A stretch of 64,000 nucleotides of DNA, from contig NC_091990.1 in NCBI RefSeq assembly GCF_044704955.1, forward strand, positions 177,568,001 through 177,632,000, given 5' to 3'. This stretch comes from Pristiophorus japonicus. Taxonomy: Eukaryota. This document shows, one piece after another, positions 1 through 64,000 of the stretch (within the stretch, counting starts at the first letter, position 1; each line of letters begins with the position of its first letter). The notes under the pieces are model-generated. The model did not search any database. It was not told the DNA's origin and was given only the letters and a program-made list of their open reading frames with translations. Made by a program: the position numbers and the translations under genes.

Positions 1-77
1 ATGATCCCTGTAATACCAATGTAACGTTCTGATACAATTTAACACAAAGATATCACACATGTTTTTGTGATGCTTAC

Positions 78-413
78 CTGACACCTGCATTGTTGAAGTC
101 TGTTTTGCATTTTCAGGGGTTATGAACACACTGCAAGTGTATCTTCCTTCATCTGCGATCTGTACTTTTGGAAGATGAAGTGAAGCATCTCCCTTTAGTA
201 GATCAAGCTCAGAAATGTTTGCTCCAGGTCGCATGTTGAAATGCTGTCCTCCAATGAACGAATACACTTCTATTTGTTCCCCAAGGATCCATTGGACTCC
301 TACCTTTTTTAGGTCGATGTCACCAACATAGCCAGTTACCTTGCATTTCAGGTGAACGTTTTCATTTACTAATACTTTCAGTGGGCTTTGAAATATCTCC
401 AGATCTATGGTAT
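78..413 (-). CDS. Gene A exon 2: Ig V-set domain of a B7-H6/NCR3LG1-like protein (gene continues beyond the left edge)
   Basis: 336-nt phase-1/phase-1 exon, tttaaag| acceptor and |gtaagc donor. Translates DTIDLEIFQSPLKVLVNENVHLKCKVTG...VQW...RPGANISELDLLKGDASLHLPKVQIADEGRYTCSVFITPENAKQTSTMQVS, with V-set C/W/D-x-G-x-Y-x-C and the B7-H6-like RPGA...GDASLxLP...TP motifs. Not in the ORF track. Confidence 0.9.
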
Positions 414-549
414 CTTTAAAAAAATGTAAGAATTGTGAAACCATATAGCAAGACATACTACCACAATACTGTACATCTTTGTGCACAAGACACATTTGTA
501 TTTTCCTTTTAAGTTTAAAACAACTTACGTATTCATGCCATGTTTACTT

Positions 550-716
550 TGGTGGCTGGTGTGCAACGGCCACCACATGTAAAAAAAATGCACGCACAGA
601 CATCTTCCACCCTTGGGAATGTAGTTCGGGTCCTTCATTGAAACACCTGTGAACTCATCCTTTTTTGGCGTGGAAGCAAGTCATCCTCGTTTCGAGGGAC
701 CGCCTATGATGATGAT
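550..716 (+). mobile_element. Truncated copy of the RTE-tailed SINE-like element
   Basis: Matches 48862-49043; (GAT)n tail. Confidence 0.75.
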
Positions 717-1199
717 TTTTAATGCAATTTTTATAGAACTTTCATTGCAAGATCTTCAGATGTCAGAGATGATCAGCATGTGTGCCATATATAGGAACTA
801 ATGATTGCAAACTTACAGTAGTTCTTTCTTCATACATTTTCTTCTTTAAATCAGTAAGAGCAAAAAAAGTGCAATGAATATGATCTCTTTCTCATGGACG
901 TTAATGGGAAGGCAGCTATATTGGCATACGTTCAAGCAGCTCATGAAGTCGGTTCCACCCCAAAAAGTAAGCAGAAAGCACGGGGTTGATGTACATCTGT
1001 GGCAAACATCAGGTGGGCGAGACAATCACCACACCTGCCCAATGATGTCGGTAAGAGGCCCAATGCATTTAGGAGTAAGGCCGCATTCAAACTTGATTGG
1101 CAAAGTGCCAGCACAAATGTTACAGCTTACAGGCAGCTTGCTGTTTGAGTGGGCAGGATATCTGACAAAGTTAACCTGAGTCTTTTATTTGTGGTGTGT

Positions 1200-2810
1200 G
1201 GGAAGCAAATATTTGAACCAACAGGCAGAATATCGACAGCCAGGGTACCCTGATTTTCAGATACAACAGTGGAGGTGCTTATTGAACTAATCAGGTCCAG
1301 GAAAAGAAGTCCTTTACCTTCAGATGGTGGATGGGTGCTATACCAAATAAGTCAGCAGGCATGGAGAGAACTGGCTGAGCAGATCAATACTAGCAATGTC
1401 ATTCCAAGAACCTGGCTGTAGAGTCAGAAAAAAAGTAATGATCTTGCCAGGACTGCAGTAGTAAGACTCCTCTTCACATCTCACGACCTCGGAATACAGC
1501 CCTGGAATACCACACTTTTTCCCAGCACTGCCAATCCTTCTCCCCTCCCCGACACATGCCTCTCCTTCAATCATAATGGCACACTTTACTGCACCTCCTT
1601 CTTTGTACACACGCACACGGAATACCTGCTGACGCCTTCCAAAAGCAGAAACAAACAATCTGCTTTTATTTCGATTAGACTTGGGTAAAGTTCACATTTC
1701 TGTTTAGCTCTGTGATACTTCACATTGCATACACTTTCTTTCAACAATCTTGTGCACGTTTGCTGCTTCTTCCTCTCAGCATGCATCTGATGCCAAGCTG
1801 CCTCAGAAACTTTTCACATAACAACATAAGAAATAGGAGCAGGAATAGGCCATTTAGCCCCTCGAGCCTGCTCCACCATTTAATAAGATCATGACTGATC
1901 TGATCATGGACTCAGCTCCACTTCCCTGCCCACTCCCCATAACCCTTTATTCCCTTAGCGCTCAAAAATCTGTCTATCTCCGCCTTAAATATATTCAATG
2001 ACACAGCCTCCACAGCTCTCTGGGGCAGAGAATTCCATAGATTTACAACCCTCAGAGAGAAGAAATTCCTCCTTATGTCGGTTTTAAATGGGCAGCCCCT
2101 TATTCTAAGACTATGTCCCCTATTTTTGTTTCCCCTATGAGTGGAAATATCTTCTCTGCATCCACCTTGTTGAGCCCCCTCATTATCTTATATGTTTTGA
2201 TAAGATCTCCTCTCATTCTTCTGAACTCCAATGAGTATAGTCCCAACCTACTCAAGCTGTCTTCATAAGTCAATCCCCTCATCTTCAGAATCAACCCAGT
2301 GAACCTTCTCTGAACAGCCTCCAATGCCAGTATATCCTTCCTTAAATATAGGGACCAAAACTGTACGCAGTACTCCAGGTGTGACCTCATCAATAACCTG
2401 TATAGTTGTAGCAGGACTTCTCTGCTTTTTATACTCCATCCCCCTTGCAATAAAGGCCAACATTCCATTTGCCTTCCTGATTACTTGCTGTACCTGCATA
2501 CTAACTTTTTGTGTTTCATGCACAAGCACCCCCAGGTCTTTCTGTACCATGAACCCACTCCCATTCTTCTTACAGAGAAGCTTGCACAAAACAGGAGGCA
2601 GACTGCAGGAAACGGGGAGCGTATAAGCCATGTTGCAAACTCTCACTCCAATGGAGAATGCTGCCATCGATTTTATTGGTGGGGGTAGGACACAGCATAG
2701 GACACACAGCATTTCCTGGACCTGATTTGTTCAATAAGCACATTCACAGTAGTGTCTGAAAATCAGGGTATTCTTCTGCCTGTTGCTCCAAATATTCGCT
2801 CTCAACACAC
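1200..2810. mobile_element. Old Harbinger-derived element with inverted Myb/SANT-like remnants, CR1 inserted
   Basis: 1200-1305 is an inverted repeat of 2712-2810. Remnant reading FSDTTVEVLIELIRSRK...WRELAEQINTSNVIPRTWL*SQKKSNDL resembles a Myb/SANT-like domain. Confidence 0.5.
1826..2550 (-). mobile_element. CR1 LINE 3' fragment
   Basis: RT C-terminus (HLEYCVQFWS, RRMRGDLI) and CR1 3' tail. Confidence 0.85.
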
Positions 2811-3064
2811 AAGTAAAAATTCTATCTCCCTTTTAAAAGGTTCATGTTGGCGAGAGGCCACACATAGCAGGGTACTTGGCCAATTTATCTTCCTTTACTC
2901 TTACCATTTAACTCTCTAGCCCACACACACACACACACCATGGCACCCTGTGGCTGAATTGCACTGCCACTCATCTGCTGCTGCTTACCTTTTGCCATTC
3001 CATTATTACAGCCAGAGTCAGAGGAGTGGAGAGTTTGTGAGGAGTTGTAAGGTTAGGGAAAATT

Positions 3065-3830
3065 AAACAACAACTTGCATTTATATAGCAGCTTTAACAG
3101 AGACAAATGTCCCTTCAAAGAAGTGTAATGAGAAAAAATGAATGCAGATCCAAAGCAGGGAGGTATTATAAAAACCTTGGTCAAAGAGGTGAGGTATAAG
3201 GAAGAGCTTAAAGGAGATGGGGAAGTGGAGAGGCAGAGAGGTTAAGGGAGAGAATTCCAGAATGTGGGCTGAAAGCATGACAGCCAATGGAGGGGCATAG
3301 GGTGTGGGATGCACAAGAGGCCAGAGTTGGAGGGTTATAAGGCTGGAGGGGCACAGGGTGTGGGATGCACAAGAGGACAGAGTTGGAGGGTTATAAGGCT
3401 GGAGCTGGTTAAAGAAATAGGAGGGACAAGGCCATGAAGGATTTGAACACAAAGATAATAATTTAAAATTTGAAGCATTGGGAGACCAGGAGCCAATGTA
3501 GGTCAGCAAGGACAGGGGCCCAAGATCAATAGGACGTGATATGGGTTGGGATAAAGGCAGCAGAGTTTTGGATGGGTTGAAAACTTTAGGGACGGTGGAC
3601 AATGGGGTGAGGCCCAAAGAGCATTAGTCGGATCTGGAGGTGAAAGAGGCATAGATATGGGTTCCAGTGCCAGACTGGTTGAGTTTTGGGTGGAGGTGGG
3701 TTCTGTTATGGAGGTAGAAGTAGGCAGTCTATCTGATGGAGAGGATATGTGGTTGGGAGATCAGCTTGGGGACAAATAGGACGCCAAAGTTGCAAACAGT
3801 CTGCTTTAGCCTGAAACACTACCTCTGTTA
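3065..3830 (-). mobile_element. L2-like LINE 3' fragment
   Basis: Reverse-complement similarity to the L2-type 3' region at 47910-49280; acaacaacttgcatttatatagc tail. Confidence 0.6.
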
Positions 3831-6131
3831 CTGGGTTAAATTCACTTTACACACCAACAAATCTCTGAAACTAGTCATCTCTAACCTAAGGAATGGCGAA
3901 TTCACCCTCTGTGACTGCTTCTACTCCAAATTTGTGCAGACTGCCTAAGATCCAACTAGACAGGGAGCCTAAAACCTAGGCTTTAATTTTAGCCTAAAAC
4001 CTAACGTCTGATCAAACTTGCTACTGCCTTCCTACATCATGGCTCTCCTCCCACCTGTGCTGGGCTCATTTAAATAAGATTATTCTAGCATATTTTGTGT
4101 GAATGTCACTGGAACATAAAATTAACACAGCTCATTGCCTCAAACTGTTGCACTAAGCACAAAACACCATTCTGAACACATATTCTGTCTGAATTTATTT
4201 CACACTCCCCAAAGTTTGCGTAACGTTAATCCCTCATGTACCGATTTTAAGTTAATAGCATATAAATCTTCTTGACACCCTTAGGCCAAATAATAAAGAA
4301 AGATCTTGAAACATGACAGTGCTCACTGGTATTGTTTTTAAATTTCCATGGACCCACCAGTCCATCAGCTCGTTCTACCAGTTGGAGGAACCAAACATTC
4401 AACATCCATGAGCATCAGGTAATGGGATGGATTTGACCTGCATTCCACAGGTTGAACATGGCCAAGTTTGGGCATTGCACTGAACTGACATTATAATAGA
4501 AAATTGGAGCAATTGTAAAATAACTCAAGTAAGATATGATCAACAGTCCAGTCCAAAGCTTACTCATTCCTCTGATTATCTTGAAAGTTAGCCCGTTTTG
4601 AACCAATAAAAAATAATCTACTTCAGATGCAGCAAACAGCTGTAACAGTAACAAATTGCTCTCATAAAAAACTCACTGTAAATGCCTCCATTTCATGATT
4701 ACACAGATTTGAAAATGTAAACGAATCATTTCAGTAATGCTTCAAGAAATTGAAAAGAGAAGCACTACATAGAAGTAAAAACTTTGATTTTATCTGATAC
4801 TGAAGATGCAATTTGAAATATTTTATTACCTGCATATTCTGACGTGGCCATAATGTTTAGTAAATCATTTTGTTTTTACTTTCACTATTATTCCTTATGC
4901 CTTTGTAATCAAATAAGACTTTTGACAAACTGACCAAAATCTTCTTGGAGTTTCCATGAACATGGACAAATGTAAAATGAAATTCACATCATATTAAATG
5001 TTAGTTTTATGTCCTTTCTACCTTTGTCCATCCATGGCAACTCTCCATCATTCTTATCTGCATTTTTCTAGCTACCTTTGCTCTCCTCATTTCCTCCCAA
5101 TTGTTCCTTTATTGCAAGTGCTAATCTATAACCTGCCTCCAAACCTGCACGTGTTTAAATTCAGGTCTCGCCCCTCCACTTTCCCCAACCTTCTTTTGCT
5201 TCTCCCATTTTTTTCTGATGATATTCCTTTTGATCAGTCTCCATTACCCCTTTACTGAAAGGTAGCCTGCCCAAACTTCTTTTGCTGGCACCTTAGACCT
5301 GAAACAATCTGGAAGCGTTTAAGTGATATCACAATCACACTGCAATAAGAAAACTGGGAGTGAATCGTTCCAGAGTTCATTCCAGAACCAACATATACTG
5401 CCACCTCCACACTGCAATCTAAAGCTATTGGAGATTGTTCATTTCATTAGACGGAAATATAAAAATCAAAAACTGACTTTATTTGCAACAATAACATTGG
5501 TGTGTGAATGCAGCTTCAAACTCAAAATGGTTGTTAGAACTCAACAGCCAGCTTCACAGAGTTTAGACTGACAAAGGCCACCACACACCATCACTGGTTT
5601 AGTTCATTATACAAAAAATGAAACCTCAAGTTTTATTTTCCCAGCACTTTAGAAGATTTAAGTTAAAGTTAAAAAATGAAATCATTTAAAAAGGATAAAT
5701 AGCAGAAAAGATTTCAGGTGTAACTCGGCCTGAAAAAAATCAGGTGTATTCACGACCAGCTGGTCTTGCACCTGATTAGTGAACTGACAGTAACAGAGAC
5801 GCTGTTACTTGCAATTTAAAATTAAATATATATCATGGTAAATATACTTTCTGCAGGGCTCATAGAAACGGCAAGTTTACAAATAATAAATATACTTAAA
5901 TAATTACACATAATCAACAGTTTAGAAGCTGCACCTATTAAAATTCTGCTAACGATGATTTTTGACTTTTCTATGTAATAGCGAGCAGACTTTGCTGTTA
6001 AACTAATCATCCTCACACTTGTAAATGTTGACTATAATGCAAGCAAAATCTCTCCAAACACTTTTATTTATCGACCTGCATTTTGTCATTGGACAAATAC
6101 TAAAAGAGAAGTTAAATCAGTAAAACTTTAC

Positions 6132-6180
6132 CTGATGTTGAAATCAATGATACAATACTGCAAAAAGTCAAAATGTTCAT
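6132..6180 (-). CDS. Gene A exon 1: signal-peptide exon
   Basis: ATG at 6180; MNILTFCSIVSLISTS + g|gtaaag. The phase-1 donor joins in frame to the V exon at 413. Confidence 0.7.
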
Positions 6181-6265
6181 CTTGTATCGAGAACTGTAGC
6201 TGCTAAAGCATTCTCCAAGAACAATATTTATTAACTGGTGCGTGCTTACTGCAGAACAAATTCAG

Positions 6266-6280
6266 ACTTTTACTTTCATT
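6266..6280. promoter_or_regulatory. IRF-like site about 90 bp upstream of the gene A ATG
   Basis: Minus strand AATGAAAGTAAAAGT, one mismatch from GAAAGTGAAAG. Confidence 0.25.
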
Positions 6281-6337
6281 ATTACATAACCTTTGGCTGT
6301 TTGATTAGCAAGAGAGAGCAAATTAAATGGAACGTAT

Positions 6338-6524
6338 TGTGTTCCTAACACAGATGAGACTGCACACAGGGAGGTTAAAGTAACAGTGACCTCAGTCTTT
6401 ATTAAGACACTCCAGGGGCCGGCTTATATATAGTGCTCCCAAGGGATGATGGAATCCCTTGGGACTTCAGGGGATGCGCTCCCCAGTGGCCGAACATGGG
6501 AGTGCATGCTTTACAGATACACCA
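6338..6524 (-). mobile_element. Solo LTR of the same Gypsy family
   Basis: Matches 19517-19723 with a roughly 20-bp internal deletion. Lies about 160 bp upstream of the gene A ATG. Confidence 0.88.
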
Positions 6525-6886
6525 TAGAACGTTTGTTACCCGAGACAAAGTTCAAGCACAACAGGTTCATTCACCAATATTTAAAGGTGCAGCTTTTCAA
6601 TTTAAGATTATAAACAAGAACATTTGTCTCAACACATATTGCATCCAAAAGAGCTGGTATCACATCACGAACACCTCATACCATTTGGCTGTTGTTCATA
6701 AACAACAAAATTCTCACTTTGGCGCCTGGATGGCAATGCATGGATAATTTGCCAGCTTTCATTCCAATCAGGCAGGCTCGGTTATTACCATTTTTATCTG
6801 AGTGCCAGCTGGCCCAGAGTGTACATTGGTGCTGACAGGTGCTGGTCTGCAAATGAGCACTGTGGGCGCTCAGTAAGCGGATCATA

Positions 6887-7506
6887 GGGCTAGAATTTGC
6901 ACGGCATCTCTGCCTGGTTTCTCGGCGGTGTTGGTCGGTTTGGGCGAACAACCAGGTCGGCGAAAATTTCCATAAAGAGTTCCGCCGGGGGTTTCGAAAT
7001 ACCGCTGGAGAGCGGACTGCCGCCGTGCATCGTCCAAAAACCGCCATCGTCGGAGTTTTGACTCAGCGGTAACCCGTAGGTAAGTAGAAAATAAACGGCC
7101 ACGAGAAGCAGCGGTCAGTAAGTAGCCCTACAAAAAATGGTAAGGTTTTTAATAATTATTTTAAAATTTTTTTACAGTGATTAAGTTGAAAAAGGTCCTG
7201 AGAATGTTTCCTGATTTTTTATTTAATATTTTTTGGATAAAATATTTTTTGTGTTTTCTCCCCCTCCTCGGCCCAATCCGCAGCCTCGGTCTAAATTTTA
7301 GTAATTACCGCCCATTTTGTTTAAGAACCGCCCAATCAGCCCAGGATTGCGTTTTCCGTCGAGAATCGGGGTGTAAAGTCCATTTTTTTTCGCTGGGCAT
7401 AATTTTTCCCTTTTTTTGTGGAATTTTTCGTCCATGGTAATTTTTAAATCTTCGCTTATTTTGGGCGGCAATCCGGCACTGGCAGATTTTTTGGAAATTC
7501 TAGCCC
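6887..7506. mobile_element. Harbinger-like MITE
   Basis: TIRs GGGCTAGAATTT ... AAATTCTAGCCC. Confidence 0.7.
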
Positions 7507-8603
7507 GTGGAAACTCGGGAGCAGCAATTTAAAGGCACACATACAGTGGAAATCGTTTCCACCCGAGTTTCCTCATTTGGTAAATCGATTCTATGCTGTT
7601 CGAGCGCTGGAAGTACGACAGAGTAGACGAGGAACTTCACCCCCGGACAGATTTTCGCACATTCTGATATAATCTAATATTCCGAATTAACACACCAGCA
7701 TGAGCTAGTTTCATCAACACTGAAGAACAGGAATAAAATACTGATCAATGTGCTATGATTCTTCAGTAAGATAGCCTGACAAGATCATGGGAGAGCACAG
7801 TTATTAAAAAGGTAATAAGAGAATAAGGAATAGGAAGAGAGGAGAAAGAGAGGAATGGGGAAAGAGAGACACTTTCAGCATTGACCGGAGAGTAAGGGAG
7901 ACATAGATGACAGGGAACGCAGAAGCAAGAGTGATTTTTTTTTTGACCATCAGTGGGAAGTGGTAAACTATGACAGTCACCAGAAGGGTTGTGGTACCGC
8001 TTTTGAAGAGCCAGATGTTCCAGCGGGCAAGTCGAGAGCAGAGAAACCACAAACTTATCACCAGTGAAAAATGAGCAGGTTAACTTACCTGCTCAGAACC
8101 AAACCTTTTCCTGCAGTCACCAACATTACTCTACAGGTGGATGAGCTGCTCACCTAAATTAGGTGGAGCCCCATGAATTTATGCAAATCGTGGTTCCAAT
8201 ATGTCAACAGGATCCGCAATGTATTTTTAATCAGGGCCTGAGCGAGGAACTCGCCATGGCTCTCCCACTGGGCTGAAGCAGGGCATCAGCTGGTGAGACG
8301 GGTGAAGGGGCCCTCCAGGCAAGTAAAATAATTTTCTGTACAGAACCAGGAGGAGCAGGATGGTTCTCTAGGCCCCACAGGAAAAGTTGTGGTCTTCACT
8401 GACCCAGATTCCTCACCCCCTTCGCTCCCGCAAGATCCTCTCGTAATCTTTTCCCCTTCACTTACCAGAAAGCTGCTGACAGTGGCATTTAAATGAGGCC
8501 CTGAACTTAAAATACCCCAGGCCTGAAATACAGGCCAGAGAATGCGTTTTGCACCCCTCCCACACTTTGTTGCAGCTTATCGTCTTTGCTACCTAAAATT
8601 ATA

Positions 8604-10346
8604 GGGCTAGAACCTCCACGTTTGCGCTTATTGCCCAAAAATGGGCGTGGGCGGTAAAAAAGGGTTTTCTGATCGCCGGCTTCTCACCCATTCTCAAAAC
8701 ACCTAGTTTACATTTTTGAAAATCGGCGTTACCGTGAGCGATATGAAATGGGCAGTAGCGTTAAATCTCGATGACCTTCTGTCGTGTGATGCATCTGCAG
8801 ATCCTGAAGTGATGCCACGTAAATAAAGCTTGCATCATTGCGTGATGTAAAGTCAATAGATGCCACACCAACTCATATCCGAACAATCCTATATGATAGG
8901 TGATTTCTAAAAGTGTCATAGAAATAATGCTGGCCTAATGAAAATCATTGCAATGCACGATGTGTTGATGGTCATGAAATGTGATGTCTGCGGTGATTTT
9001 GAGAGCGCTGGTGCTTTGTTGTGTATATGCTGTGTGTAGCGCTGGATTCACCTTGTCACCCCAGCACCCCCTTCTCCTCTAATAACCTCATTTGTGTCTT
9101 GCAGCTCAGCCAGCAGCGCGGCTCCAGGCAAGGCCAAAGAGGCCAGAAGGTGGGGGTGCGGGGCAGCAAGTCGGTGGACGATCCTACTATATCTGGTGCT
9201 GAGGAGCTCCGATTGTCGTCTGTCAATCCGCTGGGTCTGTTCTCGACGGATGAGAGCGTGGACTTCTTAGAACCTGCATCGCCATGCTCCAGAACCCATT
9301 CCACCCCAAGGCCATCTAATGGTCCTCTGGTCATTCCCAGCTCCTCTCTGGAGGTACCGGTCCCAAGTACCTCGCCACAGGGCATCCCATTTATCCACAG
9401 GACGGCGCTGACCCAGTGGAGGCCTCGTGGATGTGGCAGGTCTGACAGTGGAGAGATGGTACAGTTGTCCAGGAGGACAATAGACATTGGTGACCAGCTC
9501 ATCGAAGCTTTGGGGGGCATATCCCGACACCTGGCCACCATGACTGAGTATATTCCACTCATGGCGGAGTCCCTGGATGCAATAGCCAGGAACACTGCTG
9601 CCACAGGCCTCCCAGTGGTCCTCGAGCGTGCAATTCCACCCCTACGTTCCGCACCACCACTGCAAATGACAGATGAGAGCAAGGACCAAGATCCTGCTTC
9701 TGCATCAGAGAATGTTGCCCCCTCAGCACTCCCCGCTCCTGTACCCATCCATCCAACGCATCTGTCTTCATCTCCCCCAGTGAGGCACCGCCTGAGGAGC
9801 TCCTCGGCCAGGCGCCATGGAGCGAGGAGGAGAAGGGGTAGAGGTGGGGAGAAGGAGAGGGGGGAAGGAAAGTGAGGTGCATGTGCGCAGGTGATAGCTG
9901 TGTTACATCTCCATCTGGGTGTATACAATTTGCTGCAATGTATGGGGGCTGGGGACCACGCTACTGCTTTGCCTTTTTTATTCTGTGTTGCTGGACATGT
10001 TGAACATGTGATTTATGTCAATGGTGGAAAAAGTGGGGTGTGGGCAGGGGTTGGGTGTTATTGACTGTGTTACTTATGATTTCAGACCAATGTTGGTATT
10101 AAACTTTTGTTATTGAACATAACCTTGTAGTGCATTGTCCCAGATAGCTGGACCGTTATACACTGGTGATTCCTTACCATGAAAAGGTTAAATACAACTT
10201 GACATCAATCAATGTAAACTTTAACTGGCATCAAGGTGATGGGCACCATTGATGTCTGAGCTGCGCACACACAGCAGTGTGTCAGCGTTGTCACTCACAT
10301 CAGGGCTCTTTCAGTCAAATCTTTCCGATATCAGTGCCTCACGTAA
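8604..10346. mobile_element. Truncated Harbinger transposon: TIR, accessory-protein 3' exon and transposase C-terminal tip
   Basis: GGGCTAGAA terminus. Plus-strand low-complexity/helical exon after ttgcag| (about 9106-9875), convergent with minus-strand LREALISERFD* (10311-10346), which resembles a Harbinger transposase end. Confidence 0.5.
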
Positions 10347-12044
10347 AAGTGGGATTTAACAAATACCAGCTACACCGCTGTCGTTCGTTCCAGTTAGTCC
10401 CACATAGGTCATGGCTATACAAATCGCAAAGAACACCTAGATCATACCCCACCCCCCACTTCCCCGAATACACAAGTTCTCTATTACTATTCAGTGTTAC
10501 ACATTTATTAGCATTAGTTTGCACCAACTCCACAATTTCTTAGGTTGATATCAGTGCCATTCTATGCAGAGTTCCTCATTAGAGATTGTCGGTTCCACAG
10601 ATTTGTATCTCTGGAATGGCATTCCGAACAATCATTGCTTTTTCCCCTATTGAACTGGGGTCAAATACCTCAAATATAAAATGAGCATATATTACATAGA
10701 ATTGCATAGAAATATATGGCATAGAAATAGGCCATTCAGCCCAACCAGTCTGTGCTGGTGTTTATACTCCACACAAGTCTATCTACTCATCTCAGCCTTT
10801 CAACGTATCTTTCTGTTATCTTTATCTCATGTGCTCATCTAGCTTCCTTTTGAAAGCAGCCAAGCTATTTGCCTCAACCACTGGTAGCGAGTTCCACATT
10901 CTAACCACTCTCTGAGGAAAGACATTTTTCCTGATTGACAGGCTAGAGGTCTGCCGGATGGAATCTCCTACAGTAAAAGGCTGCAGCTGAGTTGGCCTGA
11001 TTGCAGGTAGGTCTAGTGGGGGATGGGATAGATCGCAGGGCAGGGGGGTTTGCAGGGGTCCGATCACGGGGCTGTTGCTTGCCCCGGTCACGCAGGTCCC
11101 AGCTTTCCTGTAGAGTACGCCACGCTGTATCAGACTCCCAATGGCTGTAAATTGCCACTCAAAAGCTCAAAAATATCTATGGGCAGCTGTAAGTGTAATG
11201 AACAGCGAGCATCATTCCTTCGCTGCTGATCGCAAAATCTGGGCCAAAGTATTTTCCTTCTCTTTCTTAAGTGCTTTTCTCTATCTTTCTTCTTCTCCCT
11301 TTTTGGTATTTCTGAATAGCCTCTAGCAAGGAAGAGCTAACAGGATTCTGGGATGTATCAGCTCAGTGCCATTATCTGAAAAGGATGCTGTTCTTTTCGT
11401 GTGAGCCCCCCACTCACCCACCCCCCACCCCGCCAAACATGGAGTTTTCAGCCTGTTGTACACAATATTTCATACTTTACACTTGTGATTGCTTACTACA
11501 AAATTGCAAAAATATGTTAATTCCCTTTAAAACAAAACATCACTAATACTTGTCATTCTGCAGTGCAGGATAACCTCAACAACACATGTTCTTAACACAA
11601 GTTCAGCAACAATTTCAAGTACTATGGACTCCAAGGATAAACAGAATACATTATAAAAAGATTATTTAGCAATATGCAATTCTGGAGCAATTACAATTTC
11701 ATCAGTCACAAAACTGCATTCAGATTAGTTACAAAATATTTACATATTTCACAAATAAATGACCAATAAAACATGCCTTCATATCCTAATAGGGACAAAA
11801 GCTATAAAACAAAATGGTGGAACAAATATGAGTTATGGAAATATGGGTTATGAAGTTGCTCAGAATTTTAGATTAAAATAAATCTGAAATAAACCAAATG
11901 CCTAAAAATGTATAACTTGTTTTCCAGTGTAATATAGAAAGAAAAATTTTATTTAATTCTAAGAATTTTTTATTCCACACAAGGTGTAACAATGTCCAAC
12001 CACTGAATCTACAGAATTGTGGACTCATGAGAAGCTATTATTAA

Positions 12045-12460
12045 GGGAATGGTAGCATAGTGGTTATGTTACTGGGACTAGTAATCAACAGGCCTGGACT
12101 AATGATTCAGAGACGTTAGTTCAAATCCCACCATGGCAGCAGGGGAATTTACATTCAGTTAATTAAATAAATCTAAAATTAAAAAGCTAGTATCAGTAAT
12201 GGTGATCATGAAACTACCAGATTGTCATATAAAACCCATCTGGTTTGCTAATGTCATTTAGGGAAGGAAATTTGACATCCTTACCCAGTCTGGCCTATGT
12301 GACTCCAGACCCCACTGTGTAGTTGACTTGCAAATGGCCCAGCAAGCCACTCAGTTGTACTAAAGCGCTATTAAAAAAAAAAGTACAGTGTTTTTTCTCA
12401 AGGGCAATAAATGCTTGTTGCTGATGCCCAAATCCTAATAATGAATGAAAATAAATAAAT
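12045..12460 (+). mobile_element. tRNA-derived SINE
   Basis: A-box tagcatagtgg, B-box gttcaaatcc, A-rich tail. Confidence 0.55.
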
Positions 12461-13273
12461 AACCAATGGTTGATGGGTCAAATCATCAAGGTGCAAAATG
12501 GTTGTTAGAGCCTCAATTCTTCAGTATTAATTATCAATGAAAGTGAATGTTATCTAACTATTTAACGAATCAGATTTGCAACACAGGATTGTTCTTGGCA
12601 GCATTAGTGTAAGGCCAGAATGGTATTCAAAGGGTTGCCATCAAAACAAAGCTCTGCAACTGCCTTTGAGGAAAAATCACTCCCAATGACAGTAAAGGGC
12701 TTACCACTTATCTCTATTTTGCACAGCGACATGGAACAGTATTTTGGAGGAAAAAAATTAAACATGACTGGAAGACAAAATGAGCTTAGCATTGTCCTTC
12801 CATTTCTGGGTCCTGGATTCAAATCTAAGCCCGACTAATGGGATGACATTTTTTTCTGCGGACTAGAAGAATTGGAAATTAAATGAATCTCGGTGATCTT
12901 AACCCCAGTTGCTAATGCTTCAAGTCCACAGTAGAAAGTTGTCACATTTTTGCGCTAAACTGTCACTTTAACTGTCACAAGGAAAGGTAACTGATGCATT
13001 AAGTTGTGTTCTTCGGAAGCTGTGATCAGTGCACATTGTTGGGACACTGTGACAATAGCTTAATTCTGCATATTTTACATGCTGCACCAAAACGAAGATG
13101 CTTGATTCAATAAACAGTGAAGACTATTAGAAAGATACTCCATTTCCCATTTTCCTCAACGAGTACAAAATTCATCACTATTCTCAAAAACATAATTAAG
13201 TTTCCATGGTTATTGTTAAACAAGTTAGTTTTTCCATCCTCAACACAAGTGTTATATGTTGCTATTAACAAAG

Positions 13274-13350
13274 TTAGCAGCAGCTCCCTCGGATCCAAAG
13301 TAACTGTTTGTTCTTCCAGCCTTTAACATCAAAATGTACTTTTCCGGAAT
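13274..13350 (-). other. Candidate start of the terminal exon of gene B
   Basis: Acceptor ccttttgctttag|. Phase-1 reading DSGKVHFDVKGWKNKQLLWIRGSCC*, followed by AT-rich, UTR-like unique sequence. No homology evidence. Confidence 0.25.
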
Positions 13351-13389
13351 CTAAAGCAAAAGGATATTTTAAAACATTCAGTCTAAATT

Positions 13390-14005
13390 TATTACACAGG
13401 AGAAGATTCAAGAGTCTGAAATCGGCTTAAAAACTGGTTAGAAGGGAGGAAACAGAGACACGAGATAAGGACAGTCTTTCAGAGTGGTTGGAACTGCTTA
13501 GTAGTTTCCCCACAGGACTTCCTTCTGGCGATGCTTCTATTCACTGTGTACATTATTGATTTGGATAAAAGGCGAGAGGGAGTGGCGTCTAAATCTGCAA
13601 ATTATACTAAAATAGGAAGCATTTGTAAATCATTCTGAGGATCAAAGGAAGCTGCAAGGGGATATTGATAAGGGATTGGAATGGGCAAAAAATTGGCAGA
13701 TAAAATTCACTGTCAGTAAATGCATACTGGTGGAAAAAATAAAAGATATAGAACAGAGTGCAGGAGTAACATTTTTACACAAAGCGTTGTGAATGTGTGC
13801 AATGCACTACCAGTGATAGTGAAATGAAGCAGAAAAGTTCTCAACATTTAAGAATAGGTTAGATAAGGGGCTGAATGAAAAGGAAATAACGAGATATGAG
13901 AACACGGCAGACACATGGAATTAGGACGATTACTCAGCTGTAGGACAAACACCAACACAAATTGGGTGGGCCATACGGTCTATTTCTGTATTGTAATTTC
14001 TGTGT
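13390..14005 (+). mobile_element. Old CR1 fragment
   Basis: Degenerate similarity to the RT 3' part of the other CR1 copies. Confidence 0.55.
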
Positions 14006-14171
14006 CTGGTGCCTGAAATAGAACATTCCATTTGCTGAATGCAAAGGGACATGCACGGGGAAAATTAAGCAAGAATTAAAAATTCACACGTATGCTTTCC
14101 TATGCAAATATGGGATTGGCAAGGCTGCATTATTTTAGCTGCCCATACATATTTCTTAAAAAGAGAATGTA

Positions 14172-14516
14172 TAGGTTAAACCTCTCTTTTCCGACACCCT
14201 CGGGACCTGGCCTGTGCTAGATAAAGGATTTTGCCGGACGAGGGGAGGTCACGTTAACCTGGATGGTACAGGTACAGAGCAAGGGGATATCGGGGCTGGC
14301 TAGCTTAGGGCTGGGAGTGCGGCAGAGAGATCGTGGGGGGGGGGGCGGTGGATCGCGGGGTCAGGCCAGCGATTGTGGGAGTTGGCAGCGAGGAAGGACT
14401 TCAATTCAATTTGTTCATGTCGGAGTTCTGCGCATGCGCCACCCGGCGGCCGGGAATGGTGCCGGATGAGGGGCAGTGCCGGATAAGGGAGTGCCAGATA
14501 AGGGAGGTTCAACCTG
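14172..14516. mobile_element. Tc1/pogo (Tigger-like) MITE
   Basis: TIRs (T)AGGTTAAACCTC ... GAGGTTCAACCTG flanked by TA/TA. Confidence 0.7.
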
Positions 14517-16459
14517 TACTATGATCCTGGTATTGGTAATGGCTGGAATGCTTACCCTTACCAGCAACAGTCTTGCTCTTGAATGGAAATTGTATTTGTA
14601 TTTTTATAGGAGCATCAAGATCAAGTATAATCTCTCGGTGAAAGCGGAAGACAGAGTGGCAATAAGGTGGAGCGCAGGAAATAAGGGCAATAGTAAGATG
14701 CTAAGATCCAATAAGAGACATCAGTGCAAGCAGCCCAGATTGAGCTGCTAGACCAGTAGCGGCAGCCAGTCAGCGAGAAGCAGCATTGAACAGCCCGATG
14801 GCCAGCTACAGTCGAAGTTTTGACCAATAACAGCCGCATGACCAAGGGTGGCGAGCAGCCATGTCCAAGAAACGGGAGGGGAAAGACATTCGATGCTGGC
14901 TAAAATGGGGGGCTAGGGGCTGTGACAGGCAATGTGGACCCTTAGCCCGAGCACAATAGTGGCCTTAAATAGCAGGGAACCAGTGCAGTGAGGGGGCCAG
15001 TCTGAAAGATTCAGTAGATTTGTCTTCTTTTGCCTTGAGATTCCACATCACAGGATCCATTTCACATTCGCATGTGGGGAACCGGAAACTGAGTTGGGAG
15101 GTTCATTTTGGCACACTTTAAACATGGGTTCGCTGAGATAGGCTTTCACTTACTGTTTTACACTCCTGGCAAAGAGGAAAGGTTCAAATAACTTTGCTGT
15201 TTGTGCATAGATACTGGTAAAGAGAAACTTAAAACTACAAAACAGTTGGGAAGTTATATTTTTGAGAATATCTGCCATTCTAAATGTATGAGGGGAGGAG
15301 GCAGGATGCTGGAAGCAGACACATGCCTGTAATTTTAATCCAAAAAACAGGTGGGTTGGGGTTGGATCGGACATTAACATTTTTAAAATCTCAAACCCGA
15401 CCCTAACGCACCCGCCTCTGGCTTGGACAGAGGCCGAACTGGGGGCAGACGGCCAGGAAGCTGGTTGGCCATTTAAATATTCTAATGAGGCTGTATGCTC
15501 AGATTTAACCTATCGTCCAGGTTTAATTCTGGCCAGCCACGTTTCCTGAACCTCGGGAGATCTGGCCGCTGAAAGGGAGGCGAGGACTGCTGTGTGGAAA
15601 AGGTAAGGGCCTTTACAGTACTGCTCATGGACCAAGAGAAGCAGGAGTGCTTCCTCCAGGCCCACCAAGCTTACCCATTTCCCTGCCTGCTGTCAGACCC
15701 ATCCCCAACCATCAGAGCCCCACCATCCAATGAACCTCTCCCCTCGCCCGTCCCGTATTGGACCACCCTCGGCATTGGGGATCGAACCCCTCATGGGATC
15801 GGAAATCGCACACCGTCAGGAAACAATCAGTCCCCCTACCCTTCCCCCTGCAGCCAGGATCTGACACTCGCCCACCCACCCCCCTCCCCGAACCTGACCC
15901 CCTCTCCCTTCGACCCCCACCCACGCAGACTCCCTATCTGCTCCTGGGGTTGTCGCCTCCTCCAGAGCATTGCCTGCTTGCCAGGGAGCCAAGCCTGTCA
16001 GTCAGGCTGGCTTCCGGGCGGGGAGCCTACTAGAGAAAAAAAAGACGCACGCTGTGGAATTAAAACTCCACAGCATGTGGGGAAAGCCAGTATTGATGTT
16101 GGTGCTGCTGGTGTGCCAGGTGCTGCTGGTTTTGGTGCTGATCATTGTTGGATTCTGAGGACCAAGGTGAGATAGTTTCAAGGGCACTGATGCTAATGTA
16201 ATAAATGGCAGGTGAAGTAGAGATGACAGAAGTGATCTGTCAATGGTGAGAGAGGTTGTTCCAATGAGGTGACACTGGATAGAGAGATTGCTCCAAAGAC
16301 TTGCAACATGCATAAAGGTCAATCTGTCCTCTAAATGCAGTAAGCAAAAGGTTCTGATCTTGGAATGTGAACAGCTGTGAGATTGAAGCTTTTATAGCAC
16401 ATTTGCAGCTGTCAGATAATGAAATGAATTCATGTTGTTACAACTCTTGATGTTCTTAC

Positions 16460-16498
16460 CTGATGTGATCCCAGAGCAGCGGCAGTCTCGTAGAAAAC
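16460..16498 (-). other. Candidate 39-nt downstream micro-exon of gene B (3'UTR or formerly coding)
   Basis: Strong acceptor (atttttccag|) and donor (cag|gtaaga). Length is divisible by 3; phase-1 reading is GFLRDCRCSGITS. Confidence 0.4.
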
Positions 16499-17044
16499 CT
16501 GGAAAAATGGTAAGGTGACTTCAAAATTGTGTTTAATAGCCTTTCAACAATGTCTTAATCAACTAAATTGCCTCCCCACCACTGCATCGGGTCTGTTCAG
16601 CATTGACAGACCCAAAACCTGGTAAAGATTCCCGACCCGCTATCAATCATTTCAAATCCAACAGCTGACCCGCACTGATCCAGTCCTCTGAGCACCAGTA
16701 AAATTCCAGTTACTGTTTTTAAGTATAATAGAGAGAGTTGACAATTTTCAATGTTTTAATTAAAGCTATAATAATCAAGGCAGCCACAGCTACCACATAC
16801 TTCGATAACTAGGCACCTTACAGCTCCAACTTCATCCAACCCCAAAAACGCACAAGTAATTTTTGCTTAATTATTGGGCGCTGTAGAACCTGTAAGGTTC
16901 ATACGTTGAGAAAATAAAGCTGTGTGTAGCAATGTTAGTTGAAAAATTGCCAGCAGAGCTGATAACAAAGTTTCATGGTATTGAAATTGTTGAAATTACA
17001 TTTTTTCAACACGTAATTTTAGAACTGTTTGTCTTCCAAATTTT

Positions 17045-18839
17045 GGGCCCAAGTTTCCACATGATTCGCGCCTGATTTTTAGGAGCAACTGGTGGAGAAC
17101 GGACTATTTTAGAAATCGCAATTCTCCACATTTTTTTTTCTGCAGTTCCAGTCAGGTAGAACAGTTCTACTTTAGAACAGAATTTTTTCTTCAAAAGGGG
17201 ACGTGTCCGGCCACTGACGCCTGATTTGAAAGTTTCCACAGTGAAAATGTACTCCAAACTAAAGTAGAATGGAGTCAGTGAAGATTTTTGTAGAACTGAA
17301 AAAACCTGTCCTACACATTAAAAAATCAGGCACAGGTTACAAATTAGGCGTCCAGAACGAGGTGGGGGGGGGAGAGGGAACTCATTAAATTCGACAATAA
17401 ATCCTTATTTATACTTCTACAAATATTATACAAATAAATCCAACCTGAATAAACATTTATAAGCCAAGAAAAGATTAAATAAACCATCTTCCTACCTGTG
17501 TGAAAGTGCTTCAGCCAGGGAGAATGCTGCAGCCGTNNNNNNNNNNNNNNNNNNNNNNNNNNNNNNNNNNNNNNNNNNNNNNNNNNNNNNNNNNNNNNNN
17601 NNNNNNNNNNNNNNNNNNNNNNNNNNNNNNNNNNNNNNNNNNNNNNNNNNNNNNNNNNNNNNNNNNNNNNNNNNNNNNNNNNNNNNNNNNNNNNNNNNNN
17701 NNNNNNNNNNNNNNNNNNNNNNNNNNNNNNNNNNNNNNNNNNNNNNNNNNNNNNNNNNNNNNNNNNNNNNNNNNNNNNNNNNNNNNNNNNNNNGNNNNNN
17801 NNNNNNNNNNNNNNNNNNNNNNNNNNNNNNNNNNNNNNNNNNNNNNNNNNNNNNNNNNNNNNNNNNNNNNNNNNNNNNNNNNNNNNNNNNNNNNNNNNNN
17901 NNNNNNNNNNNNNNNNNNNNNNNNNNNNNNNNNNNNNNNNNNNNNNNNNNNNNNNNNNNNNNNNNNNNNNNNNNNNNNNNNNNNNNNNNNNNNNNNNNNN
18001 NNNNNNNNNNNNNNNNNNNNNNNNNNNNNNNNNNNNNNNNNNNNNNNNNNNNGGGCGTCGGGTCGGGGAACAGGAGCGCGGGACGGGTCAGTCGGGGGGG
18101 GGCGGGAGCGGGACTCGGGTCGGGGTGGGGGGGGAGCGGGGGTCGGGTCTCGGGTTGGGGCGGGGGGGGGGGGGGGGAGAGCGGGTCTCGGGTCGGCGCG
18201 GGGTGGGGGGGGAGCGGGTCTCGGGTCTCGGGTGTCGGGTCCGGGGGGGGGGAGCGGGTGTCGGGTCGGGGGGAGCGGGTCTCGGGTCGGGGGGAGCGGG
18301 TCTCGGGTCGGGGGGAGCGGGTCTCGGGTCGGTGCGGGGAGGGGGGGAGCGGGTCTCGGGTCGGGGGGAGCGGGTCTCGGGTCGGGGGGAGCGGGTGTCG
18401 GGTCGGAGCGGGTGTCGGGTCGGAGCGGGTGTCGGGTCGGGTCTGGTTGGCGGGGGGGTGGAGGGCAGCGAGTGTCGGGTCTGGTCGGGCGGGGAGCAGG
18501 AGCTGGCCGTGGGAGGAGCCTCATTCACGCAGCCCCAGTGAGGCCATTGGGCCAGGGCTAGGGGCTGCGTGCTTTGGGCCCCTCCCACACAGTTCGGCGC
18601 CTGGAGCTACTGCACTTGCGTGCCGACTGTAGCGCGCATGTGCAGAGGTCCCGGCACTGTTTTTAGCGCCGGGACCTGGCTCCACCCCCCCACAGCTCGT
18701 GCTGTCTGCGCCGAGGGTCAGAGGACCTGTAAGTAGGTGGAGAATACCGAGGATTTTTTTTAGGCACCGTTTTAGGCGCGAAAAACGGGCGCCCAGCTCG
18801 GAGGGGCGCCCGTTTTTTTTCTTGTGGAAACTTGGGCCC
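17045..18839. mobile_element. Non-autonomous PIF/Harbinger-like element with a G-rich core (contains the assembly gap)
   Basis: TIRs GGGCCCAAGTTTCCACA ... TGTGGAAACTTGGGCCC; internal (GGGTC)n repeats. Confidence 0.8.
17537..18052. other. Assembly gap (N run)
   Basis: About 515 N within a G-rich repeat. Confidence 0.99.
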
Positions 18840-19042
18840 ATTGATACTCATAAAAATTACAATTCAAGATAATTACACCACCCTTCATTGTTTGAAATAA
18901 TTCACCTTTACAAATTAAACTATGTGCATATTCTAAAGTAAGCCTTTATAATAAGATCTACTTATGGATCCCCCAAAAATTGACACCTACAATATCTATA
19001 TATTTTAATGTATTGCGATCAAGTGAAAAGTTTAAATTACCA

Positions 19043-19359
19043 TCAAAACTGAAGCAGGAAACTGCGTTCTGTAGGTGATGTGTTTGAACTTGTCCGCGTG
19101 ACTTTAATCTTGTATTCCATTTGATCATCATCGGCACTTGCAGTGAAAGTTAATTCTGCGAACTTGAAATATGTGTCCTCGATAGATTCTTCTATAGTCA
19201 CTCCACATTTGTCATTTGACTCAATTATTGCCTCTCCTCTGTACCATTCTACCTTAATATCTTTTGGAAAATATGCACATATATTACAGCTTAAAGTCAC
19301 CTCCTCTCCTTGTGTCAGGTCTGAACAGCATATGATATTAGGTACAACAGGAGGGGCTC
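19043..19359 (-). CDS. Gene B post-TM Ig C1-like domain 5, ending in a stop codon
   Basis: Acceptor ttcatttcag|; GAPPVVPNIICCSDLTQGEEVTLSCNICAYFPKDIKVEWYRG...ELTFTASADDDQMEYKIKVTRT...ERSFLLQF*. A gtaatt donor follows 2 nt after the TGA. Confidence 0.8.
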
Positions 19360-19516
19360 CTGAAATGAAGTAGAAAGACAAGTTTAGCCATGCAATAAAT
19401 TAATTAATTTATGTATTAACTTAGAACACATTTCTTTTAAAAGTACGTTTCTACCGGACATCCTTTCACCACTGCTTTTACTTTGTAATTCTTACAATTA
19501 CACTCAAATTAATTAG

Positions 19517-22500
19517 TGTGTTCCTAACACAGATGAGACTGCACACAGGGAGGTTAAAGTAACAGTGACCTCAGTCTTTATTAAGACACTCCAGAGTGAG
19601 GAACAGGCCTCAGGGGCCGGCTTATATACAGTGCTCCCAAGGGATGCTGGGATCCTTGGAACTTCAGGGGATGCGTTCCCTGGTGGCGGAACATGGGAGT
19701 GCATGCTTTACAGATACACAACATCACTCCCCCACAAAGTCAAAGTGAAAACTATTTACAAGGTGAGGCGGTCGGGAGCCTTTCTTTCCCTGGTGGACCA
19801 CCTCAGTACAAATGTCTGTTCTGGTGTGTTGGCTGTGCCTCGCTGGGCTGGCGTGTTGTTGGCCCTCCAGGGCTGCAGGGTGAGCCTGGCCTTGCTGGGC
19901 TGTTGGGCATGATGGGTTCAATTTCCTGGTCCGGGGCAGTGTCATTGATCATTTGGGTGTGTATTGTGGGCTCGACAAAAGGTGGTGTCTGCTGTGGGTT
20001 GTTCAGGGCAGTCTGTGAACCGCAGCCTCGCTTAGTCCAGGTGCTTTCTGCAAATTTGTCCATTGTCTAGTTTGACTACAAACACCCTATTCCCTTCTTT
20101 AGCTATCATCTTGCCCGCGATCCACTTGGGACCATGTCCATAGTTTAGCACATACACAGGGTCATTCAGATCAATTTCCCGTGACACAGTGGCGCGACCA
20201 TCGTTTACATTTTGTTGCTGCCGCCTGCTCTCTACCTGATCATGCAGGTTGGGGTGAACCAGCAAGAGTCTGGTTTTAAGTGTTCTTTTCATGAGTAGCT
20301 CAGCCGGGGGCACCCCTGTGAGCGACTGGGGTCTCGTGCAGTAGCTGAGCAGTACTCAGGACAGGCAGGTTTGGAGTGAGCCTTCTGTGACTCGTTTAAG
20401 GCTCTGTTTGATTGTTTGTACTGCCCACTCTGTCTGCCCATTGGAGGCTGGTTTAAACGGGGCCGAGGTGACATGTTTGATCCCATTGTGGGTCATGAAT
20501 TCTTTAAATTCGGCACTGGTGAAACATGGCCCGCTGTCACTGACCAGTATGTTAGGCAGGCCGTGGTGGCAAACATGGCCCTCAGGCTTTCAATGGTGGC
20601 AGTGGAGGTGCTTCCCGACATTATTTCACATTCAATCCATTTTGAAAAAGCATCCACCACCACCAGGAACATTTTACTGAGAAACGGGCCCGCATGGTCG
20701 ACATGGATCCTCGACCATGGTCTGGAGGGCCAGGACCACAAATTTAGTGGTGCATCTCTGGGCGGGTTGCTCAACTGAGCACACAGGCTGCATTGCCGTA
20801 CACAGGACTCTAAGTCAGAGTCGATACCGGGCCACCACACGTGGAATCTGGCTATCGCTTTCATCATTATTATACCTGGGTGTGGGCTGTGGAGATCTGA
20901 GATGAACGTCTCCCTGCCCTTTTTTGGTAGCACTACGTGGTTACCCTACAACAGGCAGTCTGCCTGAATGGACAGCTTGTCTTGTCGCTGCTGGAACGGC
21001 TTGATTAGCTCTTGCATTTCAACGGGGATGCTGGCCCAGCTCCCATACAGTACACAGTTTTTTACTAGGGACAGCAGAGGATCTTGGTCCAAGTCCTAAT
21101 CTGGCAGGCCGTGACAGGTGATTTATCATTTTCAAACACTTCAATGACCATCAACAAGTCTGCGGGCTGCGCCACCATCAACAAGTTTGCAGGCTGCGGC
21201 AGTTAAACCCCCGTGGTGGGCAATGGTAGCCGACTGAGAGCATCCACACAGTTCTCGGTGCCTGGCCTGTGGCGATGATATAGTTATACGCTGATAGCGC
21301 GAGTGCCCACCTTTATATGCGGGCTGAGGCATTAGTATTTATCCCCTTGTTTTCAGCGAACAGGGATATGAGGGGTTTCCAGCTCAAATTTGAGGCCAAA
21401 CAGGTACTGATACATTTTCTTTACCCCGAACACACACGCTAATGCCTCTTTCTCAATCATGCTGTAGGTCCTCTCGGCCTTAGACAAGCTCCTGGAGGCA
21501 TAGGTGAAAGGTTGCAACTTCCCCACAACGTTAACTTGTTGTAATACACACCCGACTCCGTACGATGACGCATCACATGCTAGCACAAGTCTTTTTACAC
21601 GGGTTATACAATACAAGCAGCTTGTTGGAGCATAAAATGTTTCTGGCTTTCTCAAAAGCAAATACTTGTTTTTTTTTTCCCATACCCAGTTCTCACCTTT
21701 ACGCAATAACACATGTAGGGGCTCTATGAGGGTGCTTAACCCCGGTAGCATGTTACCAAAATAGTTGAGGAGTCCCAGAAACGACCGCAGCTCCATGACG
21801 TTCTGTGGCCTGGGCACGTTTCTGATAGCCTCTGTCTTGGCGTCTGTGGGCCGAATGCCGTCCGCCGCGATCTTTCTCCCCATAAACTCCACTTCTCTTG
21901 CCATGAAGACGCATTTCAACCTCTTCAGCCGCAGCCCTATGCGATCCAATCACTGGAGGACCTCCTCCACGTTTTGTAGGTGCTCGACAGTGACCTGACC
22001 CGTGACCAATATGTCATCCTGAAAAACCACCGTGCATGGTACCGACTTGAGTAGGCTCTCCATGTGTCTCTGGAAGATCGCTGCAGCTGACCGAATTCCA
22101 AACGGGCATCTGTTGTAGATGAACAGTCCCTTGTGCGTGTTGATGCAGGTGAGGCCCTTCGAAGACTCCTCCAGCTCCTGCGTCATGTAGGTCGAAGTCA
22201 GGTTGAGCTTGGTGAACGTCTTGCCTCCTGCCAGCATCGCAAATAGGTCATCTGCCTTAGGTAGTGGGTATTGGTCCTATAGCAAGAAACGATTAATAGT
22301 TGCTTTATAATCACCACAAATCCTGACTGTGCCATCGCTTTTGAGTACTGGAACAATCGGGCTGGCCCACTCGCTGAATTCCACTGGGGAAATGATGCCC
22401 TCGCGTTGCAGCCTGTCCTGCTCGATTTCCACTCTCTCCCTCATCATGTGAGGTACCGCTCGCGTCTTGTGGTGAATGGGTCGTGCCTCTGGGACCAAGT

Positions 22501-24085
22501 GGATCTGCACCTTCACCCCGGAAAAGTTTCCAATGCCTGGCTCAAAAAGGGAAGGAAATTTGCTAAGAACCTGGGTACATGAGGCCTCATCGACATGTGA
22601 TAGCGCTCGGATGTCATCCCAGTTCCAGCGGATTTTGCCCAGCCAGCTCCTTCCAAGCAGTGTGGGGCCATCACCCGGGACAATCCAGAGTGGCAGTTCG
22701 TGCACCGTGCCCTCGTAGGTGACCTTGACCATGGCGCTGCCCAGGACAGTGATGAGCTCTTTGGTGTACGTTCTCAGTTTCGCGTGGATGGGACTCAGGG
22801 CTGGTCTGAATGCCTTGTTGCACCACCGTCTCTCAAACATCTCGTGATGGATTGGCTAGTGCCATTGTCCAGTTCCATAACTACGGGTAAGCCATTCAAT
22901 TTTACATTTAGCATTATAGGTGGACATTTCGTCGAAAATGTGTGCACCCAGTGTACTTCAGCATCTGCCTCCTCTCTCTGACACTCGAAATTGCTTTGAT
23001 CCACCATGGACTTATCTTCCTCTGCCACGTGGTGGTTAGCAGGTTTTGCAGAGCTTGCAGCTTGTCTGCAAGCTCGTTGGAGATGCCCCATTGTTCCACA
23101 GCTCGTGCAAACATACCCTTTGAAGTGGCATGAATAGGCTGAATGGAAGCCTCCCCAACGCCAACAAGGTGTGAATTGCCTTGAATTCATCCTTTGTTGC
23201 GGATTCTGAGTCATCTGGGTCACCTGAGGCCGACTGGCAGTTGCAGACTCATGGTTTCTGCCCTGTACATTTCTGCTCGCAAACACAGTTCCAGTTAATT
23301 TATGAACATTGCGAGCACTTGTGTGCTAAGAGATTTGTTTGGTGTTATCACTGGTGGACATAAACGCTTGTGCTATCGCAATGGCCTTACTGAGGGTCGG
23401 TGTCTCTACAGTCCAAAGTTTTCGTAGGATGGTCTCGTGGCCAATGCCCAGTACAAAAAAGTCTCTGAGGATCTGCTCCAGGTAGCCATCAAAGTCACAT
23501 TGTCCTGCAAGTCGCCTTAGCTCGGCGACGTAGCTCACCACTTCCTGACCTTCAGATCACTGGCACTTGTAGAACCAATGCCTCGGCATCAGCACACTCT
23601 CCCTCGGGTTAATATGTTCCCGAACCAGTGTACACAGATTCTCATACGACTTATCTGTGGGTTTCACCGGAGCCAGAAGATTCTTCATGAGGCTGTACGT
23701 CGGTGCCCCGCAGACCGTGAGGTGGACCGCTCTCCTTCCCCATCCAGCTCGTTGCCTACAAAGTACTGGTCTAGCCGTTCGACATAGGCTTCCCAGTCCT
23801 CACCCTCAAAGAACTTCTCCAGGATTCCCACATTTTGCTGCATCTTTGGTTGGATTCGTATACTCGTTGCCAGTTTTTGTGTTCCTAACACAGATGAGAC
23901 TGCACTGAGGGAGGTTAAAGTAACAGTGACCTCAGTCTTTATTAAGACACTCCAGAGTGAGGAACAGGCCTTAGGGGCCGGCTTATATACAGTGCTCCCA
24001 AGGGATGCTGGGATCCCTTGGGACTTCAGGGGATACGCTCCTTGGTGGCGGAACATGGGAGTGCATGCTTTACAGATACACAACA
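19517..24085 (-). mobile_element. Full-length degenerate Ty3/Gypsy (Mag-like) LTR retrotransposon in a gene B intron
   Basis: LTRs 19517-19723 and 23878-24085 (about 96% identical). PBS TGGCAACGAG (tRNA-Ser-like), PPT TGGGGGAGTGA. Frameshifted gag (CxxCxxxGHxxxxC knuckle), protease (MELDNG), RT (WASPIV, RICGDYK, FQDD), RNase H (LACDASSYGVG, EKEALA) and integrase (WSRIHVD, VVVDAFSKW). No clean TSD. Confidence 0.93.
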
Positions 24086-24181
24086 TTAATATGTTTTTTT
24101 TTCCACTGGAATCAGATTATTAACCCTTAGATTAGCAGCAACTCAGGAATTTCAGACTCTCCGGGACCAACCATTGTTTTT

Positions 24182-26215
24182 TAAGAACATAAGAAATAGG
24201 AGCTGGAGTAGGCCATTTGGCCCCTCAAGTCTGCTCCGTCATTCAATAAGATCACGGCTGATCTGATCATGGACTCAGTTCCACTTTCCTGCCTGTTCCC
24301 CATAACCCTTTACTCCCTTATTGCTCAAAAATCGGTCTATCTCCGCCTTAAATATATTCAATGACCCAGCCTCCACAGCTCTCTAGGACACAGAATTCAA
24401 TAGATTTACAACCCTCAGAGAACAAATTCCTCCTCGTCTCAGTTTTAAATGGGCGGTCCCTTACTCTGAGACTATGCCCCCTAGTTTTAGCTTCCCCTAT
24501 GAGTGGAAATATCCTCTCTGCATCCACCTTGTCGAGCCCCCTCATTATCTTATGTTCCAATAAGATAACCTCTCATTCTTCTGAACTCCAATGTGTATAG
24601 GCCCAACCTACTCAACCTATCCTCATCAGTTAACCCCCTCATCTCCAGAATCAACCTAGTGAGCCTTCTCTGAACAGCCTCCAATGCAAGTATATCCTTC
24701 CTTAAATACGGAGACCAAAACTGCATGCAGTACTCCACGTGTGGCTTCACCAATACCCTATACAGTTGTAGCAGGACTTCTCTGCTTTTATACTCTATCC
24801 CCCTTGTAATAAAGGCCAACATTCCGTTTGCCTTCCTGATTACTTACTGTACCTGCATACTAACTTTTAGTGTTTCATGCACAAGGACCCCCCAGGTGTC
24901 TCTACTGCAGCACTTTGCAATTTTCCCCATTTAAATTATAATTTGCTTTTCCCTTATTTTTTCCAAAGTGGATAACCTCACATTTTCCCACATTATACTC
25001 CATCTGTCAAATCTTTGTCCACTCATTAGTCTGTCTATATCCCTTTGCAGGTTTTTTGTATTCTCCTCACAATTTGCTTTCCCACCATCTTTGTATTATC
25101 AGCAAATTTGACTACATTACACTCGGTCCCTTCATCCAATTCATTAATATAGATTGTAAATAGTTGAGGACCCAGCACCGACCCCTGCGGCACCCCACCA
25201 GTCACTGTTTGCCAACTGGAAAATGCCCCATTTATCCCAACTCTCTGTTTTCTGTTAGTTAAACAATCCTCTATCCATGCTAATATATTAGCCCCAACCT
25301 CTTGAAATTTTATCTTGTGCAGTAACCTCTTATGTGGCACCTTATCGAATGCCTTCTGGAAATCCAAATACACCACATCCACTGGTTCCCCCTTATCCAC
25401 CCTGCTCATTACATCCTCAAAGAATACCAGCAAATTTGTCAAACATGATTTACCTTTCATAAATCCATGCTGACTCTGCTTGATTGAATCATGCTCTTCC
25501 AAATGGCCCGCTACTGCTTCCTTAATAATGGATTCCAGCATTTTCCCAATGACAGATGTTAGGCTAACTGGTCTATAGTTTCCTGCTTTTTGTCTGTCTC
25601 CTTTTTTAAATAGGGGTGTTACATTTGCGGTTTTCCAATCTGCTGGAACCGCCCCAGAATCCAGGGAATTTTGGTAGATTACAACCAATGCATCCATTAT
25701 CTCTGCAGCCACTTCTCTTAAGACCCTAGGATGTAAGCCATCAGGTCCAGGTGACTTGTCCGCCTTTAGTCCCATTATTTTACCTAGTACTACTTCATTG
25801 GTGATAGTGATTGTATTATGCTCCTCCCTGCCTATAGTCCCTTGAGAATCCACTATTGGGATGGTTTTAAGTGTCTTCTATCGTGAAGACCGATACAAAA
25901 TATTTGTTCAATGTCTCTGCCATTTCCTGTTCTCCATTATTAATTCCCCAGTCTCATTCTCCAGGGGACCAACATTTACTTGAGCCACTCTTTTCCTTTT
26001 GTACCTGTAGAAACTCTTACTATCTGTTTCTATATTTCATGCTAGTTTACTTTCATAATCTATTTTCCCTCTCTTAATCATTTTTTTAATCGTTCTCTGA
26101 TGGCTTTTAAAAATTTCCCAATCCTCTGGCCTCCCATTAGTCTTGGCCACATTGTTTTGAATGTGATACCTCCCTTATTTCCTTAGTTAGCCATGAATGG
26201 TTATCCCTTCTCTTT
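24182..26215 (-). mobile_element. CR1 LINE, 5'-truncated
   Basis: RT motifs [35 protein letters not shown]; 3' tail. Confidence 0.9.
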
Positions 26216-27471
26216 TTACAAATTTTTAGCTCACACGTTCATATTGCAGTAATAAAGCTACCCACAATCGACTAAGTCATCAATCTGAAACCACTAACTC
26301 TGTTTCTCTCTCCACAGATGCTGCCTGACCTGCTGAATATTTCCAGCATTTTCTGTTTATGTGTAACATTTGACTATAGCTACTTTCCTCCTCTTCTGAA
26401 GCCACTGCCGATTGTGGCAGAGTGTTCCACAGCATTGACCATCCTCCAGTAATTCAACTATTCTACACAAGTGCACAACGACAAATGTGAAGGGCGCGCT
26501 GTCCAAGCCTAGTCATGTCTATACCCAATATCTGCACATGTACAATCGCTATCAGAGTCACTGGATAGTGAGCAGGAGCAAGAACTCGAACTGATTTCCC
26601 CCTCCATGGTCCAATTGAAGTGACTCAGTTGTTAAACTCAGCACAGATCAGAAATTGAACCTGGGAGCTTCTGGTCTCTATGGCTTAGCGCTATCTTGGA
26701 CGGTGCCTTTGCCTACATGGCCATCAAGCGAATACATCAGGAAGTAGTTTTAATACTTGAGATTAACTCTATACTACAAAATATATTTTTTGCTATTAAA
26801 AAATTGTTTAACATGACCTTACTTGTCCAATTGCATCTTTCCTCCCCCCACTCATTCTGCCAGCTCCATTTGCTCTTTTTTTTTTACTATTTTCACTTCA
26901 TATCTAAACTATATATATCCTGCTTTCTTTTTAAGGCTTTTGTTTTGTATTTTATCTTCATGGAGGTGAAGGAAATTAGTGCTGGAGCATTTCATGTGGA
27001 AGTTTCAGGGTTAGATGCACAATCACATTCCTTTACCGTGCCTGAAACCCATTAGAGATGTCGGAGATGGGCCTGTAACTATACAAAGTTCACTTGGAAA
27101 TGAGATAGGAGGGAGTGCTCCTGGCCTACTGACTATTTCAGAGAGCCTGATGGGGGTCCAGCAGCAAGCCATAGGATTCCTTAAGGTAAAGGACCCACCA
27201 GTGACTCACTGGATCTTCAGGCCTTGGAGATTTCTGGCTCCCCATCAACAGCTAGAGGCCCCAAGGACGGTTGCCAGGTAAACAGTTACCAACTTTTTTT
27301 GCCAGTTCAAGGCCCTGCTGGGGCTGAGCCTATGCCAGAGGTGCACCTGGGCCATTTTCATGGCCCAGAACACCAAAATAATCTGTTGCTCAGCCTTGAC
27401 AGATATAACACACTTCAGATGCACTACTTCTAACCAATACTGGAGGAGAGGGGGCTAATAAAATCGACCCT

Positions 27472-29650
27472 AACATAAAAACATAGAAACATAGAAATTA
27501 GGTGCAGGAGTAGGCCATTCAGCCCTTCGAGCAGCATCACCATTCAATAAGATCATGGCTGATCATTCAACTTCAGTACCCCTTCCCTGTTTTCTCTCCA
27601 TACCCCTTGATCCCTTTGACCATAAGGACCATATCTAACTCCCTTTTGAATATATCTAATGAACTGGCCTCAACAACTTTCTGCAGTAGAGAATTCCACA
27701 GCTTAACCATTCTCTGAATGAAGAAGTTTCTCCTCATCTCGGTCCTAAATGGCCTACCCCTTATTCTTAGACTGTGACCCCTGGTTCTGGAACTGCCCAG
27801 CCACGGGAACATTCTTCCTGCATCTAACCTGTCCAATCCCATCAGAATTTTGTGTTTTTATGAGATCCCCTCTCATTCTTCTAAACTCCAGTGGATACAA
27901 GCCCAGTTGATCCAGTCTCTCCTCATATGTCAGTCCTGCCATCCCGGGAATCAATCTGGTGAACCTTCGCTGTACACCCTTAATAGCAAAAACGTCCTTC
28001 CTCAGATTAGGGGACCAAAACTGAACACAATATTCCAGGTGTGGCCTCACCAAGGCTCTGTACAACTGCATTAAGACCTCCCTGCTCCTATACTCAAATC
28101 CTCTAGCTATGAAGGCCAACATGCCATTTGCCTTCTTCACCACCTGCTGTACCTGCATGCCAAACTTCAATGACTGATGTACCATGACACCCAGGTTCCC
28201 TTTTCCTACTCTGTCACCATTCAGATAATATTCTGTCTTCCTGTTTTTGCCACCAAAGTGGATAAGCTCACATTTATCCACATTATACTGCATCTGCCAT
28301 GCATTTGCCCACTCACCTAACCTGTCCAAGTCACCCTGCAGTCTCTTATCATCTTCCTCACAGCTCACACTGCCACCCAGCTTAGTGTCATCTGCAAACT
28401 TGGAGATATTACATTCAATTCCTTCATCAAAATCATTGATGTTTATTGTAAATAGCTGGGGTCCCAGCACTGAGCCCTGTGGCACCCCACTAGTCACTGC
28501 CTGCCATTCTGAAAAGGACCCGTTTATTCCGACTCTCTGCTTCCTGTCTGCCAACCAGTTCTCTATCCATGTCAGTACATTATCCCCAATACCATGTGCT
28601 TTAATTTTACACACCAATCTCTGTGTGGGACCTTGTCAAAAGCCTTTTGAAAGTTCAAATACATCACAGCCACTAGTTCTCCCTTGTCCACTCTACTAGT
28701 TAAATCCTCAAAAAATTCTAGAAGATTTGTCAAGCATGATTTCCCTTTCATAAATCCATGCTGACTTAGACCAATCCTGTCACTGCTTTCCAAATGCGCT
28801 GCTATTTCATCTTTAATAATTGATTCCAACATTTTCCCCACCACCTAACCAGTCTATAATTCCCCGTTTTCTCGCTCCTTCCTTTTTTAAAAAGTGGTGT
28901 TACATTAGCTACCCTCCAGTCCATAGGAACTGATCCAGAGTCAATAGAATGTTGGAAAATGATCACCAATGCATCAACTATTTCTAGGGCCTCTTCCTTA
29001 AGTACTCTGGGATGCAGCCTATCAGGCCCTGGGGAATTATCGGCCTTCAATCCCATCAATTTCCTTAACACAATTTCCTGACTAATAAGGATTTCCTTCA
29101 GTTCCTCCTTTTCACTACACCCTCGAACCCCTAGTATTTCCGCAAGGTTATTTTTGTCTTCCTTAGTGAAGACAGATCCAAAGTATTTGTTCAATTGGTC
29201 TGCCATTTCTTTGTTCCCCATTATAAATTCACCTGATTCTGTCTGCAATGGACCCACTTTGGTCTTCACTAATCTTTTTCTCTTCACATATCTATGGAAG
29301 CTTTTGCAGTCAGTTTTTATGTTCCCAGCAAGCTTCCTCTCATACTTTATTTTCCCCCTCCTAATTAGACTCTTTGTCCTCCTCTGCTGAATTCTAAATT
29401 TCTCCCAGTCCTCAGGTTTGCTGCTTTTTCTCACCAATTTATATGCCTCTTCCTTGGATTTAAGACTATCCCTAATTTACCTTGTTAGCCATGGTTGAGC
29501 TACCTTCCCCTTTTTTTTTACTCCAGACAGGGATGTACAATTGTTGAAGTTCATCCATGTAATCTATAAATATCTGCCATTGCCTATCCACTGTCAACCC
29601 TCTAAGTATCATTTGCCAGTCTATCCTAGCCAATTCACGTCTCATACCCA
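27472..29650 (-). mobile_element. CR1 LINE, 5'-truncated
   Basis: RT motifs [10 protein letters not shown] and FADD; (TTTCTATG)n-type tail. Confidence 0.9.
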
Positions 29651-29763
29651 GTCATCTCTTCCAGCCCATCACCACATTTCTCTTGCACATATTAAGATTG
29701 CATAATCAGGTAAGAAGAATCTGATATGTAAGGTAAAGCAAACAACTGAAAATGACCCCTTAC

Positions 29764-30084
29764 CTTTTAGATCAAGTAGAAACTTGCGTTCAGTAGGCGT
29801 TATGGCTATCTTTGGATAAGCAACTTTCATTCTGTATAGGGCTTGATCATCACCAGGGATGGGAGTGAAGGTTAGTTTTGCTGTCTTGAACAGTCCTTGT
29901 TCACTGGCAAATTCTTCCATGCTTATTCTACATTTCTTACTATTTTGGATTATTTTCTCCCCTCTGAACCACTGTACTACTATCTCTCTCGAAAAGAACA
30001 TACTTATGGTACTGTACAAAGTTGCGTCCTGATTTGGTTGAGGGTTTGCAGTGAAAGCAATTTCTGATACTAATGGAAGGAGTG
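29764..30084 (-). CDS. Gene B post-TM Ig C1-like domain 4
   Basis: 321-nt phase-1/1 exon (tttatttcag| ... |gtaagg): ALLPLVSEIAFTANPQPNQDATLYSTISMFFSREIVVQWFRG...GLFKTAKLTFTPIPGDDQALYRMKVAYP...ERKFLLDLK. Both canonical cysteines are absent. Confidence 0.8.
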
Positions 30085-30342
30085 CTGAAATAAAATAATG
30101 AGAAACAGAGGTGGAGTAAGAAAATACATAAGGAATACTTGAAAGCACTTTTCATATATTATGTTCATTCTTATGAATGTTTCAAATATCTCACAATATC
30201 TCAGAAATTAACTACTGAAATTCGGTGCTACCAACTTATAGCTTAACAGTTCTCTCAATGATCATTACTCCCAGCAAAGTTAACTATGTGCGAAGATGTA
30301 ATTACTGCAGTATAATGTGATCGCCTGAAAGCTTCCTCTTAC

Positions 30343-30669
30343 CTTGAAGGTTAAACTGGAAACTGCGTTCAATGGGTGTTGAGGATAATCTTGTATGAAT
30401 AACTTGAATTCTGTATTCAATCTGATCATCATCAGAGACTGGAGTAAATGTTAATTTTGATGTCTTGTATAGACCATCATCAGAAATGGGCTCTTCCATA
30501 ATCACTCCATCTCCTTTGATCTGTTCTATTGTTTCCTTACCTCTGTACCATTCAACCTTAATCTCTTTTGGGAAGTATGTATGCACACAACAGGACAAAG
30601 TTACTCTGTTTCCTGGTTCAGGGCCAGGACTGCAGGTGATTTCTGATACAGTAGGCGGTAATACAAGTA
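30343..30669 (-). CDS. Gene B post-TM Ig C1-like domain 3
   Basis: 327-nt phase-1/1 exon (ttttgcag| ... |gtaaga): VLVLPPTVSEITCSPGPEPGNRVTLSCCVHTYFPKEIKVEWYRG...DDGLYKTSKLTFTPVSDDDQIEYRIQVIHT...ERSFQFNLQ. Confidence 0.85.
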
Positions 30670-30819
30670 CTGCAAAACACAAATGAATAATCAAGTACAT
30701 TGCACAAAGGTTTTATCACTTCGTTTTTGAAATAAATATACACTTGTATTTTCAAAACAATAATACAATCGGTAGTTATATTTAGTCTACTTCCCCCACT
30801 GCCCCCCCCCCCCCCACCC

Positions 30820-33700
30820 CTGCAGGAGTAGGCCTTTCAGCCCTTTGAGCCTGCACCACCATTCAATAAGATCATGGCTGATCATTCAGCTCAGTACCCC
30901 TTTCCTGCTTTCTCTCCATACCCCTTGATCCATTTAGCTGTAAGGGCCATATCTAACTCCCTCTTGAATATATCCAATGAACTGACATTAGCAACTCTCT
31001 GTAGTAGGGAATTCCACAAGTTAACAACTCTCTTCATCTCAGTCCTAAATGGCTTATACCTTATCCTTAGACTGTGTCCCCTGGTTCTGGACTTCCCCAA
31101 CATTGGGAACATTCAGCATCTAACCTGTTCAGTCCCATCAGAATTTTATATGTTTCTATGAGAACACCTCTCATCCTTCTAAACTCCAGTGAATACAGGC
31201 CCAGTCGATCTAGTTTCTCCTCATATGTCAGTCCTGCCATCCCGGGAATCAGCCTGGTGAACCTTCGTTGCACTCCCTCAATAGCAAGAATGTCTTTCCT
31301 CAGATTAGGAGACCAAAACTGAACACAATATTGCAGGTGAGGCCTCACCAAGGCCCTGTATAACTGCAGTAAGACCTCCCTGCTCCTATACTCAAATCCC
31401 CTTGCTATGAAGGCCAACATACCATTTGCCTTCTTCACCGCCTGCTGTACCTGCATGCCAACTTTCAATGACTGATGTACCATGACACCCAGGCCTCGCT
31501 GCACCTCCCCTTTTCCTAATCTGCCGCCATTCAGATAATATTCTGCCTTCGTGTTTTTGCCACCAAAGTGGATAACCTCACATTTATCCACATTATACTG
31601 CATTTGCCATGCATTTGCCCACTCATCTAACCTGTCCAAGTCACCCTGCAGCCTCTTAGCGTCCTCCTCACAGCTCACACCGCCACACAGCTAAGTGTCA
31701 TCCGCAAACTTGGAGATATTACACTCAATTCCTTCATCTAAATCATTAATGTATATTGTAAATAGCTGGGGTCCCAGCACTGAGCCCTGCAGCAACCCAC
31801 TAGTCACTGCCTGCCATTCTGAAAAGGACCCGTTTATCCCGACTCTCTGCTTCCTGTCGGCCAATCAGTTCTCTATCCACATCAGTCATCATCATCATAG
31901 GTAGTCCCTCGAGTCGAGGATGACTTGCTTCCACGTCAAAAAATTCACAGGTGTTTCAATGAGGGACCTAAAATTCCAGGTCCGAACAAAATCTTGAAGG
32001 GTGAAAAATGCCTGTGCGTGGATTTTTTTTAACGTGTGGTGACCGTTGCACACCAGCCACCACACAGGCTCGACAGAGCTAGGTCTTGGTCCAGTAGCAA
32101 GGGTTATCCAAGACGACTGGAGACCAGATCTGCTGCACGGACCTAGTGCGCACACATATCGCAGTGTGGGCTGGGCCCGTGCTGCCCCTGGCCCTCGCCT
32201 CTTCTGGGCCCCGAACTCACGCTTCTCCTGAGCCCCGATCACGTCCCTCTACAATCTCTAACTGCTCCTTCGCTCCGACCTTGCTGCTCCTGCAGTACAT
32301 GCCCATGCTCCAATCACCGACCTGGAACTTGATGACCTCACTCTTCGCTGCCGTTGCTCTCCTGCTCCAGCACTTGCTGCTCCCTGGAATGGTATGCTGC
32401 CACGCTGCCCCTTCCGCTCTCGTCCTGCTCTGATGGTGCTCGCGCCCACGTCAGTACATTACCCCCAATACCATGAGCTTTAATTTTGCACACCAATCTC
32501 TTGTGTGGGTCCTTGTCAAAAACCTTTTGAAAGTCCAAATACACCACATCCACTGGTTCTCCCTTATCCACTCTACTAGTTACATCCTCAAAAAATTCTA
32601 GAAGATTTGTCAAGCATGATTTCCCTTTCATAAATCCATGCTGACTTGGACCAATCCTGTCACTGCTTTCCAAATGCGCTGCTATTTCATCTTTAATAAT
32701 TGATTCCAACATTTTCCCCACTACTGATGTCAGGCTAACCGGTCTATAATTTCCCCGTTTTCTCTCTCCCTTCTTTTTTAAAAAGTGGGGTTACATTAGC
32801 TACCCTCCAGTCCAGAAGAACTGATCCAGAGTCAATAGACTGTTGGAAAATGATCACCAATGCATCCAATATATCTAGGGCCACTTCCTTAATACTCTGG
32901 GATGCAGACTATCAGGCCCTGAGGATTTATTGGCCCTCAATCCCATCAATTTCCCTAACACAATTTCCCACCTAATACGGATTTCCTTGAGTTCCTCCTT
33001 CTCACTAGACCCTCAGTCCCCAAGTATTAGCGGAAGTTTATTTGTGTCTTCCTTCGTGAAGCCAGAACCAAAGTGTTTGTTCAACTGGTCTGCCATTTCT
33101 TTGTTCCCCATTATAAATTCACCTGAATCCAACTGCAAGGGTCCTACGTTTGTCTTTACTAATCTTTTTCTCTTCATATATCTATCAAAGCTTTTGCAGT
33201 CAGATTTTATGTTCCCAGCAAGCTTCCTCTCATACTCTATTTCCCCCCTCCTAATTAGACCCTTTGTCCTTCAATTGTTGAAGTTCATCCATGTGATCTT
33301 TAAATGTTTGCCATTGCCTATTCTCCGTCAACCCTTTATGTATCATTCGCCAGTCTATTCTAGCCAATTCACGCCGCATTCCATCGGAGTTACCTTTCCT
33401 TAAGTTCAGGACCCTAGTTTCTGAATTAACTGTGTCACTCTCCATCTTAATAAAGAATTCTACCATGTTATGGTCACTCTTCCCCAAGGGACCTCGCACA
33501 ACAGGATTGCTAATTAGTCCTTTCTCATTACACATCACCCAGTCTAGGATGGCCAGCCCTCTGGTTGGTTCCTCGACATATTGGTCCAGAAAACTATCCC
33601 TAATACACTCTAGGAAATCCTCCTCCACTGTATTGCTACTAGTTTGGTTAGCCCAATCAATATGTAGATTAAAGTCGCCCATGATAACTGCTGTACCTTT
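30820..33700 (-). mobile_element. CR1 LINE (APE + RT), interrupted by a SINE-like insert
   Basis: MGDFN/SDH endonuclease motifs and RT motifs; insertion at 31887-32445. Confidence 0.9.
31887..32445 (-). mobile_element. Non-coding SINE-like element with an RTE 3' tail
   Basis: 10-bp TSD CCAC(A/G)TCAGT inside the CR1. Tail GTGGAAGCAAGTCATCCTCG...CCTATGATGATG is shared with the RTE copies. Other copies at 550-716 and 48737-49043. Confidence 0.8.
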
Positions 33701-35092
33701 ACCTTAAAACCACTAAATGGGAGGAAAACAATGTCTAAATGCCTCTCCAGTTTTCAAACACCATTAATGCAGGTAGCATTACGTTTTGGTTTCCTTGTAT
33801 CATTTTCCACCTGCTGCAGCGACAACTGCAACTTTCAATCAAGGCGAGGACCGCATTGCCAGTGGCTGAGCAGGCAGATGACGATGTTAATCAGCGTGCA
33901 ATGCTGATTTGATGCCAGCGATTAACTGTGACTGTGACTGTGGTGATTAACTTTTTTGTGCAGACATCTCTCACATTGTTCCACACTGAGGTTCAGGTAG
34001 GAGAATTGCTCCCTGAACAGCCTGGGTGGATATGACTACCTGCCTTTCTCCCCCTTCTTTCCCCTTCCTCTTCCAGCAACTTGTCCTGCTCTGCATCCCC
34101 TCTGTTTATTCTCCAGGTCATGCTATATTCCAAGGGGAATTTCTACTCGTGAGCCCAGGTCTGGCAGCAAATGGTTTGTACAGAAGCCTTGAGTTCAGGA
34201 AAAAGTCCTTCACCACCTGACACCCCACTCCTTGTACTCTTTGGCAATGTCAAACAACTATAGAAAGCACCAGTAGATAGATGTGTACCAACAGCCAGAA
34301 GAAATCAAACAGCTACTAACCTGTATGTAGTTGATGATCCCTTTAAATAGCGCTGCTTGAGGGTCCTCCATGCTGCTGAGCGTGTGTTCAGCTTTGCAAG
34401 GTTACCTGGAGCACTGAGCTCAGAAATGGCTGCACTGGCATCAAATCAGCAATGCACGCTGATTCACATCATGATCTGCCTGCTCTGCATTCTTCTGGCA
34501 GGCATTCACTGTGTGCGTACTAACACCTTCACCAATATGGCGTCCGACGCGATGCGCCACCAAAGTGCGCACCGCAGACGCCATTTTGGAGCTCGAAGGG
34601 CACTCATAGCACCCAAAAGACAGGCACTACAGATCCAAATTTTGAGCCACTTGTTCGTTCAAATATGTAGATCAAATAATACCAATCATTTTCTACTTAA
34701 AGATACTTTACAATAAATATATTTTCGCCAATCTTCACTTTCTGCCCGATAGGTGAAAAATATAATGTTTCAAACATTGCTGTTGCCGATTTTAAAATAC
34801 ACAAACACTAACTGTAACTGCCTGCAGCCAGTTTCTCACCCATTACTCTGATCCAATGTTTAATATATCTTGTCAGAATATTTAACCCAATGATCATAAT
34901 ATAATTTAATCTCGTACTATCAAAAACAGTTAAAAAAAAACTCCACTAGTCAAATACCTCTTACATAGTGCATACAAATTTCCTTCAGCAAATTAAGTTT
35001 ATTAATCACAAGATCCACTCATGACTCCTGTTATGCCTTAATATGTTGAAATACTATAGTGCAAAGGAAACAAATTAAAATATTCCGCTTAC

Positions 35093-35416
35093 CCGGCAGG
35101 ATTAGATTCATACTGCGTTCAACAGATATTGCTGACACACGTGGATGAGTAACTTTAATGCTGTATTCCACTTGATTGTCATCCAAGATGGGACTGAAAA
35201 TTGCTTTTGCAATTATATTGGGCAATCCACTTTCAGAAAATCCCCTTTCCTTCACTATTCCAAAGTTATCTCCATTTATGATTTCCACTTTGTCTCTGTA
35301 CCATTGAACCTCAATGTCTTTTGGAAACACTGTACTTATGGTGCAGAGCAATGTGACTTCTTTTCCTGCCTCAGCATCAGGGCTACAGGTGAGTTCTGAT
35401 ACGCTGGGGGGTGGCA
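35093..35416 (-). CDS. Gene B post-TM Ig C1-like domain 2
   Basis: 324-nt phase-1/1 exon (attccag| ... |gtaagc): VPPPSVSELTCSPDAEAGKEVTLLCTISTVFPKDIEVQWYR...DDNQVEYSIKVTHP. 83/108 residues identical to domain 1 by manual count. Confidence 0.85.
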
Positions 35417-36950
35417 CTGGAATGCAGAAAAAAATGGGGGAAAACATAGATAAAGACCTTCATTATGTCTCAACAATATCTGTTTTAGAAATATGGATAT
35501 CACTTTATTTGTAATGAAGCATATTTCCAGGTTGTAACATACTGAGAGTGCCAGGTTGGCATATCCTGAAACCCACTAGTGTGCTACAATCTTGGAAAAA
35601 TACCCCAAAATACTCAAACATTATTCGTTAATTAAAGTACAGAGTTTCCTGAATTCTACCATTCAACCTCTGTTGTTAAAGTGCCCATGTCTTGCCAATT
35701 TTTCTTTTATGTTATAAAATGTCACTATTACAGCTATCAGCTTTTGACAAGTGGGTTTGCATCAGTTGATAGGAAGAAGCAATGTATTTTAATATTAAAA
35801 CACCAGGCCAGGGTTATAATAAGCTTGAATAATGTCCAGTGTTAATGCGCAATTACAAGTTTAGTGACATCATACAGCCATGAAGACATAATATGAAAGA
35901 TACTCTGTTTTAGTTTAAAGATATTTGCTGCAGCCACACGCAAAAGGCTAAAAGCTCTGTGTAATTGTATTTATTGTAAAGGCAAGTGGTGAACCAAACA
36001 GTTTTTAAAGGGTGAAGTTGAGGTTTGCAATACTTACAACATAAGGATGAACAATCAAGAGATATTTCTGATACATTGGCTAGAAGTTTTCTCAAAATAA
36101 AATTGCAAGTAAATAGATACTTGTACTTTGAACACAATCAAAATTCCCTTTTATTCTAGACTTTTCATGTTAGATTAAAACTACTAAATGGGAGAAAAAC
36201 AATATCTAAATGTCTCTTAGTTTTCAAATGCCATGAATGGTGGCAGTATAAAGTTTTGCTTTCCTTGCATTATTTTCCAAATTATCCAAATTGTTTCATT
36301 CTCACCTTTCCTTCCACATAGCCTTCATCTTGATAACTTTCAAACTTTGTCTTTCCTGCGTTTTTCTCTTTTACTTCGAGGATTTATCCTCACACCACCT
36401 TTACCCGATACCTCTTTATTGCTTATATGAGAAATTGCAATCAAACAAAACCATATATGGCTCTGAGAAGGCACTTAGCCATATAAAAGATAATCTGAAC
36501 CCAGAAATTACTGTTCACAATATTAACTGGTCAATGCTGTCTGCTATTTTAATGCAGGTATTAACCTGTTTATTTTAAATGGATTAATATTCTTGCTAAA
36601 ATAGCAGGCAGGGGAACACTAAACAAACATAAGTGCATATCCACTAATATCACCAACTGTAATTTCTAGGCTTTACATTCTAATGACACGTTAATGAGAT
36701 TTTATAAATGTTCATGCTACCTGTCATCTCATATAAGAAGCTTTATTAAAGGGCCAGCACACTGTGATTGATATATTTTATAAATTTATCTCAATGTTAC
36801 AGGTATCTCAATGTTACAGGTAAGGAGCAAAGAATGTCTGTAGAAAAGACCAAACGGACTGCAATGACACAGGACAACTCTAATAGCAATTATCATATAT
36901 ACTTCACAATTTGAGCTAATTAAAATGCTTGATTTTTCTTTCAAAAGTAC

Positions 36951-37900
36951 GGGCCCAAGTTTCCACATGATTTGCGCCTGATTTTTAGGAGCAACTGGTG
37001 GAGAACGGACTATCTTAGAAATCGCAATTCTCCACATTTTTTTTTCTGCAGTTCTAGTCAGGTAGAACAGTTCTAGTTTAGAACAGAATTTTTTCTTCAA
37101 AAGGGGGCGTGTCTGGCCACTGACGCCTGATTTGAAAGATTCCACAGTGAAAACATACTCCAAACTAAAGTAGAATGGAGCAAGTGAAGATTTTTGTAGA
37201 ACTGAAAAAACCTGTTCTACACATTAAAAAATGAGGCGCAGGTTACAAATTAGGCATCCAGAACGAGGTGGGGGGGGGGGGAAGGGAAGTCATTAAATTC
37301 TACAATCAATCCTTATTTATACTTCTACAAATATTATACAAATAAATCCATCCTGAATAAACATTTATAAGCAAAGAAAAGATTAAATAAACCATCTTCC
37401 TACCTGTGTGAAAGTGCTTCAGCCATCGTTCGAAGGAAACCGCCATTTGTTGCTGCGCAGATGAGGGAGGGGAAGGAGACAGCGGTTTGTTGCCGCAGAG
37501 GGGAGGGAGGGGAAGGAGACAGTGAGAAGGGTAGCCTCAGTGCTGATGTGCTGATGGCAATGTGCTTTTATTAAAAAATGTTCAAAAATTAAACAGCTAC
37601 AAAGAACTACAAAAATGGCCGAGTGCCAATGTTTTCTTCACACTGAGCATGCGCGAACGCTCCAACGCGCACGCGCAGCGTTGACGGCAGAAAAAAACTA
37701 ATTTAAATAGTACCCGCCCCCTCCCACTTACAAAATCGGTGCGAGTGTAGGCTCCGCCCCCTGGGCACCGCGCCAAACAGACAAGGAGCTGCAAAGCGCT
37801 CGAGAATAGCGCGTTTTTTTTCTGGCGCTGTTTTAGGCGTGAAAAACGGGCGCCCAGCTCAGAGGGGCGCCCTTTTTTTATCCTGTGGAAACTTGGGCCC
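36951..37900. mobile_element. Non-autonomous PIF/Harbinger-like element
   Basis: Same TIRs; perfect 3-bp TSD TAC. Confidence 0.85.
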
Positions 37901-38101
37901 TACAAGTCAATCAAGCTACTAAACAATAAGTCAAGCTACTAAAATAAGGTACTTTACAAAAAATATCCTGTCTTCATTTTCTGCCTGATGAGTGAAAAAT
38001 AAAATCAATGATTTATCTTTATTGTTTTTAAAGTTTCTAATATTCCTATCACCAATTTTAAAATGCACTAATACCAGCTGTAACTGCCCTAAGGACACAA
38101 T

Positions 38102-39376
38102 GGCCCGGAATTTGCAGTCAGCAGGGAAGGGAAGGCATTTGCTACTGGCCCCGAATCACAAGGATCTCGCAATCCCTGTGTTGAGAACTTTGGATTTTCC
38201 GTCCTTCAATTCAATGTAGTGGGGATCCCTTTGTGCGAACTGCTGCGATGTCAACAGGCTGTCTAAGCAGCCAATCAAAATGCAGAATTCTCACAGACAA
38301 TGACTAAGGAAATGGATAAGCTCTTAAAGTTCTACGGGCTAAAAATTCAGTATAGCCCGGTTTGAGGTGGTGACACCGCCTGGTCGCTAATTTTAGCGCT
38401 GGATGATGTTTACCGCCTCTAACTGGGACATTCAGTTTTAGCGTCAAGAGGGGAGTGGAGCATGAAGGGAATGAGTCCACACTCCTCTTAGGGCACTAGC
38501 CCCAATTCCTGGGGCGCTAGCGTGTAATCACAACTGAAGTTTTGGCGCTAGGAAACCGCACCCTGTGAAATAAGTTGGAATAAGTGCACAAAAACTAAGT
38601 GGAAATGGAAAAATCGCAACTTATGGACCCCCACCTGCTCAGCCGTCTCCTTATCGCACCCGAAGGTTAGAGAATGGCTGCTTTCACTGTCGCGATTATC
38701 GGCAAGCGCTAAGGCAGGCGAACCCAATGAAGTTCGCCACCACGGTGCTAACGGGGCTTTGCGCGTGAATCTGTGTCACCAAGTGGGTGGTGCCAATGTG
38801 CGCACCGCTAACTGTTAGCGCCACCGGGGAAACTCTACTGAAGTTCCCGGGAGGTGATGCCAAAACGGCGCTCGGTCGATATGTGTCTCGCGGCCCGTTA
38901 GCGCCCCTCTCAGGTGGTAACAGGTGGCACTAAGCAACCGAATTTTGGCCTCTAACTTTTAAAAAATGTAAGAGAGAGCAAAACAAAGATTAGTTCTTAC
39001 ATGGGGAAAAGGCAAACCTGAAATAAAGATGGACAAACTTTAAAAATTTTTTGAAAAGTTTCTTAAAAATTTAAATTTTAATTAAAATGGACAAATGTCA
39101 CACTGAGTAAAAATAAAAAATAAATTTTGCCAGTCTTAATGATTTGACTGATTACACAGATTGCTGGCTCTGTGGGGTGGGGGGTGGGGGGTGCGGGGTG
39201 GGGGAAATGGGGTGTGGGGGCACAGCACAACGTGTTTCCCAGCTGTCAATGACTGATAGAAACTTTGGAATTTCCGCATGCGCCTGAACCAAATCCCGCA
39301 GTTACGGTCAGTTTCAAAGGCAGAATAACAACGAATGCTTCCAGTTCACCATCATGCCGACTGCAAATTCCAGGCC
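38102..39376. mobile_element. Nested Harbinger-like MITEs
   Basis: Outer GGCCCGGAATTTGCAGTC ... GACTGCAAATTCCAGGCC; inner GGGCTAAAAATTC ... GAATTTTGGCC (about 38336-38951). Confidence 0.6.
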
Positions 39377-39619
39377 AACGTCTTCCGCTAGTTTCTCACC
39401 CCATTAAACTGAGCCAATATCTAATACAGCTTGCTGTCAGAATATTCAACATAATCATAATGTTAATCTAATATTTCAAAAAAATGGCTTTAATAAATTA
39501 ACTTCCCTAGTCAACTGCCGTATCTTTCTCATACAGTGCAAAATCAATTTTTCTCCAATCATGCCTTAAAATATTTAAATAGTATAGTGCAATGGAACCA
39601 AATGAAGCTGGACCCTTAC

Positions 39620-39943
39620 CCTGCAGGATTAGCTTCAAACTACGTTCAACAGGTATTGCCGATGCCCGTGGATAAATAACTTTAATGCTGTATTTCACTT
39701 GGTTGTCATCCAAGACGGGAATGAAATTTGCTTTTGCAATTATATTAGGCAATCCATCTTCAGGAAATCGCTCTTCCATCACCATTCCAACGTTACCTCC
39801 ATTTATGATTTCCACTTTGTTTCTGTACCATTGAACCTCAATGTCTTTTGGAAACAACGTACTTATGGTACAGAGCAATGTGACTTCTTTTCCTGGCTCA
39901 GCATCAGGGCTACAGGTGAGTTCTGATACTGTGAGGCGTGGCA
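39620..39943 (-). CDS. Gene B post-TM (predicted cytoplasmic) Ig C1-like domain 1
   Basis: 324-nt phase-1/1 exon (attcag| ... |gtaagg): VPRLTVSELTCSPDAEPGKEVTLLCTISTLFPKDIEVQWYR...DDNQVKYSIKVIYP...VERSLKLILQ. Confidence 0.85.
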
Positions 39944-40017
39944 CTGAATCATAGAAAAGAATGAGGAAAAGCATAAATGTAGACCTTCATGATGACCTAA
40001 GCGTAACTCAACAATAT

Positions 40018-41964
40018 GGGCCCAAGTTTCGGCCTCAGTTGCTCCTGATTTTTTGGAGCAACTGGTGTAGAACAGAGTATCTTAGAAATTCAAATTCCCG
40101 GCATTTAGTTTGCTCCAGTTCTAGTCAGTTAGAACAGTTTCACTTGGGATCAGAATTTTTTTTTCAAAAGGGGGTGTGTCCGGCCACTTACGCCTGTTTT
40201 CAAAGTTTCAGCGGTGAAAAATTACTCCAAACTAACTTAGAATGGAGTAAGTGAAGATTTTTGTACTCTCGAAAAAACCTTGTCTACACTTTAGAAAATC
40301 AGGCGTAGGTTACAAATCAGGCGTAGGGAATGGTTGGGGGGGTGGGGGGTTAAAGGGAAGTTTACAAACAATAAACACTTCAGTTTTACAAATAAAGAGC
40401 CATCGTCAATAATAAATGATAAAAACATCAATAAATCAACCAATAAATCAATCAAAAAAAATTAATAAGAACTAACTTTTTTTTTTAAATCAATAAATAA
40501 AACATTTTCTACTTACCGACTGCAGCACCGGGAGCCCTCCAACAGCGTGCTGGGATGCCCCCCTCAGTGTGTCTCTGTCAGTGTCTCTATCTCTCTGTCT
40601 GTCTGTCTGTGTGTGTCTCTCACTTTCTGTCTGTCAGTGTCTGTGTTTCTGACAGCGAGGGGAGGGGGAAGAGGGTGGTAGAGGGAGAGATGGGGGGGCA
40701 GGGGGAGGGGAGGGAGGGAGGCAGAGGGGGAGGGATGGGGGAGAATGGGGAGGGAAGGGGGAGAAGCGGGAGGGAAGGGGGAGGGGAGAGGAGAAGGGGG
40801 GGAGGAGAAGGGGAAGGGGGGAGGAGAAGGAGAAGGAGGGGGAGGAGAAGGGGAAAGGGGGGGGAGGAGAGGAGAAGGGGAAAGAGGGGGAGGAGAAGGG
40901 GAAAGAGGGGGGAAGAAAGGGAGGGAAAGAGAGGGGGGAAAGAGAGGGGGGGAAAGAGAGGGGGGAAAGAGAGGGGGGAAAGAGAGGGGGGGAAAGAGAG
41001 GGGGAAAGAGAGGGGAGGAATGAGAGGGGGGAAAGAGAGGGGGGAGAGGGGAGGAAAGAGAGGGGGAAAGAGAGGGGGAAAGAGAGGGGGGAAAGGGGGG
41101 GGAAAGAGAGAGGGGGGAAGGAAAGGAGAAGGGGGAAGGAGAAGGGGGAGAAGGGGGAGAAAGGAGGGGGGGAAGGAGGGGGGGGAGGAAAGGAGAAGGG
41201 GGAGGGAGGCTGAATGGGCCAGGCCAGTCCCCAGCACCAGATTTACAGGTAGGCGGCGTTGGGTCGGGTCGGGTCCGGGGTCGGGAGCGCGGGTCGGGTC
41301 GGGGATAGCGCGGGTCGGGGTCGGGAGCACGGGTTGGGTCGGGGGGGCGCAGGGAGGTCGGGTAGAGTCGGATCCGGTCCGGGGGGGTGGCGGTCGGGTC
41401 GGGTCGGGGGGGGGGGGAGGCGGCGGGCAGAGGGAGGTCGGGTCGGATCGGTTCGTGTCGGGGGCAGGGGGAGGGAGGGAGGGAGAGGGAGGTCAGGTCG
41501 GGTGGGGGGGGGGGGGGGGCCGGGTCGGGTCGGGTCCGGGGGCGGGGGAGGGGGAGTTGGGTCGGTGTCGGGGTCGGGTCTGGTCCGGGGGGTGGGGGAA
41601 GCGGGAGTCGAGTTGGGTCGGGAGGAAACAAGAGCTGGGCGTGGGAGGCAGCATTATGCACACAGCCCCAGTGAGGCCATTCGGCCAGGGCTAGGGACTG
41701 TGTGCTTCGGGCCCCCCCCCCCACACAGTTTTGGGCGCCTGGAGCTACTGCACATGCGCGTCCACTGTAGCGCGCATGTGCAGATGTCCCGGCACTGTTT
41801 TCAGCGCAGGGACCTAGCTCCGTCCCCTGCACCGCGCCGAGGGCCAGAGGACCTCCAGGGAGCCGGAGAATCTGTAAGTTTTTTTTAGGCGCACTTTGTG
41901 ACGCAAAAAACGGGCATCCAGGTCGGGGCTGCGCCGTTCTAGGCGCGGCCCGAAACTTGGGCCC
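40018..41964. mobile_element. Non-autonomous PIF/Harbinger-like element with GA-rich and (GGGTC)n core
   Basis: TIRs GGGCCCAAGTTTCGG ... CCGAAACTTGGGCCC; TSD TAT/CAT; paralogous empty site at about 35477. Confidence 0.85.
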
Positions 41965-42886
41965 CATCTGTTTTAGAAATATGGCTTTCACTTTCATTTG
42001 CAAAAATGCAGGGTCTCTCAAAACGAACTGAGGCTGTGAGCATGTTTCCACGTTGTAACTTACTGAGGATACCAGGTTGGCATATCCTGAACCCCACTAG
42101 TGAGCTACACTAAATGACCAAACATTCTTCATTAATTAAACTACAGAGTTTCCTGAATTTTTCCATTCAACTGCTGTTGTTAAAGAGCTCACTGCTACTG
42201 CCAATTTTTGTTATACGTTGGAAGCTGTCAGCGTTACAGAATCAACTTTTGATAAGTGTGTTTGCATCAGGTTATAGGAAGAAGCAATGTTTTTCAATAT
42301 TCAAACACCAGATTAGAGTTATAATAAGTCAAGTGCTTATACAAGACAAAACAGGAAAACTATGTGGATGCACTCTGTTTCGAATATATTTGCAAAAGTC
42401 TAAAAAACCCTTGTGTAACTGTATTTATTTTACCCACAGATGTTGAAGTATATATGTAGTTCAATTTGCAATATTTCGATATAATCTTTATAACATTTTC
42501 TGTCTGCTACATTACCAAAAGCATCATTGTATTTCAATTAAAAAATACTTCATTAAAATAAGAGATGAAATACAAGTGAATTTGTTAAGGCCTTCATATG
42601 CTAAGATCACCAGTGTAATTGCAACCCAATGCAATTTCACCCCTGCAATGCATTTACTGTGTGTGATTGTAGAATATAGCCTTTAAATGTATTTATTGTA
42701 CACAATTGTAGAGCTTAAGTGTATTTACTGCAGCCGGGGTGGTGGATTGCACCCAGTGCAAATGTATTGTACTGAAGCATTGATCAGTGATATACACACT
42801 TTAAAATGTAAAGCATGTTATAGGAATTACATAAGAGAACAGGTTTCAGTTCGAGCAGTTGTATTTATGAAGATAGGTGACATTAC

Positions 42887-42994
42887 CTGTTTGACGCTTT
42901 TTGATGTAACAGTAAAATCCAGCAACAAAAAATGCACCAATTAATACAACTAAAACTCCAACAATTGCTCCGACTGAGGTAGTGCTCTTTGAAT
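42887..42994 (-). CDS. Gene B transmembrane exon
   Basis: 108-nt phase-1/1 exon (ttttatttgcag| ... |gtaatg): DSKSTTSVGAIVGVLVVLIGAFFVAGFYCYIKKRQT. About 23 hydrophobic residues followed by a KKR stop-transfer signal. Not in the ORF track. Confidence 0.85.
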
Positions 42995-43794
42995 CTGCAA
43001 ATAAAAACACATGTAGGGCGTATAATCACGTTCTAATGCCTGTTCAAGAACCAAAGCACCTTACCTCTATGTATTAATAGGTAGCTGAAAGAACCCTGTA
43101 TTAAAATATTTTTGAGCAAACTTCTATAAATGGCTCTTAATGGCTTTGTATATGATGAGAAGGATTCAAAGAAGCCTCTATACTTTTTATAGCAATACAG
43201 AGTTCATTTTCCCTCACACCTCCCAAAGTTAAAAGTCGAACAAGTTACACACACAGTGTAAACATCTTTACTGAAGCCCTGGTCAGGTGAGTTACACAAA
43301 TATTGAATCATAGAATGGTTACAGCACAGGAGGAGGCCATTCGGCCCATCGAGCCCGTGCTGGCTCTCTGCAGGAGCACTTCAGCTAGTCCCACTCCATC
43401 ACACTTTCCCTGTTGCCCTGCAATTTTTGTTTCCTTCAGGTATTTATCCAATTCCCTTTTCTATATATGTAAATAAATATAGATTTCCCATATCTCAAAG
43501 TATAGACTGATACCATGGTATATAGAATTGGAAAGATGTTAATCTTTTTTATGTACATATAAAATATATACATGGAACATTAACCCTCACTCAGTATATT
43601 ATTTGTACTATTGAGAATATTATGAATGGGCCTTGAAATACATTGTGTAGCAAGGGCTTTATCTTGTGATCCACTAGTTATTTATTTTTACTGTGACAAA
43701 TATGCTTATATATGCTACATTTTACACAACTTCACTCATTATTTTTAACCTTCTTAGTTCTTAGGTCTTCAGTTCTTTGTATAATTTGCAAGGT

Positions 43795-44230
43795 ACTATG
43801 TCAACGTGGTTCAGTGGTAGCTTGCTTGCCTCAGAGTCAGAAGATTGTGAGTTCAAGCCTGCTCCAGAGACTCGAGCACATAATCTAAGGTGGTACTTCT
43901 GTGCAATACTTAGGGAGTGCTGCACTGTCGAAGATGTCATCTTTTGGATGAGGCTTTAAATCGAGGCCCCATCTGCCCTCTCAAGAGGATGTAAAAGATC
44001 TCATGCGGATATTCGAAGAAGAGAAGGTGTCCTGGGAAACATTTTTATCTCCACCAACACTTACAAAAGATGATTTGGTCATTTATTTATTTGCTGTGCA
44101 CAAATTGGCTGCCGCATTTTCTACATTAAAACAGTCACTTCGCTTCAAAAGTATTTCATTGGCTCTGAAGCGCTTTGGGACGTCCTGAGGTAGTGAAAGG
44201 CGCTATATAAATGCAAGACTTTCTTTTTCT
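43795..44230 (+). mobile_element. tRNA-derived SINE with L2-type tail (DeuSINE/SacSINE-like)
   Basis: A-box tggttcagtgg, B-box gttcaagcc, tail gcgctatataaatgcaag. Confidence 0.65.
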
Positions 44231-45069
44231 TTCTTACTAAAACCCAAGCTTGATGTCAACTAATTGCCATTTATCAATTTAGCTACACTATGGACATTGG
44301 CCCTCATCTTAGGTTTCCCACTAATAAATTTGCAAACATATGTTTATAATGGTTAATTGTATTCAAAACAGTATTGTGTTTAAAATGGGACACAAGGCAT
44401 TTTGCTCACTGACGAGTTCTGTTTCAGCAGTCAGCACAATCTGTCCAACTTAAGAAGCTAGTTGTTATAAGGATATAAGATAATATAAGAATTGGGCTTA
44501 AGAGTTTTAATTTTCTGGAAAAAGGCATGACTTTCCTGCTGCAAACCCACATATACCCACTTGTCCTATTCACACTGCCAACATGAGCTGATGCATGCAT
44601 ACTGAAGTAAAACAAAACTGATTTACGTTGACGTTCATTACACAATTAGCATTATTTGACAAGCATCCAAAAACAATGTGCAAAACATGATCACACTTCA
44701 GTGGAGCAACTCGAGTAAACATGTTATGTTAAGTAACTTATTGTAACATATTATAATGCTTCTGTATTGGTGTAGTCTGTTTATCCTAACCCTATTCAAA
44801 ATAATTGCATGAAAGCTCTTCCAAATGGTTAGTGGGCAAGTGCATTGCCTGTTATGGTCCTGAACCATAAGTTATGTCAAGACAACCCCAGGTTTCATCC
44901 CCAGTCTATACTGATTTATCTTATTTCAGCTGTACCAGCAATTAGCTTCAGCCGTGTGAACAGAAAAGAAAAATCAATCAACCATGATACCTGCTTTTGA
45001 TCACTATGCAGCCCGCCATGCTAGGAAGTGTTTGTGTGTGGAATCAGGTGAAGATAGGATCCAGAAGAG

Positions 45070-46385
45070 GCAGGAAGCAAACAGTAATGGTTGATGGGTG
45101 TTTTTGTGACTGGAAGGCTGTAGTGGGGTTCCGCAGGGCTCAGTGCTAGGTCCCTTGCTTTTTGTGGTACATATCAATGACTTGGATTTGAATGTAGGGG
45201 GTATGATTAAGAGGTTTGCAGGTGGTACTAAAATAGGCCGTGTGGTTGATAATGAAGAAGAAAGCTGCGGACTGCAGAAAGGTATCAATATACTGGTCAG
45301 GTGGGCGGAACAGTGGCAAATGGAATTCAATATGGATAAGTGTGAGGTAATGCATTTGGGGAGGTCTAACAAGACAAAGGAATACACATTAAATGGTATG
45401 ACACTGAAAAGAGGAACAAAAAGACCTTGGAGTGCAGGTCCTCAGATTCCTAAAGTTAACAGGCTAGATAGATAAAGTGGTTAAGAAGGCATATGGAATA
45501 CTTGCCTTTATTAGTCGAGGCATGGAATACAAGAGCAAGGAGGTTAAGCTTGAAGTGTATAAAACACTAGTTAGGATGCAGCTGGAGTACTGTGTGCAGT
45601 TCTGGTCACCACATTACAGGAAAGATGTGATTGCACTGGAAAGGATGCAGAGGAGATTTACAAGAATGTTGCCTGGACTGGAGAATTTTAGCTATGAGGA
45701 AAGATTGGAGATGCTGGATGTGTTTTCTTTGGAACAGAGGAGGCTGAGGGACGACCTGATTGAGGTGTACAAAATTATGAGGGGCCTGGATAGAGTGGAT
45801 TGGAAGGACCTGTTTCCCTTAGCAGAGGGGTCAACAACCAGAGGACATAGATTTAAAGTAATTGCGGGGAGGTTTGGAGGAGATAGGAGGGGAAATTTCT
45901 TCACCCAGAGGGTAGTGGTGGTCTGGAACTCACTGCTTGAAAGAGTGGAAGAGGCAGAAAACCTCACCACATTTACAAATATTTTGTAAAGTCCTGTCCC
46001 CTCAGTACAGATTCACACGAGGCATGTAGTGAAGTCAAGGTCACTCTGGACCTGCACCTTTATTTCACAGCTCTGGAATGCTGCACTTGCCTGAGACCTG
46101 TCCTTATATACCTGTCTCTTGCAAGTGCACCCCTGGTGGTAAGGTATGCTGGTGGTTACAGGTCATATCTTATTACAGTCATGTATAGCATGTTAGGATA
46201 CAGTTATATATAATAATGTAAGATACATGACATATTTGGATGTTCATTTAAAGTGCCGAAACCTACAGGGCTACAGACCAAAAGCTGGAAAGTGGGATTA
46301 GGCTGGATAGCTCTTGGTCGGCCGGCGCAGACATGATGGGCCAAAATGGCCTCTTCCCGTGCAGTAAATTTCTATGATACTATGA
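45070..46385 (+). mobile_element. CR1 LINE 3' fragment (different subfamily)
   Basis: [10 protein letters not shown] and LEYCVQFWSP motifs; interrupted by a solo LTR. Confidence 0.85.
45985..46232. mobile_element. Solo LTR (another family) inserted in a CR1
   Basis: TG...CA termini, 5-bp TSD TATTT on both sides; the CR1 sequence resumes afterwards. Confidence 0.8.
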
Positions 46386-46719
46386 TAATGGAATAGCCTG
46401 CCAGCACGTACAAAGATGAAGAATGAGAATTTGGTGAGGTACAGGAGGGAATGCTAGATTCCCAAAATAAGCACTCTACTCCGAGTTATGTCACGGCAGG
46501 CGAGCCCCAGGAGGGCAGAGGAAACGCTTCAGGAACACTTTCAAAGCCTCCTTTAAAAAGTAAGAATCAAACTCCCCCTCAGTGGAGGAGGGGAGAAAGT
46601 GCATTACCATAGCTGAAGTGCCTCATTTAACTTGTTCTTGTTGCACTGTTTACAGTAGAATTTTAAAGAGTGCCATGTGAATGCTTATAGCTCCTAACAT
46701 TAGTGCTTGAAATCCTTCT

Positions 46720-47270
46720 GAGGCAGTCCCCCGGAGTCGAGGATGGCTTGCTTCCAAAGTAAAGTGAGTTCTCAGGTGACTGATGAAACCAATGTGGGAT
46801 CGACAGTCCTTATCACAGGTGGGGCAGACGGTGGTTGGAGGGACGAGTGAATGGGGGACTTGATTTGTCGTACGCTCCTTCGGTTTTTTGTGCTTGGCTT
46901 CCGCGTACTCCCAGAGAAGAGACTCGAAGTGTTCAGTGCCTTTTCGGATGCCCCTCCCCCAGTTTGAACGGTCTTGGGCCAGGGATTCCCAAGAGTCAGT
47001 ATGGATGTTGCATTTTTTCAAGGAGGCTTTGAGGGTGTCCCTGAAGCGTTTTCTCTGTCCTCCTGGAGCTCGCCTGCCGCGACATAGCTCGGAGTAGGGT
47101 GCTTGTTTTGAGAATCTAGCATCGGGCATGCGGACAATGTGGCCCGCCCACCGGAGCTGGTCGAGTGTGGTCAATGCCTCGATGCTGGGGATGTTGGCCT
47201 GAGAGAGAACGCTGACGTTGGTGCGCCTATCCTGCCAATGAATTTTCAGGATTTTGCGGAGGCAGGATAG
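46720..47270 (-). mobile_element. RTE/BovB-like LINE 3' fragment
   Basis: CLRKILKIHWQD, QLRWAGHIVRM, GGQRKRFRDTLK and a terminal C2H2 finger. Confidence 0.85.
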
Positions 47271-47566
47271 GTGCACCAATGTCAGCCTGGAGGATCTGGG
47301 AAGGCACTGAACACTTCGAGCCTCTTCGCCGGGAGCACACGGAAACCAAGCACAAAAAGCAGAAAGAGCTTACGTCAAATCAAGAACCACATCCACCCGT
47401 CCCTCCAACCACCATCTGACCCACCTGTGACAGAGACTGTAGATGCTGCATTCGTCTCTGAGGTCACCTTGGAACTCATTTTAGTGTGGAAGCAAGTCAT
47501 CCTCGAATCTGGGCAACTGCCTAAGAAGGATTTCAAGTACTAATTCCTCAAAAAACCAAGACATAC

Positions 47567-47887
47567 CTGTGACAACAATTTGAGCTTCCAATTTAGTGGC
47601 ATTAGGATGAGACGGGTGTTTCACAATGCATCGGTAATTAATACCATCATCTTCGAGGGTTGCTGCAATATATATTTGACTGGATTGATTAAATGTTCCA
47701 TCATCATTTCTAACCAGTCCACCTCCAGAGTCCTTGCTTGTAACACTTTCCGTTTTCCCATGTGATAACTTTTCCCAGCGGATATCTAGCTGCTTGGGAT
47801 AGAATCCAGTAACGTCACATCTCACAGACCCATTTGAGCCGTTTGGGATCGTAACCCGTTCAGTGGACAAGCTGATCTTTGGTCGAG
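47567..47887 (-). CDS. Gene B extracellular Ig C1-set exon
   Basis: 321-nt phase-1/1 exon (ttttgtacacag| ... |gtatgt): ARPKISL...VRCDVTGFYPKQLDIRW...NDDGTFNQSS...YRCIVKHPS. Canonical C1 motifs CxVxGFYP and YxCxVxH; four NxS/T sequons. Confidence 0.9.
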
Positions 47888-47909
47888 CTGTGTACAAAAA
47901 AACAAACGA

Positions 47910-49410
47910 AATTGAGCATTTGTCTGAGGCTGAACCAGATTGTTGCAACCTTGGTGTCATATTTGACCCTGAAATGAGCTTCCGAACACATATCCGCACC
48001 ATAACTAAGACTGCCTATTTCCACCTCCATAACTTTGCCTGTCTCCGCCCCTGCCTCAGCTCATCTACTGCTGAAACCGTCATCCATGTCTGTGTTACCT
48101 CTAGACTTGACTATTCCAATGCACTCCTGGCTGGCCTCCCATGTTCTACCCTTCGTAAACTTCAGGTCACTGAATGGTGGAACAGGCTTGAGGGGTTAAA
48201 TGGCCTACTCCTGTTCCTATGTTCCTACAAGCTTGATGACAGCAAACCGCCACTTAATTCTATTATTTTCAACCTTTGTTGTGTTCTGCATTAGGGGCCT
48301 TGACCCATGTCTCTCAATACAAAAAAAAGTCATGATTTTAGACCTGGTTATATCCAGAGGTACTGCACTAAATAACAGGCAATGTGTCAGCCTTGGCTCA
48401 GTGACAGGATTCTCACCTCTGAGCCAGAAGTTTGTTAGTTCAAGCCCCACTCCAGAGACTTGAGCACATAATAAGTGCAGTAGTGAGGGAATGCTACACT
48501 GTTGGAGTTGCCTTCTTTTGGATGAGATATTAAACCACCTCTCAGGTGTATGCAAAAGACCTCATGGCACTATGCAAAGAGCAGGGGAGTTCTCCCAGTG
48601 GCACGTCCAACACTTACCCCTCAGCCAACATCATTAAAACAGATTATCTGGTCATCACATTGCTCCTCTAATTCTGCCCTCTTGAGCATCCTTGATTATA
48701 ATCATTCAACCATTGGTGGCCGTGCCTTCTGTTACCAGGGGCAGCACGGGCCAGTCCACACTGCGATATGTGTGCGCACTAGGTCCGTGCAGCAGAGCTG
48801 TCTCCAGTCGTCTTGGTTAACCCTTGCCACTGGACCAAGACCTAGCTCTGTCAAGTCCATGTGGTGGCTGGTGTGCAACAGCCACCTCACATTAAAAAAA
48901 TCTATGCACAGGCATCTTCCACCCTTCAAGATGTAGTTCAGGATCTGGAATATTAGGTCCTTCATTGAAACACCTGTGAACTCATCCTTTTTTGGCGTGG
49001 AAGCAAGTCATCCTTGTTTCGAGGGACTGCCTATAATGATGATATCTAGGCCCGAAGCTCTGGAACTCTCTGCCTAAACCTCTCCGACTCTCTACCTCGC
49101 TTTCCTCCTTCAAGACACTCCTTAAAACATACCTCTTTGAACAAGCTTTTGATCATCTGCACTAATTTCTACTTATGCTGCTTGGTGTCAAATTTTTTAT
49201 CTCGTAATACTCCTGAGAAGCACCTTGGGACGTTTCACTACGTTAAAGGCACTATATAAATATAAGTTGTTATTGTCGTTGTTGTTTGTGGGACCTTGCT
49301 GTGTGCAGATTGGCTGCTGGGTTTCCTCACATCAAAAGTACTTAATTGGCTGTAAAGCACTATGGGACCTCCTGAGGCCTTAAAAGGTGCAATATAAATG
49401 CAAGTCCTTT
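47910..49410 (+). mobile_element. Nested L2 fragment with tRNA-SINE and RTE-tailed SINE pieces
   Basis: L2 RT motifs NLGVIFD and SRLDYSNALL; SINE head at about 48390; RTE-tailed repeat at 48737-49043. Confidence 0.7.
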
Positions 49411-49513
49411 CTTATCTTCTTGTGCGTGCTATAACCAATTTTAGCAAGCAGGTTTATGCACAAATATATTTTAAGATAGGTCTCAACAATACAGACAAAG
49501 TTTTTTTTATTAC

Positions 49514-49861
49514 CTAACACTTGGACCACTGAACTCTTTTCTGCTTTTAATGGAGTATAAAATACAGTACAGGTGTATTGTCCTTCTTCGTTGATTTGTA
49601 TTTTTGGAAGATACAGTGAAGCATTTCCTTTCCGCAAATCATCTTCATTAATTCTTGCGCCTGGTCTATCAGAGGAATGATTCCCTTCGTTAAACACATA
49701 CACCTTTCTCCTGATACTTTCATGAATCAAGAACCACTTGATAGCTACATAATCCAGGTCAAGCTCTGCAGTGTTAAAGCCTGACACTTTACATCCCAGA
49801 AGAACATCTTCATTCACGAGAACTTTCAGTGGAATTTGAAATATGTCCATATGCAAAGTAC
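49514..49861 (-). CDS. Gene B Ig V-set exon, B7-H6/NCR3LG1-like
   Basis: 348-nt phase-1/1 exon (ttcctgcaaag| ... |gtaata): GTLHMDIFQIPLKVLVNEDVLLGCKVSG...W...RPGARINEDDLRKGNASLYLPKIQINEEGQYTCTVFYTPLKAEKSSVVQVL. The RPGA / GxASLxLP / YxCxVxxTPLKA pattern matches B7-H6 as I recall it. Roughly half of the residues are identical to the gene A V domain. Confidence 0.9.
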
Positions 49862-49966
49862 CTTTGCAGGAAAAAAAGTTTGAAAAACATTATAAAACAT
49901 CTCATATCATGATTACAAACAGAAGAATTATCACCTCAAATTAAAATATATTAGACATGCTAGTAT

Positions 49967-50121
49967 TAATGTTCCCTTTAATTTTGGGGGCTGTGCAGTC
50001 CCTTTAAGAGGCTGTGCATCCCATTCAAAATTCCGCACATGCAAAGATTTTCCTATTTAGAAGACGGTGAGCCAATTGCGTGGGAGCGGCAGAACACTGC
50101 GGCAGCTTAAAGGGAACACTG
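49967..50121. mobile_element. hAT-like MITE
   Basis: TIRs TAATGTTCCCTTTAA ... TTAAAGGGAACACTG; 8-bp TSD GCTAGTAT/GTTAGTAT. Confidence 0.7.
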
Positions 50122-50240
50122 GTTAGTATTTTATTTATTATACAGAGAAAGCCAAGAAATTTAAATCAAATTTGATTTCTAAAGTAAGAAACAATTTAAA
50201 GTGACTTTAAGGACATTATTAGACTATAGATACGCAATAC

Positions 50241-50289
50241 CAAAGCAAAGTAAAGCTGCAAGCGCCGAGTTATAATGCTGACTCTGCGT
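50241..50289 (-). other. Candidate leader exon of gene B with ACG in place of ATG
   Basis: ACG-QSQHYNSALAALLCF + g|gtattg; 49 nt, phase 1, the same length as the gene A leader. No in-frame ATG and a weak donor. Confidence 0.2.
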
Positions 50290-50602
50290 CCCTCTGTGAC
50301 TAGGGAAGACAGAGATCTGTATGTGTCAGCTTGCTTCACTGACCAGCATCCAAATGCAAGTTAAAGTGTAATACTAGGACAGATCAAAAATAATTGATGG
50401 TTAAGGTTACCAGAGAGCTAGGAAAGCCTGTCAGCTCTCTGCTAAGAATTAAATGGTGAAGAACAAAGTTTGATTTCCCTTGTGGCCTAGTGGGAAAAGA
50501 TACTCCATAGTATAGAACTGAACTGTTAAAAGAGTTCCTCATTTGTGCTGAGGCAGCCCACCTCAACTCGAACAGTTTTGAGACATCACAATCTGCTTCA
50601 GT

Positions 50603-50616
50603 AGGAAGTGAAACTA
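50603..50616. promoter_or_regulatory. ISRE / Ets-IRF composite element upstream of gene B
   Basis: AGGAAGTGAAACTA (minus strand TAGTTTCACTTCCT) fits GGAAnnGAAA and the ISRE consensus. A kappaB-like GGTTTCCCCC is adjacent. Confidence 0.45.
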
Positions 50617-50968
50617 AGGTTTCCCCCCGTGAACTCCATCCAGCGATCCCTGTGGTTGTGTAGATATTGAATGAAAACAGGATTGTATTCAGTTATGATG
50701 CTTCCACCATCCTTCCTAGCACTGGGTCAAATTATCTGCAGACACTCATACTCTCAGCTCATAGCTAAAGAGTGGCCAATTGCGTGAGTTAATTGAGGTC
50801 TGTTGGAACTGCATCCAGCAGAGTGATCACCTTCAGAGACTGAACATTAAGGGGGACAATTTCATATTTATTGAAAAAGAATACCTGCCTGGAAATTTTT
50901 TAAATTTCGCTTTTGAGCCAGCACAGTACAACTGCACCAGGTATAAATCCAAAGGATACTCTAGACAT

Positions 50969-51619
50969 TGAGAATGTGTAACAGGGTTGCGAAAGTGGTA
51001 GATGACTAGAGAAGGTGGCAAAAGGATGGAGATAGGGAATCATGGGAAAATAGCTAAAGCAATGGTCAAGATACAGACAACTGCAGAATCAACAGAAAAA
51101 AAAGGGGTTACCAAGAGTTGAAGTTGAGGTTAGACACGGGTCATGAGAAAGTCCAAGGCAGCACAAAGAAAGAAAGCAATTCTAGATAGGAAGGGAAAAG
51201 TAATAGCTTCTACTGATAAGGAGGAAGAGAAACTAATTGGGTTCTTTACTGATAAGGGAAGACAGTGTAGCAAAGCTATAACTAACCTACCTGACACCAG
51301 CCCTAATTAGGAGACGTTCTTGCCTGCCATTGGACGTACTCGGGGGGGGGGGGGGGGGGGGGAGGCAGAAAGGGATTGGATAGACCAAGTGCTAATCAAA
51401 TGTGTTCTGTTTTGAAAATGTATATCTACTGTGCTTTTCACGCTGAAAAGGGGTTTGTCCAGGGGAAGGTAAACAGGCTCTGATTGAGAGTGTTCCTTTG
51501 TCTTGACAAGTCCCGGCCAGAGGATCTTCAATAAAGGTCTTTTACAGAAAAGGCAAAAGGTGTTCGTGTGTCAGTGTATTCGCTGAAACAGATTGAGGGA
51601 AAAAGAATCATTATCAACA
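50969..51619 (+). repeat. 5' LTR of the ERV-like element
   Basis: tgagaatg...tcaaca, a direct repeat of 57017-57663. Contains a poly-G tract and AATAAA. Confidence 0.92.
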
Positions 51620-51621
51620 TT

Positions 51622-51639
51622 TGGTGTCAGAAGTGGGAT
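51622..51639 (+). promoter_or_regulatory. Primer-binding site, tRNA-Leu(CAA)
   Basis: TGGTGTCAGAAGTGGGAT, 2 nt after the 5' LTR, complementary to the 3' 18 nt of vertebrate tRNA-Leu(CAA). Confidence 0.85.
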
Positions 51640-51925
51640 CTCAACGGACGGCTGCCGAAAGCTTTCGAATTAAGAGCCAGACTAGCCTTGGATGAGACGG
51701 GAGGAAAGTGGCTACTGGAGTGAGTACCCTTTAAAATACCACTTCAGCTTCCTTCAGTTCCAAAAGTCTGACGAAAGTTTGGCCACTCGCTGGTTCTCAG
51801 GTAGCATCTGAACGAGATCCAGGTCAATCTGGCAAATACCTTTTAACTTAGGAAATAAGTGTCCAAGTCAGGTACGACGTCGACTTTGTATATCACTTAA
51901 TCCGTCTAGGCGCTGATTGGACTTA

Positions 51926-52216
51926 AATCGCGCGGCGACGCGGAGGTATAGGGAAATAGATAATCGCGCGGTGACGCGAACCATGCGGCGACATGGAAGG
52001 ATAGGGAAATAGATAATCGCGTGGCGACGCGAACCGCACGGCGACGTGGAGGGATAGGGAAATAGACAATCGCGCGGCGACGCGAATTGGAAAACCACGC
52101 AGCGACGCGGAGGGCTAGGGAAATAGACTATTGCGTGGCAACGCGAATAGGAAAACCGCGGGGTGACGTGGAAGAAAATGGAAATTGTGTAAAACTAAAT
52201 CGCGGGGCGACGCGAG
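51926..52216 (+). repeat. Imperfect CpG-rich tandem repeats in the ERV leader
   Basis: Recurring modules CGCGCGGCGACGCG / GGATAGGGAAATAGA(T/C)AAT. Confidence 0.75.
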
Positions 52217-54509
52217 GAATTGTGTAAGGATAAAAGGAATTGTGTAAGGATAAAATTGGGCAATTATGGATCCAAAAATAGAGCCAGCCAAAGAAAATTT
52301 TTTAAATTAATAAGCTTTGTTGAATGAAGAGAGACTTTTGTGAATGTCTGTTTTTGAATGAGAGTACTTGTGTTATTTTTTGACTGCGTAATTAATTTTT
52401 ATCTTTTCATGTTTTTTAAAAGCCTGTTTGGAGAGGTGATGCAGCTGTCTATTAATTTAGGCTCCTCCCCCTTCTCCAAACAGAGTGAAAGTTTTTTCAA
52501 CCCTTTGTGGTGTTGTCCTGTATGTGGGAAGTTTTAAGACATTTTAAGTTAGGAACGCAGGTGTGGATATATTCGGATGATAAGTTACAGAGCTAGGAAA
52601 TGCACAAAGGATAGGTTTGTTGAGTAAAAGATAAAAAAATACATGGTCCCGGTGGTTGAAAAAAAAAAATTTATTTGACAGGCTCACTTACTTGTCGAAA
52701 GAAAACATGCAATGATTGATTACATTGGGTTGAAAGACATAAATTTAGTCTCGGAATGAGATAAAGAATGCCTTTTAAAAAAAAAAGCTTCTAGCTCAAA
52801 AAAAAAAGTTTTAAATAAAGATTGAAATTACAAAATTTGAATTGGGATTTTGAGATATTAAGAGAAGGCACAGCAAAATACTGAGGTGGATTCAAAAAAA
52901 AATTATTATATTAAATCTGATCTCTTAAAGAAAATAGGAGATATAAAACTAAAAGATTTGGAAACAATCTAGAAATACCTTCAGGGATCAGATCAAACTC
53001 CTGGGCGAGTGGCGAGCTATCTGCGAAGGTGTAAAAGGGACTTTTGAAAAATGTTAAAAACAGCAAGCTTTAGCAGTTTAGAAGAGACATTGTAACGACC
53101 TTGAAACTGGAACAATTGAGATAACGAAAAGCAGCCCTCTCAGCCCAGACTCTCCTCTAGTTATGGAAAAGACGGGAAAAAAAGATGCAACCTTGAAAGA
53201 AAACAAATTGAACGAATTTGAAAGAAAAAGTATCTTCGATTGTCTGATGATGTTAAATTAACAAATTTACCGAGACACGAGCCCTCTGTGTAAAATACAA
53301 AACCTAATTTGAAGAAAGGAGATCTTAAAAAAAAATGTAACGTACTAAATAGGTGCTGAAAGGAAAAAAAAGTGTTCTGAGATGGAAAAGGACATAACTT
53401 ACTAAATACTAGCTGATATTTGCTGTGAAAAAGATATTGGCTTAATTGAAAAAATTTTGGAAGAGGTAAAAGACACTCTCCATTGATAATGATTTTAAAT
53501 TATGAGAAAGTTCCACTGCAGTTTGAAAAGATGAATCACTTCTGTCAAGTTGGCAGGAAAACGCCACTAAGTTAGGAATCTCATTAATGGAAGGAGGACA
53601 TGTTAAACCCCTAGATGTATTAAAGAAAGAGTGCGCGCACGGAAAACGTACCAAGAGCTCCACTCGGACCTCTGAAAAGGGTATTGATAGACTACGTAGT
53701 CAAATGGTTGGCCTTGCATTGACCGAGGCTGATGACGAAACTGAATTTCAGTAAACAAAATAGCTATTAAAAATGTGTGGTCTCGTTTTAAATCAATTTT
53801 TTTTTTAAATCTTTGGCAAGTACTTGAATTAGAAGTTAAAAGAAATTGGAGTTTAATCTAAAATGCCGTCTTTTATGAGAAGACTTTTAGTATAACGGCT
53901 TTACTAATGATTTCTGCTGTTTTAATGGATTCCTAATTTCTAAGCAAGTTTTGAAGGCACAAAGACTTTAAAAAAAAAGAATTTTTCGGATGATTACGTG
54001 AAGTCACGTAATGACATCAGGCTTTCTTACAAACCTGTAAAGGAGTTAACCCTTTCCATTGACAGCTGTTTTATATTGGACATTATTAATTTGGATTTCT
54101 TAATAGAATAAAAAAGACTCACCTAACAGAGGAAATGATGCGATAGTCAGAATAAAAATAAAAACAGAACTAGCCTATGTAATAATACTCGCCTGATACA
54201 AATAAAAGAAAGATACCCAAACAAAACAAATTCAAGAGTTAAAAACTAAGATAAATAAGCTGGAAGAGATTTTTTTAAAAACGGGGCCAGACGGATAGTG
54301 CAGTGCGCAGCCATAGCACCATCACCTATGGCAATAGAGCCCATGTACCCCACGGTGGGTAAGTGTAGTCTACAAACCCAACCTAACTTTACCTCCGATT
54401 TCACAGAGTGACCGCAACATGCATGGATAAAAGATGAGTAGACCAGAACCTAACACCTGGTGACGACCAGGCTATCTGCTTAAAATTTGCAGATAAAACA
54501 CTCACCGAG

Positions 54510-56486
54510 ATGGGACCGCAGCGGCTACTTCGACTCTGGAGACTCAGGATACTGGTGACCTTTAGGCCCACGCAGGCACTGGATAATACAGATGGACTAC
54601 GAGAGATATAGCACACGCAGGAAAGACACAACTACATGAACTAGCTTTGTTTAATTTGACTGCCGAAATATGCATCCCAGCAGCCAAGGACTAGAGCAAG
54701 GACAGAACTTATTTTAACGCATGGCTATGTATAGTATATTAAGTAAGGTTGTAATGCAGCAGGCTGCTGATGCCATGGGCGCCAGTAGATTCCGAGGACA
54801 GGAGCAAGTTCATAGGACCAAAAGGGAAGGGCGCAGAAATCCAACTGGATGGAATTTCAGTTCTAGAAGCTCATGCCTGGGCGGACAAAGCTGCAAACAA
54901 ACAGCCAAATCCACCCCGCAAGAAACAGAAGGGTGGGAACAGAACGGAGCAAAGGGGGGGGGCTAGTAATAAAAGAATCTAAAGAAAGGATATCATTTGG
55001 GGTGCGTCAGCGACTACTTATCCTAAACCTAATGGATATCATTTTTCCTAGCTTCTGTGGGAATCAAACTATAAGTCTATACCAGAACCTGGCACAACGG
55101 ATCCTCGAAGGCCCGGGACCCACTACCCTGAGATTTAATGTCAGAAATGGAACAGGGCAAGGTCGAAAAAAAAAGGGAATACTGGAAACACTAGGCACGG
55201 GTTATGCGGCAGGGGTTATGACGATGAATTCCATAGGCCTGTAGGCAATATACGACCGGGTTAACAACTTAATGGCGTAGTCTTGACTGGTTTAGTGGGG
55301 AGGGACTTGGATAACCAAGCCCTACATGCGCGGAGGGGAGATGGCGCGGAAGGGGAACTGTTACAAGTGGCCCATACATTGCTGAAATGCCAAGACAATA
55401 AAATTGATCCACGCAATGGGGAAAGATATAAGTAAACGATTACAGGCTGAGATAGTTTGCTCTGGGTATGGGCCTGGATATTAAGTGAGGTACAACATAA
55501 TTTGGAGCAACTCCAGAATGGAGACATACCAGATTGGATTCCGAACAGCATACTTAACAATTGGACTCTAGATAAAAAAAATGAATAACACATGCGAGGT
55601 ACGAAGGAATAGTCACGCATGGGTGCCGAAATTCAGATGTATTACTGGGCGGGTGAATATGATCAGATTTGTGTTGTCCATACCACAGTATGATGTAACA
55701 AAGGGAGACCCCTTATATCAGATCGATAATATTGGTGAAGTGAGAAACCAAACTCGATTACGTTACCATCAGCCTGCCTGACGGGTGATTAAAATTAACA
55801 ATAGTACCAAAGGCATTGATATAACTGACTGCTATAAAATTAATCAAGTGGTTTTATGTCGAGGTACGCCATGAATGACGAATGATGATTGCCATTTCCA
55901 CCAAACAAATGGGTGCATGCTGAGTATCACTCCTCTCGAACACGATCTTGAGACCATCGCTGCCCCGCAAGGGAACGGAGAGTGATGTGTGAGCACGGGG
56001 GCAACCAACTTAACCATTAAGACCAGGGGAGGAGTCACCCCCTGTGTCCTCATTACTCCTAACTTCTGCTTCAGACCCAAGGGAGAAATAGACATAGACA
56101 GATATCATATACATCCCGAGACAACGGAAATCATCGACGGAACAATCACGGATACCCTCCGAGAGGGGTACGAAGAGGCGGTATGGGAACCGCAAGGCAA
56201 ACAGATACCGGAACTAAATGAGGAACAATTACGTTTGGTGCAAGGAATCCAGAATCAAAGACGACAGTATGTCCGGCTGATGGAAGAAATAGACAACTTA
56301 CAGAGAGACACTAACGCAATGCTGGCTGATCAGCCCTGGTACTCAAAGCTGTGGGACATTGGACTTAATATTCAAATTCACCCATGGATAAGAATAATAT
56401 CACATGTACTTGTAGTAATACAGGGTCTGGTTCTGATGGTCATGATGGGATTAACATGTGCACGAATTAAACAGGCCAAACGATAA
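54510..56486 (+). pseudogene. env: Disrupted env gene, class I F-like fusion glycoprotein
   Basis: Signal-like start MGPQRLLRLWRLRILVTF; basic cleavage site RKKK followed by a Gly/Ala-rich fusion peptide GILETLGTGYAAGVMT; Cys-rich block (DCYKINQVVLC, DDCHF...GC, CVST, PCVLITPNFC); heptad repeat, Trp-rich membrane-proximal region and TM (IISHVLVVIQGLVLMVMMGLTC). Several stops and frameshifts. Confidence 0.8.
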
Positions 56487-57016
56487 GTCAGGGCACGCAC
56501 TATGATTAAGGCCAAAAGGGATGAAAATTTAAGCAGTCCTACAGGAAGGACTTACCTTATATAACTCTGTGGGAAGGTTTCAGGAGGTCCCGAAGCTTGG
56601 GAGATGGCCACCCAGGTGAACGAACCTATCTGGAACTTGCCTACAGGGAGATAGTTATTGGGAAATATGGCCAGCTTGGCGTATAGCCAAGGGCCAAAAG
56701 GGGGGAAATGTAAGAGAAAAATTTGGCATTCGGGGTACCAGTGGGACAAGGGTTAAAGTGCTGGTTCCTGCACTGGCCCATAAGGAGGTAAAAGGCCCCT
56801 CTTCGGCCTTGTACCAAGGCTCCAGAAGTTATCAAGTCAATAATATTCCGACAGGATACGATGTGAGAACCTAAACAGACATTGATAAGACCTTGCGAAG
56901 AGGCTCGAGGCGGACTCACAGACAACAAGGAGGATCAGGAAAGAGAGTGCGCATGACTAAACGCGATACTCCTGGAATAAGCACCAGGGTTATCATGGAA
57001 TGATAAAAGGGGGGAA

Positions 57017-57663
57017 TGAGAATGTGTAAAAGGGTTGCGAAAGTGGTAGATGACTAGAGAAGGTGGCAAAAGGATGGAGATAGGAAATCATGGGAAAATA
57101 GCTAAAGAAATGGTCAAGATACAGACAACTGCAGAATCAACAGAAAAAAAAGGGGTTACCAAGAGTTGAAGTTGAGGTTAGACACGGGTCATGAGAAAGT
57201 CCAAGGCAGCACAAAGAAAGAAAGCAATTCTAGATAAGAAGGGAAAAGTAATAACTTCTACTGATAAGGAGGAAGAGAAACGAATTGGGTGCTTTACTGA
57301 TAAGGGAAGACAGTGTAGCAAAGCTATAACTAACCTACCTGACACCAGCCCTAATTGGGAGACTTTCTTTCCTGCCATTGGACGTACTCGGGGGGGGGGG
57401 GGGGGGAGGCAGAAAGGGATTGGATAGACCAAGTGCTAATCAAATGTGTTCTGTTTTGAAAATGTATATCTACTGTGCTTTTCGCACTGAAAAGGGGCTT
57501 GTCCAGGGGAAGGTAAACAGGCTCTGATTGAGAGTGTTCCTTTGTCTTGACAAGTCCCGGCCGGAGAATCTTCAATAAAGGTCTTTTACAGAAAAGGCAA
57601 AAGGTGTTCATGTGTCAGTGTATTCGCTGAAACAGATTGAGGGAAAAAGAATCTGTATCAACA
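57017..57663 (+). repeat. 3' LTR of the ERV-like element
   Basis: Preceded by the PPT and followed by the TSD ACAT. Confidence 0.92.
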
Positions 57664-57799
57664 ACATCATCTTACAATTATTGGCTAAACCTGGGTCCGG
57701 TCACCTCACACCCAAACTATCAATAGGGTTTAGATTTCAGCAAGTTTAAAACCACTTCTTTTAGAAATTACAGCACGAGAAGGCACACCTACACTTATT

Positions 57800-58857
57800 G
57801 GCCTGGAAATCCCGACCTCCCCTGGTCTGTACTGAGTGTGTACGGACCCGGGAAGGCATTGCAAAAGCCGGTTTTCAGCACACCATAAGCATGCACTGAA
57901 AACCGGCTTTTCCAATCTGTCAAGCTGGAGCTTGACAGATCCAACGCATACGGGAGCGAGGACATTTGCAATGGCAAGATTGCGGGATTTTCCCATATCT
58001 TGCCCAGAAAAATTCTTGCACCTGATAAAAGCAGGCGCATAGCCTACTTTTACAGGCGTAGGAGTTTAAAAACATATAAAAATATAATACAATTACACTT
58101 TAAAAACACATTGGCCCAGAAATCCCGGTTTCTCCTTCCCGTGGGACTTCGACTGGAATCTAGAAAGAAGCGCACCTATCTGAAACTGCTGCGCCCATGC
58201 GAGATCCCGGTCCTGAGGCCTCCCCTGACTACGCGTCGCAGCGCGTGCATATCGGGACTTGCACAGGCCTGGAGCTGGAGTCACATGGCTCTGGGCAGCC
58301 AATCAGGTAAAGTATATTCTCATTCATAATAATGGGAACTCCGTAAGTTGGAGTTCCCATTATTATGAATGAGAAACAGTCCCCAAAACACACATAACCA
58401 ATAATAAAAGATAGAAAAAATGCACAACATATTTTTTATTAATTTAAATGAAAGTTATTTATGTATTCAAAAAAATAATATTTTCTGTTTTTTTAAAAGT
58501 TTTTTTAATTATGGTTTAAAATAAACTTACCGTAGTGGGGAGGGTTTTTAAACAATAAAATGTGTTTTTAAAATTTTATTTTACAATGTTTTTGTATGTT
58601 TTAAAACTCTTACACCTGCAAAAGTAGGCGATGCGCCTGCTTTTATCAGGCGCAAGAGTTTTGAGGACAGTTGCTGGGCAAGATATGGGAAAATCCCGCA
58701 ATCTTGCCCTTGAAAATGTCCTCGCTCCCGAGATGCGGAGGATCTATCAAGCTCCAGCTTGTGCATGTGCATTGTGCGCTGAAAACCGGCTTTTGCGATG
58801 CCTTCCCGTGTCTGTAGAAACTCCGTATAGACACGGGGAGTCCAGAATTTCAGGGCC
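57800..58857. mobile_element. Foldback-like MITE with roughly 280-bp inverted arms
   Basis: 57800-58080 is an imperfect reverse complement of 58595-58857; central perfect 26-bp hairpin at 58317-58375. Confidence 0.7.
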
Positions 58858-60003
58858 ATTATTTTTAAAAACCTTGCCCACTACATTACATTTATGTTTC
58901 ACCATAATTAAAAAAACTTTTTAAAAACTCGGGAAAATTTTTTTTCTCTGATATTCATTAACTTTAATTTCAATTAATTTTAATTATGTGAGGTGTGTTT
59001 TTTATTTTTTATTATATGTGTTTAGTATGTTTGTTTTTTTTTCTCATTAATAGCAATGAGAACTCGTAGACACGGAGTTTCACTGCTATTAATGAGAAAG
59101 CTGTGGAATACTGTACCTGATTGGTTGAGCAGTCACACGTGACTGCACCTTCTGCGTGGGAACTTGGAGGGCGGGAGCACGCTTTGCAGCGCGGGAAGAG
59201 AAGGCCTCCCCACTGCAATCGCAGGCTCCTCCGGAACCACCAGGTAATGCCGTAAAAATTCTCCTGCCGGAGGCTTTCGTCCGAAAGAAGCCTCCAACCG
59301 GAATTTCAGGGCCATTAATTCTTCAAATGCAACAATCAACTATAATCCTATTCCCCTGTCTTTCTCCATATTAATTTACAATCTTCCATTTCAGATATTT
59401 ATCCAATCCCTTTTAAATGATATTAGTCTCAAAAACAACTTTTTATACAGTCCTAATAACTTTGCATTGATAAACCGTAAAGTGATGGACTTTTCACCTG
59501 ACTTTTTTTCGTAGTTTTGAAAATATTTGTTTGATTGAATAATCTCTTCATCTTTTCAGAAAATATTTTACAAAAATCATGTTTTGGGTTGAGCAGTTTT
59601 TTTCCCCCCAAGAGTACCTGTCATGCTACTGCCTGAGCTCTTGTTTTTGATATGGATTAACTGCGCAATCAGCATCTGAGCCTGACTCCAGGCACATTCA
59701 CCAGGCGGTGACAGATATAAAAGCTGTGATAGGGAGCCAGCCACTTCAACTGGGGCAGGACAATGGTGACTAGGGGTTGGCTGCAGTAACGAATTGTACC
59801 ATCCAGAGGCATTTCACTCTTGTCTAAAACAGCTGGTGCGGAAACACACAAGTGGGAGGTAGTGGCAAGTGATTAGGACGAGCTGTGAGATATCTAAAGT
59901 GCAACTAAAGTGGAAGAAAGTGTATGATAAAAATGTTCACTGGAAAGACAGAAAAAAATCTTTGAAAAACATTGAGTAAATTAAACTGTAGTAATTCTTT
60001 ACT

Positions 60004-60478
60004 GGTCCTCGACCAGGCTAACATCCCAGTATTGAAGCACTGACCACACTCGATCAGCTTCGCTCGGCAGGCCAGATACCAGACTCCCTAAGCAAATGCT
60101 TTATGCAGAGCTCCTTCATGGTAAACGAGCCAAAGGAGGACAGCGGAAATGTTATAAGGACACCCTCAAAGCCTCCCTGGTAAAGTGTGAAATCACCACT
60201 GACACCTGGGAGACCCTGGCCGCAGACAGCCCGAGGTGGAGAAAGTCCATCCGGGAGGGCGTTGAACTCTTCGAATCTCAATGCAAAGAGCATGAAGAGG
60301 CCAAGCGCAGGCAGCGGAAGGAGCGCGCGGCAAACCAGCCCCACCGACCCCTTCCCTCAACGAATGTCTGTCCCACCTGTAACAGGGTCTGTGGCTCTTG
60401 TAACGGACTGTTCAAAGAACTCACTTTGGGAGTGGAAGCAAGTCCTCCTCGATTCCGAGGGACTGCCTATGATGATGA
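60004..60478 (+). mobile_element. RTE/BovB-like LINE 3' fragment
   Basis: GGQRKCYKDTLKASL, CPTC and a (GAT)n tail. Confidence 0.8.
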
Positions 60479-60759
60479 TTAAAACTAATAGGCATTTTTA
60501 AATAATTGTACACTTGTTTTGTATGTGAACAGTCCTACAAATGCTTTTCACATGTTCTTATAATAATCGGTTCTTGCACGGAATAGAAGTTAGTACACAA
60601 TTCAATAAGATCAATGACAGCCTTATCTTCCCACATGCTCGCTTGGAAAACCATCCTGAAATAGGGCCACTTGACAGGAATACGGACATCAGATTTGCAA
60701 GATCGCAATGTAAATAGAGACGAAGAATGCCATTCTAACTCATCCCTCCAGAAAATCCT

Positions 60760-63700
60760 AGGGAGGAGTTAAACTAATATGGCAGGGGGACAGGAACCTA
60801 TGCAGGGAGTCAGAGGGAAATAAAAGGGAGACAGAGGCAAAAGATAGAAAGGAGAATAGTAAAAGTGGAGGGCAGGGAATCCCAAGGCAAAAAACAAAAA
60901 GGGCCACATTACAGCAAAATTCTAAAGGGGCAAGGTGTGTTAAAAAGACAAGCCTGAAGACTCTGTGCCTCAATGCGAGGAGTATTCGGAATAAGGGGAC
61001 GAATTAACTGCGCAGATAGCAGTTAATGGATATGATGTAGTTGGCATCACAGAGACATGGCTCCAGGGTGACGAAGGCTGGGAACTCAACATCCAGGAGT
61101 ATTCAACATTTAGGAGGGATAGACAGAAAGGAAAAGGATGCGGGGTGGCGTTGCTGGTTAAAGAAGAAATTAATGCAATTGTAAGGAAGGACATTGGCTT
61201 GGATGATGTGGAATCGGTATGGGTGGAGCTGCGGAATACCAAAGGGCAGAAAACGCTGGTGGGAGTTGTGTACAGGCCACCAAATAGTAGTAGTGAGGTT
61301 GGGGATAGCATCAAGCAAGAAATAAGGGATGTGTGCAATAAAGGTACAGCAGTAATCATGGGCGACTTTAATCTACATATTGATTGGGCTAACGTAACTG
61401 GTAGCAATGCAGTAGAGGAGGATTTCCTGGAGTGTATTAGGGATGATTTTCTAGACCAATATGTCGAGGAACCAACCAGGGAGCTGGCCATCCTAGACTG
61501 GGTATTGTGTAATGAGAAGGGACTAATTAGCAATCTAGTTGTGCGAGGCCCCTTGGGGAAAAGTGACCATAATATGGTAGAATTCCTTATTAAGATGGCA
61601 AGTGACAAAGTTAATTCGGAAACTAGGGCCCTGAACTTAAGGAAAGGTAACTTCGACGGTATGAGGCTAGAATAGACTGGCAAACGATACTAAAAGGGTT
61701 GACGGTGGATAAGCAATGGCAAACATTTAAAGATCACATGGATGAACTTCAGCAATTGTACATCCCTGTCTGGAGTAAAAATAAAACGGGGAAGGTGGCT
61801 CAACCATGGCTAACAAAGGAAATTAATGACAGTGTTAAAGCCAAGTTGGAAACATATAAATTGGCTAGAAAAAACAACAAACCTGAGGACTGGGAGAAAT
61901 TTAAAATTCAACAGAGGAGGACTAAGGGTTTAATTAAGAGGGGGAAAATAGAGTACGAGAGGAAGCTTGCAGGGAATATAAAAACTGACTGCAAAAACTT
62001 CTATAAATATGTGAAGAGAATAAGATTAGTAAAGACAAACGTAGGTCCCTTGCAGTCGGTTTCAGGTGAAATTATAATGGGGAACAAAGAATTGGCAGAC
62101 CAATTGAACCAATACTTCGGTTCTGTCTTCACGAAGGAAGATACAAATAACCTTCCGAAGGTACTAAGGGACAGTGGGTCTAGTGAGAAGGAGGAACTGA
62201 AGGATATCCTTATTAGGCGGGAAATTGTGTTAGGGAAATTGATGGGATTGAAGGCCAATAAATCCCCAGGGCTTGATATTCTACATCCCAGAGTATTTAA
62301 GGAAGTGGCCCTAGAAATACTGGATGCATTGGTGATAATTTTCCAACAGTCTATCGACTCTGGATCAGTTCCTATGGACTGGAGGGTTGCTAATGTAACA
62401 CCACTTTTTAAAAAAGGAGGGAGAAAGAAAACGGGTAATTATAGACCGGTTAGCCTGACATCAGTAGTGGGGAAAATGTTGGAATCGATCATGAAGGACG
62501 AAATAGCAGCGCATTTGGAAAGCGGTGACAGGATCGGATCAAGTCAGCATAGATTTATGAAAGGGAAATCATGCTTGACGAATCTTCTGGAATTTTTTGA
62601 GGCTGTAACTAGTAGAGTGGATAAGGGAGAACCAGTGAATGTGGTGTATTTGGACTTTCAGAAGGCTTTTGACAAGGTCCACACAAGAAATTGTTGTGCA
62701 AAGTCAAAGCACATGGTATTGGGGGTAATGTACTGATGTGGATAGGGAACTGGTTGGCAGACAGGAAGCAGAGAGTCGGGATAAACGGGTCCTTTTCAGA
62801 ATGGTAGGCAGTGACTAGTGGAGTGCCGCAGGGCTCAGTGCTGGGACCCCAGCTCTTAACAATATACATTAACGATTTGGATGAAGGAATAGGGTGTAAT
62901 ATCTCCAAGTTTTAGATGACACTAAACTGGGTGGTGGTGTGAGCTGTGAGGAGGACGAAAAGAGGCTGCAGGGTGACTTGGACAGGTTAGGTGAGTGGGC
63001 AAATGCAGTATAATATGGATAAATGTGAGGTTATCCATTTTGGGGGCAAAAACACGAAGGCAGAATATTATCTGAATGGCGGCAGACTAGGAAAAGGGGA
63101 GGTGCAACGAGACTTGGGTGTCATGGTTCATCAGTCACTGAAAGTGGGCATGCAGGTACAGCAGGCGGTGAAGAAGGCAAATGGTATGTTGGCCTTCATA
63201 GCTAGGGGATTTGAATATAGAAGCAGGGAGGTCTTATTGCAGTTGTACAGGGCCTTGGTGAGGCCTCACCTGGAATATTGTGTTCAGTTTTGGTCTCCTA
63301 GTCTGAGGATTGATGTTCTTGCTATTGAGGAATGCAGCGAAGGTTCACCAGACTGATTCCTGGGATGGCTGGGCTGTCATATGAGGAGAGACTGGATCAA
63401 CTGGGTCTTTATTCACTGGAGTTTAGAAGGATGAGAGGGGATCTCATAGAAACATATAAGATTCTGACGGGGCTGGACAGGTTAGATGTGGGAAGAAAGT
63501 TCCCGATGTTGGGAAAGTCCAGAACCAGGGGACATAGTCTTAGGATAAGAGTAGGCCATTTAAGACTGAGATGAGGAGAAACTTCTTCACTCAGAGAGTT
63601 GTTAACCTGTGGAATTCCCTGCCGCAGAGTTGTTGATTCCAATTCACTGGATATATTCAAGAGGGAGTTAGATATGGCTCTTACGGTTAAGGGGATCATG

Positions 63701-63825
63701 GGGTATGGAGAGAAAGCAGGAAAGGGGTACTGAAGAAATGATCAGCCATGATCTTATTGAATGGCGGTGCAGGCTCGAAGGGCTGAATGGCCTACTCCTG
63801 CACCTATTTTTCTATGTTTCTATGT
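60760..63825 (+). mobile_element. CR1 LINE, near-complete ORF2 (degenerate)
   Basis: APE (TETWL, YRPP, GDFN, SDH) and RT motifs with frameshifts; tail tttctatgtttctatg. Confidence 0.92.
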
Positions 63826-64000
63826 CCCATCGCGGGACGCAGTGTTCCTTGAGATGGCGTGAATTGCCGATCCCCTTTCCATTGTCCTTGTTGCGGGCCC
63901 ACCCTAGAGCCTGTTGCTGCCTGGTCGGCTTCGAAATGCCCTTGCCTGCCTGCGGGGTCCCGAGCCGCATTCACCATGTTAAGTCCCTGGTCCGTCGTCA

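Follow-up and report, generated by a model that had tools for sequence, protein, structure and literature searches.

The window analysed here, a 64-kb stretch of the Pristiophorus japonicus genome, carries on its minus strand a B7-H6/NCR3LG1-family gene whose product continues beyond its single transmembrane (TM) helix into five C1-like domains (D1–D5). We consider it reasonably probable that these domains are cytoplasmic, disulfide-free copies made in tandem from one ancient domain, and that together they would form a multivalent scaffold for protein binding. Antibodies, T-cell receptors and MHC molecules are all built from C1-set domains, which are regarded as domains of the secretory pathway. 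The main interest lies in the cytoplasmic C1 array; the cysteine loss alone is modest, apparently a single old substitution that was then copied. No description of cytoplasmic Ig arrays on B7-H6 was found in the literature within reach of the search, which some key papers lay beyond.

The exons follow the order V, C1, TM and five C1-like exons. The V-set exon of the B7-H6-like ectodomain (49861–49514; V-set E 4e-7) encodes both canonical cysteines, two sequons and a TPLK motif in the FG loop, and the membrane-proximal extracellular C1-set exon (47887–47567; C1-set E 2e-9) encodes both cysteines and four sequons. The TM exon (42994–42887) supplies a helix at 258–279 with a hydropathy of 2.7, followed by YIKKRQT. 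The array is encoded by D1 (39943–39620), D2 (35416–35093), D3 (30669–30343), D4 (30084–29764) and D5 (19359–19043, ending in TGA), all within 19043–39943, each with AG/GT ends and in phase 1. Together, the eight exons from V to D5 form a single 796-aa open frame, and the matching protein P0001 (822 aa including the leader) is a UniRef entry of Pristiophorus japonicus with identical sequence, named CD276 / B7-H3; the leader exon gave no tblastn match within the window. Contigs from four runs join exons across introns as D2-D3-D4, D1-like-D3-D4 or D3-D4, so that contig evidence covers the D1–D4 joins, while the TM-to-D1 join is based on gene models and phase. D2 is a recent duplicate of D1 (77% amino-acid identity); in the gene models of horn shark and sevengill shark, a single domain stands where the sawshark has D1 and D2. 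Additionally, the window holds the V exon of an adjoining B7-H6-like paralogue (78–413, minus strand), with 52% identity to the V exon of the main gene. This exon is 68% identical to catshark P0216/P0217.

P0001 has a signal peptide, one TM helix and basic residues after the helix, and no second hydrophobic segment was found, the highest post-TM hydropathy being 1.5 against 2.7 for the TM helix. For these reasons D1–D5 are likely to lie in the cytosol, in a predicted type I topology. Charge and sequon distribution around the helix were surveyed in 85 relatives, retained from 165 gathered proteins after 79 failed a single-internal-TM filter and the isoform P0004 was removed. Lysine and arginine are commoner after the TM helix than before it in 68/85 of these proteins, and sequons across the family exceed the shuffled expectation before the helix (264 vs 146) and stay near chance after it (389 vs 351).

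On sequence evidence, the gene belongs to the B7-H6/NCR3LG1 family, with an IgV + IgC ectodomain bearing canonical disulfides, a single TM helix and type I orientation. A phmmer search of the V domain against the PDB returned B7-H6 as best match (E 2e-12, 50.4 bits), with B7-H3 a close second (E 1e-11, 47.9 bits). In a tree of 82 ectodomains that took in neither human B7-H6 nor any B7-H3, this ectodomain groups with reptile proteins annotated NCR3LG1 from alligator, corn snake and sand lizard, in a clade of 37 members (support 0.989). The TPLK loop and this grouping favour a B7-H6 rather than a B7-H3 affinity. In the human NKp30 complex, TPLK contributes both interface hydrogen bonds and the salt bridge. 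Five of the 11 human NKp30-contact residues are identical here (G83, T127, P128, L129, K130) and six differ (T59, S60, M61, G62, F82, V125). The sawshark protein thus shares with human B7-H6 the V + C ectodomain, the type I TM helix and the FG-loop TPLK, but differs in its BC-loop contacts and in its tail, where five C1-like domains stand in place of the Gag-like region. PMC2715080 describes the human tail as bearing GAG polyprotein homology and linear motifs. Because the reptile proteins annotated NCR3LG1 also bear C1 arrays, a Gag-like tail is not a family-wide feature.

The sequence-only reading held that all five post-TM domains have lost the canonical disulfide, and the exon translations bear this out. 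The F-strand motif reads YSI, YSI, YRI, YRM and YKI from D1 to D5 (F-strand Cys 0/5), and the B-strand motif reads TLLC, TLLC, TLSC, TLYS and TLSC (B-strand Cys 4/5). The A-strand cysteine noted earlier in four domains is likewise present in D1 and D2 (ELTC), D3 (EITC) and D5 (IICC). The A, B and F sites are therefore C, C and I in D1–D3 and D5, and F, S and M in D4, which has neither canonical cysteine nor an A-strand one. Further cysteines lie outside the canonical sites at C27 in D3, C51 in D4 and C11/C27/C51 in D5, giving five in D5. The motif conservation claimed earlier stands for the B-strand pattern and the C-strand tryptophan (5/5), but not throughout, as the F/Y-F-P-K position reads LFPK in D1, VFPK in D2 and FFSR in D4, and D4 also has WFR and GDDQALY. 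Before the membrane, the V and C1 domains keep their cysteine pairs and carry 2 + 4 sequons as originally read, above the shuffled expectation (6 vs 2.0, P=0.006), and the one post-TM sequon is indeed NTSP in D5. The inferred loss of N-glycan sites holds as a count but not as a purge, the post-TM number being at chance level (1 vs 2.7, P=0.22; depletion not significant).

Despite the absent F-strand cysteine, AlphaFold models D1–D5 as C1-set folds, and Pfam C1-set is the top family for each (E 2e-9 to 2e-3), with D4 scoring below the curated cut-off. The D3 model (pLDDT 88.6) matches beta2-microglobulin and MHC II C1 domains best (top match Z 13.5, rmsd 1.9 Å over 95 residues), with titin domains below them (Z 11.8 vs 13.5). 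As modelled, D1–D5 are thus C1-set domains by seven-strand fold and profile, and all lack the B–F disulfide of that set. C1 domains of beta2-microglobulin, MHC II (alpha2/beta2), Ig constant regions, tapasin and SIRP are extracellular or lumenal and hold a B–F disulfide; D1–D5 resemble them in profile and in the D3 structural match, but lie behind a TM helix and have no F-strand cysteine. The full-length model shows five strand-rich post-TM domains (pTM 0.34), a predicted beads-on-a-string arrangement. A two-copy D3 complex predicted without an alignment (score 0.02, mark 0.32) favours neither side on self-association.

The history of the array was traced with FastTree trees of about 104 columns, midpoint-rooted, leaving uncounted any domain below 15 bits or without a span of strands B–F. 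Among the 85 relatives, post-TM domains number 2 to 14 per protein, and both canonical cysteines are present in 255/503 post-TM and 93/107 pre-TM domains. The expectation that cysteine loss tracks post-TM position therefore holds in part: the pairs are rarer behind the membrane, but 14/107 pre-TM domains have also lost cysteine. Since 255/503 post-TM domains keep both, the cytosol appears to loosen the need for a disulfide without forcing its loss. In three shark orthologues, the post-TM domains (13/13) group as a single clade (0.94), which sits inside a 39-member clade (0.83) with F-strand Cys 0/39, although the node linking the shark domains with their nearest relative is weak (0.43–0.56). 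This 39-member clade corresponds to the fourth domain of an old 6–8-domain post-TM array, which occurs on B7-H6-like proteins from chimaera to lizards; the proposed disulfide-free, C1-derived sub-family thus exists. By tree placement, the five F-strand losses are a single inherited event. Contrary to what had been argued, they do not lend independent support to cytosolic adaptation, given one ancestral domain and given that 82/85 relatives retain at least one two-Cys post-TM domain.

These placements suggest a history in which an ancestral jawed-vertebrate B7-H6 would have carried 6–8 distinct post-TM C1 domains, the fourth of which had probably already exchanged its F-strand cysteine for a hydrophobe (V/M/I/L/A). 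The sawshark paralogue would then have retained the fourth domain alone and amplified it four- to five-fold, whereas a second shark paralogue lineage may have amplified domain 1 instead. P0213, P0214 and P0217 bear a domain type with best matches to domain 1 throughout, in three copies in P0213 and P0217 and one scored in P0214. If true, a post-TM C1 family present in chimaera, lizards and alligators alike would revise the view of what the ancestral NKp30 ligand did and bear on how the human Gag-like tail arose. Post-TM domains are on average 22.0% identical to the pre-TM Ig domains and 19.8% to Ig heavy-chain C1, and are closer to the former in 446/503 cases; an origin of the array from the receptor's own C1 exon is not claimed, the identity edge being slight and the deep tree unresolved. 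Weak NOV_C and PH matches on P0217 were set aside as noise added up over repeats, since no stretch passed.

D1–D5 likely serve as a scaffold under the membrane. On the outside, the ectodomain would engage a killer-lymphocyte receptor of the NKp30 type; inside the cell, the array would bind a cytosolic partner, with repeat number raising avidity and binding controlling ligand clustering, surface retention or turnover. A less probable alternative is that the array acts as an intracellular sensor or decoy, which would recognise a cytosolic ligand of pathogen or stress origin and switch the ectodomain on from inside. B30.2 acts as such a recognition module in butyrophilin 3A1, TRIM5/TRIM21 and pyrin, and C1 arrays fill the same three positions: after a B7-type TM helix, after RING-Bbox-coiled-coil (P0164 and P0184, from bichir and reedfish, with three C1 domains) and after PYRIN (P0007, from a frog, with five). 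P0164 and P0007 showed no internal TM helix, and their C1 domains nest among the post-TM domains in the tree. The spread of 2 to 14 domains over the 85 proteins, the amplification of different modules in different paralogues, and a recent dN/dS near 1, which fits rapid surface change over a conserved core, also agree with sensing. Against it, the domains fused to TRIM and PYRIN are other members of the family, mostly two-Cys and not of the domain-4 type. The likeness is one of analogy, not membership: the three host architectures are shared, but here they bear C1-set domains in tandem, and no B30.2 was detected on the post-TM exons, where the exon search and the precomputed Pfam matches for P0001 gave Ig families alone. 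In its broadest form, which we hold only tentatively, tandem cytosolic C1 domains would be an interchangeable intracellular recognition module of jawed-vertebrate immunity, overlooked so far and comparable to B30.2. They would have let ancestral B7-H6 sense something in the cell interior and signal out to NKp30, been taken up by TRIM and PYRIN proteins for ubiquitination and inflammasome signalling, been multiplied as single modules for avidity in shark paralogues, and been replaced by a Gag-like domain in the human lineage. The array offers a parallel, open to test, with inside-out sensing in butyrophilins.

The free A- and B-strand cysteines were earlier assigned to redox sensing, metal binding or acylation, which now appears improbable. 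The B-strand cysteine is kept in 25/26 related domains although its F-strand partner is absent in 26/26, A-strand cysteine is enriched in B-Cys-only domains (34/80 vs 24/255 of two-Cys domains), and D5 has its five cysteines. However, the enrichment comes mostly from one clade, and the A-strand site in the 26 domains is variable (C 13, S 7, I 2, A 2, V 1, T 1), with the B-strand cysteine unaffected in 12/13 domains with a non-Cys A site. Such exchange, leaving cysteine in just 13/26, counts against a part for this residue in redox chemistry, metal binding or an alternative disulfide. D4, which is without both cysteines yet shows the clearest sparing of core columns (p 0.002), counts against free cysteines as the functional sites. 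Both sites presumably point into the core, by register with beta2-microglobulin, and the cysteines that remain probably lie buried there rather than serve as sensors. The 39 disulfide-free domains, and D4 without core cysteines, would be natural cases of cytosol-stable C1 folds useful for intrabody scaffolds. In titin M-band Ig domains, PMC6922384 likewise reports cysteines mostly buried, with no conserved pattern; titin and obscurin are comparable as tandem cytosolic Ig arrays, but are I-set rather than C1-set and do not stand in a receptor tail. Automatic annotation calls the horn shark orthologue 'obscurin-like'.

Selection on the array is uneven. The sequence-only reading had named dN/dS near 1 as a sign of pseudo-exon decay; the D1–D2 pair does stand at 0.92 (8.5 synonymous, 27.5 non-synonymous), but older paralogue pairs stand at 0.27–0.54. 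Cross-species changes were classified for a subset of 29 differences, among which D4 has 4 synonymous and 14 non-synonymous, about neutral, and part of D3 has 2 and 9. Differences among three sharks are rarer at conserved core columns than at the others (34/215 vs 150/533, p 3.5e-4), significantly so in D3–D5, with no sparing in D1 and D2 (p 0.7, 0.9). It is very unlikely that D1–D5 are relaxed or decaying duplicated exons forming a neutral spacer: the D1–D2 ratio, the near-neutral D4 changes and the unspared D1/D2 cores would fit, but the paralogue ratios, the D3–D5 sparing and the contigs with joined exons speak against it, as do open frames in three shark genera at 65–84% identity, similar to the ectodomain (75–88%).

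An extracellular or lumenal array, reached by TM skipping or reversed topology and closed by an alternative A–B strand disulfide, is equally hard to credit: skipping would keep the frame because all exons are phase 1, the TM-skipped gene models of bichir (P0014) and caecilian (P0175) imply that some arrays could be secreted, and half the family's post-TM domains keep the canonical pair, but the TM exon is present in 4/4 shark gene models, post-TM sequons are not enriched, and the A- and B-strand cysteines vary independently of each other.

In a six-frame scan of the window, the minus strand shows five Ig-like reading frames between 19043 and 39943 (D1–D5), with the C1, transmembrane (TM) and V exons of the same gene upstream. 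Every exon is bounded by AG/GT and is in phase 1; joined, the exons form an open frame of 796 aa that closes with a TGA stop at 19043. A profile of the five domains retrieves P0001, an 822-aa 'CD276 antigen-like' protein of Pristiophorus japonicus with the same sequence plus a leader, as well as orthologues with four post-TM domains from Heterodontus and Heptranchias. No leader exon for P0001 is found in the 14 kb preceding V (49862–64000), so this exon is probably situated outside the window. Contigs from sequencing runs X10 and X11, which differ by 0–1 letters per exon and are possibly the window's own source, connect D2–D3–D4 where predicted, to within one base in the case of D4. In addition, a D1-like exon is linked to D3 and D4 in a more divergent X1 contig, and D3 to D4 in an X5 contig; the contig evidence on exon joins thus covers the stretch with D1-like to D4 exons.

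The best solved relative of the V domain is human B7-H6 (E 2e-12; B7-H3, 1e-11), and V keeps 5 of the 11 NKp30 contact residues (G83 and T127-P128-L129-K130) in the table of PMC3135353. An ectodomain tree (n=82) places the gene within a 37-member clade (support 0.989) that includes NCR3LG1-annotated proteins of alligator, corn snake and sand lizard. The family and the contact residues make an NKp30-type receptor the likely binding partner of the ectodomain. Another B7-H6-like V exon, at 78–413 (minus strand), belongs to a neighbouring gene, so the B7-H6-like genes here form a tandem cluster; its closest retrieved relatives are the catshark proteins P0216 and P0217 (68%).

The protein has a signal peptide and one TM helix (258–279) with KKR behind it. 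It lacks a further hydrophobic segment (highest 1.5 versus 2.7 at the TM), and together these features predict that D1–D5 are cytosolic. The D3 model (AlphaFold2, 26 related domains; pLDDT 88.6) matches beta2-microglobulin and MHC class II C1 domains best (Foldseek E 4e-6), superposing on them with Z 13.5 and rmsd 1.9 Å over 95 residues (VIA). The full-length model shows five strand-rich domains with block pLDDT mostly 70–88, and its pTM of 0.34 is as for independent beads. The TM helix has a cysteine at its inner end (GFYCYIKKR, 42887–42920, minus strand); this possible palmitoylation site is missing from the horn shark orthologue. The C-terminus ERSFLLQF (19046–19070, minus strand), identical in three shark genera, is the last D5 strand and also resembles a class II PDZ-binding end.

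The feature is real, a variant of the B7-H6 kind with a C1 array predicted to be cytosolic; the interest lies in this array, not in the cysteine loss. The human B7-H6 tail is described in the relevant passage of PMC2715080 as GAG-like, whereas the shark tail consists of five C1-like domains. Among I-set proteins, titin is one known to carry a cytosolic Ig array, with most of its cysteines buried according to the pertinent section of PMC6922384; the shark array, in contrast, is of C1 type. Literature searches listed no description of cytoplasmic C1 arrays of B7-H6, nor did term searches return one from the searchable text of PMC10751288, PMC13262535, PMC6514059 and PMC12227049, although an earlier mention is quite possible, for example in Flajnik et al. 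2012 or Ohta & Flajnik 2015.

An exhaustive profile search gives 593 matches, the best 150 of which are listed. Of 165 proteins, 86 have a single internal TM and a tail of 200 residues or more; without one isoform these number 85, a set picked with the shark tail profile and biased toward such proteins. These carry 2–14 post-TM C1-like domains each and are mostly annotated publicly as 'uncharacterized'. The 30 proteins looked up come from chimaera, sharks, rays, coelacanth, lungfish, bichir, reedfish, caecilian, newts, frogs, turtle, alligator, snake and lizard, with other groups possible. Both B- and F-strand cysteines are present in 93/107 pre-TM but 255/503 post-TM domains (Fisher p 6e-13, inflated by relatedness); the remaining post-TM domains keep only the B cysteine (80), only the F cysteine (41) or neither (127). 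The proposed link between cysteine loss and post-TM position stands insofar as the pair is rarer behind the TM, but 82/85 proteins keep at least one two-cysteine post-TM domain, and only the three shark orthologues lack one anywhere behind the TM. Pre-TM sequences contain 264 sequons (146 after shuffling) and post-TM sequences 389 (351). On the cytosolic side, the cysteine pair and sequons are thus relaxed, and neither is purged. Cysteine loss is also not confined to that side, since 14/107 pre-TM domains lack the B-strand cysteine (S/A/G), two of them lacking both; examples of B-strand loss are P0031, P0039, P0093 and P0095. In arrays of frogs and others, for example P0017, P0050 and P0069, two-cysteine domains alternate with cysteine-free ones (L/V at B and F), which suggests a repeated two-domain unit.

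No enzyme domain is present in the tail, which stops at the last D5 strand, so binding would be its likeliest work. Three findings speak for modular binding in the cytosol: the order of domain types is preserved across jawed vertebrates, paralogues amplify single domain types, and C1 domains are fused to TRIM or PYRIN modules. Specifically, the 733-aa TRIM proteins P0164 and P0184 (bichir, reedfish) carry RING, B-box and coiled coil and then three C1 domains, close relatives (up to 76%) of post-TM domains in the B7-H6-like proteins of reedfish, and P0007 of the frog Pseudophryne, one gene model with no TM detected, has PYRIN and then five C1-like domains. In the tree, the fused domains fall within the post-TM ones. 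The array is probably a multivalent scaffold that would set clustering, retention or turnover of the ligand. The C-terminal slot after RING, B-box and coiled coil is usually taken by B30.2, and a bolder but rather doubtful alternative is a B30.2-like ligand sensor.

The sequence-only reading gave the F-, B- and A-strand residues and the sequon counts (six before the TM, one after) correctly; its motifs are conserved, but more loosely than stated in D1, D2 and D4, and D3, D4 and D5 carry further cysteines. Its glycan asymmetry holds for the enriched ectodomain (6 versus 2.0 expected, P=0.006), but the tail is not significantly depleted (1 versus 2.7, P=0.22; shuffling). In a 610-domain tree, the 13 post-TM domains of the three shark orthologues form one clade (0.94) inside a 39-member clade (0.83), which corresponds to roughly the fourth domain in the 6–8-domain array of other B7-H6-like proteins and lacks the F-strand cysteine in 39/39 members. 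This nesting indicates one inherited loss rather than five independent signs of cytosolic adaptation, and the event would predate the cartilaginous/bony fish split, with copying thereafter. Among the 26 non-orthologue members, the F site holds V 12, M 8, I 3, L 2 and A 1, and the A site C 13, S 7, I 2, A 2, V 1 and T 1. The suggested disulfide-free family accordingly exists as regards the F cysteine, but the B cysteine is kept in 25/26, for which no explanation is offered other than core packing.

Free cysteines acting as redox, metal or acylation sensors are improbable: the A site has cysteine in only half of these members, has the character of a small, buried position and shows no co-variation with the B cysteine, which argues against an A–B disulfide or a two-cysteine metal site. 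The same behaviour makes a secreted form with another disulfide very unlikely, although P0014 and P0175 have isoform models that lack the TM exon, so that the entire array would be secreted. In another shark paralogue lineage (P0213, P0214 and P0217), 'domain 1' copies have Trp at the B site and Ile at the F site; P0217 is the member closest to the neighbouring 78–413 V exon. Catshark P0216/P0217 repeat 'domain 1' instead of domain 4, with B and F cysteines absent too.

Identity to the other two sharks is 65–84% in the post-TM domains and 75–88% in the ectodomain. Among the 30 columns most conserved in the family, differences are under-represented in D3 (p 0.04), D4 (p 0.002) and D5 (p 0.02), and in these pooled with D1 (p 3.5e-4); no such sparing is found in D1 or D2. 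A dN/dS near 1, named earlier as a sign of decay, is in part borne out: the recent pair D1–D2 gives 0.92, and the D4 changes are close to neutral (4 synonymous and 14 non-synonymous among the 18 listed, with 2 and 9 among 11 for part of D3, both counts partial), but nine older paralogue pairs give 0.27–0.54. Our reading is that the core of the post-TM domains is conserved while their surfaces change fast, and that constraint on D1/D2 is relaxed. Decay is possible for D1/D2, but as an account of the duplicated domains it is highly improbable given the spared D3–D5 core and the older pairs.

The D4–D5 intron holds a broken element at about 19500–24100, with gag- and integrase-like fragments and similar ends, which we take to be LTR-retrotransposon-like. 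LINE-like endonuclease and reverse-transcriptase fragments lie at about 24300–28900, 30800–33900 and 61000–62700, and contig depth is very high over 30.7–33.9 kb, which fits multi-copy repeats. Downstream of the gene, two N runs total 515 bases (17537–18052). A purine- and G-rich low-complexity tract occupies 40650–41610 in the TM–D1 intron.

Follow-up and report, generated by a model that had tools for sequence, protein, structure and literature searches.

A B7-H6-like sawshark gene encodes five C1-set immunoglobulin domains beyond its transmembrane segment, probably on the cytosolic side

The C1-set immunoglobulin (Ig) domain is seen as an extracellular or lumenal hallmark of adaptive immunity, with Ig, TCR, MHC, beta2-microglobulin, tapasin, and B7 proteins as its carriers. 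Human B7-H6 (NCR3LG1, the NKp30 ligand) consists of a leader, a V-set domain, a C1-set domain, and a single transmembrane (TM) segment, and its tail is non-Ig, with gag-like similarity and ITIM/SH2/SH3-type motifs. Butyrophilins (such as BTN3A1 and BTN2A1; V-C-TM-B30.2) also link a B7-related ectodomain through one TM to a folded domain in the cytosol, and their B30.2 domain is joined elsewhere to the TRIM RING-B-box-coiled-coil and to the pyrin domain (PYD). Integrin beta4 is a type I protein whose long cytoplasmic tail, a scaffold, is built of FnIII modules that are otherwise typically extracellular, and the tandem Ig domains of titin and obscurin fold in the cytosol of muscle without the need of a canonical disulfide. 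IGSF1 has Ig domains on either side of an internal hydrophobic region; its linker is cut while the protein is being translated, which leaves the two halves in the lumen. UrIg2 of elasmobranchs is a non-rearranging IgSF gene encoding a V domain, nine C1 domains, and a TM (PMC12227049). Here, we describe a sawshark gene in which a B7-type ectodomain and a TM segment are followed by five further Ig domains.

The gene lies on the minus strand of the 64-kb stretch of Pristiophorus japonicus DNA that was analysed (the window), and its features are listed in Table 1. The initial annotation had proposed eight minus-strand GT-AG exons, all of phase 1, forming one frame V-C1-TM-five Ig-stop, and this was borne out exon by exon by the public model P0176 (UniParc UPI00398F41B3, P. 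japonicus, 822 aa; database name "CD276 antigen-like"), which holds all eight exon translations exactly and contiguously. A polypyrimidine-AG acceptor is present on 8/8 exons and a GT donor on all but the last; joined, the exons amount to 2390 nt with the sole stop at the end, as judged by frame count. Searches were run with the single exons, and analyses of the whole protein used P0176. The leader of P0176 (residues 1 to 26) is absent from the window. When a tail-domain profile was run against the six-frame translation of the window, it matched the five tail exons and the C1 exon and nothing else, indicating that there are no extra tail-Ig copies in the window.

Table 1. Features of the sawshark gene (positions in the window)
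Feature	Positions	Strand	Length and phase	Pfam match	Remarks
V-set Ig exon	49861-49514	minus	348 nt, phase 1	V-set, 30.6 bits	P0176 residues 28-142
Ectodomain C1-set Ig exon	47887-47567	minus	321 nt	C1-set, 37.9 bits	canonical Cys pair; four N-glycosylation sequons
Stalk and TM exon	42994-42887	minus	108 nt, phase 1-1		ends ...YCYIKKRQT
Tail Ig1 exon	39943-39620	minus	324 nt	C1-set, 30.7 bits	no F-strand Cys
Tail Ig2 exon	35416-35093	minus	324 nt	C1-set, 30.8 bits	sawshark-specific duplicate of Ig1
Tail Ig3 exon	30669-30343	minus	327 nt	C1-set, 38.2 bits
Tail Ig4 exon	30084-29764	minus	321 nt	C1-set, 19.2 bits	neither canonical Cys; holds predicted homodimer interface
Tail Ig5 exon and stop	19359-19043	minus	317 nt	C1-set, 35.9 bits	...ERSFLLQF*; in-frame TGA 19045-19043

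Gene predictors are able to chain phase-compatible Ig exons, and since all Ig exons here are phase 1, a short B7-H6-like gene could have been glued to a separate poly-Ig gene; the Bufo model P0204 looks as if a B7-like gene and a PYD-Ig gene had been combined in this way. Against such an artefact, no start, leader, V, or extra Ig exon separates the TM exon from Ig1 or follows Ig5 within the gene. The earlier claim that the gene contains no second leader, V, or TM thus holds, and the next V exon (413-78, minus) belongs to a tandem paralogue downstream of the stop. The same chain and stop are seen in orthologue models of three shark orders, those of Heptranchias and Heterodontus sharing the ...LLQF C terminus, and in isoform X3 of the Heterodontus orthologue, which NCBI names "obscurin-like", the TM exon is followed by the second tail Ig. 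Furthermore, the TM is directly followed by Ig in 90 proteins of many lineages. We consider a gene-model artefact, in the form of a two-gene chimera, very improbable. Identities to Heptranchias and Heterodontus are 62 to 84% for the tail domains, 79 and 88% for V, and 75 and 82% for C1; at the sequence level, the tail is as conserved as the ectodomain among the three shark orders. The sawshark locus is best explained as a real, conserved gene, and its exon structure, domain identities, and conservation across shark orders are established.

The ectodomain has the B7 layout, with one V-set and one C1-type Ig ahead of a single TM, as seen by Pfam, in the TM exon, and in the AlphaFold2 (AF2) full-length model. 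Compared with solved structures, the V exon matched human NCR3LG1/B7-H6 (E 1.8e-12), CD276 (1.1e-11), and TAPBPR (2.3e-06), with a small margin between NCR3LG1 and CD276, whereas V-C1 of the shark orthologue P0001 gave E values of 5.6e-28 for NCR3LG1, 1.8e-20 for TAPBPR, and 2.7e-16 for CD276. Among solved structures, NCR3LG1 is nearer than other B7, tapasin, and butyrophilin proteins, and its top rank for both queries supports the original B7-H6-like call. Mammalian B7-H6 was not among the proteins reached by word-indexed searches. An alligator member of the family is named NCR3LG1 by NCBI and shows the same architecture, with best-matching tail domains. The sawshark C1 exon best matches the ectodomain C1 of the alligator, coelacanth, and lungfish relatives. 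The protein is best read as a type I membrane member of the B7 family, on its B7-H6 (NCR3LG1) branch. It differs from human B7-H6 in the tail, which is non-Ig in the human protein and consists of five C1-set Ig domains in the sawshark.

To which side of the membrane the tail belongs was judged from several features. P0176 contains a sole TM-grade segment by Kyte-Doolittle hydrophobicity (19 residues), with a value of 2.69 at residue 257 and 1.54 for the next one, and the AF2 model has a helix at residues 260 to 279. IGSF1 resembles the sawshark protein in having Ig domains on both sides of a hydrophobic region, but the sawshark protein has a single hydrophobic segment, without a further signal-like one. 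An IGSF1-like topology with both Ig blocks lumenal was rejected on account of this lone segment (threshold 1.6). The 15-residue flanks of the TM carry a mean net charge of +3.1 after versus −0.4 before it (n = 90 family proteins), a positive-inside pattern, and the observed/expected ratio of N-glycosylation sequons in sharks is 2.63 for the ectodomain but 0.50 for the tail. The cytoplasmic placement put forward in the initial annotation is supported inferentially by the single TM segment, the positive-inside flanks, the lack of a canonical disulfide, and the sequon-poor shark tails. From topology rules, disulfide loss, sequon depletion, and the TRIM/PYD fusions described below, the five tail Ig domains are probably cytosolic.

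The best Pfam match of all five tail exons is C1-set, and all but Ig4 (19.2 bits) lie above its cut-off of 21 bits. None of the sawshark tail domains has the canonical B-F disulfide of the C1-set: the F-strand Cys position is Ile or Met in 5/5 domains, and in Ig4 the B-strand Cys is missing as well. The tail domains of the Heptranchias and Heterodontus orthologues are likewise devoid of the F-strand Cys. All five tail domains are beta-sandwiches in the AF2 full-length model. A model of Ig1 (pLDDT 83.8) retrieved MHC class II, HLA-DM, MHC class I or CD1 entries, and beta2-microglobulin as its best 50 Foldseek matches, the nearest folds being the membrane-proximal domains of MHC class II/HLA-DM and beta2-microglobulin. 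The tail differs from titin and obscurin, whose domains are I-set. UrIg2, too, is a shark gene that combines a V domain with serially duplicated C1 exons (PMC12227049), but its TM follows all C1 domains and its disulfides are kept, whereas in the sawshark gene the TM precedes five of six C1-type domains.

The post-TM Ig layout, which was then looked for in other lineages, recurs from sharks via amphibians to alligator. V-C1-TM-(Ig)n with positive-inside flanks was found in 90 predicted proteins from sharks, bichirs, coelacanth, lungfish, amphibians, and alligator, and all the relatives compared are computational gene models. Sawshark tail domains best match the tail domains, not the ectodomain C1, of the alligator, coelacanth, and lungfish proteins; for Ig3, the best matches lie in the tails of the coelacanth (42% identity, E 4e-17) and alligator proteins. 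The literature searched gave no account of B7-H6 homologues with Ig domains placed after the TM or in the cytosol, or of TRIM-C1-set or PYD-C1-set proteins, and the novelty of a cytosolic Ig tail is provisional.

The TM exon is a frame-neutral cassette (108 nt, phase 1-1), and its skipping therefore preserves the frame. In three bichir genes, RefSeq isoform pairs differ by exactly the 31-aa TM segment, and secreted forms would result from the TM-skipped models; a frog model (P0041) joins C1 straight to a tail-type Ig. Bichir tails are also rich in sequons (observed/expected 1.74), so the array in the bichir lineage probably exists outside the cell as well, and the canonical Cys pair is retained in most osteichthyan tail domains and, over the wider family, in 61% of those that follow the TM. 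Together, these features could mean that the tail Ig exons serve mainly or only in secreted, TM-skipped V-C1-(Ig)5 proteins, with a short or minor membrane isoform and an array that works extracellularly, as in a long soluble or matrix-bound IgSF protein of the UrIg kind. Sharks speak against this: all their tail domains lack the F-strand Cys, their sequons are abundant in the ectodomain and scarce in the tail, and the TM is present in 4/4 Heterodontus RefSeq isoforms and in the models of Heptranchias and the sawshark. TRIM-Ig and PYD-Ig proteins, moreover, use this Ig module without a signal peptide. We regard the secreted form as an unlikely main site of the array; were it the only one, the finding would shrink to an unusual cassette-TM IgSF gene family. 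The 61% retention of the Cys pair was rejected as decisive proof of a lumenal tail because 12/13 domains of the TRIM-Ig and PYD-Ig models have it too.

These fusions place the Ig module in further protein contexts. At least seven models in two bichir species combine a TRIM (RING-B-box-CC) with three C1-set domains, and their Ig part is 49 to 63% identical to V-set/C1-set-family Ig-array proteins of the same species, those checked having a post-TM array. In the frog Pseudophryne, a model starts with an N-terminal PYD followed by three Ig domains, with neither signal peptide nor TM. The occurrence of the same Ig type in TRIM and PYD proteins lends further support to a cytoplasmic tail. Judged from these predicted proteins, the TRIM, PYD, and membrane-protein contexts of the C1-set module mirror the distribution of B30.2, which occupies the same three. 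No SPRY/PRY (B30.2) Pfam match was found in any exon or in P0176, which sets the protein apart from butyrophilins: the cytosolic module is B30.2/PRY-SPRY there and a C1-set Ig array here.

We propose, with slightly better than even confidence, that the protein is a type I, NK-ligand-like molecule bearing a cytosolic C1-set array as a dimerising or partner-binding module. The signal peptide, V, and C1 would be extracellular, a single stop-transfer TM helix flanked by basic residues on its cytosolic side would come next, and about 535 residues would form five tandem disulfide-less C1-set Ig domains in the cytosol. This folded protein-interaction module might pair via the same sheet face as other C1-set dimers, and by binding cytosolic partners it could make the display, clustering, or signalling of the NKp30-ligand-like ectodomain respond to the cell's state, the role held by B30.2 in butyrophilins, TRIMs, and pyrin. 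The initial annotation suggested a scaffold, sensor, or decoy as putative functions. Integrin beta4 offers a similar design, a type I protein with a cytoplasmic tail of extracellular-type modules, although it belongs to an unrelated family, uses FnIII rather than Ig, and has a non-immune function. The tail might instead act once freed, if proteolysis at or near the TM released a soluble poly-Ig fragment into the cytosol or nucleus. This version, which we find improbable, draws on the analogy with type I proteins that undergo intramembrane proteolysis and on TRIM-Ig and PYD-Ig as soluble cytosolic forms of the module.

If the membrane-bound array is indeed cytosolic, its conservation on an NK-ligand-like protein would overturn the extracellular-only view of the C1-set, and the TRIM and pyrin fusions would add to this. 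B7-H6, whose mammalian tail resembles a late replacement, would gain an intracellular domain of ancestral origin and with a function open to testing, and the theme of sensor domains shared by butyrophilins, TRIMs, and pyrin would extend to a second fold. The family may also represent a natural system in which skipping of one exon places one Ig array inside or outside the cell. In a broader and rather doubtful extension, the post-TM array would be an ancient module that jawed vertebrates use in the cytosol for recognition or oligomerisation, interchangeable with B30.2 and carried by B7-H6-like ligands (sharks to crocodilians), TRIM E3 ligases (bichirs), and pyrin-domain adaptors (frogs). It could then provide intracellular Ig-based innate sensing that ties cytosolic events to NK-ligand display, ubiquitination, or inflammasome-type signalling, with TM-exon skipping exporting the array in some lineages.

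Dimerisation of the tail was also predicted by structure modelling. The Ig4-Ig5 homodimer reached an ipSAE of 0.59 versus 0.00 for the best control, with pLDDT ≥86 and 100% agreement of contacts from run to run; the pass mark was reached by 21/30 solved one-chain pairs and by 0/23 single chains. The predicted interface on Ig4 comprises P0176 residues 617-624, 632, 634, 667-673, 675-676, and 678, and it may echo C1-set dimers remembered by the model.

Two minor observations concern the evolution of the tail domains. Ig1 and Ig2 share 77% aa and 88.8% nt identity, their flanking introns are 73 to 78% identical, and other sharks have one copy as their counterpart. Their dN/dS of about 0.92, calculated from few sites, does not show constraint on the duplicates, though the exons are more alike than the flanking introns. 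A cysteine in the A strand, which may mark one conserved domain type only rather than an alternative disulfide partner, was present in 33/74 domains without the F-strand Cys versus 20/194 of the other domains.

A database search retrieved P0176 (UniParc UPI00398F41B3, "CD276 antigen-like"), an 822-amino-acid (aa) public model from Pristiophorus japonicus on which all whole-protein steps were run. P0176 contains all eight exon translations, exact and contiguous, with one junction residue between each, and the spliced model put forward in the initial annotation is thus the public gene model. The joined exons sum to 2390 nt with one stop only, a TGA at 19045-19043 that lies two codons past the splice point of the other Ig exons; all eight exons have a polypyrimidine-AG acceptor, and a GT donor follows all but Ig5, the last of them. 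The 26-residue leader of P0176 was not found in the window. When a profile of the tail domains (Ig1 to Ig5, after the transmembrane segment, TM) was run over all six reading frames of the window, it matched only the five tail exons and the C1 exon.

Coordinates of exons, duplicated segments and repeats in the window
Feature	Position	Strand	Remarks
V exon	49861-49514	-	phase 1; Pfam V-set
C1 exon	47887-47567	-	phase 1; Pfam C1-set
TM exon	42994-42887	-	phase 1; 108 nt
Ig1 exon	39943-39620	-	phase 1; top Pfam score C1-set
Ig2 exon	35416-35093	-	phase 1; top Pfam score C1-set
Ig3 exon	30669-30343	-	phase 1; top Pfam score C1-set
Ig4 exon	30084-29764	-	phase 1; top Pfam score C1-set, slightly below cut-off
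Ig5 exon	19359-19043	-	phase 1; top Pfam score C1-set; contains stop
Ig1/Ig2 duplication	39553-39994 vs 35025-35467		sequence comparison within window
Ig1/Ig2 duplication	42039-42328 vs 35518-35823		sequence comparison within window
Second B7-H6-like V-set exon	78-413	-	AG acceptor, GT donor
Low-complexity element	40555-42051		TM-Ig1 intron
Similar element	17500-18841		just downstream of Ig5
N runs	17537-18052		left unaltered
Pair of similar ORF-bearing segments	36786-37163 and 17006-17257		
Retroelement remnant, intronic/flanking	20032-23541	-	Pfam scan, ORF 20496-21949
Retroelement remnant, intronic/flanking	24348-25853	-	Pfam scan, ORF 25038-25853
Retroelement remnant, intronic/flanking	27573-29437	-	Pfam scan, ORF 27757-28617
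Retroelement remnant, intronic/flanking	31067-33682	-	judged by eye from ORF translations
Retroelement remnant, intronic/flanking	45143-45989	+	judged by eye from ORF translations
Retroelement remnant, intronic/flanking	61145-63574	+	Pfam scan, ORF 61699-62733

Among solved structures, the top match of the V exon was human NCR3LG1 (B7-H6; E 1.8e-12), with CD276, TAPBPR, and PD-L1 next in rank, and the V-C1 part of the Heptranchias orthologue gave B7-H6 (5.6e-28), TAPBPR (1.8e-20), and CD276 (2.7e-16). Since NCR3LG1 ranks first in both cases and an alligator member of the family carries this very name at NCBI, describing the ectodomain (V and C1) as B7-H6-like, as had been done from the sequence alone, is justified.

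Each of the five tail domains keeps its B-strand region and invariant Trp but has Ile or Met at the F-strand Cys position, and Ig4 is devoid of both canonical cysteines. AlphaFold2 folded Ig1 as a seven-strand sandwich, with a pLDDT of 83.8 for the best model and 38 to 56 for the other four (from a five-sequence alignment), and in Foldseek this model was closest to beta2-microglobulin and to the membrane-proximal C1 domains found in HLA-DM, HLA-DO, and MHC class II. In the full-length model predicted for P0176, a signal helix (residues 6-24) precedes V and C1, which have a pLDDT near 90; the TM helix spans residues 260-279, and the five sandwiches after it are mostly at a pLDDT of 70 to 87.

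Orthologues with the order V-C1-TM-tail Ig and the sawshark C-terminus (...ERSFLLQF) were found in Heptranchias perlo (XP_067849689.1, 761 aa) and in Heterodontus francisci (X1 to X4; 755, 753, 645, and 581 aa), and their tail domains have lost the same cysteines. In X3, the TM exon is followed at once by the second tail Ig; X4 (P0209) has an alternative 5' end, starting just before C1 without leader or V. These orthologues have four tail domains versus five in the sawshark, in which Ig1 and Ig2 represent a sawshark-specific tandem exon duplication that is absent from the other two sharks; the two exons are 88.8% identical and their flanking intron 73 to 78%, with a dN/dS of about 0.92 (from few sites). 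Identities of the sawshark protein to Heptranchias/Heterodontus are 79/88% for V, 75/82% for C1, and 62 to 84% for the tail Ig domains. Across three shark orders, conservation of the tail thus about equals that of the ectodomain.

Searching 1.84 billion representative proteins with the tail-domain profile yielded 593 hits, dozens of which are composed of V (~1-125), C1 (~130-240), and TM (~250-270), with four to ten or more Ig domains behind it. Such proteins occur in frogs, a salamander, bichirs, lungfish, coelacanth, alligator, and sharks, and their gene models bear public names such as "uncharacterized", "CD276 antigen-like", and "obscurin-like". In the alligator, coelacanth, and lungfish proteins, the closest relatives of the sawshark tail domains are tail domains (Ig3 is 42% identical to coelacanth residues 663-753, E 4e-17), and the sawshark C1 finds its best match in the ectodomain C1 of these same relatives. 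These tail-to-tail and C1-to-C1 matches indicated that the tail domain type, as something separate from the ectodomain C1, is older than the split between cartilaginous and bony fish. Both canonical cysteines are kept in 163 of the 268 post-TM domains family-wide, and the F-strand Cys is lost in 28% of post-TM domains versus 4% of pre-TM C1 domains.

On which side of the membrane does the tail reside? P0176 shows a cleavable-type leader and a single TM-grade segment (Kyte-Doolittle 2.69 at residue 257; next highest, 1.54), with KKRQ following the TM. Across 90 family members with one internal TM and then tail-type Ig, the mean net charge over 15 residues is +3.1 after the TM versus -0.4 before it, and the post-TM flank is the more positive one in 77 proteins. 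N-glycosylation sequons were compared with the expectation from shuffled sequences; Ig5 of the sawshark has a single NTS site. In the three sharks, 20 were observed in the ectodomain where 7.6 are expected, versus 4 against 8.0 in the tail; the observed/expected ratios for ectodomain and tail were 1.40 and 1.74 in bichirs, and 1.29 and 1.10 in lobe-fins and tetrapods. Taken together, the usual topology rules, the disulfide loss, and this sequon contrast lead us to infer a cytosolic shark tail.

An alternative is that the TM is skipped, in which case the leader would be retained and the secreted products would have their entire Ig array outside the cell. RefSeq isoform pairs of three bichir genes differ solely by a 31-residue TM segment (LOC120536421, 1064 versus 1033 aa; LOC114661614 and LOC120536427, each 837 versus 806 aa; protein pairs P0211/P0185, P0212/P0102, and P0196/P0213), the bichir tails are sequon-rich and retain their cysteines, as fits secreted products, and the sawshark TM exon is likewise a frame-neutral cassette (phase 1-1). 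However, no TM-skipped form was found among the shark isoform models examined, the TM exon is present in all four Heterodontus isoforms, and the features of the shark tail argue against a secreted form. The single TM, positive flank, lost disulfide, and few sequons make the cytoplasmic placement put forward in the initial annotation probable for the sharks; in bichirs, the array probably also occurs outside the cell.

Tail-type Ig domains were also detected in two other protein contexts. At least seven TRIM models from Polypterus senegalus and Erpetoichthys calabaricus (P0149, P0187, P0188, P0193, P0200, P0201, and P0203; on no fewer than three sequence records of Polypterus and one of Erpetoichthys) have a RING, a B-box, and a coiled-coil, then two or three tail-type Ig domains. 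Four of them were scanned with Pfam, and each showed three C1-set stretches in place of the usual B30.2. The Ig part of the TRIM models shows 49 to 63% identity to proteins that, in the same two species, belong to the V-set/C1-set family and contain an Ig array; in the ones checked, this array comes after the TM. One TRIM-Ig gene, LOC120536422, shares its sequence record with a run of V-set/C1-set-family genes and has a locus number within theirs. In the frog Pseudophryne corroboree, P0205 carries an N-terminal pyrin domain (PYD; PAAD/DAPIN, residues 9-83) and then three tail-type Ig domains, with neither leader nor TM; P0204 from Bufo gargarizans looks like a read-through model fusing a B7-like gene to a PYD-Ig gene. 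The canonical Cys pair is kept in 12 of the 13 TRIM-Ig and PYD-Ig domains, and therefore Cys retention elsewhere in the family was rejected as a sign of a lumenal tail. B30.2 is known from butyrophilins, TRIM proteins, and pyrin, and the tail-type Ig module turns up in the matching settings, namely a B7-like membrane protein, TRIM, and PYD.

C1-set domains usually act in pairs. In a two-copy prediction, P0176 residues 612-822 (Ig4-Ig5) gave an ipSAE of 0.59 versus 0.00 for the best of three controls, passing a mark that, in the calibration of the method, was attained for 21 of 30 solved same-chain pairs and for none of 23 proteins solved as single chains; contacts agreed 100% between runs, at a pLDDT of at least 86. 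The predicted interface is symmetric and wholly in Ig4 (residues 617-624, 632, 634, 667-673, 675-676, and 678). Judging by where these residues fall in the domain, we assign them to strands A, B, and D/E, the sheet through which other C1-set dimers pair. This pass may stem from solved C1-set dimers already known to the predictor. For the role of the tail, for which a scaffold, sensor, or decoy had been proposed, we lean slightly towards an NK-ligand-like protein of type I with a cytosolic Ig rod that would dimerise and bind cytosolic partners, and through which ligand display or signalling would be coupled to the state inside the cell, in the manner of B30.2 in butyrophilins. A search of the accessible literature turned up neither post-TM Ig domains described for B7-H6 homologues nor TRIM-Ig or PYD-Ig proteins, and an earlier mention, as raised in the initial annotation for some non-mammalian B7-H6 homologues, is possible.

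Retroelement remnants in the introns and flanks comprise several LINE reverse-transcriptase fragments and an LTR-type pol remnant that carries integrase zinc-binding and RNase H domains; across them, Pfam recorded RT_RNaseH, Integrase_H2C2, and RVT_1. The TM-Ig1 intron holds a low-complexity stretch rich in purines and GC (GC 0.58), with many short tandem repeats; a similar one, partly masked by N runs, follows Ig5, and a further pair of similar ORF-bearing segments was noted. This has the look of a dispersed repeat. Located 18.6 kb downstream of the stop, a second V-set exon, about 50% identical to the V of the gene under study, presumably marks where the Ig exons of the next tandem paralogue begin, with its remaining exons beyond the window.
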